Assembly: GCA_030390025.1 (NCBI GenBank)
Contig: CM059431.1
Coordinates: forward strand, 152,770,001-152,834,000
Direction: 5' to 3'
DNA: 64,000 nt
DNA from: Squalus acanthias
Lineage: Eukaryota
Below, piece after piece: positions 1 through 64,000 of this stretch. The notes beneath the pieces are model-generated. The model worked only from the letters and a program-made list of their open reading frames with translations. It ran no database searches and was not told the origin of the DNA. Within the stretch, counting starts at the first letter, position 1, and each line of letters starts with the position of its first letter. The position numbers and the translations under genes are program-made.

Positions 1-8
1 TTCCACAG

Positions 9-53
9 ATGTTAGGGCTTGGAAACCAATTAGTTGCAGGAGGAGACAGTGCG
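9..53 (+). other. Candidate 45-nt internal coding exon of an unidentified upstream gene
   Basis: Flanked by cacAG and GTGAGT. The phase-1 frame is open (DVRAWKPISCRRRQC). No homology recognised. Confidence 0.2.
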
Positions 54-78
54 GTGAGTTCTCCTTCCAGTGCAATAA

Positions 79-858
79 GTCATAGAGTCATAGAGTCATA
101 ACGGCACAGAAGGAGGCCATTCGGCCCATCGAGTCCGTGCCAGCTCTCTGTAGAGCAATCCAGTCAGTCCCATTCCCCCGTTCTTTCCCGTAGCCCTGCA
201 AGTTTATTTCCCTCAAGTGCCTATCCATTCTCCCCTTGAAGATATTGAGTGTCTCCGCTTCCACTACCTCCATCAGCAGCGAGTTCCAGGTCCTCATCAC
301 TCACTGCGTATAAAAGTTTTTCCTCACATCCCCCTGTATCTCTTGCCCAAAAGCTTAAATCTGTGCCCCCTAGTCCTTGTGCCATCAACTAGTGGGAACA
401 GCCTTCGTCTAGCCTATCCAAACCCCTCATAATCTTGTACACCTCTATCAAATCACCCCTCAACCTTCTTTGATCAAATTAAAACAAATCCAGCTTCTCC
501 AACCTGTCCTTGTAGCTAAGATCCCCCATCCCAGGAACCATTCTGGGAAATCTCCTCTGCACCATCTCAAGTCACATCCTTCCTGAAGTGTGCTGACCAG
601 AACTTGATGCAATACTCCATTTGTAGCCTAACCAGCGCTTTATAAATGTTCAGCATAACTTCTCTACTTTTGTACTCAACACATCTATTTATGAAGCTCA
701 AGTTCCCATATGCTTTGTTAACCACTCTCTCAATATGTCCTGCCACCTTCAGGGACCTATGCACATTAACTCCCAGGACCCTCTGTCCCTGCACACTCTT
801 TAAAACTGGGCCATTAAGTGTACCTTGCCTCTCCCTGTTCCTTCTGCCAAAATGCATC
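79..858 (-). mobile_element. CR1-clade LINE 3' fragment, decayed
   Basis: ORFs 567..857 and 88..300 match the CR1 ORF2 C-terminus (HFGR, LYKALVR..EYC.FWS, WNSL). Terminal (GACTCTAT)n tail at about 79-100. Confidence 0.85.
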
Positions 859-1068
859 GAGGATTGTTGGTTAGTATCTCAACGTATAAACAACAAGCAC
901 ATTGGGTGAAAAGCAAATCAATAGAATCAAAGGCATCAGACACGAACACTGACATGTTTAATCGGATTGAACGATGAATTCAGATGCTTACAATTAAAAC
1001 TTTGGAAAATAAGCAGAGTTATAAACAAAGAACGCATTGTTTCTGCCTCCTGTTCCCTGTATGTCCAG

Positions 1069-1142
1069 ATGAATTCGGTCCTCTCCCTCTGACCAGTGAC
1101 CCTTCAGGATCTGCCTTTATTCATTTTGAAGAATTCTACTGA
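1069..1142 (+). other. Candidate terminal coding exon of the same unidentified gene
   Basis: Pyrimidine-rich acceptor ending ccAG at 1068. The phase-1 frame reads (D)EFGPLPLTSDPSGSAFIHFEEFY* and is compatible with exon 9-53. Confidence 0.2.
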
Positions 1143-1341
1143 TTGCAGTGGAATTTATACAGTTCACATGCGGTCCAGTAACACTGAAACTAAAACCAGT
1201 GGTTCCTGTTTCGAGTGTGATGCAATTTACTTATTAACTATTCCACACCATAGCCGCCTAGAAATAATTCAATAATTGCCAAAAAAGCTGTGACAGGTTA
1301 CTAGATTGATAGCGGATGGTTTAATTTCCGTCTAAAAACGA

Positions 1342-2330
1342 TTACATTACATAGGATATACGGCACAGAAACAGGCCATTCGGCCCAACCAGTCAATGCC
1401 GTTTGTGTATGGTCCACTCGAGCCTCCTCCCGTCTTTCCTCGTCTAAATCTATCAGCATAGCCCTTTATTCCCTTCTCCCTCATATGCTTGTCTAGCCTC
1501 CCCTTAAATGCATCTATACTATTCGCTTCAAGCACTCCCTGTGGTAGCGAGTTCCACATTCGCACCAATCTTTGGGTAAAGATGTTTCTTCTGAACTCCC
1601 AATTGGATTTCTTGGTGACTATCTTATATTGATGGCCTCTAGTTGTGCTCTTCCCCACATGTGGAAACATTCTATCTGTATCCATTCTATCAAAGCCTTT
1701 CATAATTTTAAAGGCCTCTATTAGGTTACCCCTGAGCCTTCTTTTTTCAAGAGAAAAGCGACCCAGCCTGTTCATCCTTTCCTGATATGTATCCCCTCGC
1801 ATTTCTGGTATCATCCTCGTATATCTTCTCTGCACCCTCTCCAGTGCCTCGATATCCTTTTTATAATATGGCGACCAGAACTGTACGCAGTGCTCTAAGT
1901 GTGGTCTAACCAAGGTTCGATACAGGTTTAGCATAACTTCCCCACTTTTCAGTTCTATCCCTCTAGAAATAAACCCGAGTGCTTGGTTTGCTTTTTTTAT
2001 GGCCTTGCTAACCTGCGTCGCAACTTTTAGTGATTTGTGTAATAAAAACAGAAAATGCTGGAAATACTCAGCAGGTCAGGCAGCATCTGTGGAGAGAGAA
2101 ACAGAGTTAACGTTTCAGGTCGATGACCCTTCGTCTGAACAGTGACTTGTGTATTTGTACTCCCAGATCCCTTTGCTCCTCTAACCCACCTAGACTCGCC
2201 TCCCACCTCCAAGTGATACGTGACCTCCCTATTCTTACTAGCAAAATGTAATACCTCACATTTATTTGTGTTGACTTCCATTTGCCAATTATATGCCCAT
2301 TCTGCAAGTTTCTTAATGTTCTCCTGAAAT
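1342..2330 (-). mobile_element. CR1-clade LINE 3' fragment
   Basis: ORF 1347..1934 (LYRTLVRPHLEHCVQFWSPYYKKDIEALERVQRR) and upstream KCEVLHF motif. Same family as 54490-57512. Confidence 0.9.
2042..2140 (-). mobile_element. 99-bp Penelope-like 3' end insertion with hammerhead-like motif
   Basis: Homologous to 25340-25440. Flanked by a 13-bp duplication AGTGA(T/C)TTGTGTA at 2029-2041 and 2141-2153. Confidence 0.75.
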
Positions 2331-2911
2331 TATGAATTCTGTATTAAAAAAATAATTCACTTGGAATTGGTTGTAAGTTAGGGTTGCGGCGAGGCCGTGC
2401 GGAAGGGCGAGACGATGTGAATCGAATGCATGGGGCGAGCAGGACTTGGATTAGCACAGGACACGATAATTGGCTGAAAATGTGAATTACCCTTTAACAG
2501 TTGTACAGGTGAAACATTAGATTGACATTATCACGGAACGAATTCCGAATATCAAATACACAGGAGTGATTGATAGGTGACTTCAGTGTTTGAAATGTTT
2601 AACTGAATGAATCAAAACGTAATAAAATTGGCTTCACTGTTGTAAAATTTATGATATTCAATTTCACACTCGCTGCTGAATCCCTTATATTGAGATTGTT
2701 GGTGTTGTTGCGCCCATAAGTCCTTATGACAGTTATGACTCTTCTGTTCTAGATTCCTAGGCTTCTGTGTTTTAGGTTTCTGTCCAATGTGTTAGCTCCG
2801 TCCAGTCTCTCGATGTTATCTTCACAGACCCTGCTATCTGGGTAAGTTTCTCACAGAAGCTCCTGAAATTAAAGTGATTTTTTTTCCCCCAAGGGTGGTT
2901 TAGTCACTGGA

Positions 2912-3184
2912 TAGAAACATAGAAACATAGTAGATAGGAGCAGGAGTAGGTCATTCGGCCCCTTGAGCCTGCTCCGCCATTCAATGCGATCATGGCTGAT
3001 CATCCAAATTCAGTACCCTGTCCCTGCTTTCTCCCCATATCCCTTGATCCCTTTAGCCTTAAGAAATATATCAAACTCCTTCTTGAATATAATTAATGAA
3101 TTGGCCTCAACTGCCTTGTGTGGTAGAGAATTCCACAGGTTCACCACTCCCTGGGTGAAGAAATTCCTCCTCATCTCAATCCTC
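2912..3184 (-). mobile_element. CR1/HER1-type LINE 3' end
   Basis: Reverse complement matches the 3' ends at 15290-15530 and 35501-35780. (TTTCTATG)n-type tail. Confidence 0.85.
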
Positions 3185-3199
3185 ATAGAATCATAGAAT

Positions 3200-4060
3200 C
3201 AAAGACGATATTCACGGAGCATCCTCCTCCCGTTAGTTGTTTAATCATCCACCACCATTCACAACTGGACTACAGAGCTTTGATCTGATCCGTTGATTGT
3301 GGGATCGCTTAGCCTTGTCTATAGCATGCTGCTTCCACTTTTTAGCATGCATGTAGTCCTGTGTTGCAGCTTCCCCAGGTTGGCACCACATTTTTAGGTA
3401 CGCCTGGTGCTGCTCCTGGCATGCTCTTCTACACTCCTCAGTGAACCAGCGCATGTCCCTTGGCTTGATGGTAATGGTAGAGTGAGGGATATGCCGGGCC
3501 ATGAGGTTACAGGTTGTGGTGGAATATAATTCTGCTGCTGCTGATGGCCCACAGCGCCTCGTGGATGCCCAGTTTTGAGCTGCTAGATCTGTTCTGAATC
3601 TATCCCATTTAGCACGGTGGTAGTGCCACACAACATGATGGAGGATGTCCTCAGTGTGAAGATGGGACTTCATCTCCACAATGACTGTGCGGTGGTCACT
3701 GCTATCAATGCTGTCATGGACAGATGCATCTGCGACAGGAAGACTGGTGAGGACGAGGTCAAGTAGGTTTTCCCTCGTGTTGTTTCTCTCACGACCTGTC
3801 GCAGGCCCAGCCTGGCAGCGATGTCCTTCAGGACTCTGCCAGCTCGGTCAGTGGTGGTGCTACCGATCCACTCTTGGTGGTGGACATTGAAGTCCCCCAC
3901 CCAGAGTACATTCTTTCAATGATTCTTACAATTGGTGTTCAACATGAGGAGTACTGATTCATCAGCTCAGGGAGGGCAGTAGTTGGAAATCAACATGAGG
4001 TTTCCTTGCCCATGCTTGACCTGAATCCATGACACTTCGTGGGTTCTGGAGTCAATGGTT
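3200..4060 (-). mobile_element. Fragment of a second CR1-like LINE family (APE endonuclease region), here called family B
   Basis: ORFs 3670..3900 (GDFNVHHQEW.GSTTTDRAG) and 3245..3679. Homologous to 40405-40870. Confidence 0.8.
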
Positions 4061-4340
4061 GACCTTGCTGTAGTCAAAAAATGGTGTATAAAGGATTATG
4101 GTTTTCAATAGTTTGCCAGAGTGGGCTTGAAAGATACAAAAAACGAATATCCACTCTCTGTATGCAGCTAAGACTGATCACCTTTACGGTGTATCAATAC
4201 AGTCTGTTCCGTATACTCCACTACTAAGTCTCATGCTTATTCGAAACGTGTTTTTGTGAACCAGAAGAAAAAGGAGATTGCTTAGCACTCACCGGCTGTG
4301 CGGGTTCCCCGGATCGCTGCGGGGCTTAAAGCGAACTTTG

Positions 4341-5800
4341 GTTGGTAGCAATGTCGCCTCTGAGTCAGAAGGTCATGGGTTCAATTCCCACTCCCAGAGA
4401 CTTCAACACAACATATAACCTGACAATCCCAGTGTTAGTACTGAGGGAGCGCTGCACTGGCGGAGGGGCAGTATTAACAGAGCACTGCACTGTCGGAGGG
4501 GCAGTGCTCAGGGAGTGCTTCACTGTCGGAGAGACAGTACTGAGGGATTGCTGGACTGTCGAAGGGGCAGCACTGAGGGAGCGCTGCATTGTTGGAGGGG
4601 CATTACTGAGGCAGGGCTGCATTGTTGGAGGGGCAGTACTGAGGGAGCGCTGCACAGTCGGAGCGGCAGTATTGAGGATGTGCTGCATTGTTGGAGGGGC
4701 AGTACTGAGGGAGCGCTGCACAGTCGGAGCGTAAGTACTGTAGGAGCGCTGCATTGTTGGAGGGGCAGTACTGAGGGAGCGCTGCAATGTCGGAGGGGCA
4801 GTACTGAGGGAGCGCTGCACTGTGGGAGGGGCTGAGGGAGAGCTGCATTGTTGGAGGGGCAGTACTGATAGAGCGCTGCACTGTCGCAGGGGCAGTACTG
4901 ACAGAGCGCTGCACTGTCAGAGGGGCAACGCTGAGGGACGGCTGCACTGTGAGAGGGGCATTACTGAGGGAGAGCTGCACAGTCGGAGCGGCAGTATTGA
5001 GGATGTGCTGCATTGTTGGAGGGGCAGTACTGAGTGAGCGCTGCACAGTCGGACCGTAAGTAATGTAGAAGCACTGCGTTGTTGGAGGGGCAGTACTGAG
5101 GGAGCGCTGAAATGTCGGAGGGGCAGTACTGAGGGAGCGCTGCACTGTCGGAGGGGCAGTGCTGCGGGAGTGCTGCACTGTCGGAGGGGCAGTACTGAGG
5201 GAGTGCTGCATTGTCAGAGGGGCAGTGCTGAGCGAGTGCTGCACTGACGGAGAGGCAGTACTGACAGACCACTGCACTGTTGGAGGGGCAGTACTGAGGG
5301 AGCGTTGCACTATCGAGGGGCATTACTGAGGGAGTGCTGCATTGTTAGAGGGGCAGTACTGAGGGAGCGCTGCACTGTTAGAGGGGCATTACTGACGGAA
5401 CGCTGCATTTTTGGAGGGGCAGTCCTGAGGGAGCACTGCACTGTTGGAAGGGCAGTACTGAGGGAGCGTTGCACTGTTGGAGAGGGAATACTGAGGTAGC
5501 GCTGCACTGTTAGAGGGATAGTACTGGGGAGTGCTGCTCTGTTGGAGGTGCCGGCTTTTGGATGTAAAACATCCCCGGAGTCCTGGCCAACAGTTACCTC
5601 TCAACCTATAGCACTAAAAAACAGTTTATCAGGTCATTATATCATTGCTATCCGTGGGAGCTTGCTGTTCGGAAATTTGCTGCCGCATTTCCTACATTAC
5701 AACATTGATTACACTTCAAAAGTATTAATTGGCTCTAAAGTGGTTTGAGAACTCCTGAAGTCGTGAAAGGCGCTATATAAATGCAAGTCTTTCTATTTTT
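4341..5800 (+). mobile_element. tRNA-derived SINE (DeuSINE/SacSINE1-like, L2-type tail) with an internal tandem expansion
   Basis: B-box GGTTCAATTCC near 4378. Tail AAAGGCGCTATATAAATGCAAGTCTT. Collinear with the unexpanded copies at 8004-8495 and 57672-58125. Confidence 0.8.
4432..5545 (+). repeat. 33-bp minisatellite (GGGCAGTACTGAGGGAGCGCTGCACTGTCGGAG)n
   Basis: About 33 diverged tandem units. This explains the 11-aa periodic ORFs. Confidence 0.95.
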
Positions 5801-5849
5801 ACAGTACGCAGCGGGTAAAAATGAACAATTAACTCCCATTTGATACCAT

Positions 5850-6230
5850 GCTCTATCTCTGTACCTGTCTCTTTCTCTGCCTCTGTGTCTCTATTTCTCT
5901 CTCCTGCTGTCCCTCTCTCCCTTTGTCCCTATCTCTCTCTCTCTCCCTCTCTCTCACTGTCCCTGTCTTTCACTCTCACTCTGTCCCTGTCTCTTACTCT
6001 CTCCTTTTTCTGTCTCTCTGTCCCTGTCTTTCTTTCTCTCAGTCTCTCTCTCTCTCTCTATCTCTTTCTCCCTCTTTCTGTCCCAGTCTCTCTCTTGCAA
6101 CAGAGAAAGTATCCGGTAAATCGCTCCCTTTTCCCGGACACGCTCTCTGTTGTGATATTTTGCTATATCTGTCTCTGTCACACTGTTCCTGTTTCTTTGC
6201 ATCTTTCAGTTCCAGTATATTTCTCTCCCT
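5850..6230. repeat. TC-rich low-complexity block (duplicated at 8550-8910)
   Basis: (CT)n/(CTGT)n-like tract. Confidence 0.85.
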
Positions 6231-6732
6231 ATATCACAGCGGGTAAAAGGGAATGATTCACTCCCTACTGCTATTGTATGGCCCGTGTGTGTGTCTCAGT
6301 ATCAGCTCCTGTACATATACAGCACACCGCGGTAAAAGGGGACGATTCACTCGCGTCTGTGACTGTATGGCCCGTGTGTATCTCAGTATCAGCTCCTGCA
6401 CATATACAGCGGGTAAAAGGGAACAATTCACTCGTGTCTGATACTTTATGGCCCATGTGTATCTCAGTATCAGCTCCTGTACATATACAGTATACAATGG
6501 GTAAAAGGGAACGATTCACTCGCGTCTGTGACTGTACGGCCCATGTGTGTCTCAGTATCAGCTCCTGTACATGTACAGTATACAATGGGTAAAAGGGAAC
6601 GATTCACTCGTGTCTGATACTTTATGGCCCGTGTGTGTGTCTCAGTGAAAGCTCCTGTACATGTACAGTATACAATTGGTAAAAGGGAACGATTCATTCA
6701 CGTGTGATACTTTATGGCTCGTGTGTGTCTTC

Positions 6733-7369
6733 GGGCTGGATTTTGTCATTGGGGCGGGTTGGGGTCGTGTCATCCGCTTTTCGTGTTATCCACCCGACTG
6801 CAAATGGATGTGGGAGAATGATGTGATTTTCCCCTAATTGGGCAATTGAGTTCCAGCATGTGGGAACCCATGACCCAATTAGTTGTTGCAGTGTGAAACT
6901 CGCCTCTGATGATGTCATCATTGCGGCTGCAGTTAGAGTCTGCAACCTTTTGTCGCAGGAGACCTAAGTCTGTTCCCGGAGGATGTTGGGAGTGAGAGAG
7001 AGAGAGAGATATTTTATTTCCTCAAACGGTCCCCCAAAATGATAGAATCCACTTTATAATGGTGCAGCTGCAGCCCTCGCCAGGTTTCACTGTCGTGTTT
7101 CAGAGCAGGCGTGTAGCACGTCAGAAACAAGTTAAAATCAGAAAGGCCCTTCAAAATGGCATTATAGAGGCAATTAAGTGGTTGTTAAGGGCCTTAAGGA
7201 CCTATCCCGCCTCTTGGAGGCGGAACGGAGACAGGGCCATTAGACACGATTTCATCAAAATTGCGTGGAGGCGGGATGGAGGTGGGTTTGGGCCCACCTG
7301 CCAGTTTCTGCAATTTTAACACCCCACACTCCTCCAATCCCGCCTCAACGGCCCTATGAAATCCAGCCC
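6733..7369. mobile_element. Non-autonomous DNA transposon (Harbinger-type MITE)
   Basis: TIRs GGGCTGGATTT / AAATCCAGCCC. 3-bp flanks TTC/TTA. It splits one satellite unit. Confidence 0.8.
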
Positions 7370-8003
7370 TTAGTGTCAGCTCCTGTACATATACAGCACA
7401 CCGCGGGTAAAAGGGAACGATTCACTCGCGTTCGTGACTGTACGGCCCGTGTGTGTGTCTCAGTATCAGATCCTGTACATGTACAGTATACAATGGGTAA
7501 AAGGGAATGATTCACTCCTGTCTGCTGCTGTACGGCCCATGTGTGTCTCAGTGTCAGCTCCTGCACATGTACAGTACACTGCGGGTAAAAGGGAACGATT
7601 CACTCCTGGCTGCTACTGTGCGGTCCGTGTGTGTCTCAGTGTCAGCTCCTGTACATGTACAGCAAACACGGGGTAAAAGGGAACGATTCACTCCCGTCTG
7701 GTACCGTATGGCCTGTGTGTGTCTCAGTGTCAGCTTCTGTACATGTACAGTACACAGCGGGTAAAAGGGAACGATTCACTCCCGTCTCGTACCGTATGGC
7801 CTGTGTGTGTCTCAGTGTCAGCTTCTGTACAGGTAGCCTGTCACAGCGGTAAAAGGGATGATCACTACCGCGTGTGTCTCAGTATCAGCTCCTGTACATG
7901 TACAGTACGCAGCGGGTAAAAGGGAATGATTCACTCCCGTCTGGTACTGTACAGCCCGTGTGTGTCTCAGTATCAGCTCCTGTACATGTACAGTACAGTT
8001 AAT

Positions 8004-8495
8004 GTCAGCCCTGGCTCAGTGCGTAGCACTATCGCCTCTGATTCAGAAGGTTGTGGGCTCAAGTCCCACTCCAGAGACTTGAGCGCAAAATCTAGGCTCA
8101 CACTCCCAGTGCAGTACTGAGGGAGCGCTGCACTGTCAAAGCGTTAGTACTGGGGAGTGCTGCTCTGTCGGAGGTGCTGTCTTTTGGATGAGACATTAAA
8201 CGAAGTCTGCCCTCTTAGGAGCATGTAACAAATCCCATGGCACTATAGCGAAGAAGAGCAGGGGAAGTCTCCCCGTGTCCTGGGCAATATTTACCTCTCA
8301 ACCAATAGCACTAAAAAAGAGTATGTCTGGTCATTATCTCATTGCTGTTCGTGGGATCTTACTGTGCACAAATAGGCTGCTACATTTCGTACATTACAAC
8401 ATTAACTACACTTCAAAAGTGCTTCATTGGCTATAAAGCAGTTTGGGACGTCCTGAGGTCGTGAAAGACGCCATATAAATGCAGGTCTTTCTTGT
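8004..8495 (+). mobile_element. tRNA-derived SINE (same family as 4341-5800)
   Basis: A-box TGGCTCAGTG, B-box-like GGCTCAAGTCC and L2-type tail. Confidence 0.85.
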
Positions 8496-8932
8496 TTTTT
8501 TACATTACTCAGCGGGTAAAAGGGTCGATTTACTCCCATTTGATACCTTGCTCTATCTCTGTACCTGTCTCTCTTTCTGCCTCTGTGTCTCCATTTCTCT
8601 CTCCTGGCCTACATGTCTCTCCCTTTGTCCCTGTCTCTCTCTCTCTCTCTCTCTCTGTCCCTGTCTCTTACTCCCTCTCTTTCTTTTTGTCTCTCCTTGT
8701 CTCTGTCTCTTTCTCTCTCTCAGGCTCTCTCAATCTGTCACTTTCTTCCTCTTTCTGTCCCAATCTCGCTCTCGCAACAGAGGAACTGACCAGAAAATCG
8801 TTCCCTTTTCCCAGACACGCTCTGTGATATTTGTATATATCTGCCTCTGTCACTCTGTTTCTGTTTCTGTTTCTTTGTGTCTCTTAGTTCTGCATATTTT
8901 TCTCTCTATAGCACTGTACGCTGTCGGTAAAA

Positions 8933-9368
8933 GGGCAACACGGTGGCATAGTGGTTAGCACTGGTGCCTCACAGCGCCAGAGACCCGGGTTCGAATCTGA
9001 CCTCGGGTGACTGTCTGTGTGGAGTTTGCACATTCTCCCCGTGTCTGCGTGGGTTTCCTCCGGGTGCTCCGGTTTCCTCCCACAGTCCAAAAATGTGTGG
9101 GTTAGGTTGATTTGGCTATGATAAATTGACCCTTAGTGTTAGGGGGGATTAAATATGTGGGGTTATGGGGATAGGATGGGATATGTTAGGGGGAATTAAA
9201 TACGTGGGGTTACGGGGGTAGGGTGGGATATGTGTATTGTGGGGATTAAAGCAGGGACAGGGTACTGGATTTGGATGATCAGCCATGATCGTATTGAATG
9301 GCGGAGCAGGCTCGACCGGCCGAATGGCCTACTCCTGCTCCTAGATTCTATGTTTCTATGTTTCTATG
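8933..9368 (+). mobile_element. V-SINE (HE1-like) with CR1/HER1-derived 3' tail
   Basis: tRNA head (TGGCATAGTGG, GGTTCGAATC). V-domain GTGTGGAGTTTGCACATTCTCCCCGTGTCTGCGTGGGTTTCCTCCGGGTGCTCCGGTTTCCTCCCAC. Tail matches the LINE ends at 15440-15530 and ends (TTTCTATG)n. Confidence 0.9.
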
Positions 9369-10014
9369 AATGATTCACGCCCATCTGCTACTATATGGCC
9401 TGTGTGTGTCCCAGTGTCAGCTCCTATACATGTACAGTACAGAGTGGGTAAAAGGGAATGATTCTCTCCCATCTGCTACTATATGGCCTGTGTGTGTCTC
9501 AGTGTCAGCTCCTGTACATGTACAGTGCACAGTGTGTAAAAGGGAATGATTCACTCCTGTCTGGGAGTGTACAGCCTGTGTGTGTCTCAGTGTCAGCTCC
9601 TGTACATGTACAGTACACAGTGTGTAAAAGGGAATGATTCTCTCCCATCTGCTACTATAGGGCCTGTGTGTGTCTCAGTGTCAGCTCCTGTACATGTACA
9701 GTGCACAGTGTGTAAAAGGGAATGATTCTCTCCTGTCTGGGACTGTACAGCCTGTGTGTGTCTCAGTGTCAGCTCCTGTACATGTACAGTGCACAGTGTG
9801 TAAAAGGGAATGATTCTCTCCTGTCTGGGACTGTACAGCCCCACTTTGTGCAGCCGGTGACCCATGTCTCAGAGTCATGGCCCCAGGGGTCTGCCCGGGG
9901 CCTCGGAAAGGGCCCCGAGCGTCCCGGAGCCAGGGGGTGGGGGTCAGCGGGAGCATGACAGAGAGACAGGGAATGAGATTATAGTGGAGGGCAACCCCGG
10001 ATAGCTGGAGGGGT

Positions 10015-10950
10015 ATCTTGCATCTCTAAAGCACCTTTCACAACCACAGGACAACCCAACCCCTCACCACCAATGAAGATCATTTCCATGATCCTCACTG
10101 CTGTGATGAAACTCAGCACACAATTTGCGCACAGTGAGATCCCACAAACAAAATGTGATAATGAGCAGTACGTCTGCATTAGCGACGTTAGTTGAAGGAT
10201 AAATATTAAGCAGAAGCCAGGGGAGAACTCCGCTGCTCTTCTTTGAATAGTTCCATGGGATCTTTTATGTCCACCTGAGAGGGCAGATGGGGCCTCGGTT
10301 TAACATCTCAGCTGAAAGACAGCCATTCCGAGAGTGCAGCGCTCCCTCAGTACTGCCCCTCCGACAGTGCAGCGCTCCCTCAGCACTGCCACTCCGTCAG
10401 TGCAGCGCTCCCTCAGTACTGCCCCTCCAATAGTGCAGCACTCCCTCAGCCCCGCCCATCTGAGAGGGCAGCGCTCCCTCAGTCCTGCCCCTCTGAGAGT
10501 AGAGTGCTCCCTCAGGCCCGCCCCTCTGAGAGTGAGCGCTCACTCAGTCCTGCCCCTCCGACAGTGCAGCGCCTCCTCAGTACTGCCTCTCCAACAGTGC
10601 AGCGCTCCCTCAGTACTGCCCCTCCGACAGTGCAGCGCGCCCTCAGTACTGCCCCTCCGACAGTGCAGCGCACCCTCAGTACTTTCCTTCCGACAGTGCA
10701 GCGCTCCCTCAGTACTGCCGCTCCGACAGGGCAGCGCTCCCTCAAATCTGCCCGTCCAACAGTGCAGCGCTCCCTCAGTACTGCCCCTCCGACGTTGCAG
10801 CGCTCCCTCAGTACTGCCCCTCCGACAGTGCAGCGCTCCCTCAGTACTGCCCTCCGACAGTGCAGTGCTCCCTCAGTACTGGTCCTCTGACAATGAGGGG
10901 CTCCCTCATTACTGATTCTCCGACAGTACAGTGCTCCCTCAGAACTGACC
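10015..10950 (-). mobile_element. SINE 3' half (10015-10330) running into the 33-bp minisatellite (10330-10950)
   Basis: Reverse complement of the 8160-8490 SINE body followed by tandem 33-mers. Confidence 0.85.
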
Positions 10951-11270
10951 CTTCGCGGGCTTTTTTGCAGAGAACAGTGCCGGGAGCGGAGAGAGCAGCA
11001 GCACAGTAAGTAGTTAAAATCACTTTCGCGGGCTTTTTTGCAGAGAACAGTGCCGGGTGCGGAGAAAGCTGCAGCACAGTGATGATTTAAACTCACTTTC
11101 GCGGGCTTTTTTGCAGAGGCCAGTGTCGGGAGCGGAGAGAGCAGCAGCACAGTGATGATTTAAACTCACTTACGTGGGCTTTTTTGCAGAGGCCATTGTC
11201 GGGAGCGGAGAGAGCAGCAGCACAGTGATGAATTAAACTCACTAACCTGGGCTTTTTTGCAGAGGCTGAC
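10951..11270 (+). repeat. 73-bp tandem monomers at the LINE 5' end
   Basis: CGCGGGCTTTTTTGCAGAG-like motif recurs at 10954, 11027, 11100, 11173 and 11246. Confidence 0.9.
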
Positions 11271-14200
11271 CATTCTCACAGACCGGCGGCAGCGTTCCAG
11301 AGCCACGTCACAATTCAAAAAGTGACGCGGACAAGAGGAAGCAGCTGATTGGGTGAGTACGGCCAGGTGAGCATTTATACTGTTCTGCAGTTTGACAGTT
11401 AAGGTTAATAGTTTATAAAGTTTCGTAGGTCCTAATTTTTGTGGTTATATTTCGAAGGTCTCTGTTGTGTAGCAGGGAGTGATAGTATACAAGGGCCCTT
11501 GAGTATATCATTTAATTGTAGTGTAATTTGTGGTATTGATTTGAGTTAATTTAAATTAATGAAAGGAAAAGTCATGGCAGCACAGCTCTGCCCCGTGGCA
11601 TGCTCCTCCTGCACTATGTGGGAAATCAGGGACACTTCCTGTGTCCCTGTTGAACATGTGTGCGAGAAGTGTATCCAGCTGCAGCTACTGGCAGACCGCA
11701 TTGCGGTGCTGGAGCTGCGAATGGATGCATACTGGAGCATTCGCGATGCTGAAGACATCATGGATAGCACGTTCAGGGATTTGGACACACCGCAGAGAAA
11801 AGGCTGCACAGGCAGGAAGAGAATGGGTGACCACCAGGCAGAGTAGTAGGCGCAGGGAGGTAGTGCAGGGGTCCCCTGTGGACATCCCGCTCTGAAACAG
11901 ATATACCACTTTGGAAATGGTTGAGGGAGATGGCTTATCGGGGGAAGGCAGCAGCAGCAAACTTTCTGTTCACCATGGGTGGTTCTGCTGCACAGGACGG
12001 GAGGAAAAAGAGCGGGAGAGCTATAGTGAAATGGGATTCTATTGCAAGGGGAATAGATAGGCGTTTCTGCGGCCGCAAACGGGACTCCAGAATGGTATGT
12101 TGCCTCCCTGGTGCAAGGGTCAAGGATGTCTCGGAGAGGCTGCAGGGCATTCTGGAGGGGGAGGGTGAACAGCCACTTGTCGTGGTGCATATAGGTACCA
12201 ATGATATAGGAAAAAACGGGATAACGTCCTAAAAGCTGAATATAGGGAGTTAGGAGGTAAATAAAAAAATAGGACCTCAAAGGTCGTAATCTCAGGATTG
12301 CTACCAGTGCCACGTGCAAGTCAGAGTAGAAATAGAAGGATATTTCAGAAAAATAAGTAGCTAGTGGAATGGTGCAAGGGGGAGGAATTCAAATTCCTGG
12401 GACATTGGAACCGGATCTGGGGGAGTTGGGACAAGTACAAACTGGACGGTTTGCACCAGGGCAGGACCGCGACCGATGTCCGAGGGGGAGTGTTTGCTGG
12501 TGCTGTTGTGGAGGGTTTAAACTGAAATGGCAGGGGGTTGGGAACCTGTGCAGGGAAACAGAGGAAAGGGAAGCAAGGATAGAAGCAAAAGACAGGAAGG
12601 AGAAAAGCAAAAGTGGAAGGCAGAGAAATCAAGTGTGTAAATCAAACAGGGCTACAGTAAATAATAATTGTAAAAGGACTTATAGTGTGAAAAAAACAAG
12701 CCTGAAGTCTTTGTGGCTTAATGCGAGGAGCATTTGTAATGAGTTTGATGAATTAGCTGCGCAAATAGATGTAAGCGGATATGATATAATTGGGATTACG
12801 GAGGCATGGCTCCAGCTGACCAAGGCAGGGAATTCAACATCCAGTGGTATTCAATAATTAGGAAGGACAGGCAAAAACGAAAAGGAGGTGGGGTAGCATT
12901 GCTGGTTAAAAAGGAGATTAACACAATAGTAAGGAAGGATATTAGCTTTGATGATGTGGAATCTGTATGGGTAGACCTGAGCAATATCAATTGGCAGAAA
13001 AAGTTAGTGGGAGTTGTATACAGACCCCCAAACAGTAATGCTGAGTTTGGGTATGGCATTACACGGGAATTAGAGACGCGTGCAATAAGGGCACAGCAGT
13101 TATCATGGGTGACTTTAACCTACATACAATTTGGGCTAACCAAATTAGTAACAATACTGTGGAGGAGGAATTCCTAGAGTGTATACGGGATGGTTTCCTG
13201 GACCAATATGTCGAGGAACCAACTAGAGATCAGGCAATCTTAGACTGGGTATTATGTAATGAGAAATTATTAATTAGCAATCTTGTTTTGCGAGCCCCCT
13301 TGGGGAGGAGCGATCATAATATGATAGAATTCTTCATTAAGATGGTGAATGAAGTAGTTGAATCAGAGACTACGGTCCTTAATTTAAATAAAGGGAACTA
13401 CGATGGGATGAGGCACGAGTTGGCTAGGATGGATTTGGAGCGTTTCTTAAAGGGTTGACGATGGATAGGTAATGGCAAACATTTAAAGATCGCAGGAATG
13501 AACTAAAGAATTTGTTCATCCCTGTTTGGCATAAAATTAAACAAAAACGGTGACACAATCGTGACTAACAAGGGAAATAAGGGATAGCATAAGATCCAAG
13601 GAGAGGACATATAAATTGGCCAGAAAAAGCAGCAAACCTGAGGATTCGGAGCAGTTTAGTATTCAGCAAAGGAGGACAAAGGTATTAATTAAGAGGGGGA
13701 AAATAGAAAATGAGAGTAAGCTTGCAGGGAACAGAAGAACTGGCTGTAAAAGCTTCTATAGATATGTGAAGCGAAAAAGATTGGTTAAGTCAACCGTAGG
13801 TCCCTTGCAGTCAGAATCAGGGGAATTTATAATGGGGAACAAATAAATGGCAGACCAATTAAATACACACTTTGGTTCTGTCTTCACAAAGGAGGATACA
13901 AATAAACTCCCAGAGATTTCGGGGAACATAGGGTCTAATGAGAGGGAGGAATTGAATGCAATCAGTATTTGTAGGGAAATTGTGTTAGGGAAATTGACGG
14001 GATTGAAGTCTGATAAATCCCCAGGGCTTGATATTCTACACCCTAGGGTAATTAAGGAAGTGGCCCTAGTAATAGTAGATGAATTGCTGTTCATCTTTCA
14101 AAATTCTATAGACTCTGGAACAGTTCACATGCATTGGAGGTTAGCTAATGTAAAACTACTATTTAAAAAGGTGGTAGAGAAATAACGGAGAATTATAGAG

Positions 14201-15532
14201 AATTGTAAGCCTGACATCGGTAATGGGCTAAATGCTAGAGTCCATTATAAAAGATGTAATAGCAGAGCACTTGGAAAACAGTGACAGGATCGGACAAAGT
14301 CAACATGGATTTACAAAAGGTAAATCATTCCTGACTAATCTACTGTAATTTTTTTATGATGTAACTGGTCCAATGGATAAGAGATCCAGTGGATGTGGTG
14401 TATTTGGACTTTCAGAAGGCTTTCGATGAGATCCCGCTCAAGAGATTAGCGTGCAAAGTTAATGCACATGGGATTGTGGTAAGGTACTGATTTGGATAGA
14501 GAACTGGTTGGCGACAGGAAGCAAAGAGTTGGAATAAACGGGTCTTTTTCCGAGTGGCAAGCAGTGACTAGTGGGGTACAGCAGGGATCGGTGCTAGGAC
14601 CCCAGCTATTCACACTATATATTAATGATCTAGTCGAGGGAACTAGATGTAATATCTCTAAGTTTGCAGATGACACAAAGCTGGGTGGGCGTGTGTGCTG
14701 TGAGGAGAATGCAGATAAATTCCAGGATGATTTGGACAGGTTGGGTGATTGGGCAGATGCATGGCAGATGCAGTATAATGTGGATAAATGCGAGGTTATC
14801 CACTTTGGTGGCAAAAACAAGAAGACAGATTATGATCTGAACGGCAATAGTTTGGGTAAAGGGGAAGTGAAACGAGATCTGGGAGCCCTTGTGCACCAGT
14901 CGCTGAAGGTAAGCATGCTGGTGCAGCAGGCGGTTATCAAGTCAAATGGTATGTTGGCCTTCATAGCGAGAGGATTCGAGTACAGGAACAAGGATGTCGT
15001 GCTGCAGTTGTACAAGGCCTTGGTGAGACTATACCTTGAGTAATGTGTGCACTTTTAGTCGCCTTATCTGAGAACGATGTTCTTGCCATGGAGGGAGTGC
15101 AGCGAAGATTTACCAGACTGATACCTGGGATGGCAGGAATGACGTATGAAGAGAGATTGGGTCGATTAGGCTTATATTGGTTAGAGTTTAGAAGAATGAG
15201 AGGGTGATCTCATTGAAACTTATAAAATTCTAACATGACTAGACAGACTAGTTGCAGGAAGGCTGTTCCCGATGGCGGGGGTGTGATGAGGAGGAATTTG
15301 TTCACCCAGAGAGTGGTGAACCTGTGGAATTCTTTACCACAGAAGGCAGTTAAGGCCAATTCATTAAATATATTCAAGAAGGAGATAGATATATTGCTTA
15401 AGGCTAAAGGGATCACGGGATATGGGGAGAAAGCAGGGACAGGGTACTGAATTTGGATGATCAGCCATGATCTCATTAAATGGCGGAGCAGGCTCGAGGG
15501 TCCGAATGGCGTACTCTTGCTCCTATCTTCTA
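10951..15532 (+). mobile_element. Near full-length decayed CR1/HER1-type LINE
   Basis: 5' UTR tandem repeats. ORF1 remnants (CSSC..CEKC zinc finger, SGNH/esterase-like DSI.RG and VVVHIGTND). ORF2 remnants (ITEAWL, GDFN, SDHN, PQLFTLYINDL, FADDTKL). Many stops and frameshifts. Confidence 0.95.
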
Positions 15533-15534
15533 AA

Positions 15535-16803
15535 AAACTTGCTGAAGTTCTTTGAGGAAGTAACAAGCAGTGTGGACAAAGGTGAACCAGTGGATGTGGT
15601 GCTTTTAGATATCCAGAAGGCATTCGATTAGTTGATACATAAAAGGTTACTGCATAAGATAAGAGCTTACGGGATAGGGGGTAATATATTAGCATGGATA
15701 GATAATTGACTGACTAACAGGAAGCAGGGAATCGGGATACATGAGTCATTTTCCGGTCGGCAGGCGGTAACTAGTGGAGTGCCACAGGGATCGGTGCTGG
15801 GGCATCAACTATTTACAATCTATATTAATGACTTGGTTGAAGTGACCGAGTGTAATGTAGCCAAGTTTGCGGATGATGCAAAAATGGGTGGGAAAGCAAG
15901 TTGTGCAGAGGACTCAAAGAACCTGCAAAGAGAAATAAACAGGCTAAGTGAGTGGGCAAATATTTGGCAGATGGAGTATAATGTGGGAAATAGCAAGGTT
16001 ATACACTTTGGCAGGACAAATAAAGAAGCAAATTATTGTTTAAATGGCGAGAGATTACAAAATGCTACAGTTCAGAGGAACCTGGGGTACTTGTGCAAGA
16101 AACACAAACAGTTAGCATGCAGGTACAGCAAGTAATCAAAAAGGCAAATGGAATGTTAGCCTTTATTTCAATGGGGTTGGAGTATAAAAGCAGTGAAGTC
16201 CTGCTACAAATGTACAGGATTTTGATGAGACCACACCTTGTGTACTGCGTACAGTTTTGATCTCCTTATTTCAGGAAGGATATACTTGCATTGGAGGCAG
16301 TTCAGAGACGATTCACTAGGTTAATTCCAGAGATAATGGGATTGACTTATGAGGCAAGGTTGAGCAGGCTGGGCCTATACTAAATGGAATCTGGAAGAAT
16401 CAAAGGTGATCTATCTTATTGAAACGTATAAGATAGTGAGTGGGCTCGACAAGATAGATGCAGAGAGGATGTTTCCCCTCGTGGGAAAATCAAGATCGCG
16501 GGGGCACAGTTTTAGAATAAAGGGTCTGCCTTTTAGGACTCAGATGAGGAGGACATTCTTCTCTCAGAGGGTCGTAAAACTGGGAAATTCTCTGCTCCAC
16601 AAAGCTGTGGAGGCTGGGTCATTAAATACATTTAGCGTGGAGATAGACAGCTTTTTGCAAGATAAGGGAGTGAAGGGTTATGGGGAGGGGGGGCGGGGAA
16701 GTGGCTTTGAGCCCAAGATCAGCCATAATCTTATTGAATGGCGGAGCAGGCTCGAGGGGCCAAGTGGCCTATTCCTGTTTCCAATTCTTATGTTCTTATG
16801 TTA
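15535..16803 (+). mobile_element. 5'-truncated CR1 LINE (RT to 3' end)
   Basis: PQGSVLG..LFTIYINDL and FADDAK motifs. Tail TTCTTATGTTCTTATG. Confidence 0.9.
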
Positions 16804-16804
16804 T

Positions 16805-17125
16805 TTATCTGAGGAGTTGTGAAAGGCACTGTAAAAAGTGCAGTCATCAGCGAACATCGCCATTTCTGACCTTCTGTTGGAGGGAAGGTCATTGATGAAG
16901 CAGCTGAATATGGTTGGGCCTAGGACACTGCCCTGAGGAACTCCTGCAGCGATGTCCTGTGGCTGTGATGATTGACCTTCAGTCACCACAACCATCTTCC
17001 TTTGTGCTATGTATGACTCCAGCCAGTGGAAATTTTATCCTCCGATTCCCATTGACTTCAATTTTACAAGGGCACCTTCATGCCACAGTCGATCAAATGT
17101 TGCCTTGCTGTGAAGAGGGAGAATC
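16805..17125 (-). mobile_element. Family-B LINE RT fragment
   Basis: ORF 16801..16995 contains GVPQGSVLGPTIFSCFINDLP and FADD. Confidence 0.85.
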
Positions 17126-18140
17126 ACTCTGTATCTAACTCGTGCTGTACCTGCCCAGGGAATGTTTGATAGGGCGATGCAGAGGAAGATTTACTCTGTA
17201 CCTCACCGGTGCTGAACCTGCCCAGGGAGAGTTTGATGGGACATTGTAGAGGGAGAGTTACTCTGTATCTAACGAGTGTTGTACGTGCCCTGGATGTGAT
17301 GGATGGGACAATATAGAGGAAGCTTAACTCTTTATCGAACCATTGCTTTACGTGCCCGGAGAGTGTTGGATGGGACAGCGTAAAGGGAGATTTAATCTGT
17401 ATCTATCCCGTGCTGTACCAGCCCTGGGAGTGTTTGATGGGACAGTGTAGAGGGAGCTTTACTCTGTATCTAACCCGTGCTGTACCTGCCCTGCTAGTGT
17501 TTGATGCGACAGTGTAGAGGGAGCTTTATTCTTTATCTAACCCGTGCTGTACCAGCCTTGGGATTGTTTTCTGGGACAATGTAGAGGGTGCTTAACACTG
17601 TTTGTAAAACGTGCTGTAACTGGCCTGGGAATGTGTGATGGGACAATGTAGAGGAAGCTTGACTCTGTATCTTACCAGTGCCTTACCTACTTTGGGGTTG
17701 TTGATGGGACTGTGAAGAGGGAGATTTATTCTGTATCGAAACCGTTCTGTACCTGCCCTGGGAGTGTTTGATCGGACAATGTGGAGGAAGCATTACTCTT
17801 TATCTAACCATTGCTTTACGTGCCCTGAGCGTGATTGATGGGACAGAGTAGAGGGAGCTTTACTCTGTATCTAAACCGTGCTGTACATATCGTGGGAGTG
17901 TTTGATGGGACAGTGCATAGGGAGCTTTATTCTGTATCTATACTGTGCTGTACATGCCCTGGGAATTTTTGATGGGCCAATATAGTGGGAGCTTCACTCT
18001 TTATCCAACACGTGCTTTGCCTGCCCTGGGAGTGTTTGGTGGGACAGTGCAGTAGAAGCTTTACTCTGTGTTTCACCAGAGTAGCATGTGCCCTGGATGT
18101 GTTTGATTGTACAGTGTAGAGGGAGCTTTACACTGTATCT
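17125..18140 (+). repeat. 67-bp minisatellite
   Basis: Unit ACTCTGTATCTAACCCGTGCTGTACCTGCCCTGGGAGTGTTTGATGGGACAGTGTAGAGGGAGCTTT, about 15 copies. Confidence 0.93.
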
Positions 18141-20385
18141 CTGATATATCCCATAACACTCACATTAACAATCTCTGATATACCCCACACCCCTCATTGT
18201 AACACTTCGATATACACCACACGCCTCACTGTAAAACTCTGATATAGCCCATACCACATACTGTCATACTCTGATGTACCTCACTGTAACACTCTGATAT
18301 AGCCCACAAGACCAAAGTAACACTATGATATACCCCAGAAAACTCACTGCAACACTCAGATACATGCCACACCCCAGAAGCACTCTTATCTATCCCACAC
18401 CACTCACTGCAACACACCCAACACTGTATCACTCTGATAGCCCCCAGACACCACACTGGAAACATGTGACATACCGCACACCACACACTGTAAACCTCTG
18501 ATGAACCCCACACCTCTCACTCTTACTCTATTATATACCACACACCCCTCACGATAATTCTCTGATATACCCCACACATCACTCTGTAACTCTTTGATAT
18601 ACCCACACCCCTCACTATAACACTCTAATATACATAGAAACACAGAAAAATAGGAGCAGCAGTAGGCCATTCGGCACTTCCAGCCTGCTCCGCCATTCAA
18701 TATGATCATGGCTGATTCTTTATCTCAATATCATATTCCCGCACTCTCCCCATATACCCCACACCACTCACTGTATCAATCTGATATATGCCACACACTG
18801 GGCTGTTACTCCCCACAACACTCACTGTAATACTGATATACTTCATTCTTCTTCTTCGGCAGTCCCTCGGATCCGAGAATGACTTGCTTCCACATTAAAA
18901 ATGAGTTCGCAGGTGACTGATGAGTCGAATTCTGGACCTACAGACTCTGTCACAAGTGGGGCAGACGGTGGTTGAAGGGGCAGCTGGGTGGGGTGATTGG
19001 GTTGACGTGCGCTCCTTGCACTGCCTGCGCGTGACTTCCGCTTGCTCCTGGCGAAGAGACTCGATGTGTTCAGCGCCTTCCACGGATGCTTCTCCACCAC
19101 TTTGGGTGGTCTTGGGCCGGTGAGTCCCAGGTGTCGGTGGGGATGTTACACTTTTTTAAGGAGGCTTTGAGGGTGTCCTTGAAACGTTTCCTCTGCCCAC
19201 CTGGGGCTCTCTTGCCGTGCCGGAGATCCGAGTAGAGCGCGTGTTTTGGGAGTCTCGTATCGGGCATGCGGACGATGTGACCCAACCATCGGAGCTGATC
19301 GAGCGTGGTCAAAGCTTCGATGTTGGGGATGTTGCCCAGAGCAAGTACACTGACGTTGGTGCGCCTATCCTGCAAATGGATTTGCAGTATCTTGCGGAGG
19401 CAGCGTTGGTGTTACCTCTCCACTGCTTTGAGGTGCCTGCTGTACATGGTCCATGTCTCTGAGGCATACAGCAGGGCGGGTATCACTGCTGCCCTGTAGA
19501 CCATGAGCTTGGTGCTGGGGTTGAGGTCCTGGTCTTCAAACACTCTCTTCCTCAGGCGACCGAAGGCTGCACTGGCACACTGAAGGCGGTGTTGGACTTC
19601 GTCGTCGACGTCTGCCCTTGTTGACAGTACTTCGCAACGCTCACTGTAACACACTCTGTTATACTGCACCCCCTCACTGTAACACACTCTGATATACACC
19701 ACAACCCACACTGTAACACTCTGAAACAACCCACACAGCAATACATTGAAATATCTCACACTCCTGATTATAAAATTGTTATATACCCCACATTCCTCAA
19801 TGTAACAATCTGAATTACACCGCACCACTTACTGTAACACTCTGATATACCCCACACCCCTCATGGTAACATTCTGATATACACCACACCGCTCACTATA
19901 ACATTCTGATATACCGGCAGCCCTCACTGTAACATTCTCTGATATGCCCCACACCCCTCACGTTAAAACTCTGATATACTGCTCACCCGCACTGTAACAC
20001 ACACTGATGCACCTCACACCCCTCACTGTCAGAGTCTGATATACTCCACACCACTCACTGTAACCGATTGATATACCCCACACCCCTCACTGTAACACTC
20101 TCTGATATACCCCATACTCCTCACTTTAACACTGTGACATACCACACACCCCTCACTTTAACGGTCTGATATACCCTTACAAACCTCACTGTAACAGACT
20201 GATATACCCCACAACCGTCACTGTAACGCTCTGATATACCGCACAACATTCAAGGTAACTCTCTGATACATGACTCGCTCTGGACTGTTACTCCCCACAT
20301 CACTCACTGTAACCCACTGATACATGCCACACTCTGGATTGTTCACCCCACACCAGTCATTCTAATACTGATATACCTCGTACCA
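18140..20385 (+). repeat. About 32-bp minisatellite (CTCACTGTAACACTCTGATATACCCCACACCC)n
   Basis: Tandem units interrupted by a CR1 3' end (18632-18755) and an RTE fragment. Confidence 0.92.
18843..19628 (-). mobile_element. RTE-clade (BovB-like) LINE 3' fragment
   Basis: LLYASETWT, QLRWLGHIVRMPDTRLPK, GGQRKRFKDTLK and a C-terminal CPTC...H...H zinc finger. (GAA)n tail. Confidence 0.92.
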
Positions 20386-20821
20386 TTCACTGTTGCCACT
20401 GCCACTTTAATCCCATGGACTTCATTTTTGGTAATATGTGGTACTTTATCAAGCAACTTTTCAAAATATAGGGGAATTGGGAAAGTGTGAGTAGTTTCAA
20501 TCATAAAACCATAGAATTGGTGAGCCAAGTTGTGTTGACATTTTTTTTAGCGGAACATGACTTCTCAGTCTGTTTTCAATCAGTGAATTTCAAAATCAGT
20601 GATTTTATTCCCATTTTATTATTTATTTGTTTGTTCTCACGATATATGTGACGCTGTCAAGGCTGATATTACTTGCCCATTCCCAGTTACCCATGATAAA
20701 ATGGTGGGCCTTCATCCTGAAACGCTGCAGTCCGTGTGGTGAAGGTGCTCCCACAATACTATTACGTAAGGAATTTCAGGCTTTTGACCCAATGACGATG
20801 AATGAACGGCGATATATTTGA

Positions 20822-21230
20822 AGGGTACAGTAGCATAGTGGTTATGTTGCTCGACTCGTAAACCAGATGCCTGGACGAATAATCCTGAGTTCAAATCCCA
20901 CTGCTAGGGACTTTAAATTATATTAATAAAACAAATCTGGAATAAAAAGTTAGTGTCAGTAATGGTGACCATGAAACTATCGGATTGTCGGTAACAGCAC
21001 ATTTGATTCATTAATGTCCTTCAGGGAAGGGAAGCTGCTGTCGTTACCCATTTTGGACGAAATGTGACTTAAAACACACAGCAATGTGTTTGACTATTGA
21101 CGACCCTCTGAAATGGCCAAGCAAGCCACTCAGTTGTATGAGGCGGCTCACCAACACCTTCTCCAGGGCAATTAAGGATGGACAATAAATGCTGGCCTTG
21201 CCTGCGACGTCCATATTCCAAGAATGAATC
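20822..21230 (+). mobile_element. Third tRNA-derived SINE family with a tail shared with family-B LINE
   Basis: TAGCATAGTGG A-box and GAGTTCAAATCC B-box. Tail GGGCAATTAAGGATGGACAATAAATGCTGGCC resembles the LINE end at 20640-20700. Inverted copy at 51505-51895. Confidence 0.7.
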
Positions 21231-21287
21231 AAACAATGATTTCTTAATGATCATAATGATTTATAAAGAGTTATAATGTTGTAACCA

Positions 21288-21710
21288 GAGCCGCCATCTT
21301 TGTTATGGGGCCCCAGAGCCGCCATCTTTCAGCGTGATACCGGAGCCGCCATTTGTGAGCGGGATGCCGGAGACGCCATTTTTGTTAGGGGCGTCGGAGT
21401 AGCTATCTTTGTGCGGGGCAACGAAGCCGATATCTTTGTGCGGGGCAACGGAGCCGATATCTTTGTGCGGGGCAACGGAGCCGATATCTTTGTGCGGGGC
21501 AAGGAAGCCGATATCTTTGTGCGGGGCAACGGAGCCGATATCTTTGTGCGGGACAACGGAGCCGATATCTTTGTGCTGGGCGCCGGAGCCGCCATCTTTT
21601 GGGGAGCGCCAGGGCCGCCATCTTGTGCGGAACGCTGAAGCCACCATCTTTGTGCGGGGCACCGGGGCCGCCATCTTTGTGCGGGACGCCGGAGCCGCCA
21701 TCTTTGTTAA
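21288..21710 (+). repeat. 27-bp CpG-rich minisatellite with YY1-consensus motifs
   Basis: About 16 units of GGAGCCG(CC/AT)ATCTTTGTGCGGGGCAAC. Confidence 0.92.
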
Positions 21711-21807
21711 GTGAATTTCACCGCGGCGGGCGGCCCGGCCCGTGGAAAACGGCTCGCCACAATATTAGGCACAGGGACCTCTGAGGCTGCAAAGTTTCTG
21801 CTTCACA

Positions 21808-22709
21808 TCATCCTTTAATGAATTTTACAATTAGAGTAAATGGATATTTCCCCACATTCTTCAACTGCTCTCTGAACTTAGTCTGGGTGACGGCATAAAT
21901 CCCAGTGTTTGTGCAGCAACTCAGCATCTGCAGCATCAATCCTATTTCCCTTACAAGGTGCGGCAGAATTATAGACACAGTCCACAAATAACTTATCCGG
22001 CTCAATATATAATACACCATAAACACTGTCCATAACAGGATGAAGTTGCCGGAGATTAGAAGCAGTAAAATGATAGATTTCCTGCGGCTCTCCATCTCTG
22101 GGTCTCTGGGATTCTCCCCACTGCTGGGACCCCGGAGTCTCCTGCGGGCTCTGCTGGACACTAAAATGTGTCTGACGGTGAGAGCATTGAGCAGCAGAAT
22201 CACCACAAATGGGACCCCCGGGGTGAGAATATAATGAAGGAACTCAATTGCTCCCCAGACCAGTAAAAACGTAACATCTAGTGTTACATAACAAAACCAG
22301 GGGCGGTTCCGAAGATAATATTCATCTGTGAACATAAAATACCAGAACATGTTCTTCAAACCGCTCAGCACAGTCACTGTTCCCAGAACCACAGCCGCCG
22401 TTTTCTCGGTGCAATATTTAGTTTTCAGTTTCTGGCGGCAAATTGCCACAAATCGATCAAAGGTGAAAGTGACGGTGAACCAGACAGAACAGTCTGTGGC
22501 TGCATAAAGCAGGACGGCGTGGATATTACACACGGGGATGGACTGCACGAAACGAAACTGTTCACTAAAAACAATCGGAATCTGCCTCAATATCAGGTCG
22601 AGGATAACGACCAGTAGATCCGCCGCTGCCATGGCCACCAGGTAGCGAGTGACACATTTGGAGAGACCGCACTTTCCCCGAGACAAGATTACAATCGTCA
22701 CTAAGTTCA
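21808..22709 (-). CDS. Main coding exon of a class A (rhodopsin-like) GPCR, GPR139/GPR142-like family
   Basis: Open 300-codon frame with the end of TM1 through TM7: AMAAADLL, FTFDRFVAIC, PWFC, LTP, SGNFILLW, LSCCTNTGIY. Begins at a phase-1 acceptor (tttcccttcctctcAG, AG at 22711-22710). No TM1 start or ATG, so an upstream exon is needed. Confidence 0.93.
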
Positions 22710-24034
22710 CTGAGAGGAAGGGAAATAAACAGGAAAATTAGACATCAGGCTAGGACATGAGCAGCAGTTTGAATGAATTCGGGGAGAAATCAGCAACTCC
22801 TCAGCGACATTCAATGATAAAATCTAAGTCGATTGCCCGTGGTGCTGAATACAGGGTTTGTTGTAAGAGTAATCGGGAATATATTGTGGACTTAAGAAAT
22901 GAAACGAGATAAATACAACATGAAAGTATTAGATGTTTGATCAATGATAGATTAAATGGTAGAGCTATATTTAGCCCCGCAGACAAAAACATCGCCCGAG
23001 GTACCAAGGACACAAAGGACCAGAATATCTCAGGAAGCCTTCGTGTCCCGGGATCAGTCAGCATTTGGAGCGGTGTAATTCGCTTCAGTGCCCCTGTGTT
23101 CGGGAGGGGCAAATCCCGCTTTGATTCCTGCTCCTGGTTGGAATATCCATTATATTTAGAACTGAAAGTGAAAGCAACGGTAAAATAAAGAAACTGCAAT
23201 CTTGGTATGCAATAATTACAGGCAATTGGATTTAAAATGTACGGCGGTAATATGCAAGTACTACGATAATAAATACAAGTGCCCTGCAGTTATAAACATA
23301 ACTGGGAATTAAGAAGTGTTTGAAGATTGAGCTTTCCATAGTTTTGCTGAAATACTCAAATTGTGGCTCATTATAAGGAAGATTTTCCAAATAAAATTGC
23401 AGAGAATGGAATCTGAATTAAAATACAGAGTTATGATTGACCAGGTAATATCCCACTCAATGCATTTATTAGCGTCATAATTAAGCGACTCATCCCACAG
23501 GCAGCGAGCCGCCGAACGCTTTCGTAAAGTATCTGAAAACCAATGGAAGATAAATATCCTCGTACTTTTTCACCTGTTTGTTTCCAACATGTGCAGAGAA
23601 TATTCGTCGAGAAAATATGAAAGGATTTTCTTATCCTCAATACTTCAGTTACAATCAGCTTGGATTGTTTATCCTGCAGTACAGCAGGAGGCGATAGAGA
23701 ATCACTCTGGGTCTCACTGAGTGATCCATTGAACTGTGACAGACGGGCACGGGATCCAATTGTAAATTCAAAACAAATATTGGAAATAAACGCATTGAAA
23801 TATGGCTGACTGAACGTTTTTGGATAATTGAAATTATCCTTGTAATCCTTTTCTAACCATCAGAAACATTATCAATAATGCAGATCTAGAGTTGGTGGGA
23901 AAGGAGACACTGACTGGAACTGAATGATTTGCGGATATTTCAGACATTTAAAAATGTGTTTGTGATCTGCCAGGATTTGTTCCTGTGACTCTGTCAGTAA
24001 CCATGCCGAGCATTCACTGAAAACAAAATCCAAT

Positions 24035-24152
24035 TACTGTGGATGCTGGAAATCTGAAATAAGAACAGGAAATGTTTTAAACACTCAGCAGGCCAGGCAG
24101 CATCTGTAGAGAGAGAGAGAGTTAACGTTTCAGGCCGATAATCATTCGGCAT
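24035..24152 (-). mobile_element. Penelope-like 3' end fragment, degraded
   Basis: Homologous to 2042-2140 and 25340-25440. Confidence 0.7.
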
Positions 24153-24599
24153 TAGTTAAAAAGTCTCCTCTAACAAGAAAACATTCCTCTGATCTGTTAC
24201 AAATGTTCAGTGTAGATAGCAGAACGAAATTCGTTAAGCAAAGTGTCTCGTTCAATATCCTTTCTTGAGTTGAATATAGAACAATTAAATCTTGGTAACA
24301 CTGTATCACCCTCAGAATCAACAGCAGACAGCAGTGCGGATGGGATGGAGAATGACAAGGAGAGAAATACAGTTAAACATGATTTATAGAATTAATAGCG
24401 GGATACAGAGACTTACCAGGAACACGTACAGCGGCGAGGATGTGCCAGTCATTTTAAGCAACAACTCTTGCATTAACAAAGATGCAGCTACTTGGAACAC
24501 AGAATACAATTAATAACTGAGTATGCCACGGTAAATAGCAAGAATAATATTACAGTATAAAATGGTTTATTGAATTAATCACTGGATAGAGATACGTAC

Positions 24600-25487
24600 A
24601 AGGAACACTGACAGCAGAAAAAAGGGGATAGTAATTTTTTTGTATAACCTCCCTTCCCCTTTCAGCATTCCGAAGGAACCGCACCCTCCACAACACCCTG
24701 GTCCATTCCTCAATCACCCCCTACAGCCCCTCCCCTCCCCACGGCACCTTCCCATGCAAGTGCAGGAGATGCAACACCTGCGCTTTTACCTCCTCCCTTC
24801 CCACTCTCCAGAGCCCCAAACACTTCTTCCAGGTGAAACAGTGATTTACTTGTACTTCTAACAAGTTAGTATACTGTATTCGCTGCTCACGATGCGGTCT
24901 CCTCTGCATTGCGGAGAACAAACGCAGATTGGGTGATTACTTTGCGGAAAACTTATGTTCTGTCCGTAAGTGTGACCCCGAGCTTCCGGTCCCCGTGACT
25001 TTAATTCGCTGCTCCCCTCCAACTCTGACCTCTCTGTCCTCGGCTTCTTACAGTTTTAAATAGAATCTCAATTTAACCGCGAGGAACAGCACTTTATCTT
25101 TCTATTCGGCATTTTACAGCATTCTGGACTCAACATTGAGTTCCGCAATTTCGGACCATAACCTCCGCCCCTATTTTTTTCAGGCGTCAGCTGTTGATGT
25201 TTCTCCCATCCCCATTTGCAACATTTAAGCACTCCTGCATTCCAGCCTATCACAGACAATCCCTTTTGTTCTTTGCTCCACCCCTCCCCAATTTACCTGC
25301 CTCTGCACCTGCTTAATATCTGTTGCAGCTGTAAACTTTTTCAGTTCTGACGAAGGGTCACAGACCTGAAACGGTAACACTTGCTCTCTCCACAGATGCT
25401 GCCTGACCTGCTGAGTGTTTTCAACATTTTGCTCTTGTTATTCCAAAGTATTGTTGTTCACTGCCATTGTTCAAGAATACTTTCCAT
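24600..25487 (-). pseudogene. Disrupted proximal GPCR first exon
   Basis: Removing the Penelope insert gives MESILEQWQ*TTILWIQKNYYPLFSAVSVP followed by GTACGT. In-frame TGA at 25460-25458. Confidence 0.7.
24646..25442 (+). mobile_element. Penelope-like retroelement 3' fragment (GIY-YIG remnant and hammerhead-like motif)
   Basis: Translates PCKCRRCNTC...FTCTSNKLVYCIRCSRCGLLCIAENKRRLGDYFAE. CTGACGA-AGGGTC-ACA-GACCT-GAAAC at 25347-25372. Confidence 0.85.
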
Positions 25488-25552
25488 AGAGATCCTCGAA
25501 CACACGACATCCCTTCTGTGAGAGGCTGGTGGTCTTTGTGCTGATTGTGTGA

Positions 25553-25660
25553 GGTCACACAGTGAAGGGAGCTCCTTATTTAGAGCAGAGGGAAACCCCC
25601 GAGTGACATCATTAGGGCTCACTGTAACTGGCATTAATTACATTCATTGAACAAACAGAC
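25553..25660 (-). promoter_or_regulatory. Putative GPCR promoter (proximal copy)
   Basis: Collinear motif series shared with 59965-60070: GTTTGTTCA, AATTAAT, CCCTAAT, GGGTTTCC and TATA-like TAAATAAGG. Confidence 0.55.
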
Positions 25661-25769
25661 TCATTGATACATTTTCACCACTCAACTTCACTACAACACA
25701 ATCTAGCTCATATTATTGTACACAGCTTTAAATAAAACATGAGTGTATGCTCAATATTTCACTCTTCCT

Positions 25770-26860
25770 CAGTACAGGAATTTCATTCCCAGGGCCGCCT
25801 AGATTACACTTTCCTTAGTCCAGGAATTTAAATCGCAATGCCTCCTAGCTTACACTGCTCCCGCCTCAGTGCAGGAATGTAATTCGCAGGGCCGCAAAGA
25901 TTACACTGCTACCGCCTCAGTCCAATAATTTAATTCCTTGGGCCGCCAAGATTACAATGCTCCCGCCACAGTCCAAGAATTGAAATCCTTGGGCCGCCAA
26001 GATTACAATGCTCCCGCCACAGTCCAAGAATTGAAATCCTTGGGCCGCCTAGGTTAAACTGCTCCCACTTAAGTCCTGGAAATTAATTCCCTGCGTCTGT
26101 ATGTAAAACGAAAAGCTTTAAAAAAAATTTACTTTTTTACTGGGAAAATTTTTACTTTTTTACTGGGAATCACATCTGTGAACAAGCTAACGACGACTCG
26201 AGTCCGGATCACGTCATGTATCGTGACATAAACCCAAGATCTTGGGTTTATGTCACGATACATGACGTGATCCGGACTCGAGTCATCGTTAGCTTGTTCA
26301 CAGATGTGATTCCCAGTAAAAAAGTAAAAATTTTCCCAGTAAAAAAGTAAATTTTTTTTAAAGCTTTTCGTTTTACATACAGACGGCAGCTTTTGACACG
26401 TTAGAACCCCTGCGACTACACCTCATTGTCTCACTTGTATCTTGCTATGTCTTTGATGTGGTACCTTCCTGGCTGACTTAATTAACTTTATCACACCTCG
26501 GCAGATAGTCAGGATGATTTAATTTATTGGTCTGCAATTGTAAAGTACACATGCTTTGTTTTCTATCTATATATGCTCTGGCGATTCTGTATCCCGCTAA
26601 AATTACACAGTTCCCGCATTAAACCAGGAACGTAATTCCCATGTACGCCTAGATAATACTATTGTTCCCTCAGTGCAGGAACTTTATTCCCATGTTCGAC
26701 TTCATAACACTGCTTCCACCTCAGTGAAGGGATTAAATTCCCAGATCCGCCTCGATTAAACTGCTCCCGCCTCACTCCAGAATGTTGATTCCTAGGGCCA
26801 CCTAGATTGCACTGCTCCCGCCTCAGTCGTGGAATTTCATTCCCAGGCCTGCCATAGATT
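25770..26860 (+). repeat. 51-bp minisatellite (resumes at about 31405-31500 beyond the LINE)
   Basis: Unit GGGCCGCCAAGATTACAATGCTCCCGCCACAGTCCAAGAATTGAAATCCTT. Interrupted at about 26094-26590. Confidence 0.85.
26094..26385. repeat. 292-bp spacerless palindrome
   Basis: 146-bp arms centred on AGA|TCT (26239/26240). One mismatch seen. Confidence 0.95.
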
Positions 26861-29800
26861 CATAGAATCATCGAGTTATACAGCCCAGAAAGAGGCCCTT
26901 CGGCCCATCGTGTCCGCGTCATCCAACAGGCCCTGTCTTTTTTAATCCCATTTTCCAGCACTTGGTCCATAGCCTTGTATGCTATGGCGTTTCAAGTGCT
27001 CATCGAAATGCTTCTTGAATATTGTGAGGGTTCCTGCCTCTACCACGCTTTCAGGCAGTGAGTTCAAGATTCCAACCACCCTCTGGTGAAAACGTTTTTC
27101 CTTCAATCCCCCCTAAACCTCTTTCCCCTTACCTTGAAACTATGCCCCATGTTTATTCACCTTACTAATATGGGAAATGTTCCTTTCTATCTACCCTATC
27201 CAAGCACCTCATAATTTTGGACACCTGAAATCAGTTCCCCCCTGAGCCTTCCCTGCTCGATGGAAAACAACCCCAGCCTGCCCAGTCTTACTTCATAGCT
27301 GAAGTGCTCTAGCCCAGGTAACATTCTGGTGAATCTCCTCTGCACCCTCTCCAATGCAATCACATCCTTCCTATAGTGAGGCCGCTAGATCTGCACATAG
27401 TGTTCCAGCTGTGGCCTAACCAGCGTTGTGTACACCTCCATCATAAAATCCCTGCTCTTCTATTCTATGGCTCGGCTAATGAAGGCAAGTATCACATATG
27501 ACTTTTTAACCACCTTATCTAGATGTCTTGCTGCCTTCAGGGATTTATGTACATGCACACCAAGGTCCTGCGTTCCTCTGTCCTTCCTAGCGCCCTACAA
27601 TTCATTGTTTATTCCCTTGCCTTGTAACTCCTCCCGAAATGCATCACCTCACACTTTTCAGGGTTAAATTCCATTTGCCACTGTTCTGCCCATCTGACCA
27701 ACCCGTCTTATCGTCCTGTAGCCTGAGGCTTCCCTCCTCGATATTTAACACTCAACCAATTTTCTTGTCACCTTCGAACTTACTGATCATACCTCTTACA
27801 TTCATATCTAAATCATTAATGTACACTTCAAACAGAAAAGGACCCAGCACCGATCCCTGCGGTACACCACTGGACACAGGCCTCCAGTCACAAAAACAAC
27901 CTTCGAACATCACCCTCTGCCTCCTGCCACTAAGACAATTTTGAATCAAATGTGCCAAATTGCCCTGGATCCCATGGGCTCTTATCTTCTTGACCAGTCT
28001 CCCATGCGGGACTTTGTCAAAAGCCTTACTGAAGACAATGTAGACTTCATCAACTGCACTACCCTCATCTACACACCCAGTCAGCCCGTCGAAACATTCA
28101 ATCAAATTGGTTAGACATGATCTCCCCCTGACAAAGCCATGCTGACTAACTTGATTTATCGTTGCCTCTCCAAGTGGAGACTAATTCTGTCCCTCTGAAT
28201 TTTTTCCAATAATTTCTCTACCACTCATGTTAGGCTCACTGGCCTGTAATTCCCTGTTTTATCCCTCCTACCTTTCTTGAACAATGGTACGACGTTAGCT
28301 GTTCTCCAATCCTCTGGCACCTCCCCTGTGGCCAGAGAGGTTCTGAAAATTTGTGTCAGAGCCCCTGCAATCTCCTCCCTTGCCTTACACAGCAGCCTGG
28401 GATACATCTCGTCTGGGCCTGGGGATTTTTCCACTTTTAAACCCGCTAAAACCGCCAGTATTACCTCCCTCTCAATACAAATTTGTTCAAGTATATCACA
28501 GTTCCCCTGTCTGATTACTATGCCTGCATCTTCCTTCTCCATAGAGAACACAGATGCAACATATTCATTTAAAACCTCTACTACATCCTCCGGCTCTACA
28601 CACAAATTGCCACTTCGGTCCCGAACGGGCCCTTCTCTTTCCCTGGTTATCATCTTGCCCTTATTATACTTATAATGCACCTTGGGATTTTCCTTTATTT
28701 TGCTGGCCAGTGTTTTTTCATGCCCCCTCTTCGCTCTCCTAATTTCGTTTTTATGTACCCCCCTGCACTTTCTATAATCCTCTAGGGTTTACACTGTTTT
28801 TAGTCCTTTGCATCTGCCAAAAGACTCCCTTTTTTTCTTCATCCATTCTTGTATATTCCTTGACATCCAGGGTTCCCTGGGCTTGCTGGTCCCACCCTTG
28901 ACCTTTACGGGAAAATGTTGGCGTTGTACTCTCTCTATTTCCTTTCTGAAAGAGTCCCACTGCTCTGATGTGGATTTTCCTACAAGTAGCTGATCCCAGT
29001 CCACTTTGGGCAGATCCTGCCTTATCATATTAAAATCGGCCTTCCGCCAGTTTAGAACATTCATTTCCGTTCCATCTTTGTCCTTTTCCATGACTACCTG
29101 AAATCTCACCGAATTATGGTCGCTGTCACCATAATGCTCTCCTACTGACACTTCTACCACTGGCCTGGCTACATTCCCTAGAATTAGGTCCAGTTCCGCC
29201 CCCTCTCTTGTAGGACTTTCTAGATGCTGGCTCAAAATGCTCTCCTGGATGCACTTTAAGAATTCTGCACCCTCTAAGCTTTTCGCACTCTCACTGTCCC
29301 AGTTAATATTTGGGAAGTTGAAATTCCCTGCTATTATTATCCTATTATTTCTACAACACTCTGAGATTTGCCTACATCTCTGTTCCTCTATCTCCCCCTG
29401 ACATTTTGGGGGCCTATAGTACACTCCCAGCAAAGTGCTTGAAACTTTTTGTTTTTAAGTTCTACCCATAAGGCCTCATTAGAGGAACCTGCTAATATAT
29501 CATCCCTCCTTACAGCAGTAATTGACTCCTTGATTAATATTGCGACACCCCTCCTTTTGCACATCCCCCTCTGTCTCGCCTGAAGTTTCTATACCCCGGA
29601 ATATTGAGCTGCCACTCCTGCCCCATCGTCCATGTCTCTGTGATAGCAACAATATCATCCTCCCATGTGTTCGTCAACAACTTCAATTCATCTGCCTTAC
29701 ATGCAAAAGACCTTGCATTGAAATAAATGCCATTCCAGCTAGCCATAATTCCTTGTGCCGTTACATATTTGCTCTGCCTTCCAGGATGACTTGTTTTTTC

Positions 29801-31390
29801 CTCCATATTTAGCTGTGCATCACCCCCTACTATAGCTCCACTCCGTATCCCATCCCCCTCCCAAGTTAGTTTAAACCCCTCACAACAGTACTAGCAAAAT
29901 TCCCCGCAAGGATGTTGGTCCCGTTCCGGTTCAGGTGCAAGCCGTCCGACTTGTACAGGTTCCACCTTCCACAGAAGCAGACCCAGTGATCCAGGAAACT
30001 AAAGCCCCCCCTCCTGCGCCAACTCTTTACCCACGCATTCATCTGCTCTATCCTCCTATTCCAATATTCACTAGCACGTGGCACCGGGAGTAATCCAGGA
30101 ATTACAACCTTTGAGGTCCTGCTTTTTAATCTGCTACTTAGCTCCCAAAATTCATGTTGCAGAACCTCATCCCTCTTTCTACCCTTGTCGTAGGTATCAA
30201 TGTGAACCACGACATCTGACTGTTCGGCCACCCCTTTCACAATGCCCTGCAGCAGTTCAGTGGCATACTTGACCCTGTCACCAATGAGGCAACATACTAT
30301 CCTGGAGGCACGACTGCGGCCACAGAAACGTATATCTGTTCCCCTTACGATAGAATCCCCTATCACTATTGCTCTCCCACTCTTTTTCCTCCCCTCCTGT
30401 GCAGCTGAGCCACTCGTAGTGCCACAGACTTGGCTCATGCTGCATTCCCCTGAGAAACCATCTCCCCCAGCAGTATCCAAAACGGAAAATCTGTCGGAGA
30501 GGGAGATGACCAAGGGGACACCTGCATTACCTTTCTAGTTATTTTAAACTGTCTGGCGGTCACCCATTTCCTGTCTGCCGGTGCACTCTTTACCTGCGGT
30601 GTGACCACCCCGTTAAACGTGCTATGCACGAAGATCTCAGCTTCGCGGATGCTCCACAATGACTCCAGCTGCATCTCCAGCTCAGAAACGCGGATTTCGA
30701 GTAGCGGCAGCTGGAGACATTTCCTGCACATATGTTCCCCCTGGAACCGAAAGTGTCCCTGACTTCCCACATAGCACAGGATGAACACTCCACGCTGCCA
30801 AGCTGCCCTGCCATGTCCTACCCTTAATTTACTCCCAATACTTCATTTAAATTAATGAATATTAATTACACTAAGGACGTAACCTCCCTTTAAACACTAC
30901 TTACTCTAAACTAGAGATCTTACTTTGACATTAAGGACTGGACTGTAGAAATACTCACCAGGTCATACTTAACAATCAACTCATTCCCTGGTAGTGAACT
31001 CACGTTAGCGGTTTCGCAGTCGCTGTTGTTTGACTACTCCCGCTCGTGGACTCTTTCCTTGGTGTACAAAAATAACCAATTCCGACAGGGTGAAATGTTA
31101 GGAAAAACAAAGGCGACGCAAGGGAGGTTCTCCTTCCACTCCTCACGTAACTCCCTGACTCACCCAACTCTTAGCACTCTGTTCAAACCGCACTTAGTGC
31201 AAAATCGCACTTCAAAGCCTTTTTTGTAGGCACTGAAACAATGGAGACTTGCTGAGCCCAGCTACAAGAGAACCAGTTTAATCTAGTTTCCCTAATTATA
31301 TGCATTCAGCTGCTCTGAATTGGAGGACTTGTATATCCCTTTATAACCCCGCTTAAATCTGGGAAATTTAGATTTTAAGCAGTAAAAAGT
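26853..31390 (-). mobile_element. Near full-length decayed CR1 LINE
   Basis: ORF1 remnants at 30814-29866 (CSSC..CRKC, GDSIVRG, DGLH). ORF2 remnants (ITETW, YRPP, GNFN, SDHN, NYRPVSLT, PQGSVLGP). 3' tail at about 26853-26875. Confidence 0.93.
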
Positions 31391-31639
31391 AACAGTAAAT
31401 GCCTATAAAACACTGCTCCCGCCGCAGTACAGGAATTTCATTCCCAGAGAAGCCAATGTTACATGCTCCCGCCTTAGTCCACCAAATTGATTCTATTTGC
31501 CTGAATCTAGAATAAGAACAACAAGGTGTTTCTAATGATTGACCTGAAACAGCTAATTTGTAAAGGTGCTTTACAGAGGCGGCGAAAATAATAAAACGAG
31601 CAAAGGGTTGACACAAAGGAATCAAAGCAAAACGCTTAA

Positions 31640-31878
31640 AATATTAACCAATGAGATAACTATCCTGGAGCTGTCTCAATACTCCATGAAACTCTCTGGA
31701 AACATTGAATTCTCGCACAATCACAGTCACAGAACCAGACCTATAAGTCAACATTCCCGACTCCTCCGTCATCATCCCAGATTATATCCTATTCCACCGG
31801 CAAGACAGACTCACCAGAGGTGGGGGCACAGGAGTATACAGTCGGCTGTGAGGTTTCCTCGAGTCCTCAACATTGCCT
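31640..31878 (+). mobile_element. Family-B LINE endonuclease fragment (left part, continues at 40397-40870)
   Basis: HRQDRLTRGGGT-like sequence that joins across the RTE insertion. Confidence 0.7.
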
Positions 31879-34138
31879 CTTCTCTTCTTAGGCAGTCCCT
31901 CGGAACCGAGGATGACTTGATTCCACACTAAAAATGAGTTCTCAGGTGACGGATGAGTCCAATGCGGCACCTATTGTCTCTGTCAATGGTGGGCCAGACG
32001 GTGGTTGAAGAGGCGGGTGGGTGAGGTGCTTGGGTTGACGTGCACTCCTTCTGCTGTTTGTGCTTGGCTTCCACTGGCACCCGGCGAAGAGACGGATGTT
32101 GCACTTTTCCAAGGAGGCTTTGAGGTTGTCCATGAAGCGTTTCCTCTGCCCACTTGGGGATCTCCTGCCGTGTCGGAGCTCCGAGAAGAGCGCTTGTTGT
32201 GGGAGTCTCTTATCGGGCATGCGGACAATGTGACCCGTCCATCAGAGCTGATCGAGCGTATTCAAAGCTTCGATGCTGGGGGTGTTGGGCTGAGCGAGAT
32301 CACTGACTTTGGTGCACCTATCCTGCTAATGCATTTGCAGGATCTTGCGGAGGCAGCTTTGGTGGTACCTCTCCAATGCTTTGAGGTGCCTGCTGTACAT
32401 GGCCCATGTATCTGAAGCGTACAGTTGGCGGGAATTACTACTGCTATGTAGTCCATGAGCTTCATGCCGGGTTTGAGGTCCTGATCTTCAACCACTCTCA
32501 TCCTCAGGCGACCGAAGGCTGCACTGGCACACTGAAGGCTGTGTTGGACTTGGTCATCGAAGTCTGCCCTTGTTAACAGCATGCTCCCGAGGTATGCAAA
32601 GTGGTCCACGTTGTCCAAGGCATGGTCGTGCATTTTGATAAACGGGGGGAAGTACTGTGTGGCGGGGGCAGGTTGTTCGAGGACCTTTGTCTTACGGATG
32701 TTTAATGTACGACACATGCTCTTGTACGCTTCGGTGAAAGTGTTGACGATGGTTTGGAGTTCGGCCTCTGAATGTGCGCAGATCTCTGCATACTGTAATT
32801 CGATGCCAGAGGATGGGACGACCTTGGATCTGGAGTGGAGGCGACGGAGGTTGAAAAGTTTCCCGTTTTTTTCTGTAGATTAGCTCCACTCCAGCTGGGA
32901 GCTTACTGAGGGTGAGATAGAGCATTGCTGCCAGGAAGATCAAGAAGATCATTGGTGCAATGACACAGCCTTGCTTGACACAGGTCCGTACGTGAACTGG
33001 GTCTGTGGGGAGATCTGTTCTTCAACATCACAGCTTCCATGTCGTCATGAAGCAGGCAGAGGATGATGACAAACTTTTGAGTGCAGCCGAATTTGAGGAG
33101 GACATACCCTAATCCCTCACGGTTGACAGTGTCAAAGGGCTTTGTGAAGTCAAAGAAGGCCATGAACAGTGGTTGGTGCTGTTCCCTGCATTTATCTTGT
33201 ATTTGACGCGTGGTGAAGATCATGTCCATCATTCACCTTAGTGGGCGGCATCCGCATTGCGAATCAGGGAGGAGCTCTTCAATACTGAGAGAAGGCGATT
33301 GATAAGGCTTCTTGCAATGACTTTCCCTGTGGCAGACAGCAGGAACACTCCTCTGTAATTACCGTAATCAGATTTGTCACCTTTCCTGAACATGGTCACG
33401 ATTACGGCATCTCTGAAATCCGCTGGCATGCTCTCCTCCTTCCAGATAAGATAAACGAGTTCATGTATTCGCGCCAATAGTGCTTCTCCGCCATGCTTTA
33501 GCCCCGCGGCGGGGATTCCATCTGCTCCTGAGGCCTTGTTGTTCTTCAGTTGTCGGGTGGCCTTTTCAAACTCATGCCGGCCTGGGATTTTGCTGAGGTG
33601 GTGGCAGGTAGCATGCTCTGGGATGGAGTTGAGGGCAGTCGCATCGAAGACAATGCCTCGGTTAATAGACTTCGAACTGCTCCTTTCAGCGGGCACTTAC
33701 TCTCCTCTCTGTCCTTGATGATTACCTCTCCGTTCTTGGCCCGCAGTGGGGAAGGACCTTGGTTGCTTGAGCCGTAGGTGGCCTTGACAGCGCTAAATAA
33801 TCTACGCATGTCGTGGTTGTCGGCAACCTGCTGGATCTGCTGGGCTTTCTCCACCGACCATCTGTTCTTTAGATCGCAAGTTTTTTTATTGGACATCGGT
33901 CTTCAGGCGTTTGTAGAGCTGCTTTCTTGCTCTCGACGTGTGTTGCTGTTTCAAGATCAGGAATGCCTTGCACTTGGAACTGATTAGCTCCTGGTTCTCC
34001 TGGCCGTTTTCTTCGAACCAGTCTTGGTGTTTCCTGTTTGAGTGACCGAGCATCTCTTCACCGCTGCTGATTATGGAGGCCTTGAGTGCAGACAAGGCGC
34101 TGTGGACACTCTGTGTCTCTGAATCACTTGGAGTTATT

Positions 34139-34897
34139 GGGCCAGAAATTCGGTATTCTGTCTTCCTGCGGGTGCAAGCATCACGAACGTACTTACCTAC
34201 CACACCTGCCGTTGTGTTTTGGGCCCACGAGAACTTCGGGTCCTGGGTCTCCTCAAGCTGCCGGCGCGCCGTGCTTGCGTGTCCCAGGGGCGCAGTTAGT
34301 TCGAAGCGTCCCCTGGGATCACGTGGGTCATGGAGAGCCAATCCTAGCAGGGCATTTTCATTCTTAGATTTGACAGGAAGGCCTGTCAAATCTATGAATT
34401 GAAATCGGCCCCAAAACCACACTTAAACTTCCAATAAATTGAAAAAAAACAACACATTTTAAAAATAACTATAATTTAAATAAATTAACTACATTAAACA
34501 ATAATTTAACATTTTGAAAAATTTAATTATACATTTTAACGGTGCTAAAAATAAACTTAGCTTTCTTTAAAGTATTTAAAAAAGATAAACATGTTGAAAA
34601 TGTTTTTAAATTGTAATTAACTAACCACTTACCTTGTTAAAAACGGGTCTTGCGCCTCCTTTTTCAAAGCGCAGCTTCTTCCATACTTACCTTCCGGGAG
34701 ATACATGAAAAAAAAGAAAAATGCTGCGTGCGCGCAGCCTCTCCCACGCAGGCAGTTCACCGCTGAACCCCTCCCTTCACGAGACCGGAAGCTCCGGTTT
34801 CCCGCGCATGCGCTGGTCATGCAGGAAACCGGCACTTCAAGTGGCCTTACGGGTGAGTGCACAGCGCGTACTCACCGAAAGGCCGAATTTCTGGGCC
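34139..34897. mobile_element. Non-autonomous DNA transposon (MITE) with an AT-rich core
   Basis: Imperfect 15-bp TIRs GGGCCAGAAATTCGG / CCGAATTTCTGGGCC. RTE sequence resumes on both sides. Confidence 0.75.
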
Positions 34898-35500
34898 GAG
34901 GTTGGTTGTGAGGCCCAGGCTGCATTTGGCTTTCTTAGCAGGGGCTTTGAGTGCTCCAGCGTTGATTTTCCTGTGGCATTGTTTCTATTGCCGCCGCTGT
35001 TTTGAGGCTACATTGATGGAGAAGATGGAGCGAATTAGAAGGTGGTCTGTCTCGCAGTCTTCAGCTCCTGTCATGGCGCGAGTGAGGCTGATGTCGTTGC
35101 TGTCCCTCGCTCAGACGATGATGTAGTCCAGTAGGTGCCAGTGCTTAGAGCGAGTGTGTTGGCGTGACGCCTTGTAATGGTCTCTCTGACAGAACAAGAT
35201 GCTGGTTATGACAAGGGCAAGTTCTAAGCATTTCGTCAGGAGGAGGGTACTGTTGAATTTGGCTTCCTCTACCCCCTCTCTGCCGATCACACCTCCCCAG
35301 AGGTCTGTGTCTTTTCCAACTCTGGCCTTACAGTCGCCAAGGAGGATTAGCTTGTCTCCTGTTGTGACTCGGGACAGGGTTATTCGAGGCTGGAGCAGAA
35401 TTCCACTTTGGCATCGCCTGTGGTTTCCAGTGTTGGTGTGCACACAGTGATGACCGTAGCGGACTGGTTCTGGGCTAGCCTGAGTCGTAGAGTCATGAGG

Positions 35501-38500
35501 CATAGAAGCCTAGAAGCATAGGAGATAGGGTCAGGAGTAGGCCATTCGGCCCATCGAGCCTGCTCTGCCATTCGATGAGATCATGGCTGATCATCCAAAC
35601 TCAGTACCCTGTACCTGCCTTCTCCCCATATCCCTTGATACCTGTAGCTTTAAGAAATATATCTAACTCATTCTTGAATATATTTAATGACTTGGCCTCA
35701 TCTACCTTCTGTGGTAGAGAATTCCACAGGTTCACCACTCTCTGGTTGAAGAAATTCTTCCTCATTTCTGTCCTAAATGGCTTACCTGTTATCCTTAGAT
35801 TATGACACCTGGTTCTGGACTCTCCGACCATAGGGAACATTCTTCCTGCTTCGAGTTTGTCCAGACCTGTCAGAATTTTATATGTTTCGATGAGATCGCC
35901 TCTCATTCTTCGATACTCCAGCGAGTATAAGACCAATCGACCCAATCTCTCCTCATATGTCACTCCTGCCATCCCAGGTATCAGCCTTGTGAATCTTCGC
36001 TGAACTCCTTCCATGGCAAGAACATCATTCCTCAGATACGGCGACCAAAACTGCACACAGTACTCAAGGTGTGGTGTCACCAAGGCCCTGTACAACTGCA
36101 GCAGGAGATCCCTGTCCCTATACACAAACCCTTTCGCTATGAAGGTCAACATACCATTTACCTTCTGCACCACCTGCTACACCTGCATGCTTACTTTCAG
36201 CGACTGGTGCACAATGACACCCAGGTCTCGTTGCAATTCCCCTTCTCCCAATCTATTGCCATTCAGATAATAGTCTGCCATTCTGTTTTTGACACCAAAG
36301 TTGATAACCTCGCATTTATCCACGTTATATTGCATCTGCCACGCTTCTGCCCATTCACCCAACCTATCCAAATCATCCTGGAGTTTCTCGGTATCCTCCT
36401 GGCAGCACACACTCCCACCCAGCTTTGTGTCATCTGCAAACTTGGCGATATTACATTTATTTCCCTTATCTAGATCATTAATGTATATTGTGAATAACTG
36501 GGGTCCAAGGAGCAATCCCTGCGGTACCCCACTAGTCACTGCTTGCCACTGGAAAAAGACTCATTAATTCCTAGTCTCTGCTTTCTGTCCGCCAACCTGT
36601 TCTCTATCCAAGTCAATACCTTGCCCCCAATCCCATGTGCCTTTACTTTACACGCTAATCTCTTATGCGGGACCTTATCGAAAGACTTTTGAAATTTCAA
36701 ATACACCACATCTACTGGTTCTCCCTTATCTATGTTCCCAGTTACATCCTCAAAAAATTCCAGTAGATTATTCAAGCACGATTCACCTTTTGTAAATCCA
36801 TGTTGACTTTGTCCGATCCTGTCACTGTTTTTCAAGTGCTCAGCTATTACATCTTTTATAATGGACTCTAGCATTTTCTCGACTACTTTTGTAATTCCCC
36901 GCTTTATCTCTACCACCCTTTTTGAATAGTGGGGTAACATTAGCTACCCTCCAATCTATGGGTACAGTTCCAGATTCCATCGAATGTTGGAAGATGATCA
37001 GCAATGCATCTACTATTTCCAGGGCCACTTCCTTAAGTCCCCTAGCATGTAGATTATCAGGCCCTGGGGATTTATCGGCCTTCAATCCCGTCAATGTCCC
37101 TAACACAATTTCCCTGCAAATACTGATTTATTTCAGTTCCTCACTTACATCAGACCGTATGTTCTCCAACATCTCTGAGAGGTTACTTGTGCACTCCTTT
37201 GTGAAGACAGAACCAAAATATGAATTTAATTGGTTTGCCATTTCTTTGTTCCCCATTATAACTTCCCCCGCTTCTAACTGCAAAGGATCTACACTTGATT
37301 TCACTAATCTTTTTTCTCTTCACATATCTATAAAAGCTCTTACAGTCAGTTTTTCTTTTCCCAGCAAGCTTACTTTCATATTCTGTTTTCCCCTTCTTAA
37401 TTAATCCCTTTGACCTCCTTTGTTGAATCCTAAACTGCTCCCAATCCTCAGGGTTACCGCTTTTTCTGGCCAATTTATATGCCCTCTCCTTGAATCTTAT
37501 GCTATCCCTAATTTCCCTTATTACCCACGGTTGAGTCACCTTTTTTGTTTTATTCTTATGCCACACTGGGATGAACAAATTCTGTAGTTCATCCATGCAG
37601 TCTTTGAATGTTTGCCATTGCCTATCCACCGTCAACCCCTTGAGTGGCATTCCCCAATCAATAATAACCAATTTGCGCCTCATACCATCGTAGTTTCCTT
37701 TATTTAAATTTAGGACCCTAGTCTCTGATTCAAATGCTTCACTCTCCATCCTAATGAAGAATTCTATCATATTATTATCTCTCTGACCCAAGGGGCCTCG
37801 TGCAGCAAGATTGCTAATTAATCCTTTCTCGTTACATAATACCTAGTCTAAGATGGCCTGATCTCTGGTTGGTTCCTCGACATATTGTTCCAGAAAATCA
37901 TCCCATAAACATTCTAGGACTTCCTCCTCCACAGTATTTTTACTAATTTGTTTAGCCCAATCTCTACGTAAATTAAAGTCACCCATGATGACTGCAGTGC
38001 CCTTACTGCATGCTTCTTTAATTTCCCTTTTAATGCCGTCCCCAAACTCCGTATCACTGTTTGGAGGTCTATATTCCACTCCCACTAACGTTTTCTGCCC
38101 CTTGTTATTTCTCAGTTCCACCCAGATTCCGCATCATCAGAGCTAATATCCTTCCTTTCAGTTGTGTTAATCCCCTCTTTAACCAGCAATGCTACCCCAC
38201 CTCCCTTTCTTTTTTGCCTATCTTTCCTAAATATTGAATAACCATGGATGTTGAGTTCCCAGCCTTGGCCACCCTGGAGCCATGTTTCTGTAATCCCAAT
38301 CAAATCGTAAACATTTACCTCTAATTGAGCAGCTAATTCATCCACCTTTTTTCCGAATGATCCTTGCATTAAGACACAAAGGGGTAAAAATTAGGTCGCA
38401 CCCCATTTGGGGCGCAAATATCGTCCGGACGCAAATATTAGCGCCTGGCGCTAATTATCGGCACTGACAGGAAACTTCACTTTTACCGCCCCGGGAGGTG

Positions 38501-40140
38501 AGTGGAGCGCTAAAGCAGGCGCTGCACACCTCTCTTAAGGCGCAAAGGCCGAGCAGTGAGGCGCTAACTCGGAGCGCTGGCGAAGCTCATGTAATGTCAG
38601 TCAGCAATGGAACACACACACAATGGCACGGGCCAGTTCTTAAAGGGGATGGTTAATCTTGCTTTCCATCCACATCCTGTTCATTGCTGCCTTGAATCTC
38701 GGCCTGGAGAGACTTGCACATCAAATGTGCTGGAAAGAACAATGGAATGTACCAGGCAAAGAGCTCAGAGTGCAGCTCCCACAGTCTCTGCTAAATCGAT
38801 ACAAGGAATGGCAAATCAAAATGAACCTGCAAGGTGCTGCTCAGTACCCAAAACTCCTTCACACAACGTTGAATCTCTCCAGAAGTCTCTCCCTCTCTCT
38901 CTCAGAATGCGTAGTTCAAAAATGCCACCAACAATAAAAGACAGGAAGAGGCCCCCTTTAAATAGCGCCCCCCCCCAGCCCCACAGCGATTGATAGCGTT
39001 CCAGTCTTCTGGTCGTTGGAAGCGCCAGGCGGTAAGGCAGGGGGCGCCACTCAATTTCCGCTACGGGGCGCCCCAAGGGCGTTGCACCATGGAATGACGT
39101 CACAATCTGCGCGCGCAGGTGGTCGCAGCGGTAAGTTTTAGCGCCGCCGCACAATCTCAAGTTAAGTTCTCGAGCGGCGCAAACATCGCTGCGCCCGGGC
39201 GTTAGCGGCTTTGCGCCCCATTAGCGCCCTCTTAAGGCGCTAACGGGAGGCGCAACCAAGTGAATTTTTACCCCAAAGCCTTCAGGCTTGTTTTTTAACG
39301 CTCTCAGACGTATATGAATTTTTATTTACTGTGACCATGTTTGATTTAAACGGTTGAGTTCTTTGCCTTTTAGTTTTGTTTTTCTCCTTCCTGTCTTTAG
39401 CTTTATATACTCGTTTCCCTTTCCTCTGTCTCCCTGCTCAGGTTCCCAACACCGTGCCAGTTTAGTTTAAACCCTCCCCAACAGCACTAGCAAACACTCC
39501 CCCTAGGACATCGGTCCCGGCCCTGCCCAGGTGCAGACCGTCCCGTTTGTACTGGTCCCACCTCCCCCAGAACCGGTTCCAATGTCCAATGAATTTGAAT
39601 CCCTCCCTCTTGCACCATTCCTCTAGCCACGTATTCATTTGAAATATCCTCCTATTTCTACTCTGACTAGCACTTGGCACTGGTAGCAATCCTGAGATTA
39701 CTACCTTTGAGGTCCTATTTTTTTAATTTACCTCCTAACTCCCTATATTCTGCTTTTAGGACCTCATCCCGTTTTTTACCTATATCGTTGATGCCTATGT
39801 GCACCACAACAACTGGCTGTTCGCCCTCCCCCTCCTAAATGTTCCGTAGCCACTCCGAAACGTCCTTGACCCTTGCACCAGGGAGGCGAAACACTGTCCT
39901 GGAGTCTTGTTTGCGGCCGCAGCAACTCCTATCTATTCCCCTCACAATTGAATCACCTATCACTATAGCTCTTCCACTCTTTTTCCTCCCAGCCTGTGCA
40001 GCAGAGCCATCCCATGGTGCCAGGAAGTTGGCTGCTGCTGCCTTCCCCTGATAAGTCATCCCCCCCAACAGCATCCAAAGTGGTATATCTGCTGGAGAGG
40101 GGGATGGCAACAGGTGACCCCTGCACTACCTGCCTGCACC
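35501..40140 (-). mobile_element. CR1/HER1-type LINE (part of ORF1 and all of ORF2, decayed)
   Basis: Highly similar to 11860-15530 in reverse. GDSIVRG, ITETWL, GDFN, FADDTKL motifs and a 3' tail at 35501-35525. Confidence 0.95.
38381..39274 (+). mobile_element. Harbinger MITE (894 bp) related to the autonomous element
   Basis: Perfect 12-bp TIRs GGGGTAAAAATT and TSD AAA. Excision restores the CR1 frame (LKALCLNA). Confidence 0.93.
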
Positions 40141-40396
40141 TCTTACTTATTGCACAGGGCGAATCTCCACGACGTCCAACTAGCTCATTTTTTATGGCAA
40201 AGCCTACCCCATGAAGTCGGCGTTCTTGTTTAGCTTTGCCTTTCCAGAAGAAGGCATAACCACCGCCTTGCTCTTTGAGCTGGCCTGACACAGCCCACCT
40301 GGTCTAACTTAGAGCGGCGATGTCTACGTTGAAACGTCTGAGCTTCCGGGCAACGATAGCAGTAAAGTGTTCCGGTCTGTCGATGTTGGAGTTGTC

Positions 40397-40870
40397 CATT
40401 GCCTAAGGACATAAGGAAGTCTCATGGCTTCCAGTCAGACATGGGCAAGGTAACTTCCTGTTGATAACCGCCTACCACCCTGATTCAGCTGATGAATCAT
40501 CACATCTACATGCAGAACAAAAATTGATTGAAGCACTGAGAGCAGAAAGGGCACGAAATATACTCTCTGGAAGGGGAGGGGGGTGACTTCAATGTCCATC
40601 ACCAAGAGTGGCTCAGAAGCACCATCATTTACCGAGCCCTGAAAAATTGCCAGACTGGGACTGCAGCAGGTGGTGGGCGAACCAACAGGGGAAAATAGCC
40701 AGTGTGACCTCTTCCTCACAAATCAACCTATCGCATATGCATCAGTCCATGACGCTATTGGTAGCACTGACCACTGAACAATATTTGTGGAGAATAATTC
40801 TCGCCTTCACACTGAGGACACCATCCATCGTATCATTTGCCACTACCATCGTGCTCACTGGGATGAAATT
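40397..40870 (+). mobile_element. Family-B LINE endonuclease fragment (right part)
   Basis: GDFNVHHQEWL motif. Homologous to 3600-4040. Confidence 0.8.
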
Positions 40871-41402
40871 AGACAGATTCAAGCGTTCCCACAAGCAACA
40901 GATCAGATTATTTCAAAGCTGTCATATCCTTTCGTGAATTGTAATGAACAATTAAGCCGTTTCCCCATAGTCCTGAATATTTCGCCTTTTCAACTATTTA
41001 TCGAATTTCCTTTTGAAAGTTCCTATTAAGAAAGAAAGGGGGAAAAATTAGGTCGCGCCCCATTTGGGGCGCAAATATCGTCTGGACGCAAATATTAGCG
41101 CTTGCCGCTAATTATCGGCACTGACTGGAAACTTCACTTTTACCGCCCCGGGAGGTGAGTGGAGCGCTAAATCAGGCGCTGCACACCTGTCTTAAGGCGC
41201 AAAGGCCTAGGAGTGAGGTGCTAACTCAGCGCGCGAGCGCAGCGCAGCTGCTGCCAGTTAGCGAGGGAACACAGACACACTTGCGCCGGCCACTTCTTAA
41301 AGCGGGGGGGGGGGGGGGCAACTTGCTCCCCAGCCACACCCTGCTCATTGCAGCCTTGAATCTCGGCCTGGAGCGACCTGTGAATCCATTTTGCTGCCAA
41401 GG

Positions 41403-43221
41403 ATGGAGAGGGTGAGAGAACGAGCTCATCGCTTCACCGAGCGGGCCTTGGATGCTCTGGTTGACGCAGTGGAGCGCAGACGATGTATGCTCTTCCCTGA
41501 GAATGGCAGGAGGCCTTTGCCACGCGAGTTCAGAAGAGTGTGGAGGGAGGTGGCTCAGAGCGTCTCCTCCAGGAGCATGGTGCCCAGGACCCATACTCAA
41601 TGCCGCAAAAAGTTCAACGACCTCACTCGGGTCGTCAGGGTGAGTGGCTTTTTCTCAATAGCTCTCCATCCCTCCATCTCAACCTCACTCTATGGCCAGA
41701 GGGTCTTAAAACCCCAATGCACAACACTCATCCAACACCTATGGCCCTTTCATGAAACACACACACACATTCCACACTTTGCATACAGTAAGGGCTAATC
41801 ACCTATGGGAGGCACATCAGGCAATACCATGGCTGTATACAGTAAGGGCTATTCACCTATGGGAGGCACATCAGGCAAGACCATGGCTGTATATTCACTC
41901 AGATGCTGTCCTTTTTCTTACAGGCCAAGCTGGCGCATAATCGGAGACAGCAGCAACGGACAGGTGGAGGGTGGCCTCAGCTGCAACCCCTCAGTGATCT
42001 GGAGGAGCGCGTCCACAGGATTGTGGCAAGCCGGGTGATCGGTCCCGTCGCCACTGGAGACGCCGACCCCATTCTGGACAGCAATGGTAAGGTCATCACC
42101 TTTTTTCCTCTGTCCTTCCACTTGTCCCTCACAACACCAGCCTTTGACACTTTCAATCCAACTTGCTAACTCGCTGCACTTATTCCTCCCTTACTGCCAC
42201 CCTGTCCTCACGCTAAAGCCACTCTTGTACCTCCCTGCTTTCAGATGGTGATTCACCAGCTGAGGAGACGGGCCCGAAAGCTGTAACTGGGAGTGAAGCT
42301 GCAGCCGAGGAGGAAGAGGAAGCCGGAGCATCAGTGCCACCCTCTCCCAAGGAAGCCCATGCCCACACTGGGAACACGCCTTCCCTGGAGGGGAGCAGGG
42401 GGGAAGGGTCTGATGAGGGTGAAACTCCAGGACCCAGCGGGCTGCAGCAACGCCATGGGGGTAGGGAAGAACGGGGGCCTTCTCCCCAGAGGGAGAGTAT
42501 GCCAGCGACTCCTACTACAATGGACGCAGAGGAGGAGCGGCTGATCGCAGAAATGAACACCCAGGCGGTGGGCATGCACACTGAGCTCATGGGTGCAGTG
42601 GGAAGGGTGCCCGAATGCATTTTGTCACTGGCAAGGAGTGTGGAGCACTTCGCTGTAGCACAGGCGGATGCCACACTAACGCTTAGTGCTGCAATTCAGT
42701 CACTGGCTGCCGTGATCCCATCTCTGACTGCTCTCATGCAGACTCAGATTGAGGCCACGCGAGCACAGACTGCTGCCAACCTCGATGGTTCGTGCACATG
42801 TCCCCGGGGCTGTCACCGCGCCGCAGCAGGCCAGCAATCTGTTCTCCAGCAGATTGCTCCGGATGCTGAAGTGCTGCCCCGTGGGAGTGCCAGTGTGTCG
42901 GACGAGCAGGAAGTTGCTGTCCTCTCTCACGATGACAGCATTCCTGCTGCCAACACTGTCACTTCTCCACTGCACTTGCCACCTCCTGTAGGACAGACTG
43001 CTGCCGCCCATGCAGAGTTGGTGCAGTCTGCAGCCGGGCCCTCCAGGCCCAGAACTGATCGAGGCCGTCCTTCAGGGGCATCTGCAGTGTCAGGGTCTGA
43101 CGAGCAGCAGCCTTCCACCAGCCTTGCTGCAGCCACTGAGGTCCCATTACGGAGGAGCAGTAGGGTTAGAAGGGGGGAAGTGCGCAAGGGAAGGAGATCA
43201 CCCTCGAAGGGCAAAAAGTAG
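41403..43221 (+). CDS. Harbinger Myb/SANT-like DNA-binding protein, 3 exons (41403-41639, 41924-42086, 42245-43221), 458 aa
   Basis: RFTERALDALVDAV...W.EVA..V..RS...RT.TQCRKKFNDL, then AKLAHNRR...RTGGG. GT-AG introns in phases 0 and 1 give one open frame with a basic C-terminus. Confidence 0.88.
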
Positions 43222-43515
43222 GAGGTTTGACAAAATGCTGGTCATTTTTTTATTAAAGGTCGAGGTTCATGGTCCAACTTTTGTTTAGTGTTTTGGACAT
43301 TATCTCCAGGTTGTGAGAACCAGTTATGTTATTGACTGTTTTTTTGTGTTTATTTCTATGAGTTTGTCATGAGGAATTGACACACACAGAGTTTGTAAAA
43401 TAAATAAGTTTCTGTATACAAAATATACATGGTTGGTGGTTGGAATTACTGGTGCCTTGGCCGGCTTAGGGGTTGCGTGCTGGGTTCATTAATGTTGTTA
43501 GCAATGGCAGGGGCC

Positions 43516-44676
43516 CTAGAAGCGGCTTGCTATTAGCCGTTGACGGACGGCCCTTGCAGTTTGACCATTGTGGGCCGCCCTCCCGCCTTGGTGATGCTGA
43601 TGATCATCCTCCTCGTCCTCTTCCTCCTCTTCCTCCTCCTCCTCTGGTGGTGCTCCAAGGCCTGGTGGCATTGGCTGGGTCCTGAGGATTGCCATGTTAT
43701 GCAACATGCAGCACACGACTACGAAGTTCGATACTCGCTCAGGCGAGTACTGCAGGGCTCCTCCAGAATGGTCGAGACAGCGGAACCGTTGCTTCAGCAC
43801 GCCGATTGTGCGCTCAATTATGTTCCTGGTAGCTTGATGGCTCTCATTGTACCGCAGCTCAGCAGGGGTATTGGGCGTACGGAGCGGTGTCATCAGCCAG
43901 GTGCTCAATGCATACCCCTTGTCCCCGAGAAGCCAACCAACTGTCTGATGCGGTGCCTCGAAAAGTTCTGCCACAGTAGTCTGGCGCAGGATAAAAGCAT
44001 CGTGGCAGCTGCCAGGATAGTGGGCATTGACAGCGAGTATCAGCTGTCTGTGGTCACAGAGCAACTGAACATTCAAGGAATGGAACCCATTTCTGTTCCG
44101 GAATTCCTCGGCATTCTCATGCGGAGCACGCAAAGCCACATGCGTGCAGTCAATGGCGCGCTGCACCATGGGGAAGCCCGCTATCCTCGCAAAGCCCAGA
44201 GCGCGGTCACGCTGCTTGTCTGGGGTCATGGGGAAAGAGATGAACTCTCGTCTCTTTTTAAAGAGGGCATTTGTAACCTGCCGGATGCAGCAATGCACCG
44301 CGAACTGGGAGATATAGGCGAGGTCCCCAGCAGCAGCTTGAAATGAGCCAGTAGTGTAAAAGTTGAGAGCCACTGTGACCTTCACTGCCACCGACAGAGA
44401 CGTCCTGGACCTCAGTTGAGGCTGCAGATCTGGCTGCAGCAGGTGGCAGAGCTCAGTGACCACCTCCTTGCTGAATCGCAGCCTTCGCAAACACAGCTCC
44501 TCAGACATATGGATGTAGGAGAGCTGTTCACGATATACCCTGGGAGGGTAAGCTCTCCTGTACATACACCTGTTGGCCCTCCTCCGTCTGGCCATCATTG
44601 CCACTCTCTCTCTGCATCTCTGTATCCTCCGATTCAGCTGGAGCAGGACGACGCCCCCAATCAGTGCAGCCCCCAT
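43516..44676 (-). CDS. Harbinger DDE transposase (HARBI1-like family), 386 aa, intronless
   Basis: Open frame from ATG 44676. LRFSK, HTH-like ISQ..V, AIDCTHV, PGSCHDA, LLGDKGY, RNIIERTIGVLKQRFRCL and CCMLHN motifs. DDE triad present. Confidence 0.95.
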   Translation of the reverse strand: MGAALIGGVVLLQLNRRIQRCRERVAMMARRRRANRCMYRRAYPPRVYREQLSYIHMSEELCLRRLRFSKEVVTELCHLLQPDLQPQLRSRTSLSVAVKVTVALNFYTTGSFQAAAGDLAYISQFAVHCCIRQVTNALFKKRREFISFPMTPDKQRDRALGFARIAGFPMVQRAIDCTHVALRAPHENAEEFRNRNGFHSLNVQLLCDHRQLILAVNAHYPGSCHDAFILRQTTVAELFEAPHQTVGWLLGDKGYALSTWLMTPLRTPNTPAELRYNESHQATRNIIERTIGVLKQRFRCLDHSGGALQYSPERVSNFVVVCCMLHNMAILRTQPMPPGLGAPPEEEEEEEEEDEEDDHQHHQGGRAAHNGQTARAVRQRLIASRF

Positions 44677-45187
44677 ATTCTCTTTGCAAGCAAAGTAATG
44701 AAGGACAGCAACTAAAGTACTAGCGAAGTTAGGATCAATAGGCAAAGCTACCTCACAAAGCGTTGAGTCAATGCAGAAGTCTCTCTTTCTCTCTCTCCGA
44801 ATCTCTCTCTCTCTCTCAGAACGAGTGGTGCAAAAATGTCGACCACAGAAAAAGACAGGGAGAGGCCCCCTTTAAATAGCGCCCCCCCAAGCCCCACAGC
44901 GATTGATAGCGTTCCAGTCTTCCAGTCGTTGGATGCGCCAGGCGGTAAGGCAGGGGGCGCCACTCAACTTCTGCTCTGGGGCGCCACAAGGGCGTTGCAC
45001 CATGGAATGACGTCACAATCTGCGCGCGCAGGTGGTCGCAGCGGTAAGTTTTAGCGCCGCCGCACAATCTCTAGTTAAGTTCCCGAGCGGCACAAACATC
45101 GCTGCGCCCGGGCGTTAGCGGCTTTGCGCCCCATTAGCGCCCTCTTAAGGCGCTAACGGGAGGTGCAACCAACTGAATTTTTACCCC

Positions 45188-45515
45188 AAAGACTTGCATT
45201 TGTAGAGCGCCTTCAATATCCTTGGGATGTCCCAAAGCACTTTACAGCCAAAGAACTACTTTTGAAGTGAAGTAAGTGTTGTTCTGTAGGAGACACGGCA
45301 GCCAGTATGTAAACAGCAAGTTCCCACAAACAGCTTTGCAATAACGACCTGGTCATCTGTTTTAGTGATATTGATTGAGGTAAGTATTGGCCAGAACACT
45401 GGGGATAACTCCGCTGCACTTCTTCGAATATTGCCATGGAATCTTTTACATCCAGCTGACAGTCAGCAGACATGGCCTCGGTTTAACGTCGCAACCTAAA
45501 GACGGCCGCCCGGCA
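45188..45515 (-). mobile_element. SINE 3' half (host of the Harbinger insertion)
   Basis: Reverse complement of the SINE body at 57815-58120. Confidence 0.85.
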
Positions 45516-48455
45516 AGACAGTACTCCCTCGGTACTGCACCTACGACAGTGCGGCGCTCCCTCGGTACTGCATCTCCGAGAGTGCAGTGCTCCCTCAGTA
45601 CTGCACCTCCGACTGTGCGGCGTTTCCCAGGTATTGCCCCTCTGACAATACAGTGCTTCCTCAATACAAACCCTCCGAAAGTGCAGTGCTCCCTAAGTAC
45701 TGACACTCCAACAGTGTATCGCTCCCTCAGAACTGACCTCCATCAGTGCAGCTTTCCCTCAGTATTGACCCTCCATCTGTGCAGCCCTCCCTCAGAACTG
45801 TCACTTCGGCGATCCCGCAGTACTGCCCATCTGACAGTACAGCTCTCCCTCAGGACTGAAACTCCGACAATGCAGCGCTTCCTCAGTACTGAAACTCCGA
45901 CAATGCAGCGCTTCCACAGTTACTGACCTCCGACAGTGCAGCGCTCCCTCAGTATGGACTCTCCAACAGTGTAGCGCTCCCTCAGTAATGATCCTCCGAA
46001 GTGCAGCGCTCCCTAGGTTAGGACCCTCCGAAAGTATAGCGCTCCCTCAGTACTGATCCTCCGACAGTGCAGCACTCCCTCAGTACTCACTCTCCATCAG
46101 TGCAGCGCTCCCTTAGCACTGACCCTCCGACAGTGTAGCGCTCCCTCAGTACTGATCCTCCGACAGTGCAGCACTCCCTCAGCACTCACTCTCCATCAGT
46201 GCAGCTCTCCCTTAGCACTGACCCTCCGACAGTGTAGCGCTCCCTCAGTACTGATCTTGCGACAGTGCAGCGGTCCATCAGTACTAACCCTCAATCAGTG
46301 CAGCTCTTCCTCAGTGCTGCCCATCCAGTACTACAGCGCTCCCTCGATACAGAACAACCGAAAGTGCAGCGCTTCCTCAGTACTGTCCCTCCGACAGTGT
46401 AGCGCTCCCTCAGTAATGGCCCTAAGACAGTGCAGTTCTCCCTCTGTACTGACCCTCTGACAGTGTTGCTCCCTCTGCACTGCCCCTTCGACTTAGCAGC
46501 ACTTCCTCAGTACTGCCGCTCTAACAGTGCAGCGCACCTCATTAATGTTCCTCTGACAGTGTAGCGCTCCCTCAGTACCGCACCTAAGGCAAATGCTGCG
46601 CTCCCTCAGCACTGCGCCTCCGAGAGTAGAGCGCTCCCTCAGTACTGCCACACTGACAATGTTACGCTCCCTCAGTGCTGCCCGTCTGACAGTGCAGCGC
46701 TCCCTCAGTGCTGCTGCTCTGAAAGTGCAGCACTCCCTTAGTACTGACACTCTGACAGTGCACCGATCCCACAGCACTGCGCCTCCTAGAGTACAGTGCT
46801 CCCTCAGTCCTGCCACAATATCAGTGCAGCACTCCCTCAGTACTGCAAAACTGTCAATGCAGCGCTCCCTCAGTGCTGCCCCTCTGACAGTGCAGCGCTC
46901 CCTCAATACTGCCCCTTCCAAAGTGCAGCATTCCCTCAGTACTGTCCTCCCGACAGTGCAGCGCACCCTCAATACTGAGCCTCCGACATTGCAAACTTCC
47001 TCAGTACTGCCCCTCCGACAGTGCAGCACTCCCTCTGTACTGACGCTACGACAGTGTAGCGCTCCCTTAGTACTACCACTCCGACAGTGCAGCGCTCCCT
47101 CAGTACTGACTCTCCGACAGTGCAGCCCTCCCTCAGTACTGCCCCTCCGACAGTGCAGCCCTCCCACAGTACTGCCCCTCCGACAGTGTAGCGCTCCCTC
47201 AGCACTTAAAGTGCAAAAGCGCAGCTGTCCCTCAGTATAATCCTCAATCAGTGCAGCTTTACCTCAGTACTGCCCATCCGAAGCTGGAGCGCTCCCTCAG
47301 TACAGAACCACCGACAGTGCAGCAATTCCTCAGTACTGTCCCTCCGAAAGTGTAGCGCACCGTCAGTAATGAACCTGACAGTACAGTTCTCCCTCAGTAC
47401 TGACCCTCTGACAGTGTTGTTCCCTCGGCACTGCCCCTCCGACATTGCAGCGCTTCCTCAGTACTGCCCCTCCGACAGTGCAGCGGTCCCTCATTGCTGT
47501 CCCTTCGACAATGTAGCGCTCCCTCAGTACTTCCCCAAGAGAGTGCAGCGCTGCCTCAGCACTGCGCCTCCGAGAGTACAGCGCTCCCTCAGTACGGCCA
47601 CACTGTCAGTGCAGCATTCCCTCAGTGCTGCCCATCCAACAGTGCAGCACACCCTCAGTACTAATCTCCCGACAGTGCAGCGCTCCCTCAGTACTGCCCC
47701 TCCGACATTGCAGCACTCCCTCACTACAGAACCACCGACAGTGCAGCGCTTTCTCAATACTGACCCTCCGACTGTGCTGCGCTCCCTCAGTAATGATCCT
47801 GACAGTGCAGCACTCCCTCAGTACTGCCCCTCCAAAAGTGCAGCACTCCCTCAGTACTGACCTCCAGACAATGCAGCGCTCCCTCAGTACTGCCCCTCCG
47901 ACATTGCAGCACTCCCTCAGTACTGCCCCTCCAACAGCGCAGCGCTCCCTCAGTACTGACCCTCCGACAGTGCAGCTATCCCTCAGTACACCCGTCTGAC
48001 AGTGCAGCGTTCCCTCAGTACTGCCCCTCCGACAATGCAGCTCTCCCTCAGTACTGACCCTCCGACAGTGCAGCACTCCCTCAGTACTGCCACTCCGACA
48101 GTGCAGCCCTCCCTCAGTACTGTCCCTCCGACATAGCTGCGCTCCCTCAGTACTGACACTCCGACAGTGCAGATCTCCCTCAGTATACCCGTCCGAAAGT
48201 GCAGTGCTCCCTCAGTACTGACCCTCCGACAATGCAGATCTCCCTCAGTACACCCGTCCGACAGTGCAGCGCTCCCTCAGTACTGTCCCTCCGACAGTGC
48301 AGCGCTCCTTCAGTACTGCCCTCCGACAGTGCAGCGCTCCCTCAGTACACCCGTCCGACAGTGCAGCGCTCCCTCAGTACTGCCCCTCCGACAGTGCAGT
48401 GCTCCCTCAGTACTGCCCCTCTGACATTCCAGCGCTCTCTCAGCACTGCCCCTCT
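45515..48455 (-). repeat. Long array of the SINE-derived 33-bp minisatellite
   Basis: About 2.9 kb of CAGTGCAGCGCTCCCTCAGTACTGCCCCTCCGA units. Confidence 0.95.
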
Positions 48456-48644
48456 GCTAAATAAGCATGTGCGAAGGGGTCGTTTTCAGTACACGATTAC
48501 AATATGGGAGCGAACATTAATTGCTAATAATCTGTAAGAACATTTAGGAAGCCCTAGAATTTCTGATCCGAAATCGGTTGTTTTGCGCCATCGCTCGAGA
48601 GGTATTTTTACGCCCTTGAGCTTTCACCGTTTTTTCTCCTTACA

Positions 48645-50615
48645 AAGCCTATGTGACTATTTCTGTCCCTTTAAAATGTTGTGTGTCTGGTTCTGTCTCT
48701 TTAAATAGCCTGTGCGACTGGTTCTGCCTCTTTAAAAAGCTTGTGTTACTGGTCCTGTCTCTTTAAAAAATCTGTGCGACTTCCACTGTCTCTTTAAAAA
48801 GTTTGTGTGATTGGTCCTGCCTCTTCACAAAGACTGTGTGACTGGACGTGTCTTTATAAAGTCTTCGTGACCGGTCTCTTTAAACTGTTGTGAGACTAGT
48901 CCTGTAACTTTAAAAATCCTAAGTATCTGGTGATATCTCTTTAAAAAACTTTTTGACTGCTCCTGTCTCTTTAAAAATCGTGTGTGACTGTTCCTACTTC
49001 TTTAAGAAGCATGTGTGGCTGGTCCTCTCTCGTAAAGCAGCCTGTATGATTGATCCTGTCTCTTTAAAAGGCCTTTGTTACTGGTCCTATCTCTTTTTAA
49101 GTGCAATGTCACTTCATCTGTCCCTTTAAAAAGCCAGTGTAACTGGTCCTATCTCTTTAAAGAGCCTGTGTGAAAAGTCCCTGTCTCTTAAAAAAAAACT
49201 TGTGACTGGTCCTGACTCTTTAAAAAGCCTGAGGGACTTGTTCTGCCTCTTTTAAAAGCCTGTATGACTGGTTCTGTATCTTTAATAAGCCTGAGTGAAT
49301 GTTCCTGTCTCTTTTAATAGCCTGTTTGACTGGTTCTGTCTCGTTAAAAAGCCTGTGGGACTTGTCCTGACTATTTAAAAAGCCTGTTTGTCTGGTCCAG
49401 TTTCTTTTTCAGGACAATTTGATTGATTCGGACTCTTAACAACCCTGCGTGACTGGTTCTGTCTCTTTAAAAAGCCTTTGTGACTGGGTCTGTCTTTCAA
49501 AAAAGCCTGTCTGACTGGTTATGTCTCTTTAACAATCCTGTGTGACTGGACTTGTCTCTTTACAAAGCCTGCATGACTGATCCTGTCTCTTTAAAAAGAC
49601 TGTGTAAATGATCCTGTCTCCTTTATGAATTCTGTGTTACTGGACTTGTCTCTTTAATAAGCCTGTGTGACTGGTCCTGTCTCTTTAAAAATACTGTTTG
49701 ACTGATCCTATCTCTTGAGAAAAACCTTTGTGACTGGTCCTATCTGTTTTAAAGGTCTGTGTGACTGGACATGTCGCTTGAAACAGCCTGAGTGATTGTT
49801 CCTGTGTCTTTAAAAAGATTGTGTGACTGATCATGTCTCTTTAAAAAGCCTGTATTATTATTCCTGTCTCTTTAAAAAAGCCTATTTGACTGGTCCTGTC
49901 TCTTTAAAAAGAATTTGTGATTGGTTCTGGTTATTTTAAAAGCAAGTGGGACTGACTATGTCTCTTTAAAAAGCCTGTGATGGTTGTGTCTCTTTAACAA
50001 TCCATTGTGACTGGACCTCTATTTTCAAAGACTGTATGACTGATCCTGCCTCCTTAAAATGATTGTGTGACGGATCCTGTCTCATTATAAAATTTTTGTT
50101 ACTCGTCCTATCTATTTTAAAGGTCTGTGTGACTGGACCTGTCTCTTTAAAAGAAAGAAGAATGACTACCGATTATATAGCGCCTTTCTCGATCTTGCGG
50201 ACGTCTCTAAGCGCTTTACAGCCAATGAAGTATTTTGAAGGACTGTTGTGACTTGGGAAACGCGGCAGCCAATTTCCACACAGCAAGTTCCCCAAACAGC
50301 AATGTGATAATGACCAGAAAAATCTGTTTTTGTTATTTTGGTTGAGGGATAATATTGGCAAGGACACAAATAGCCGGTGTGATTGTTCGTGTCTCATTGA
50401 AAAACCGTTGTGATTGGTCCTGTCTTTTGCAAAAGCCTGTGTGACTGGTCCTGTCTCTTTTAAAATGCCTGGATGAATGATTTTGCCTCATTAAAAAGCC
50501 AGTGTGTCTGATCCTGTCTCTTTATAGAACTGATCCGCTCTCTTTAAAAAGCCTGTGTGCCTGGCCCAGGCTATTTACAACATATATTTAACTGGCTCTC
50601 TCTCTTAAAAAGCCT
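48645..50615 (+). repeat. 31-bp minisatellite (CTGTGTGACTGGTCCTGTCTCTTTAAAAAGC)n
   Basis: Diverged tandem units. A SINE tail fragment is inserted at about 50150-50368 (minus strand). Confidence 0.93.
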
Positions 50616-50810
50616 TTAGGTGTTTTTTTTCTGACATTGCATGTTAAGAAGAGCCGGAATGGATTTTTTTATACAGGGGACCATGAGATTTGGTACCACA
50701 GGGGTGTTGATGGTGCAGGTTTACTGAGACGAGTTCGTTGACACAGAAGTGGCTTCAAAGAGTTACGGAGAAATCTTTGCTGTAAAAGTACTGTTAAGAA
50801 TTGAAGACTT

Positions 50811-50927
50811 AGGCCTAGAAATCCGTGTTTGACTGCAGTGGAACTGAATATCACGCGCTGCGTGTAACGGGCGCCCGATCCGATACCGCCCGTTTAGCGC
50901 CTCCGCCCGAGACGAATTCCTAAGCCC
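50811..50927. mobile_element. Very short TIR-bounded element (possible mini-MITE)
   Basis: Imperfect inverted ends AGGCCTAGAAATCCGT / ACGAATTCCTAAGCCC with a GC-rich interior. Confidence 0.4.
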
Positions 50928-51089
50928 TTTCTGCAGACATCGGCAGATATCAACTGTCAGTGCGTACTGACGAATTGGACTGAGATTTTGCCTCTCAAAG
51001 GCTTGGCTTCAACCCATTCAGAGTCATTTGTTAACTTCCGTGTCAGATTGCTCCATGGGTGAGGAGATATAAGAGTTATACCTGAAATT

Positions 51090-51240
51090 ATTTACAAGCA
51101 CTTCTGTCTGATCTAAACTCTGCTGTCGTTGTCCTAACTCGCACCAAGTCCCGTTCACCCATCACCCCTGTGCTCACTAATTAACATTTTCTCCCGGTTC
51201 GGCAATCGCTCGATTTTAAATTTCTCAACCTTGTGTTCAG
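51090..51240 (+). mobile_element. L2-clade LINE fragment
   Basis: CACCCATCACCCCTGTGCTCACT...CTCCCGGT resembles the HITP.L..LHWLP region. Confidence 0.6.
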
Positions 51241-52269
51241 CCCCAACGCATTGCCAAGTGTCTAGTAAAGAATTTTCATCCCGAAAATGCCAAACGTTAG
51301 TTAGTTTATGTTTAGTATTTTAGCGTAAGTACATTTCACCCCCCAGCGCTGTAGTTGGATTCCAAGAATTGGCATCAGGGGGACGAGGCAGAGATGAGGG
51401 GCTAGAATTCGGCTAGAATTCGGCTCGGAATTTAGCACAAATCACCACCATCTCCAATTTAACCCTTCAAGTCACACACCATCAGGACTTGGAATTTTAA
51501 AATAAATTATTCGGATCTGGGCGTCGCTGGCAAGGCCAGAATTTATTGCCCTGGAGAATGTGCTTTTGAGAAGCCTTATACAACTGAGTGCCTTGCCAAG
51601 GCATTTCAGAGGGCAGTTAACAAACAAAGACATTGCTGTGAGTCTGGAGCCACATTTCGTCCAGAAAGGTTAACGATGGCAGATTTTCTTGCCTAAAGGC
51701 CATTCGTGAACCAGATGTGTTTTTACTACAATCCGGTAGTTTCATGGTTAACATTCCTGACACTAGCCTTTTATTCCAGATTTGTTTAATTAATTTAATT
51801 TAACTTCCCCAGCTGTTGAGATTTGAACTACAGGATTTTTCGTTCGGGCACCTGGTTACAGGTCCAGCAACAAAACCACTATGCTACCAAACCCTTCAAA
51901 TACATCGCCGTTACTTCACCGTCACTGGCTCAAAAGCCTGAAATTCCTTCCGTAAGAGGATTGTGGGAGCACCTTCACCACACGGACTGCAGTAGCTCAA
52001 GATAATTGAAAACCATTATCTCGTGGGTAACTAGGGAGGGGCAAGTAATACCGGTCATAACAGCGCCACCAATATCCTTAGAACAAATAAATATAAATAA
52101 TAAAATGGGAATAAAATCAATGATTTTGTAATTAATTGATAGAAACCACGCGAGAACTATTATCCATGCGGACGTCATGCTCCGCTAAACAAATTGTCAA
52201 AGTAACTTGCCTCATCAATTCTATGCTTTTATGATTGATAGTACTCACACTTTTCCCAATTTCCCTATC

Positions 52270-53048
52270 CTTTCAAACGGTGTTTGATAAATTAAAACAT
52301 AATAAGAAAAATGAAGCCCATGGGATTAAAGGGGCAGTGGCAATATGGCTCGGAAATTGGCTAAGAGACAGAAAATAGGGCAAACGGCTGTTTTTCAGTC
52401 TGGAAGGAAGCATAAAATGGTGCCCCCCCCAGGGGTCGGCATTGGGACCATTGCTCTTTTCATGTATATCAATACCATGAAATTGTGTAGAAAGCACATC
52501 ATTTCAAAGTTTGCAGGTGATAGTAAACTCGGAACCGTTAACTAACAATGAGATGGGTAGCAACAGACATCACGAGCACATAGACAGACTGGTGAAATGG
52601 GCAGATTGATGGTAGAAACAATTTAACACAGAGAAGTGTGAAGTGATACATGTTGGTAGGAACTATGAGCAGAGCCAATATAAACTAAACGGTACAATTG
52701 TAAAGTTTGTGCACGATCAGACAGGCCTGGGGAGTATTCTAAAAAAAATCGAAAGTGGCAGGACAACTTGCGAAAGCTGCTAATAAAACATACGGAGTCC
52801 TTGGCTTTACAAACAGAGACACAGAGTAACAAAATCCAGGAAGAAGTGGTAACCTTTTCTAAATCACTTTTTAGGCCCCAGCTGGAGCATTGTGTCCAAT
52901 TCTGGGCACCAAACTTTGGCAAGCATATCAAGGATTAGAGAAGGTGCAGGGATTTACCAGAATGGAACCAGGGATCTGGGAATTCAGTTACGTGGAGAAA
53001 CTGCTACGCTGGGTTTGTTCTTTTTAGAGCAGCGAAGGTTAAGGAAAA
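52270..53048 (+). mobile_element. Old CR1 RT fragment
   Basis: AHGIKG, SKFAGDSKL and PQLEHCVQFW remnants. Confidence 0.8.
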
Positions 53049-54488
53049 TAGAATTATAGAATCATAGAAATGTGCGGCACAGAAGGAGGGCATTCGGCCC
53101 ATCGTGTCTGCGCCGGTCGCAAAAGAGCCATCCAGCCTAAATCCACTTTCCAGCTCTTGGTCAGTAACCTTGCAAGTTGTGGCACTTCAAGCGCACATCC
53201 AAGCACTTTATAATGTGATGAGGGTTTCTGCCTATACCCCCATTCCAGGCAGTGAGTCCCAGACCCCCACCACCCACTGGGTAAAAGGAATTTTCAACTC
53301 TCCTCGAATCCTTCTAAAAATTACGTTAAATCTATGCCCCTGGTTATTAACATCTCTGCAAAGGGTATAGCTGCTTCCTATCAACTCTATCTAGGCCGCT
53401 CATAATTTTATGCATCTTAGTTAAAACACTCCCTTAACCTCCTCTGTATTATAGAGATCGAGCATAACCTCTCATGCTGTTATATTCTATGTCTCGGCTA
53501 AAAAATAAACTATCCTCTATACCTTCTTAACCATCTAACTACCTGTCCTGATACCTTCACGGATCTGTGGACATGCACTTCACGTCCCTCTGTTCCTCCA
53601 CATTTCTCAGTATCATACCAATTATTGTGTATTCCCTTGCCTTGTTAGCCCTCCCAACTTCTCCAGATGGAATTCCATCTGACATTTTTCTGCCCACCTG
53701 ATAAGTCCATTGATATCTTCCTGCAGTCTATAGCTCTGTTCCTCACTATCAACCACATGGCCAATTTTTGTTTAATCAGCCAATAGTTTAATCATGCCCA
53801 CTACATTGAGGTCTAAATCATTGATGTATACCATAAAAAGCTAGGAACCAAGTACTGAGTTCTGCAGAAAACCAATGGAAACAGCCTTCCAGTCACATAA
53901 ACACCCGTCGACCATTTCCCTTTCCATCCTGCCACTGATACAATGTTGGATCCAGCTTGACACTTTCCATTGGATCCCATGGGCTTTTACATTTTTTTAC
54001 CAACCTGTCATGTTGAAGCTTGTCAAAGGCCTTGCTAATATCTATGTGGACTAAATCTAATGCACCACCCTCATCGATCCTCCTCGTTACATCCCTATCA
54101 AATTCAATCAAGTTACTCAGTCACAACATTATCTTGTCTCTCAGCATGGGATACATTTCATCTGGGCCTGGCGACTTATCTACGTTCAAAGAAGCAAAAT
54201 CTCATAATCCTTCCTGTCTCTCTATGCTAATCATATCTAATATTTCACACTATATCTCTTTAACTACAATGTCTGCATTGGCCTTCTTTTCTGTGTAGAC
54301 AGTTTAAAGTATTCATTAAGTACCATACCCATGTCTTCCACCTCCACACACAGTTCACCTTTTTGGTCACTAATAGGCCCGACTGTTTCCTTATTTATCC
54401 TCTTGCTCTTTCTGTATTTACAAAACATTTTGGGGTTTTCCTTGATTTAACTTGTTAATATTTTTTTCATTCCCTCTCTTTGATTTCA
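53049..54488 (-). mobile_element. Old CR1 fragment with 3' end
   Basis: (ATAGAATC)n tail at about 53050. DISKAFDK motif. Confidence 0.8.
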
Positions 54489-54489
54489 C

Positions 54490-57400
54490 TGAGACATGTC
54501 TACCAAAACTTCAGGACTGGGAATTAAACATTGCAGGCTATAACATATATAGAAAAGATAGAGAGAGGGAAATGGGGAGGTGGAGCAGCTGTACTTATTC
54601 TAGATACTATAATGGCAGTAGATAAAAGTGATGCAGTTATCAGCAAGGCAGAAATAGAATACATATGGATAAAGATGAAAGATATTAAAGGATCAATCTC
54701 ACTAAGAGGGGCAGTCAACAGAGCACCTAATAGTGGAAGAGATTTGGAGGTAGAAATATGCAGACAAATTCGGAAATCAGTAAAAAAAAATGGAGGAATT
54801 GAAATTCCCAGATATTAATTTAACAAAATAGGCAGGTAAAGGGGCTAAGGGAAAGGAGTTCCTACAATGTGGACATGACTCCTTTCTAACCAATATGCAA
54901 AAAACCCAACAAGGGAGGATTAACTATTGGATCTACTAATGGGGTATGAAACACAGCAGGTAAGAGAAGGAAAAGTAGTGGAACATCCAGGCAATAGTGA
55001 CCATAATATAATACGCTTTAAGATAATAATTGAGAAGGGCATAGGCATGACAAGGACCACGGTAATAGATTGGAGAACAACTGATTTTGAGGGGCTGAGA
55101 ATAACACTTAGGGAATAAAATGGACAACATTCGCAAACAATGATGGAGAGCAGCAATGGGAAACATTTAAAACAGTGTTCAATAGAGTCCAGGAAAAATA
55201 TATTCTGCTAAAAAACAAGAATAAGCTAAACAATAATGAGACACCGTGGATGAATATAGCCAAAAAAGAAAAAATTGAGCATAAGGAAAGCGGCCTTCAT
55301 TAACTACATGGACAGCAGGGGAGAGTATGATAAGGGAAAATATGAATGGTTTAGAAGAGAAGTAAAAAAAAACAATAAGGAAGGCAAGGAGGTACTATGA
55401 AATTAAATTATCAAGGAACAAAAGAAATTAAAATATTTAACAGGCATAACAATAGAAAAATAAGCTTGGATGGGAATAGGGCCGGGAAGCAATGGAGAGG
55501 ATAATAACACAGGCAGCAATAGAGAGTTGGCAGAGAGTATGGATAAAGTGTAGCTAATCAGCGTAGCAGAAGGAGGGTAGTAGAGTTCTACAAGGATCCG
55601 TGCTGGGACCACTGTTGTTCACAATTTATATTTAGATTAGGGGGAAAAATTCAGTTGTTTGCACCTCCCGTTAGCGCCTTAAGAGGGCGCTAACGGTGCA
55701 CAAAGCATCTGGCGCCTTGGCCGCGGCGATGTTTGCACCGCTCGTGAAATTAACTAGACATTTTTGCGGCGGCGCTAAACACTACCGCCACGATCTCCTG
55801 CGCCGGCAGATCGTGATGTCAGTCGAGTGTGCAACGCCCCGGTATCGCCACGGAGCGGATATTGAGTGGCGCCCCCTGCCTTACCGCCTGCCGCTAGCAA
55901 CGACAGGTTGAGGGGAGCGTTTTGCAGTCAGTAAGGGACTGGGGGAGTGCTATTTAAAGACGACCACTTCCTGCCTTTTATTGTTGGTGAAATTTTTGAA
56001 CAACGCATTCTGAGAGAGAGAGAGAGAGAGAGAGACTTCTGGAGAGATTCAGAGCTGTGTGAAGGAGTTTTGGTTACTGAGCAGCACTTTGCAGTTACAT
56101 TTTGATTTGCCCTTCCTTGTATCAATTTAGAAAAGACTTTGGGGGCTGCACTATGAGCTCTTTCCCTGGTACTCTCCATTGTTCTTTCCAGCAGATTTGA
56201 TGTGCAGGTCTCTCCAGGCCGAAATTCAAGGCTGCAATGAGTAGGATGTGAATGGAAAGTAAGATCAACCCTCCCCTTTAAGAACTGGACCGCGCCATTG
56301 TGTGTGTGTTCCATTGCTAATTGACATCACATGAGCTTCGCCAGCGCTCAGAGGTAGCGCCTCGCTCCTCGGCCTTTGAACCTTAAGACAGGTGTGAAGC
56401 GCCTGATTTAGCACTCCAATCACCTCCAGGTCGATAAAAGTCAAGTTTGCAGTCGGTGGCGCTAATTAACGCCAGGCGCTAATCTTTGCGCCCGGCCGTT
56501 AATTGCGCCTCAAAAATGGGGCGATACTGAATTTCTCCCCCTTCGACTTTGGAGCCAAAAACAAAATTTCTAAATCTACGGAGGCACAAGACTGGATAAA
56601 ATGCCCAATACTGAGGAGGACAGCAACACATTTCAAGAAGGCCTTAATAAAATTGCAGAATGAGCAAATAATTAGCAAATGAAATTCAACATAGATAAAT
56701 GTGAGTTATTACATTTTGGTAAGACAAAGAGGAAGGTCACATATTACTTGGAAAATAAGAAGCCAAAATGGGGTAGAGGAGCAAAGGGATCTAGGAGTAC
56801 AATTATTCAAATCTCTGAAAAGTATCGACACAGCTTAAAAAGGCCATACAAAAGCAAACGAAGCACTATGGTTTATTTCTGGAGGGATAGAATTGAAGAG
56901 TAGTGAAGTTATGGTAAATTTCTATCGAACGTTGGTATGGACTTGGTTGGAACACACTTGGAATACTGTGTGCATTTCTATTCGTCTTATTATAAAAAAG
57001 GATATAGAGGCATTGGAGAGAGTGCAGGGAAGATTTACAAAGATCATACCAGAAATGCGAGGGTACACCTGTCATGAAAGGATGAACAGTCTGGGTCTCT
57101 TTTAACTTGAAAAGAGAAGTTTGAGGGGTGACCTAGTAGAGGTCTTTAAATCATGAAAGAATTTGACAGAGTAAATGCAGAGAGAATGTTTCCACTTTTT
57201 GGAGGAGGAAAACTAGAGGTCATCAATATAAGAAAGACACCAAGAAATCTAACATGGAATTCAGAACAAATGTCTTTACCCAGAGCGTGGTGAAAATGTG
57301 GAACACGCTACCACAGGGAATGGCTCAAGCGAATAGTATAGATGCACTTAAGGGGCGGTTAGATAAGCTTAAAAGGGAGAAGGGAATATAGGGTTATGCT

Positions 57401-57512
57401 GATAGAATTAAATGAGGAAAGACAGGTGGAGGCTCCAGTGGAGCATAAACACCGGCCCAGACTGGTTGGGTCAAATGGCCTGTTTCTGTGCCGAATATCC
57501 TATGTAATCTTA
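54490..57512 (+). mobile_element. CR1-clade LINE, deleted and decayed, interrupted by a Harbinger MITE
   Basis: GGG.AVLI, SDHN, KCELLHFG and KDIEALERVQ remnants. The 3' end matches 1342-1900. Confidence 0.85.
55640..56541 (-). mobile_element. Older Harbinger MITE (902 bp)
   Basis: TIRs GGGGGAAAAATTCAG / CTGAATTTCTCCCCC with flanks TTA/TTC. Collinear with 38381-39274. Confidence 0.9.
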
Positions 57513-57671
57513 TGAAAGCTTATGAAACCCTTGCACTTACTTTACTCCTCTAGGCTTTCTGTATTAGTGTGCTCTGAGCATTAGACAGAAGCTTCCCTTA
57601 TTTCACTTCTTCTTCCCTGTATGCTTCTAGACATCCAGTGGGCCCTAAATTTGAGAGTCCCATCCCTTTTT

Positions 57672-58125
57672 GTCAGCTGTGGCTTAGTTGGTTGCACACT
57701 CACATCTGAGTCAGAAGGTTGTGGGTTCAAGTCCCATTCCAGGGACCTGAGCACATAAAACTATGCTGACACTCAAGTGCAGTGCTGAGGGAGTGCTGCA
57801 ATGTAGGAGGTGACGTCTTTCGGATGAGACGTTAAACGGAGGCCCCATCTGCTCCCTCAGGTGGACGGAAAAATGCCCATGGCACTATTTCGATGAAGAG
57901 CAGGTGAGGTGTCCTGGCAAATATGTATCCCTCAATCATCATAACAAATCAGATTATCTGGTCATTAACACATTGCTGTTTTGGGAGCTTGCTGTGCGCA
58001 AATTGGCTGCCGCGTTTCCTACAATACAGCAGTGACTACACTTTAAATGTACTTCATTGGCTGTAAAGCGCTTTGAGTCGTCGGGTGGTCATGAAAGGCG
58101 CTATATAAATGGAAGTCTTTCCTTT
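57672..58125 (+). mobile_element. Complete unexpanded tRNA-derived SINE (DeuSINE/SacSINE1-like)
   Basis: TGGCTTAGTTGG A-box, GGTTCAAGTCC B-box, a single copy of the 33-bp motif (about 57778-57812) and an L2-type tail. Confidence 0.88.
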
Positions 58126-58149
58126 CCGTTTTTATTTGTGGTGAAATAT

Positions 58150-59370
58150 TTAAACCCTCACTATCTCCTCATTGAATGCCCCCCATTGCTCTGACACTGA
58201 TTTACCTTCCAGTAGCTGTTTCCAGTTCAATTTTGCTAAATTGCATTTCAGCTTAGTAAAATTGGCCTCTCCCCAATTGAAAACTTTTACACCTGGACTA
58301 TCTTTGTCCTTTTTCATAAGGGGAGATTTAATATAGATGTAAAAAATTTGATTGGATTTCATAGCGTGCATAAGTCGAATAGTTTTCCAGTGTCAGAATG
58401 GTGGGTAAACAGCGTACACAGATTTAAGTTAATAGGCAAAAGACCCAGAGGAGAGACGAAGAGAATTTACTTTTTGCAGTGAGTTGTTGAGATCTGGAAT
58501 GCACTGTCTGAGAACGTGGTGAAATTAGATTCAGTAGGAAATGTAGAAAGGGAGTGGGATAATTAGTTGGATGGGAATTTTTTTACAGGGCTCTGGCTAA
58601 AGAGTAGGAATAATGAGACAGCTGTTTCAAAGAGATGGCACTGACACGATGGGCCGAATGGCCTCCATGTGTGCTGTACCATTCTATGATTCTATGAGCA
58701 AGAGACATAGAGAGAGAACAGGGAGAGTGAGAGACGGAGAGAAAGAAAAATAGAGGCAGAAAGACTGGGAGAGGAACAGCAGGGAAGACATTAAATTAAA
58801 AGGGGGAATTGGATAAATAATTGAAGGGTAACAATTTGCAGGACAATGGAAAAAAGAACTAGGGAATGGGACTAATTGGAGGGGTGAGGTCATGCTGGGA
58901 TTTGATCTTAAGGATGAGAATATTAAGATCGAGGCATTTCCTGATCGGGAGCAAATGGTGCTCATTGAGCAAAGGGGTGACGGGTGAACGGGACATGATG
59001 CGTGTTAGGGAATGAGCAGCAGAGTTTTGGATGAGCTCTAGTTTATGGAGGCTTTTAACTGGGAGGCCAGCCAGGAGAGTATTGGAATAGTCGAGTCAGG
59101 TAAAACTAAATCACGCGTGAGGGTTTAAGCAGCGGAAGGGCTGAGGAGGGTCGGAGACGTTCGATATTATGGAGGTGGTAGTCGGCAGGACTGATGGTTC
59201 AGAGGATATGTGGTCGGAACACAGAGCAGGCTCAAAGAGAAAGCCGTGGTTGCAAACAATCTTGATGCTCCTCAGACATTGGACAGGGATGGGGATTCAA
59301 TTGGTAAATAAAAAATGGAGTTTTTGCCGAGGAGCGAAGAGAATGGCTTTGATCTTCCCAAGATTTAAAT
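58150..59370. mobile_element. Cluster of old LINE fragments (CR1 minus 58150-58320, CR1 3' end plus 58320-58695, L2-like minus 58890-59370)
   Basis: Degenerate similarity to the other copies in the window. ATTCTATGATTCTATG tail at 58681. Confidence 0.65.
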
Positions 59371-59633
59371 GACAAACACAGTAATACAGTGAGACGTGGT
59401 GTACAGATCTAATTGCTGGATGTAGAAAGTTAACAGGAACACCAACAGCAGCACAGATGAGAGGGTAACTTCCGAGAAAAGTAATACAGTATGCAAAGCT
59501 TTGCAGAGTTAATAGCTGGATACAGAGACTTACCAGGAACAACAACCGCAACAAGGAGGGGAATGTAAAAGGCAAGAACTTTACTGCAGTTAATCACGGA
59601 TTATAAAATTAATAGCTTGATAGAGAGACTTAC

Positions 59634-59814
59634 CAGCAACACCAACAGCAGCAAGGACGGGATAGTAAATGCATTGCATAATCAGAAGTGCGTAATAGAT
59701 CTTATTTATGAATGATATATAATCATAATAGAGAGTAAATATTTCAAACGCCGAGGATGAACTCTTGCCCATTGTTGTAAAATTCAAATCTACTGATCTC
59801 AGATTCTGATCCAT
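59634..59814 (-). CDS. Intact GPCR first coding exon (N-terminus and TM1), 60 aa plus 1 nt
   Basis: MDQNLRSVDLNFTTMGK...IYYPVLAAVGVA ending at G|GTAAGT (phase 1). Joins in frame to 22709 as AAVGVA-VNLVTIVIL, giving 360 aa. Confidence 0.8.
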
Positions 59815-59964
59815 TGTTGCAGCATTCCAATCTACTGTTCTCAGATTCTGACCGAGTGTTGTAACATTCCAATCTACTGTTCTTAGATTCTGACTCACTC
59901 TTTGTTGAGCAGCGCACTGATCACTGTTAGTGCCGGAGGAGATGCTCTCACTGACACGATGGGA

Positions 59965-60120
59965 TAACACATTGAAAGGAGTCCCTTATTAATAAAAGAT
60001 GGAAACCCTGCACTGATGCAATTAGGGTCCATGGAGAATGATATTAATTCCAGTCACTGAACAAACTGCTTCAGATAAGCCGGAGAGACTGACATTAATT
60101 GCAGTCACTGAACAAACAGG
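59965..60120 (-). promoter_or_regulatory. Putative GPCR promoter (distal copy)
   Basis: TATA-like TTAATAAGG at about 59992-59984 and a motif series shared with 25553-25660. The GTTTGTTCAGTGACTG.AATTAAT module is duplicated. Confidence 0.6.
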
Positions 60121-60164
60121 TTCAGTTAACCCATTTCAATCCAGCACGTTTTGGACCACAGTAA

Positions 60165-60763
60165 AGTAGAACATTTCCGCGGTCCGGATCAGATGTATGA
60201 GGGTTGCTGAGGGACGTAAAGGTGGAAATAGCGCAGGATATGTCCAGAATCTTTCAATCCTCCTTGAATATGGGAGTGGGACCAAAGGATTGTAGGGTTG
60301 CCAATGTTGCAACCTGCTTAAAAAAGAAGAGAGGGATAAACAATGTTACTACGGGCCAGTCAGGCTAACGTAGGCGGGTGGGAAACTTCCAGAGGCCATA
60401 TACCCGGGGAATATTATCTGTCACTTGGAAAGAAACATGGATTAATAAATGACAACAAGCACGGATATGTTAGCGATAAAGTGTGTCTGACAATCTTGTT
60501 TGAGTTATTTGATGAAATAACGGAGATGGTTGATGGGCGTAATGTGGTTGACGTATTTACATTACTTTAAAAATGCATTTGATAAAGTCTCTTTGAATAA
60601 ACTTGTTAGGAACAAAGGGGCAGTGGCAGTGTGGCTCTGATATTGGCAAAAACAGAGAGCAGTGGTGACTGGTTGTTGTTGAGACTGGAGTGATGTATAC
60701 AGTGTTGTCCCCAGGTGTCGCTATTCGGACCACTAATCATTTAGATAAATATTAAAAATGTTG

Positions 60764-60811
<48 letters not shown>

Positions 60812-61220
60812 GGCATAATTTGAACGTTTGCAGATGACACAAAACTAGGAAATGTAGTTAACACTGATTGAGATAGTAGCAGGCTTCAGGAGGACACAGA
60901 TAAACTGGTGAAATGAGCAAAGTGATGAAAGGTGTCATCGACAGTGTTATTAAGTGTTACCTACTCACCAAAAACTTACTCACGAACGCTCATTTGGGTT
61001 CAGCCAGGACCACTCGGCTCCAGACTTAATTACAGCCTTGGTCGAAAAGTGGACAAAGCGCTGAATTCGACAGCTGAGGTGAGAGTGACTGTCATCGACG
61101 GCAAGGCAGCATTTGACCAAGTGTGGCATTAAGGAGCCCTCGTAAAATTGAAGTTATTGGGAATGAGGGGGAAAACTCTCTATTGGCTGGAGTCATGCCT
61201 AGCACAAAGGAAGATGGTCC
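60165..61220 (+). mobile_element. Old CR1 fragment (60165-60920) and family-B LINE fragment (60930-61220)
   Basis: FADDTKL and KAAFDQVWH remnants. Confidence 0.75.
60767..60808. repeat. (TA)n microsatellite
   Basis: About 21 TA units. Confidence 0.97.
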
Positions 61221-63303
61221 TTGATAGAAAGACTCTCTCTTTAAAAGAGGTACTTTATGGTGAGACTCCCTTTTTGAAATGGGACACTGATGGGGAGACT
61301 CCCTCTTTACAAGGTTTCCCTGATGGTGCCACTCCCTCTTTAAAATTGGTCCCTGATAGAAAGATTCCCACTCTAAAAGGGGTCCTTTATAGTCAGACTT
61401 TCTCTTTAAAAGGGGTCCCTGATGGTGAGACTCTCTCTTTAAAATGGGTCGCTCTTGTTTAGGCTCCCTCTTTAAAAGGGGTCCCTCATTGTGAGACCCC
61501 CTCTTCAAAAGGGGTCCCTCATGATGAGACCATCTCTTTCAAAGGGTTCCCTGATGGGCAGACCCCCTCTTTTAAAGGAGTCCCTGATGGGGAGAGTCTC
61601 TCTCTTTAAAAGGTGCCCAAAAAAAGGAAGATTCTCTTTATTAGGGGTCCCTAATGATGAGATTCTCGCTTTCAAATTGGTCACTGATGGTGAGACACCC
61701 TCTTTAAAAGGGGTACATGATGGTGAGACTCTTTTTTTACAAGTGGTCCCTGATGGTGGGTGTCCCTCAATAAAAGCGGTCCCTGATGGTGAGACTCCCT
61801 CTTTACAAGGGGTCCCTGATGGTGAGACTCCCTCTTTCAACGGAATACCTGATGTTGAGACTCTCTCTTTAAAATGGTTCACTGATGATGAAATACCCTC
61901 TTTAAAAGGTGTCCCTGATGGTGAGACACCCTCTTTAAAAGGGGTCACTGATAGGGGGACTTTCTCTTTAAAAGGGATCACCGATGGTGACACTCACTCT
62001 TTAAAAAGGCCTCTGACAGTGAGACTCTCTCTTTAAAAGTGTCTCCGATGGTGAGACTCCCTCTTTAAAAGGGTCCGTGATGATGGGACTCTCTCTTTAA
62101 AAGGGGTCCCTGGTGGTTAGACTCTCTCTTTAAAAGGGGTCCCTGATGAATAGACTATCTCTTTAAAAGGTGTGCCTGATAGGAAGTATCTCCGTAAAAG
62201 AGTTCCCTGATCAAAAGAGTCTCAGTTTAAAAGGGGTCCTTGATAAAAAGACAGTCTCTTTAAAAGTCCTAACTGACAGAAGGACTTCCTCTTTAACAGG
62301 GCCTCTGATCATGAAACTGTCTCTGTCAAAGGGCTCCCTGATCGAAAAACTCCCTCTTTTAAAGGGTCTCTGACGGTGAGAATCTCTTTAAAATTAATTC
62401 CTTTTGTTGAGACTCTCTTTTAAAAAGGTGTCTCTGATGGTGAGACTTCCTCTTCAAAAGGGATCCCTAATGGGGAGACTCTCTCGTTAAAAGGGGTCCC
62501 TGATGGGGAGACTCTTTAAAAGGGGTCCCTGGTGGGGACACTTCCTCTTTAAAAGGCGTCCCTGATGGCGAAACTCTTTCTTTCAAAGCGGTCCCTGATG
62601 CTGAAACTCCATCTGTAAAAGGAATTGTAATTATCACTTCAATGGTGAGACTCTCTCTTTATAAGGTGTCCCTGATGGTGAGACACCCTCTTTAAATGTG
62701 ACCCTGATAGTGAATCTCTCTCTTTAAAACGGTTCCCTGATGGTAAGACTCTCTTTAAAAGGGCTCCCTGATAAAAAGACTCCCTCTTTAAAAGGGTCTC
62801 TTATGGAGAGACTCCCTCTTTAAAAGAGGATCTGATGGGGAAAATTCCTCTTTAAAAGAGATCCCTAATGAGGAGACAACCTCTTTAAAACGGGTCCCTG
62901 ATTGAGACACACCCTCTTTAAAAGGGACCCCTGATGGTGACATTCTCTCTTTAAACGGTGTCCCTAATAGGAAGATTCTCTTTAAAAGGGGTCCCTGATA
63001 GAAAGACTCCATTTTTAAAACTGGGTCGCCAATGGTGAGACTCTGTATTTAAACGGGCACCCTGATAAAAAGACTACCTCTTTGAAAGGGTCTCTGATGG
63101 CGAGACTACCTCTTTAAAAGGGATCCCTAATGGGGAGACTCTCTTTAAAAGGGGTCCCTGATTGAGAGAATCGCCCTATAAAAGGTTTCCCTGATGGTGA
63201 GATTCCCTCTTTACAAGTTGTCTCTCATGGTGAGGCACCCGCTTAAAAAGGAATCCCTGATGGTGAGTCTCTCTCTTTAAAAACGTACACTGATGCAGAG
63301 ACT
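61215..63303 (+). repeat. 33-bp minisatellite (GGGGTCCCTGATGGTGAGACTCCCTCTTTAAAA)n
   Basis: About 60 diverged units. Unrelated to the SINE-derived 33-mer. Confidence 0.95.
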
Positions 63304-63305
63304 AT

Positions 63306-64000
63306 GGGGTAGAAATTAGGTCGCGCCCCATTTGGGGCCCAAATATCGTCCGGACGCAAATATTAGCGCCTGGCGCTAATTATCGGCACTGACAGGAAAC
63401 TTCACTTTTACCGCCCCGGGAGGTGAGTGGAGCGCTAAAGCAGGCGCTGCACACCTCTCTTAAGGAGCAAAGGCCAAGGAGTGAGGCGCTAACTCAGCGC
63501 ACGAGCGCAGCGCAGCTGCTGCCAGTTAGCGAGGGAACACAGACACACTGGCGCCGGCCACTTCTTAAAGCGGGGGGGGGGGGCACTTGCTCCCCAGCCA
63601 CACCCTGCTCATTGCAGCCTTGAATCTCAGCCTGGAGAGACCTGTAATCCATTTTGCAGCCAAGCATGGAGAGGGTGAGAGAACGCGCTCATCGCTTCAC
63701 CGAGCGGGCCTTGGATGCTCTGGTTGACGCAGTGGAGCGCAGACGATGTATGCTGTTCCCTGAGAGTGGCAGGAGGCCTTTGCCACGCGAGTTCAGAAGA
63801 GTGTGGAGGGAGGTGGCTCAGAGCGTCTCCTCCAGGAGCATGGTGCCCAGGACCCATACTCAATGCCGCAAAAAGTTCAACGACCTCACTCGGGTCGTCA
63901 GGGTGAGTGGCTTTTAATCAATACCTCTCCATCCCTCCATCTCAACCTCACTCTATGGCCAGAGGGTCTTAAAACCCCACTGCACAACACTCATCCAACA
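63306..64000 (+). mobile_element. Left end of a second copy of the autonomous-type Harbinger (cut by the window end), with Myb exon 1 at 63666-63902
   Basis: TIR GGGGTAGAAATT. Exon 1 differs from the 41403 copy at 3 of 237 nt by my reading (one amino acid change, N/S). Confidence 0.93.

Follow-up and report, generated by a model that had tools for sequence, protein, structure and literature searches.

A GPCR body exon and two upstream cassettes of promoter and first exon, found in the window (the whole 64,000-nucleotide stretch of DNA analyzed here), on balance probably constitute a recombinant mosaic that arose within a very large birth-and-death family of two-exon GPR139-like receptors. A short-type copy died long ago at its first exon, which carries a stop codon, a retroelement insertion and a decayed donor. 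The body of a paralogue that was still live, together with its 3' intron, would have come to lie behind this dead cassette much later, through unequal crossover or gene conversion within the conserved intron (~23.66-23.72 kb). The upstream long-type paralogue has no intron and body in the window and presumably lost them, leaving an orphan promoter and first exon among transposons. The complementarity of the exons would then be a by-product of array turnover, read-through from the distal cassette would be incidental, and no first exon would be maintained by selection for the body. The features are listed in Table 1.

Table 1. Features of the receptor locus, in window coordinates
Feature	Position	Strand	Remarks
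7TM body exon	22709-21811	-	Pfam 7tm_1, E 3e-20; second half of TM1 to C-terminus
3' part of intron	22710-23661	-	Branch-point-like CTAAT and pyrimidine tract
Putative crossover or conversion boundary	23662-23721	.	Recently live 3' part against old dead 5' part; one run
Exon-end/donor units after proximal exon	24330-24599	-	Last has a perfect GTAAGT after 24417, no open frame upstream
Proximal exon 1, 3' half, dead	24600-24648	-	YYP motif; coding resumes at 24648
Penelope-like insertion, decayed	24649-25442	+	794 bp, antisense to the receptor; one stop and one frameshift
Proximal exon 1, 5' half, dead	25443-25487	-	ATG 25487, TGA 25460-25458
Proximal promoter and 5' UTR	25488-25760	-	Core 25656-25557, homologous to distal promoter
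26/51-bp array	25767-31501	-	Upstream of proximal promoter; pieces 26093-25767, 26860-26594, 31501-31403
Interval	26954-59349	.	LINE fragments in both orientations; Harbinger-type element at ~41.0-45.2 kb; satellites
Satellites in interval	45524-48454, 48635-50152
Distal intron start	59350-59633	-	Two additional exon-end/donor units, second with GTAAGT after 59534
Distal exon 1, intact, long class	59634-59814	-	Phase 1, donor GTAAGT
Distal promoter core	59967-60066	-	71% identity to proximal core
Old LINE fragment	60139-61215	+	Adjoins distal promoter, where the proximal cassette carries its array

The body exon follows an AG acceptor, starts in phase 1 inside TM1 and runs for 298 codons after the split codon, its frame staying open until a TGA at 21813-21811. 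On its own it lacks half of TM1, and the original prediction that it needs a phase-1 upstream exon holds. It departs from the consensus at 2 of 138 conserved columns, and its closest homologue shares 81% identity.

The nearest first exon lies across an intron of 1,890 bp and is indeed broken by a stop and a Penelope-like insertion, much as had been claimed. Its TGA stands where 76 of 91 homologues have Ile, its donor is weakened (GTACGT after 24600), 5 of its 11 conserved positions have changed, and a cryptic pyrimidine-tract acceptor precedes 24607 within it. The insertion codes for a broken zinc-knuckle/GIY-YIG-type region and fits a Penelope-like element; the fragment itself had no Pfam match, its relative P0137 matched RVT_1 and GIY-YIG, both under the Pfam cut-off, and its 50%-identity representatives are too distant for dating. 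Three ways of rescuing the exon were considered and rejected: translation from a second ATG (25467) is halted at the edge of the insertion, a stop lies 11 codons ahead of the third donor, and the insertion end offers no in-frame ATG. Extra copies of a ~100-nt exon-end/donor unit, overlooked in the original prediction, follow the end of each first exon. Many paralogous contigs align at ≥88% to the proximal promoter region, and family sequence is continuous from the array to the body in this unit. The 26/51-bp array, likewise missed before, is split into three by a palindrome and a LINE; it adjoins the proximal promoter only and was absent from the distal one within the 3.85 kb in view.

A second, intact phase-1 exon with a homologous promoter does lie across exactly 36,924 bp (59634 to 22709), as predicted. 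The 181-nt exon begins with an ATG at 59814, is changed at none of 11 conserved positions, and together with the body exon gives an in-frame, stop-free product of 359 aa. The two promoter cores share 71% identity over 100 nt (60066-59967 against 25656-25557, E 2e-7), and homology of the distal intron start with the proximal unit ends at ~59365. The distal exon is fully clean despite the old LINE at its promoter, so selection acted on it until recently or acts on it now, a point against the mosaic reading. Repeats of 42 bp (59894-59768) overlap its start. In both cassettes the intron is in phase 1 and falls within TM1, downstream of the YYP motif, and they had been said to encode different N-termini. 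For the distal exon the assignment is clear: it is of the long type with 14-aa repeats, its best score being 109 against a shuffled maximum of 49. The proximal exon is of the short type by length and motif, but its score of 34 is no higher than shuffled sequences reach (maximum 44). Searching for homologues with only the distal exon as query returned none of 24 candidates. Attempts to assign a first-exon class to the body itself failed: its identity to short types (74.6%) and long types (75.4%) is alike, the only diagnostic column lies beside the junction and is confounded by species, and the body falls in no starred clade of the tree.

Between the two first exons we found no remnant of a body exon or 3' intron, in agreement with the earlier reading of the interval. 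The best other match of the body in a tblastn search of the whole window had an E-value of 0.068 and lay on the opposite strand inside the insertion, and an nhmmer search with 24350-21750 matched two Penelope fragments only. Two long stop-free frames in the intron had no Pfam match, and Rfam gave 0 matches. LINE orientation was tried as a means of telling intron from intergenic DNA and dropped, the orientations being mixed.

Run X1 alone points to a join at ~23.7 kb. In this DNA run, non-variant depth was present at 26 of 26 listed sites in 22265-23661 (minimum 15, about the depth of the closest contigs), whereas 0 of 8 low-copy sites in 23722-25617 had it among the rows listed (Fisher p 6e-8, drawn from 40 of 409 rows); the last site with such depth was 23661 and the first without it 23722, again among the rows listed. 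The depth measure may include a third letter, and contigs drop variants. The 3' intron part and the body have a near-identical relative in X1 (a record of 215 nt with 2 differences and 1 gap), the sole 99% piece in X1 sits in the 3' part, and the word share of 0.51 is consistent with a partial copy. X1 thus seems to hold a near-identical body and 3' intron without the dead 5' part. The DNA runs X5 (18/25 against 4/8) and X6 (13/26 against 2/8) gave no switch among the rows listed. The direction may also have been the reverse, the lineage behind X1 having lost the dead cassette instead. Family homology is collinear across the join (pieces 23573-23738 and 23678-23857). This probable recombination join had been overlooked by the original prediction.

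The family to which the body belongs provides the setting for such an exchange. The exon is a member of a shark expansion annotated as 'probable GPR139', with 71-81% identity to the 117 single-body matches used; the protein collection holds 2618 matches to homologous bodies, and body depth in the DNA runs far exceeds the depth of the closest contigs. We compared automatic RefSeq/UniRef models of Heptranchias perlo, Heterodontus francisci and Pristiophorus japonicus (e.g. XP_067833210.1). Among 32 hand-picked homologues, bodies clustered by species (4 changes against 15.0 when shuffled, 0 of 200 as low), whereas first-exon class was unclustered on the body tree (9 changes against 10.3, 133 of 500 as low) and the AU test rejected a long-exon clade (p 0.002). 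Two of the 6903 pairs compared were strongly mosaic, as in Heptranchias P0057 and P0096, whose bodies share 81% identity over their first half but 99% over the second, and whose first exons differ. The family appears to be large and undescribed; our literature search, outside which most subscription journals and supplements lay, returned no paper on the shark GPR139-like expansion or on such an arrangement.

All first exons of the family end in the same phase and motif. Such an exon is present in 91 of the 117 homologues, and 26 models failed the exon-1 motif (~24 without two near-misses; three of these are marked partial), so that about a fifth of intact bodies appear to lack a family first exon in their gene model. 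These may be annotation misses, or bodies served by distant exons. Bodies of models lacking the motif are no less conserved than the others, with means of 3.1 and 3.2 deviations, respectively. The sister of the window body is the short-type P0031 with weak support (92/45), and in the P0031 cluster 4 of 6 members start at an internal Met. A short-type sister is easier to reconcile with a native body than with one imported from a long-type gene, and counts against a mosaic origin.

The original prediction had offered two outcomes: that the distal cassette serves the body, or that both are halves of decaying paralogues. The second fails in its simple sense: decay has changed 5 of 11 conserved positions in the proximal exon and has also reached its insertion, while the body departs at 2 of 138. 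The first is a serious possibility, which we consider less probable than a mosaic. Transcription from the distal promoter would cross the 36.9 kb, and the distal donor, the one nearest the cap, would be spliced to 22709 past the dead cassette, yielding a predicted receptor of 359 aa whose N-terminus is long and glycosylated. A neighboring long-type gene could have donated its body to the dead copy by crossover and then lost its own, its exon 1 still finding a partner downstream; such a route is likewise compatible with the 23.7-kb join. The exons are exactly complementary, with matching phases and a canonical donor and acceptor, and the proximal exon differs in its decay both from the body (p 2e-5) and from the distal exon (p 0.035). 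Neutral decay of the body since the insertion is excluded, the frame surviving in 1.75% of simulations at 5% divergence, and this body type is most often paired with long-type exons (68/117). However, a LINE stands at the distal promoter in place of the array, the path contains 18 AATAAA and 16 pyrimidine-rich acceptor-like sites, and use of the cryptic acceptor in the dead exon would lead to a stop with either donor. No RNA run was listed as matching 21790-24700. In X18, a possible RNA run, the body bins were covered by paralogous contigs and several intron bins were empty; no joint or loose end at 22709 appeared among the rows listed, which, with paralogous contigs only, is not evidence either way.

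Under the recombinant mosaic the body would be clean because it came recently from a live paralogue. Given the signs of that exchange, and given that clean bodies whose models lack a family exon 1 are common in annotated sharks, the clean body does not require rescue by the distal exon and can be accounted for without selection. We regard as unlikely a broader version, in which the distal exon serves the body, promoters and extracellular N-termini (long glycosylated repeat type or short type) reassort onto bodies throughout a family of hundreds of members, by intron crossover and by long-range splicing past dead cassettes, and many 'headless' intact bodies of shark annotations are thereby expressed from distant first exons.

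An assembly artefact or haplotype switch, joining the distal exon and the body across a satellite or at ~23.7 kb, is improbable. The multi-copy family, the long satellites in the interval, a 292-bp palindrome of 99% identity (26094-26385) and the abrupt change in X1 would favor it, but the window is without any N, the array points the same way on either side of the palindrome and likewise of the LINE, and the collinear family homology runs across the join. Least credible of all is a programmed design of the family in which splicing would routinely supply shared bodies with one of several promoters and first exons: the decoupling of class from body phylogeny, the many intact bodies without a modeled exon 1 and the shared end phase and motif would suit it, but only two first exons occur here, one of them long dead, most homologues own a first exon, the bodies are multi-copy and diversified, the opposite of one constant region, and recombination accounts for the decoupling.

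Taken alone, the locus carries little weight, as hybrid and orphan pieces are expected in fast-turnover arrays. The family-level result weighs more: in three sharks, the class of the first exon does not follow the history of the body. Together with the roughly one fifth of intact bodies whose models have no family exon 1, it implies that functional genes may be over- or undercounted. Should the distal junction prove real, the locus would offer a case, open to direct testing, in which the promoter and N-terminus of a neighbor 37 kb away rescue or re-wire a receptor.

The window resembles the shark GPR139-like two-exon receptors in its class A 7TM body, exon-1 end motif, junction and N-terminal classes. 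It differs from them in that the exon 1 lying one short intron upstream is dead and the second lies 36.9 kb away; those models bear unstudied automatic names and give no genomic context from which to judge how frequent this is. GPR139 itself is single-copy in mammals. The human receptor (PDB 7VUG, 9M42) is the nearest solved structure (E 1e-8 over residues 1-281) and appears to share the class A 7TM fold at a distant level of sequence similarity. UGT1, GCNT2 and Pcdh (PMC1885805) have upstream phase-matched cassettes of promoter and exon before a shared downstream exon, a conserved tandem array of live variable exons feeding one constant region. Here, both first exons likewise end in phase 1, but the 64-kb window holds two cassettes, one an orphan that is live and one dead, and the body is one among very many copies; the suggested analogy to UGT1 or protocadherins fails, the body being the multi-copy part. 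Hybrid genes that arise by unequal crossover or conversion in tandem arrays, such as red/green opsin hybrids, are another known system. As in these, the 5' part of one paralogue would be joined to the 3' part of another through a homologous intron, and the family contains mosaic members with discordant 5' and 3' histories; what differs is that the 5' partner here is a dead pseudogene copy and that splicing from a third exon, far away, could restore the missing N-terminus.

The receptor body exon, on the minus strand of a window that is shark-type DNA, chiefly LINE fragments and satellites, matches Pfam 7tm_1 (E 3e-20) and starts in phase 1, midway through TM1. Searching with this exon gave 2618 homologues among 4416 candidates; each of the 120 listed is an automatic 'probable G-protein coupled receptor 139' model, from Heptranchias, Heterodontus and Pristiophorus plus one from Carcharodon, with a best identity of 81%, and human GPR139 is the closest solved structure (E 1e-8). 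After the double or fused models P0001, P0002 and P0004 were left out, 117 of the 120 formed the homologue set. The body is changed at 2 of 138 conserved columns, against a median of 3 in these homologues, which had been picked for likeness to it. Because false first exons from LINE or intron sequence are frequent in shark gene models of this family, and because P0001, P0002, P0004 and P0202 each fuse two bodies, the public annotation of its N-termini is unreliable. About 100 bp past the stop codon, a GC-rich tandem array occupies the would-be 3' UTR of the body. Two stop-free stretches in the intron of the proximal unit are in the body's frame, but stops intervene before the body, and a Pfam search of both gave no match.

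The proximal first exon carries an in-frame TGA and is split by a 794-bp insertion; its donor has weakened to GTACGT. Of 11 positions that at least 80% of 91 family first exons share (one of the 11 being fixed by the exon selection procedure), 5 are changed in it and none in the distal first exon; the 89 full-length family exons deviate at three of them at most. A stop and also a frameshift interrupt the insertion itself, and comparison with seven relatives shows it altered at 4 of 39 invariant positions and at 6 of 44 near-invariant ones; its age may be put coarsely at about 5% nucleotide decay, the relatives all being from other species. On this evidence, the proximal exon has been dead for a long time. 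When neutral evolution of the body was simulated under assumed CpG and indel rates, 1.75% of runs still had an intact frame at 5% divergence, and the probability of retaining 136 of 138 columns was 1e-4. Together with the contrast between 2/138 and 5/11 deviations, the simulation therefore separates decay of the body from that of the proximal exon: the body did not decay alongside it, contrary to one option of the original prediction. The body is either selected via another first exon or recently replaced. A near-perfect, loopless palindrome of 292 bp (arms of 146 nt, 99%), either a foldback element or a read artefact, sits in the promoter array, which keeps one orientation on both sides of it.

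Across an interval of 36,924 bp, the distal first exon is open, in phase 1 and followed by a GTAAGT donor, and joined to the body in frame it gives 359 aa. It is a typical member of the long N-terminal class (best score 109 vs shuffled maximum 49), and the translated 5' region of the Heterodontus model P0199 matches the 5' region of its cassette. The cassette forms an island of about 800 bp, bounded by the end of family homology near 59365 and, next to the promoter near 60140, by an old LINE fragment. The two promoter cores show 71% identity across 100 nt; a 26/51-bp array adjoins the proximal promoter, and no such array occurs in the 3.85 kb that the window includes upstream of the distal promoter. 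Protein and DNA searches across the whole window detected no second body or second 3' intron. The locus thus comprises a dead short-type cassette, a clean body and a clean orphan long-type exon, as originally described in coordinates, stop, insertion and interval; the claims of homologous promoters, an open phase-1 join and no other body exon between the cassettes were likewise borne out.

The path of a distal transcript to the body contains 18 AATAAA and 16 acceptor-like sites, numbers that are ordinary for a long intron, and a cryptic acceptor within the dead proximal exon would terminate the reading frame if used. A unit of about 100 nt (exon end, donor and intron start) has two extra copies after each first exon, and is apparently an old family trait giving alternative donors. 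The long class is underlain by a 42-bp repeat encoding 14 aa with an N-glycosylation sequon, present in one to at least five copies across paralogues; the first two copies in the window lack an ATG. Two Harbinger-type copies in the same orientation (95.6% identity over 700 nt) bracket a 22-kb segment containing the distal cassette, whose rearrangement they could have mediated; this label, like CR1, RTE, L2 and Penelope, is based on Pfam domains and on known element architecture.

Coordinates of features, counted from the start of the window
Feature	Position	Strand	Detail
27-bp GC-rich tandem array	21288-21707
Receptor body exon	22709-21811	minus	AG acceptor before 22709; TGA ending 21811
Intronic stop-free stretch	23289-22804	minus	162 codons
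Intronic stop-free stretch	23859-23434	minus	142 codons
Proximal first exon	25487-24600		ATG 25487; TGA at 25460; donor after 24600
Palindrome	26094-26385
Extra exon-end/donor units	59669-59350 and 24647-24330		some with perfect GTAAGT donors
Harbinger-type element	41038-45190		open 451-codon DDE frame; Myb/SANT frame
Distal first exon	59814-59634		ATG 59814; donor after 59634
42-bp repeat	59894-59768
Second Harbinger-type copy	63306-64000

Four public sequencing runs were compared with the unit at 21750-25750 at 88% likeness. None of them resembles the window's own source, the nearest piece among the matches listed being 215 nt with two differences and one gap. Contigs were recruited along the full length of the unit (promoter, intron and body), and their depths greatly exceeded the 10-20 seen for single pieces listed (run depth here is not copy number); the whole proximal unit is therefore ordinary multi-copy family sequence. 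Among 40 of 409 rows of variant sites, one run, X1, retained at least 15 units of non-variant-letter depth at 26/26 sites in 22265-23661 and none at 8 sites in 23722-25617 (p 6e-8). Five sites within the insertion's high-copy part were set aside, each of them retaining non-variant depth in X1; site 21799, where none was kept, lay outside both groups, and deletion-assigned depth was subtracted at 23825. On the simplest reading, X1 would carry the body and 3' intron in a copy of about 99% identity, unattached to the dead 5' part, which would place a join at 23662-23721; against this, a third letter could account for the retained depth, variants are lost from contigs, and the event could have run in either direction. 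No such contrast was seen in runs X5 (55% read; 18/25 vs 4/8 sites) and X6 (13/26 vs 2/8).

Across the family, long first exons with 14-aa repeats occur in all three well-sampled species, with shorter classes besides. When 32 hand-picked bodies and that of the window were placed on a tree, species labels required 4 changes (shuffled mean 15.0, 0/200 as low) and exon class 9 (shuffled 10.3, 133/500 as low). Monophyly of the 19 long-type bodies was rejected (AU p 0.002), in a comparison whose short group is mixed and in which some models may be mis-joined or truncated. Strong mosaicism was found in two of 6903 pairs; between models P0057 and P0096, the first half of the body is 81% and the second 99% identical, and the first exons differ. 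The shark GPR139-like family recombines. No match to the exon-1 motif was obtained in 26 of 117 models (two near-misses, three marked partial), whose bodies are as conserved as those of other models; lack of a usable nearest first exon is therefore common among intact bodies, unless annotation missed those exons.

We lean towards a recombination mosaic, in which the distal join is not under selection and the arrangement is a by-product of array turnover: a live body may have been put onto a dead copy by crossover or conversion near 23.7 kb, and a deletion may have taken away the upstream gene's own body. A working long-range chimera, with putative splicing of the distal exon to the body, is the main rival, though less likely than not. 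Its most coherent route, in which the upstream neighbour donated its body and then lost its own, would also fit the 23.7-kb join; however, the body's weak tree sister is the short-type P0031 (92/45), which leans against a neighbour donor, and the body's first-exon class is unassignable from identity and diagnostic columns. We regard misassembly of this stretch, which has zero N, as improbable. Overall, we take the arrangement to be real and correctly described, with array turnover as its somewhat favored origin and a minority chance of a working chimera.

In mostly open-access main texts, we found no literature on a shark GPR139-like expansion or such an arrangement, and the available passages of PMC13113109 make no mention of GPR139. 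UGT1, GCNT2 and protocadherin clusters are described as having variable first exons in conserved tandem arrays, together with a constant region (PMC1885805). Our locus shares their phase logic, but its live first exons do not form an array and its body is not a single constant region; a programmed design is highly unlikely. Any function would be like that of a tandem-array hybrid gene, of which opsin hybrids are an example.

Follow-up and report, generated by a model that had tools for sequence, protein, structure and literature searches.

It has been shown that the transposition of Harbinger3_DR and of Ping/Pong requires both proteins of these elements (PMC2836001). The zebrafish element Harbinger3_DR, described together with Harbinger3N_DR, combines a DDE transposase and a Myb-like partner with short terminal inverted repeats (TIRs), a 3-bp duplication of CWG within a 15-bp target, and non-autonomous partners (PMC3016246, PMC2836001, PMC9392472), and was studied as a reconstructed element. 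Intact, transcribed two-ORF elements have nevertheless been published from vertebrates, contrary to the rarity implied by the original prediction for the locus analyzed here: Harbinger-Snek of sea kraits, a high-copy element with short non-autonomous variants, has 269 intact copies in L. colubrina and one in L. laticaudata, the two coding regions of one intact copy are covered by reads, and its horizontal transfer has been argued (PMC8437027). In the slowly evolving coelacanth, the abundant two-gene element LatiHarb1 makes up 9.3% of the genome, and its expression in a transgenic mouse line has been described (PMC3787270, PMC9179366). The NuwaI and NuwaII groups of the PIF/Harbinger superfamily (PHIS) have two ORFs (DDE; Myb/SANT), a length of about 4.2-4.7 kb and TIRs of 12 bp or more beginning with GG/GGG, and they include 11 and 22 families, respectively, with two intact ORFs, mostly from bony fish and other animals (PMC4482050). 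PHIS elements are reported absent from sharks (PMC4482050), and Harbinger types, of the Tourist/Harbinger class, are the commonest DNA transposons of the grey reef shark genome (PMC12498223). Our literature search, which covered main texts, found no family-level description of the family presented below.

The element analyzed here lies in a stretch of 64,000 nucleotides of Squalus acanthias DNA (the window). Like Harbinger3_DR, it has a DDE transposase with a Myb-like partner, short TIRs, a 3-bp duplication, non-autonomous partners and flanks matching the half-sites of the 15-bp target; unlike Harbinger3_DR, its central triplet is A/T-rich, and its open frames are those of a naturally occurring copy, known from sequence alone. 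Compared by description, it resembles Harbinger-Snek as a high-copy, two-ORF vertebrate element with short non-autonomous variants, the sea krait element being known from reads as well, and it resembles LatiHarb1 in abundance and in its two genes but belongs to another host lineage. It shares the two ORFs, size range and TIR type of the Nuwa groups and, with NuwaII, a C ahead of the triplet and a G behind it at most of the ends compared, and it differs from them in the triplet. With the grey reef shark it shares the presence of Harbinger-type elements in a shark genome. The features are as follows (X1 is a run of public contigs).

38381..39274, + strand: MITE1, 894 bp, flanked by an AAA duplication and bounded by perfect TIRs of 12 bp
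41035..41037, + strand: left target-site duplication AAA; paralogous empty SINE heads at 8487, 58117 and 5789
41038..45187: complete Harbinger element of 4,150 bp with two convergent genes
41038..41049, + strand: left TIR of 12 bp, the fifth letter being G
41403..41639, + strand: ORF2 exon 1, 79 codons, Myb/SANT-like trihelix
41640..41923, + strand: ORF2 intron 1, GT-AG, phase 0
41924..42086, + strand: ORF2 exon 2
42087..42244, + strand: ORF2 intron 2, GT-AG, a prediction based only on consensus
42245..43221, + strand: ORF2 exon 3, low-complexity, basic C-terminus
43249..43404: common 3' region of both genes, with polyadenylation-like hexamers on both strands
43516..44676, - strand: transposase, 386 aa + stop, uninterrupted frame, Pfam DDE_Tnp_4
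44089..44091, - strand: N196, which is K in relatives and in the family (NRKG motif; alignment of relatives, X1 depth)
44158..44160, - strand: R173, which is G in relatives, in the first beta strand, which carries D176
45176..45187, - strand: right TIR, 12 bp
45188..45190, + strand: right target-site duplication AAA
45191..45480, + strand: older SINE-like repeat with 72-74% identical paralogues within the window
55640..56541, - strand: MITE2, 902 bp, older, 73-86% identical to the element ends
63306..64000, + strand: second family copy (copy 2), 95.6% identical over 700 nt (BLAST), ending at the window edge in intron 1

The ends of the element are those originally predicted, with 12-bp TIRs, AAA on either side and a single left-TIR mismatch at position 5, which is T in the right TIR, copy 2 and MITE1, and G at both MITE2 ends. 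The duplication is backed by the three paralogous empty SINE heads in the same window, and the insertion target was the A/G-rich end (also at 41028-41037) of the older repeat, which we take to be a SINE. Polyadenylation-like hexamers, as motif matches only, are located at 43252 and 43399 on the + strand and at 43249 and 43349 on the - strand. The description of the surrounding retroelements as decayed agrees with the lack of long LINE frames in other parts of the window, where the longest LINE-like stop-free frames have about 220-240 aa. Retained CpGs, on the other hand, had been read as a mark of youth, and this argument had to be given up: the observed/expected CpG ratio is 0.57 in the element versus 0.50 in the window outside it, it ranges from 0.13 to 0.89 in 1-kb bins, and the older MITE2 still has a value of 0.84 despite 15-25% divergence. 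CpG retention was therefore discarded as an age marker.

The element shows the features by which PHIS members are recognized, namely a DDE_Tnp_4-type transposase with D, D and E, a second ORF of the Myb/SANT type (PF13873, with a junction colinear with homologues), short TIRs with a 3-bp duplication (12 bp, AAA, three empty sites), and an extended palindromic target (15 bp in vertebrates), judged here from four insertions only. When the flanks of seven ends were scored against the published Harbinger3_DR half-sites, 26 of 42 positions matched (12.4 expected), a score reached in 0 of 200,000 random sets; when the flanks of the element itself were excluded, 19 of 30 positions matched, as in 36 of 200,000 random sets, and one end of the seven scored 0/6. 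A loosened flank pattern was set aside in favor of these published half-sites because it had been fitted after the data were seen. The central triplets of the four insertions are AAA, AAA, TAT (one side only) and GAA/TAA. They do not correspond to the CWG duplication of NuwaI, and the AAA present at both clean insertions fits neither the TWA of the narrow PIF/Harbinger group (Han et al. 2015) nor the TNA that NuwaII has between C and G. A C adjoins the triplet at five of the seven ends, and a TNA triplet was found only at one MITE2 end.

ORF2 is an open frame of 458 aa over three exons with GT-AG introns, in agreement with the spliceable Myb/SANT partner that had been proposed. Its exon 1 matches Myb_DNA-bind_5 (PF13873, E=1.9e-9), and the exon 1/exon 2 junction aligns colinearly and without a gap to a homologue from a sawshark (112 aa, 45.5% identity); for intron 2 and exon 3, the confirmation consists of splice consensus and open frame only. 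A protein search with exon 1 matched one longer protein, and no homologue of exon 3 was found in the protein search. Intron 1 holds a 56-bp tandem duplication (41783-41894).

The second gene encodes the uninterrupted 386-aa transposase of the original prediction. It matches DDE_Tnp_4 (Pfam PF13359, E=3.1e-38), and the catalytic triad is present as D176 (44149-44151), D252 (43921-43923) and E288 (43813-43815). The nearest proteins are shark and ray models named 'putative nuclease HARBI1' (sawshark, sevengill shark, rays; 55-66% identity), and none of the matches listed exceeds 67% identity. No solved structure related by sequence was found. The predicted model has a confident RNase-H-like fold, and a fold search with it gave no match at E<=0.001, its weak matches being to DDE transposases and integrases (best E=7e-3). 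The substitution of R for the usual G in the VQ(G)AIDCTH motif, which had been mentioned as a caveat, corresponds to G173R and is located in the beta strand of the model (171-182) that also holds D176 (pLDDT of R173, 89.4). Another highly conserved position is also altered, by K196N, and this change had been missed. As a yardstick we used 63 distant DDE-intact relatives, each less than 42% identical, in which 51 columns are conserved in 80% or more. The copy matches 48 of these 51 columns, the departures being K196N, G173R and one alignment artefact at the start codon. Conservation in the distant relatives is 92% for K196 and 89% for G173; residue 173 is G in 56 of the 63 and R in one, and residue 196 is K in 56 and N in none. 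Among 48 close DDE-intact relatives, G173 is found in 40 and K196 in 41, R173 in one and N196 in two; the relatives that carry R173 or N196 may themselves be dead copies. We dropped P236A, T245, A256 and T267 as damaging changes because these columns vary in the distant relatives, and A256 is also present in other family copies. Beyond the triad, therefore, the catalytic domain departs from that of an active element at G173 and K196. The original description as an apparently intact two-component Harbinger thus holds for the structure, which is complete and has open frames, but not for these two conserved positions of the catalytic domain.

The locus is a complete member of a very abundant Harbinger family with two genes, and its frames are open. 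Based on the substitutions at these two deeply conserved positions, we consider it probable that the copy is drifting and has lost the ability to move itself efficiently. It should be noted, as a counterpoint, that both frames, the triad, the splice sites and the 48 conserved columns are still intact. By analogy with the zebrafish and rice models, the spliced Myb/SANT protein would bind the element ends and bring the transposase into the nucleus, and the DDE transposase would excise the element and paste it into a palindromic target of roughly 15 bp, doubling the central 3 bp. The insertion took place in the AAA of the A/G-rich end of the older repeat, and the same ends are carried by the MITEs. 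After insertion, neutral mutation may have continued over millions of generations with the frames remaining open by chance, and the acquisition of K196N and G173R would have weakened or killed catalysis; as one TIR is intact, a better copy could still mobilize it in trans.

Between the two window copies, which are 3.6% apart in substitutions, 3 of 237 positions differ in exon 1 (98.7% identical) and 22 of 458 outside it (95-96% identical), so that the identity of about 99% originally stated is correct for exon 1 and does not extend to the rest. That exon 1 is closer than the non-coding parts is as would be expected for selection during past transposition. Both MITEs assigned to the element are present, but neither is a simple deletion derivative. 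The outer 200 nt of MITE1 are 91-98% identical to the element (97-98% to its right end), whereas its interior is only 70-75% identical to the element, unlike that of a Tourist-like MITE arising by internal deletion, and 88-91% identical to MITE2; MITE1 is a mosaic in which the ends are young and the interior is older. The duplication of MITE2 is imperfect (GAA/TAA).

At the level of the genome, the public contigs show that the family is very high-copy. The stretch is matched by 34,177 contigs of X1, which may differ from the window's species or individual, and the summed depth, which is not a copy number, is 89,285-1,712,464 in element bins versus 9,530 and 29,106 in flank bins; eight individually listed contigs have depths of 29-231. 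From these depths we infer hundreds to thousands of copies. In eight listed X12 contigs, 37 of 1,813 letters (2.0%) differ from the copy, which places it about 2% from the family majority. We viewed 40 of 168 variant sites, of which 38 are informative in X1 (two X21-only sites were set aside), and called near-private those at which 95% or more of the X1 depth reads another letter. At least 13 of the 38 substitutions are near-private, although near-private may also mean a small young sub-lineage (<5% of depth), and contigs drop rare variants, so that private alleles cannot be confirmed there. They include N34 in exon 1 (S in the family and copy 2), W96 in exon 2 (R in the family; CpG decay), L260 and D405 in exon 3 (E and G in the family), and K196N, the K codon having 136,968 of 137,075 of the summed X1 depth (99.9%); 44160, the site of G173R, lay outside the sites viewed. 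All seven coding near-private sites (six codons) are non-synonymous, which alone is unremarkable under neutrality (p=0.14), whereas coding sites common to other copies are synonymous in seven cases and non-synonymous in seven, an excess of synonymous changes over the 24.5% expected (p=0.03). The contrast between the two classes (Fisher p about 0.045; 21 sites out of 168 rows) indicates an absence of selection on the copy only weakly. The family as a whole underwent massive amplification, with purifying selection acting on it during the time in which it moved.

Thirteen changes in 4,150 bp correspond to at least 0.3%. With a rate of 7e-10 per generation, taken from a study of another shark (CI 1.4-14.1e-10; PMC10587355), this amounts to about 4.5 million generations. 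Given such a slow-mutating lineage, a divergence of 0.3% therefore means millions of generations. The chance that no stop arises at 0.5-2% divergence is 0.66-0.19, counting nonsense changes only.

Evidence for transcription or insertion polymorphism was sought in weak data. Among the sequencing runs listed as sharing words with the stretch, none was an RNA run. X22 (RNA reads under another organism label, 12% read) gave 34 partial reads, on the TC microsatellite, and the raw DNA run X21 from another organism gave almost only TC-microsatellite reads; neither run bears on the species of the window. The X12 contigs, which are only guessed to be RNA and may be DNA, continue without splicing over the donor site of intron 1 (41561-41809) and over the whole of intron 2 (42075-42268); of the 15 contig joints viewed, out of 52, none is a predicted splice, and no spliced transcript of either gene was seen in X12 and X22. 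Likewise, no insertion polymorphism was seen in these data, in which the flanks are repeats. One X1 contig (depth 100) joins 40961 to 45222, the letters between being unread, and could represent an empty paralogous site; the same applies to a contig of the flank that stops at 41038 and has 11 differences.

How do other explanations compare with a drifting copy? The original prediction held the element to be recently active and nearly functional. If this very copy were functional or nearly so, G173R and K196N would be tolerated, the genes transcribed in the germ line, and the copy would mobilize itself and the MITEs. The two open frames, the triad, the GT-AG introns, the polyadenylation-like signals, the clean duplication and the confident RNase-H-like model would all fit, but the same reading has to accommodate changes in columns that are 89-92% conserved in distant relatives, an N196 missing from nearly all of the family depth, near-private coding changes that are non-synonymous without exception, a distance of about 2% from the majority contigs, and the unspliced contigs and joints. 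We therefore regard it as improbable and the claim as unsupported for this copy. Compatible with a drifting copy is the idea that the family itself is alive, copies with G173 and K196 transposing now and moving MITE1-like elements. Here, 7,111 of the 34,177 X1 contigs are 99% or more alike, a number inflated by short contigs, the common variants are enriched in synonymous changes, and MITE1 combines perfect TIRs and a perfect duplication with ends close to those of the element. However, 16,065 contigs are only 90-95% alike, the two window copies have diverged, and a share of 0.40-0.53 of the words of the stretch is present in runs labeled as eight other organisms, about as much as in the majority-only X12 contigs (0.42), which, if not due to cross-contamination, would mean an expansion before speciation. 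Current activity of the family thus seems rather unlikely, though less so than activity of this copy. The near-blank X22 casts doubt on whether the share of 0.41 in X16, from the same sample, is that organism's own DNA.

It could also be argued that the differences from the family are artefacts, caused by repeat misassembly or by a species difference between the window and X1, and that the true locus is nearer the majority. In favor of this, the best sequencing run holds only 0.72 of the words, and contigs lose rare variants, but the coding differences are scattered single substitutions without indels, and at 41503 and 41661 copy 2 reads as the family does, so that the majority allele is present in the window's own genome. 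We give this explanation very little weight. Least credible is a host gene pair domesticated like HARBI1/NAIF1 and kept open by host selection. Cartilaginous fishes do have several conserved, catalytically degenerate relatives, with 76-89% identity between genera, but the TIRs, the duplication, the multi-copy family, the insertion into a repeat, the lack of an orthologue above 66% among the protein matches listed and the wholly non-synonymous near-private changes already largely refute it. A drifting copy of an abundant family therefore remains our preferred explanation.

What this means depends on whether the family has live members, which we think rather unlikely: it would then be a high-copy Harbinger active in nature in a shark, its native transposase and Myb partner moving 0.9-kb MITEs, with an A/T-only triplet and grafted ends. 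The triplet (AAA/TTT), within a target of roughly 15 bp, would constitute a class outside TWA, CWG and TNA, an older MITE body would have had the young element ends grafted onto it, and, as far as our literature search reached, no vertebrate Harbinger before it would have been shown to jump in unreconstructed form. Live copies, if they exist, would provide a native two-component vertebrate transposon as a candidate for site-biased gene insertion, and a further candidate for solving a Harbinger transpososome, a structure that is still missing; for either purpose, the copy described here would be poorly suited as a start. At present, the value of the finding is modest. Another survey calls for the examination of more species (PMC9179366), and PHIS elements have been called absent from sharks (PMC4482050), yet a shark genome paper lists Harbinger types as its commonest DNA transposons (PMC12498223); to this the locus adds a family-level record showing that Harbinger elements have expanded greatly in a cartilaginous fish.

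Copy 1, the full-length Harbinger, and MITE1 lie in the window as follows:

41038-45187: Harbinger element (copy 1), 4,150 bp, ends forming a 12-bp TIR, AAA on both sides
44676-43516, minus strand: uninterrupted 386-aa transposase, Pfam DDE_Tnp_4 (E=3e-38), D176, D252 and E288
38381-39274: MITE1, 894 bp, with perfect TIRs and a duplicated AAA at its flanks

The original prediction of TIRs, a target-site duplication and an uninterrupted 386-aa transposase with a DDE triad was borne out. The inverted repeat has a single mismatch, at position 5. The right flank of the element is an older repeat with paralogues in the window (72-74% identical), three of which, at 8487, 58117 and 5789 (minus strand), run uninterrupted across the element's site with one AAA each, thus confirming the boundaries and the duplication. 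Harbinger transposition is reported to require both proteins, the Myb-like one binding the ends and mediating nuclear import of the transposase; a palindromic 15-bp target is reported to be favoured by Harbinger3_DR (PMC2836001, PMC9392472, PMC3016246). In the six bases beside the triplet at seven ends, 26 of 42 positions agree with the published half-sites where 12.4 are expected (0/200,000 random), as do 19 of 30 once the element's own flanks are left out (36/200,000 random). The target triplet is A/T-rich; AAA, present at both clean insertions, fits none of the TWA, CWG and TNA classes described by Han et al. 2015 (PMC4482050).

The predicted spliceable 458-aa Myb/SANT partner (ORF2, plus strand) holds in its first part: three exons joined at GT-AG sites encode 458 aa, exon 1 matches Myb_DNA-bind_5 (Pfam), and a gap-free alignment with a protein from sawshark, 45.5% identical across 112 aa, spans the exon 1/2 junction, but a homologue search found no outside support for intron 2 and exon 3. 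The exon model is the one with the best splice consensus, and many alternative GT-AG combinations likewise keep the frame. Intron 1 contains a 56-bp tandem duplication (41783-41894). Relatives of the transposase are almost all 'putative nuclease HARBI1' models from sharks and rays (best 120 of 236), the closest among the matches listed being from sawshark (66%). This makes a shark the likely host. Some 'HARBI1'-named groups (P0004/P0005, P0010/P0013, P0025/P0027, P0017/P0019, P0011/P0014/P0016) are 76-89% identical across shark and ray genera, and mostly lack the full DDE triad; these are candidate domesticated cartilaginous-fish Harbinger transposase genes.

The open frames of copy 1 are unremarkable, because the chance of finding no stops is 0.66 at 0.5% divergence and 0.19 at 2% (indels ignored). 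Copy 1 was compared with its family in X1 (DNA contigs, organism A) at 38 of the 40 difference rows listed out of 168, two rows specific to X21 being left out. Thirteen of the 38 have, in 95% or more of the X1 depth, a letter other than that of copy 1. Of these near-private sites in the listed rows, seven are coding, every one non-synonymous (in ORF2, residues 34, 96, 405 and, with two letters, 260; in the transposase, residues 196 and 245), against seven synonymous and seven non-synonymous coding sites common to other copies (Fisher p about 0.045). The synonymous excess at the common sites has p=0.03, and the near-private 0/7 by itself p=0.14. In this small, tool-picked sample, the pattern is that of selection on the family during its transposition and of drift in copy 1 since then. 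At a rate of 7e-10, reported for the epaulette shark (PMC10587355), 13 changes in 4,150 bp correspond to about 4.5 million generations, the rate being borrowed and the interval tenfold.

Two transposase residues stand out. Among 63 DDE-intact distant relatives (<42% identity, from 127 aligned of 128 new proteins), conservation reaches 80% or more in 51 columns; copy 1 departs from these at K196 and G173, plus a start-Met artefact. Column 196 has K in 56 and N in none; the R noted earlier in place of the usual G is indeed R173, where 56 distant relatives have G and one R. The 48 close DDE-intact relatives have G in 40 and R in one at 173, and K in 41 and N in two at 196. At 44089, 136,968 of 137,075 X1 depth encodes K196 and copy 1 encodes N; position 44160 (R173) is outside the rows listed, and near-private status therefore refers to K196N. 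A structure model (pLDDT 89.4) places residue 173 in a predicted first beta strand, three residues ahead of D176. We infer that G173R or K196N may abolish transposase activity.

Copy 2 (63306-64000, truncated by the window end) had been described as about 99% identical to copy 1 over exon 1, which holds for that exon (98.7%, 3/237 differing), but 22/458 non-coding sites differ and the overall identity is 95.6% by BLAST. Retained CpGs, taken previously as a sign of youth, give no date, because the observed/expected ratio of the element (0.57) is near that of the remaining window (0.50), and MITE2 (55640-56541), 15-25% diverged, still has 0.84. As for the proposed MITE family, MITE1 has the expected ends, but its body is another matter: its outer 200 nt are 91-94% and 97-98% like the element, its deeper interior only 70-75%, and that interior is 88-91% like MITE2. 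MITE1 is therefore either a mosaic or a sister-lineage product, and no plain deletion of copy 1. Within the first 200 nt, copy 1 and MITE2 agree at four letters (41042, 41126, 41172, 41189) at which copy 2 and MITE1 differ. The young ends of MITE1 on an older body, together with these letters, suggest that ends may have been exchanged between lineages.

Twenty listed runs (13 studies, 9 organism labels) contain 0.40-0.72 of the element's sampled words; four (X1, X12, X21, X22) were mapped onto the stretch. X1 placed 34,177 contigs on the stretch (7,111 at >=99%, 11,001 at 95-99% and 16,065 at 90-95%). Its summed depth, which is no copy number, is 89,285-1,712,464 across the element versus 9,530 and 29,106 in flank bins; the eight contigs listed singly have depths of 29-231. 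We infer hundreds to thousands of family copies. One X1 contig (depth 47) has a joint, 45192->41037, at which one element's right end meets another's left end with ~11 letters between; this is probably a tandem insertion of two copies at another locus, the spacer fitting the family target motif. Majority-type contigs of X12 (organism A; RNA by guess) differ from copy 1 at 37/1,813 letters (2.0%) and continue unspliced over the donor site of intron 1 and the whole of intron 2; no predicted splice is among the 15 joints listed out of 52. Of the two raw-read runs, X22 (poly-A RNA from the sample of X16, organism H, 12% read) and X21 (DNA, organism J, 6% read), both yielded almost exclusively microsatellite reads. 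X6-X20, with eight organism labels besides A and one unlabelled, have 0.40-0.53 of the words, near the majority-only share of X12; either the family is common to many related species, or a high-copy repeat has cross-contaminated the runs.

Within the window, the surrounding retroelements are decayed, as predicted, and minisatellite arrays are numerous:

11842-15072 and 36031-40147: decayed LINE pair, inverted to each other, 82-89% alike
4342-5592, 10273-11000, 45451-48200, 61170-63300: minisatellites, 33-bp units
48620-50500: minisatellite, 31 bp
17032-18200: minisatellite, 67 bp
6235-9960: minisatellite, 88 bp
18130-20270: minisatellite, 32 bp
21280-21730: minisatellite, 27 bp

LINE fragments elsewhere include RT, endonuclease and GDSL/OSK-like ORF1, and the 61170-63300 array ends where copy 2 sits. 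A stop-free 309-aa frame (21811-22737, minus; 7tm_1, E=3.5e-20), the sole host-gene-like frame seen in the window, would be either an intronless rhodopsin-type GPCR gene or a pseudogene.

Intact Harbingers are on record elsewhere. Harbinger-Snek is reported from sea kraits: one species has 269 copies that are fully intact, and in a second species reads cover both genes of an intact copy (PMC8437027). Han et al. (PMC4482050) count 88 PIF/Harbinger, 11 NuwaI and 22 NuwaII families in which both ORFs are intact. Teleost Harbingers are described as transcribed with a testis bias (PMC9179366), Harbingers as 9.3% of the coelacanth genome (PMC3787270), and Harbinger types as more common in the grey reef shark than any other DNA transposons (PMC12498223). 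A literature search, with most subscription papers outside its reach, found neither a family-level description of a shark Harbinger nor an assay of an unreconstructed vertebrate one. In this family, copy 1 is probably impaired, and it is very improbable that it is itself functional; live sister copies are somewhat less improbable, and may, at rather long odds, exist.
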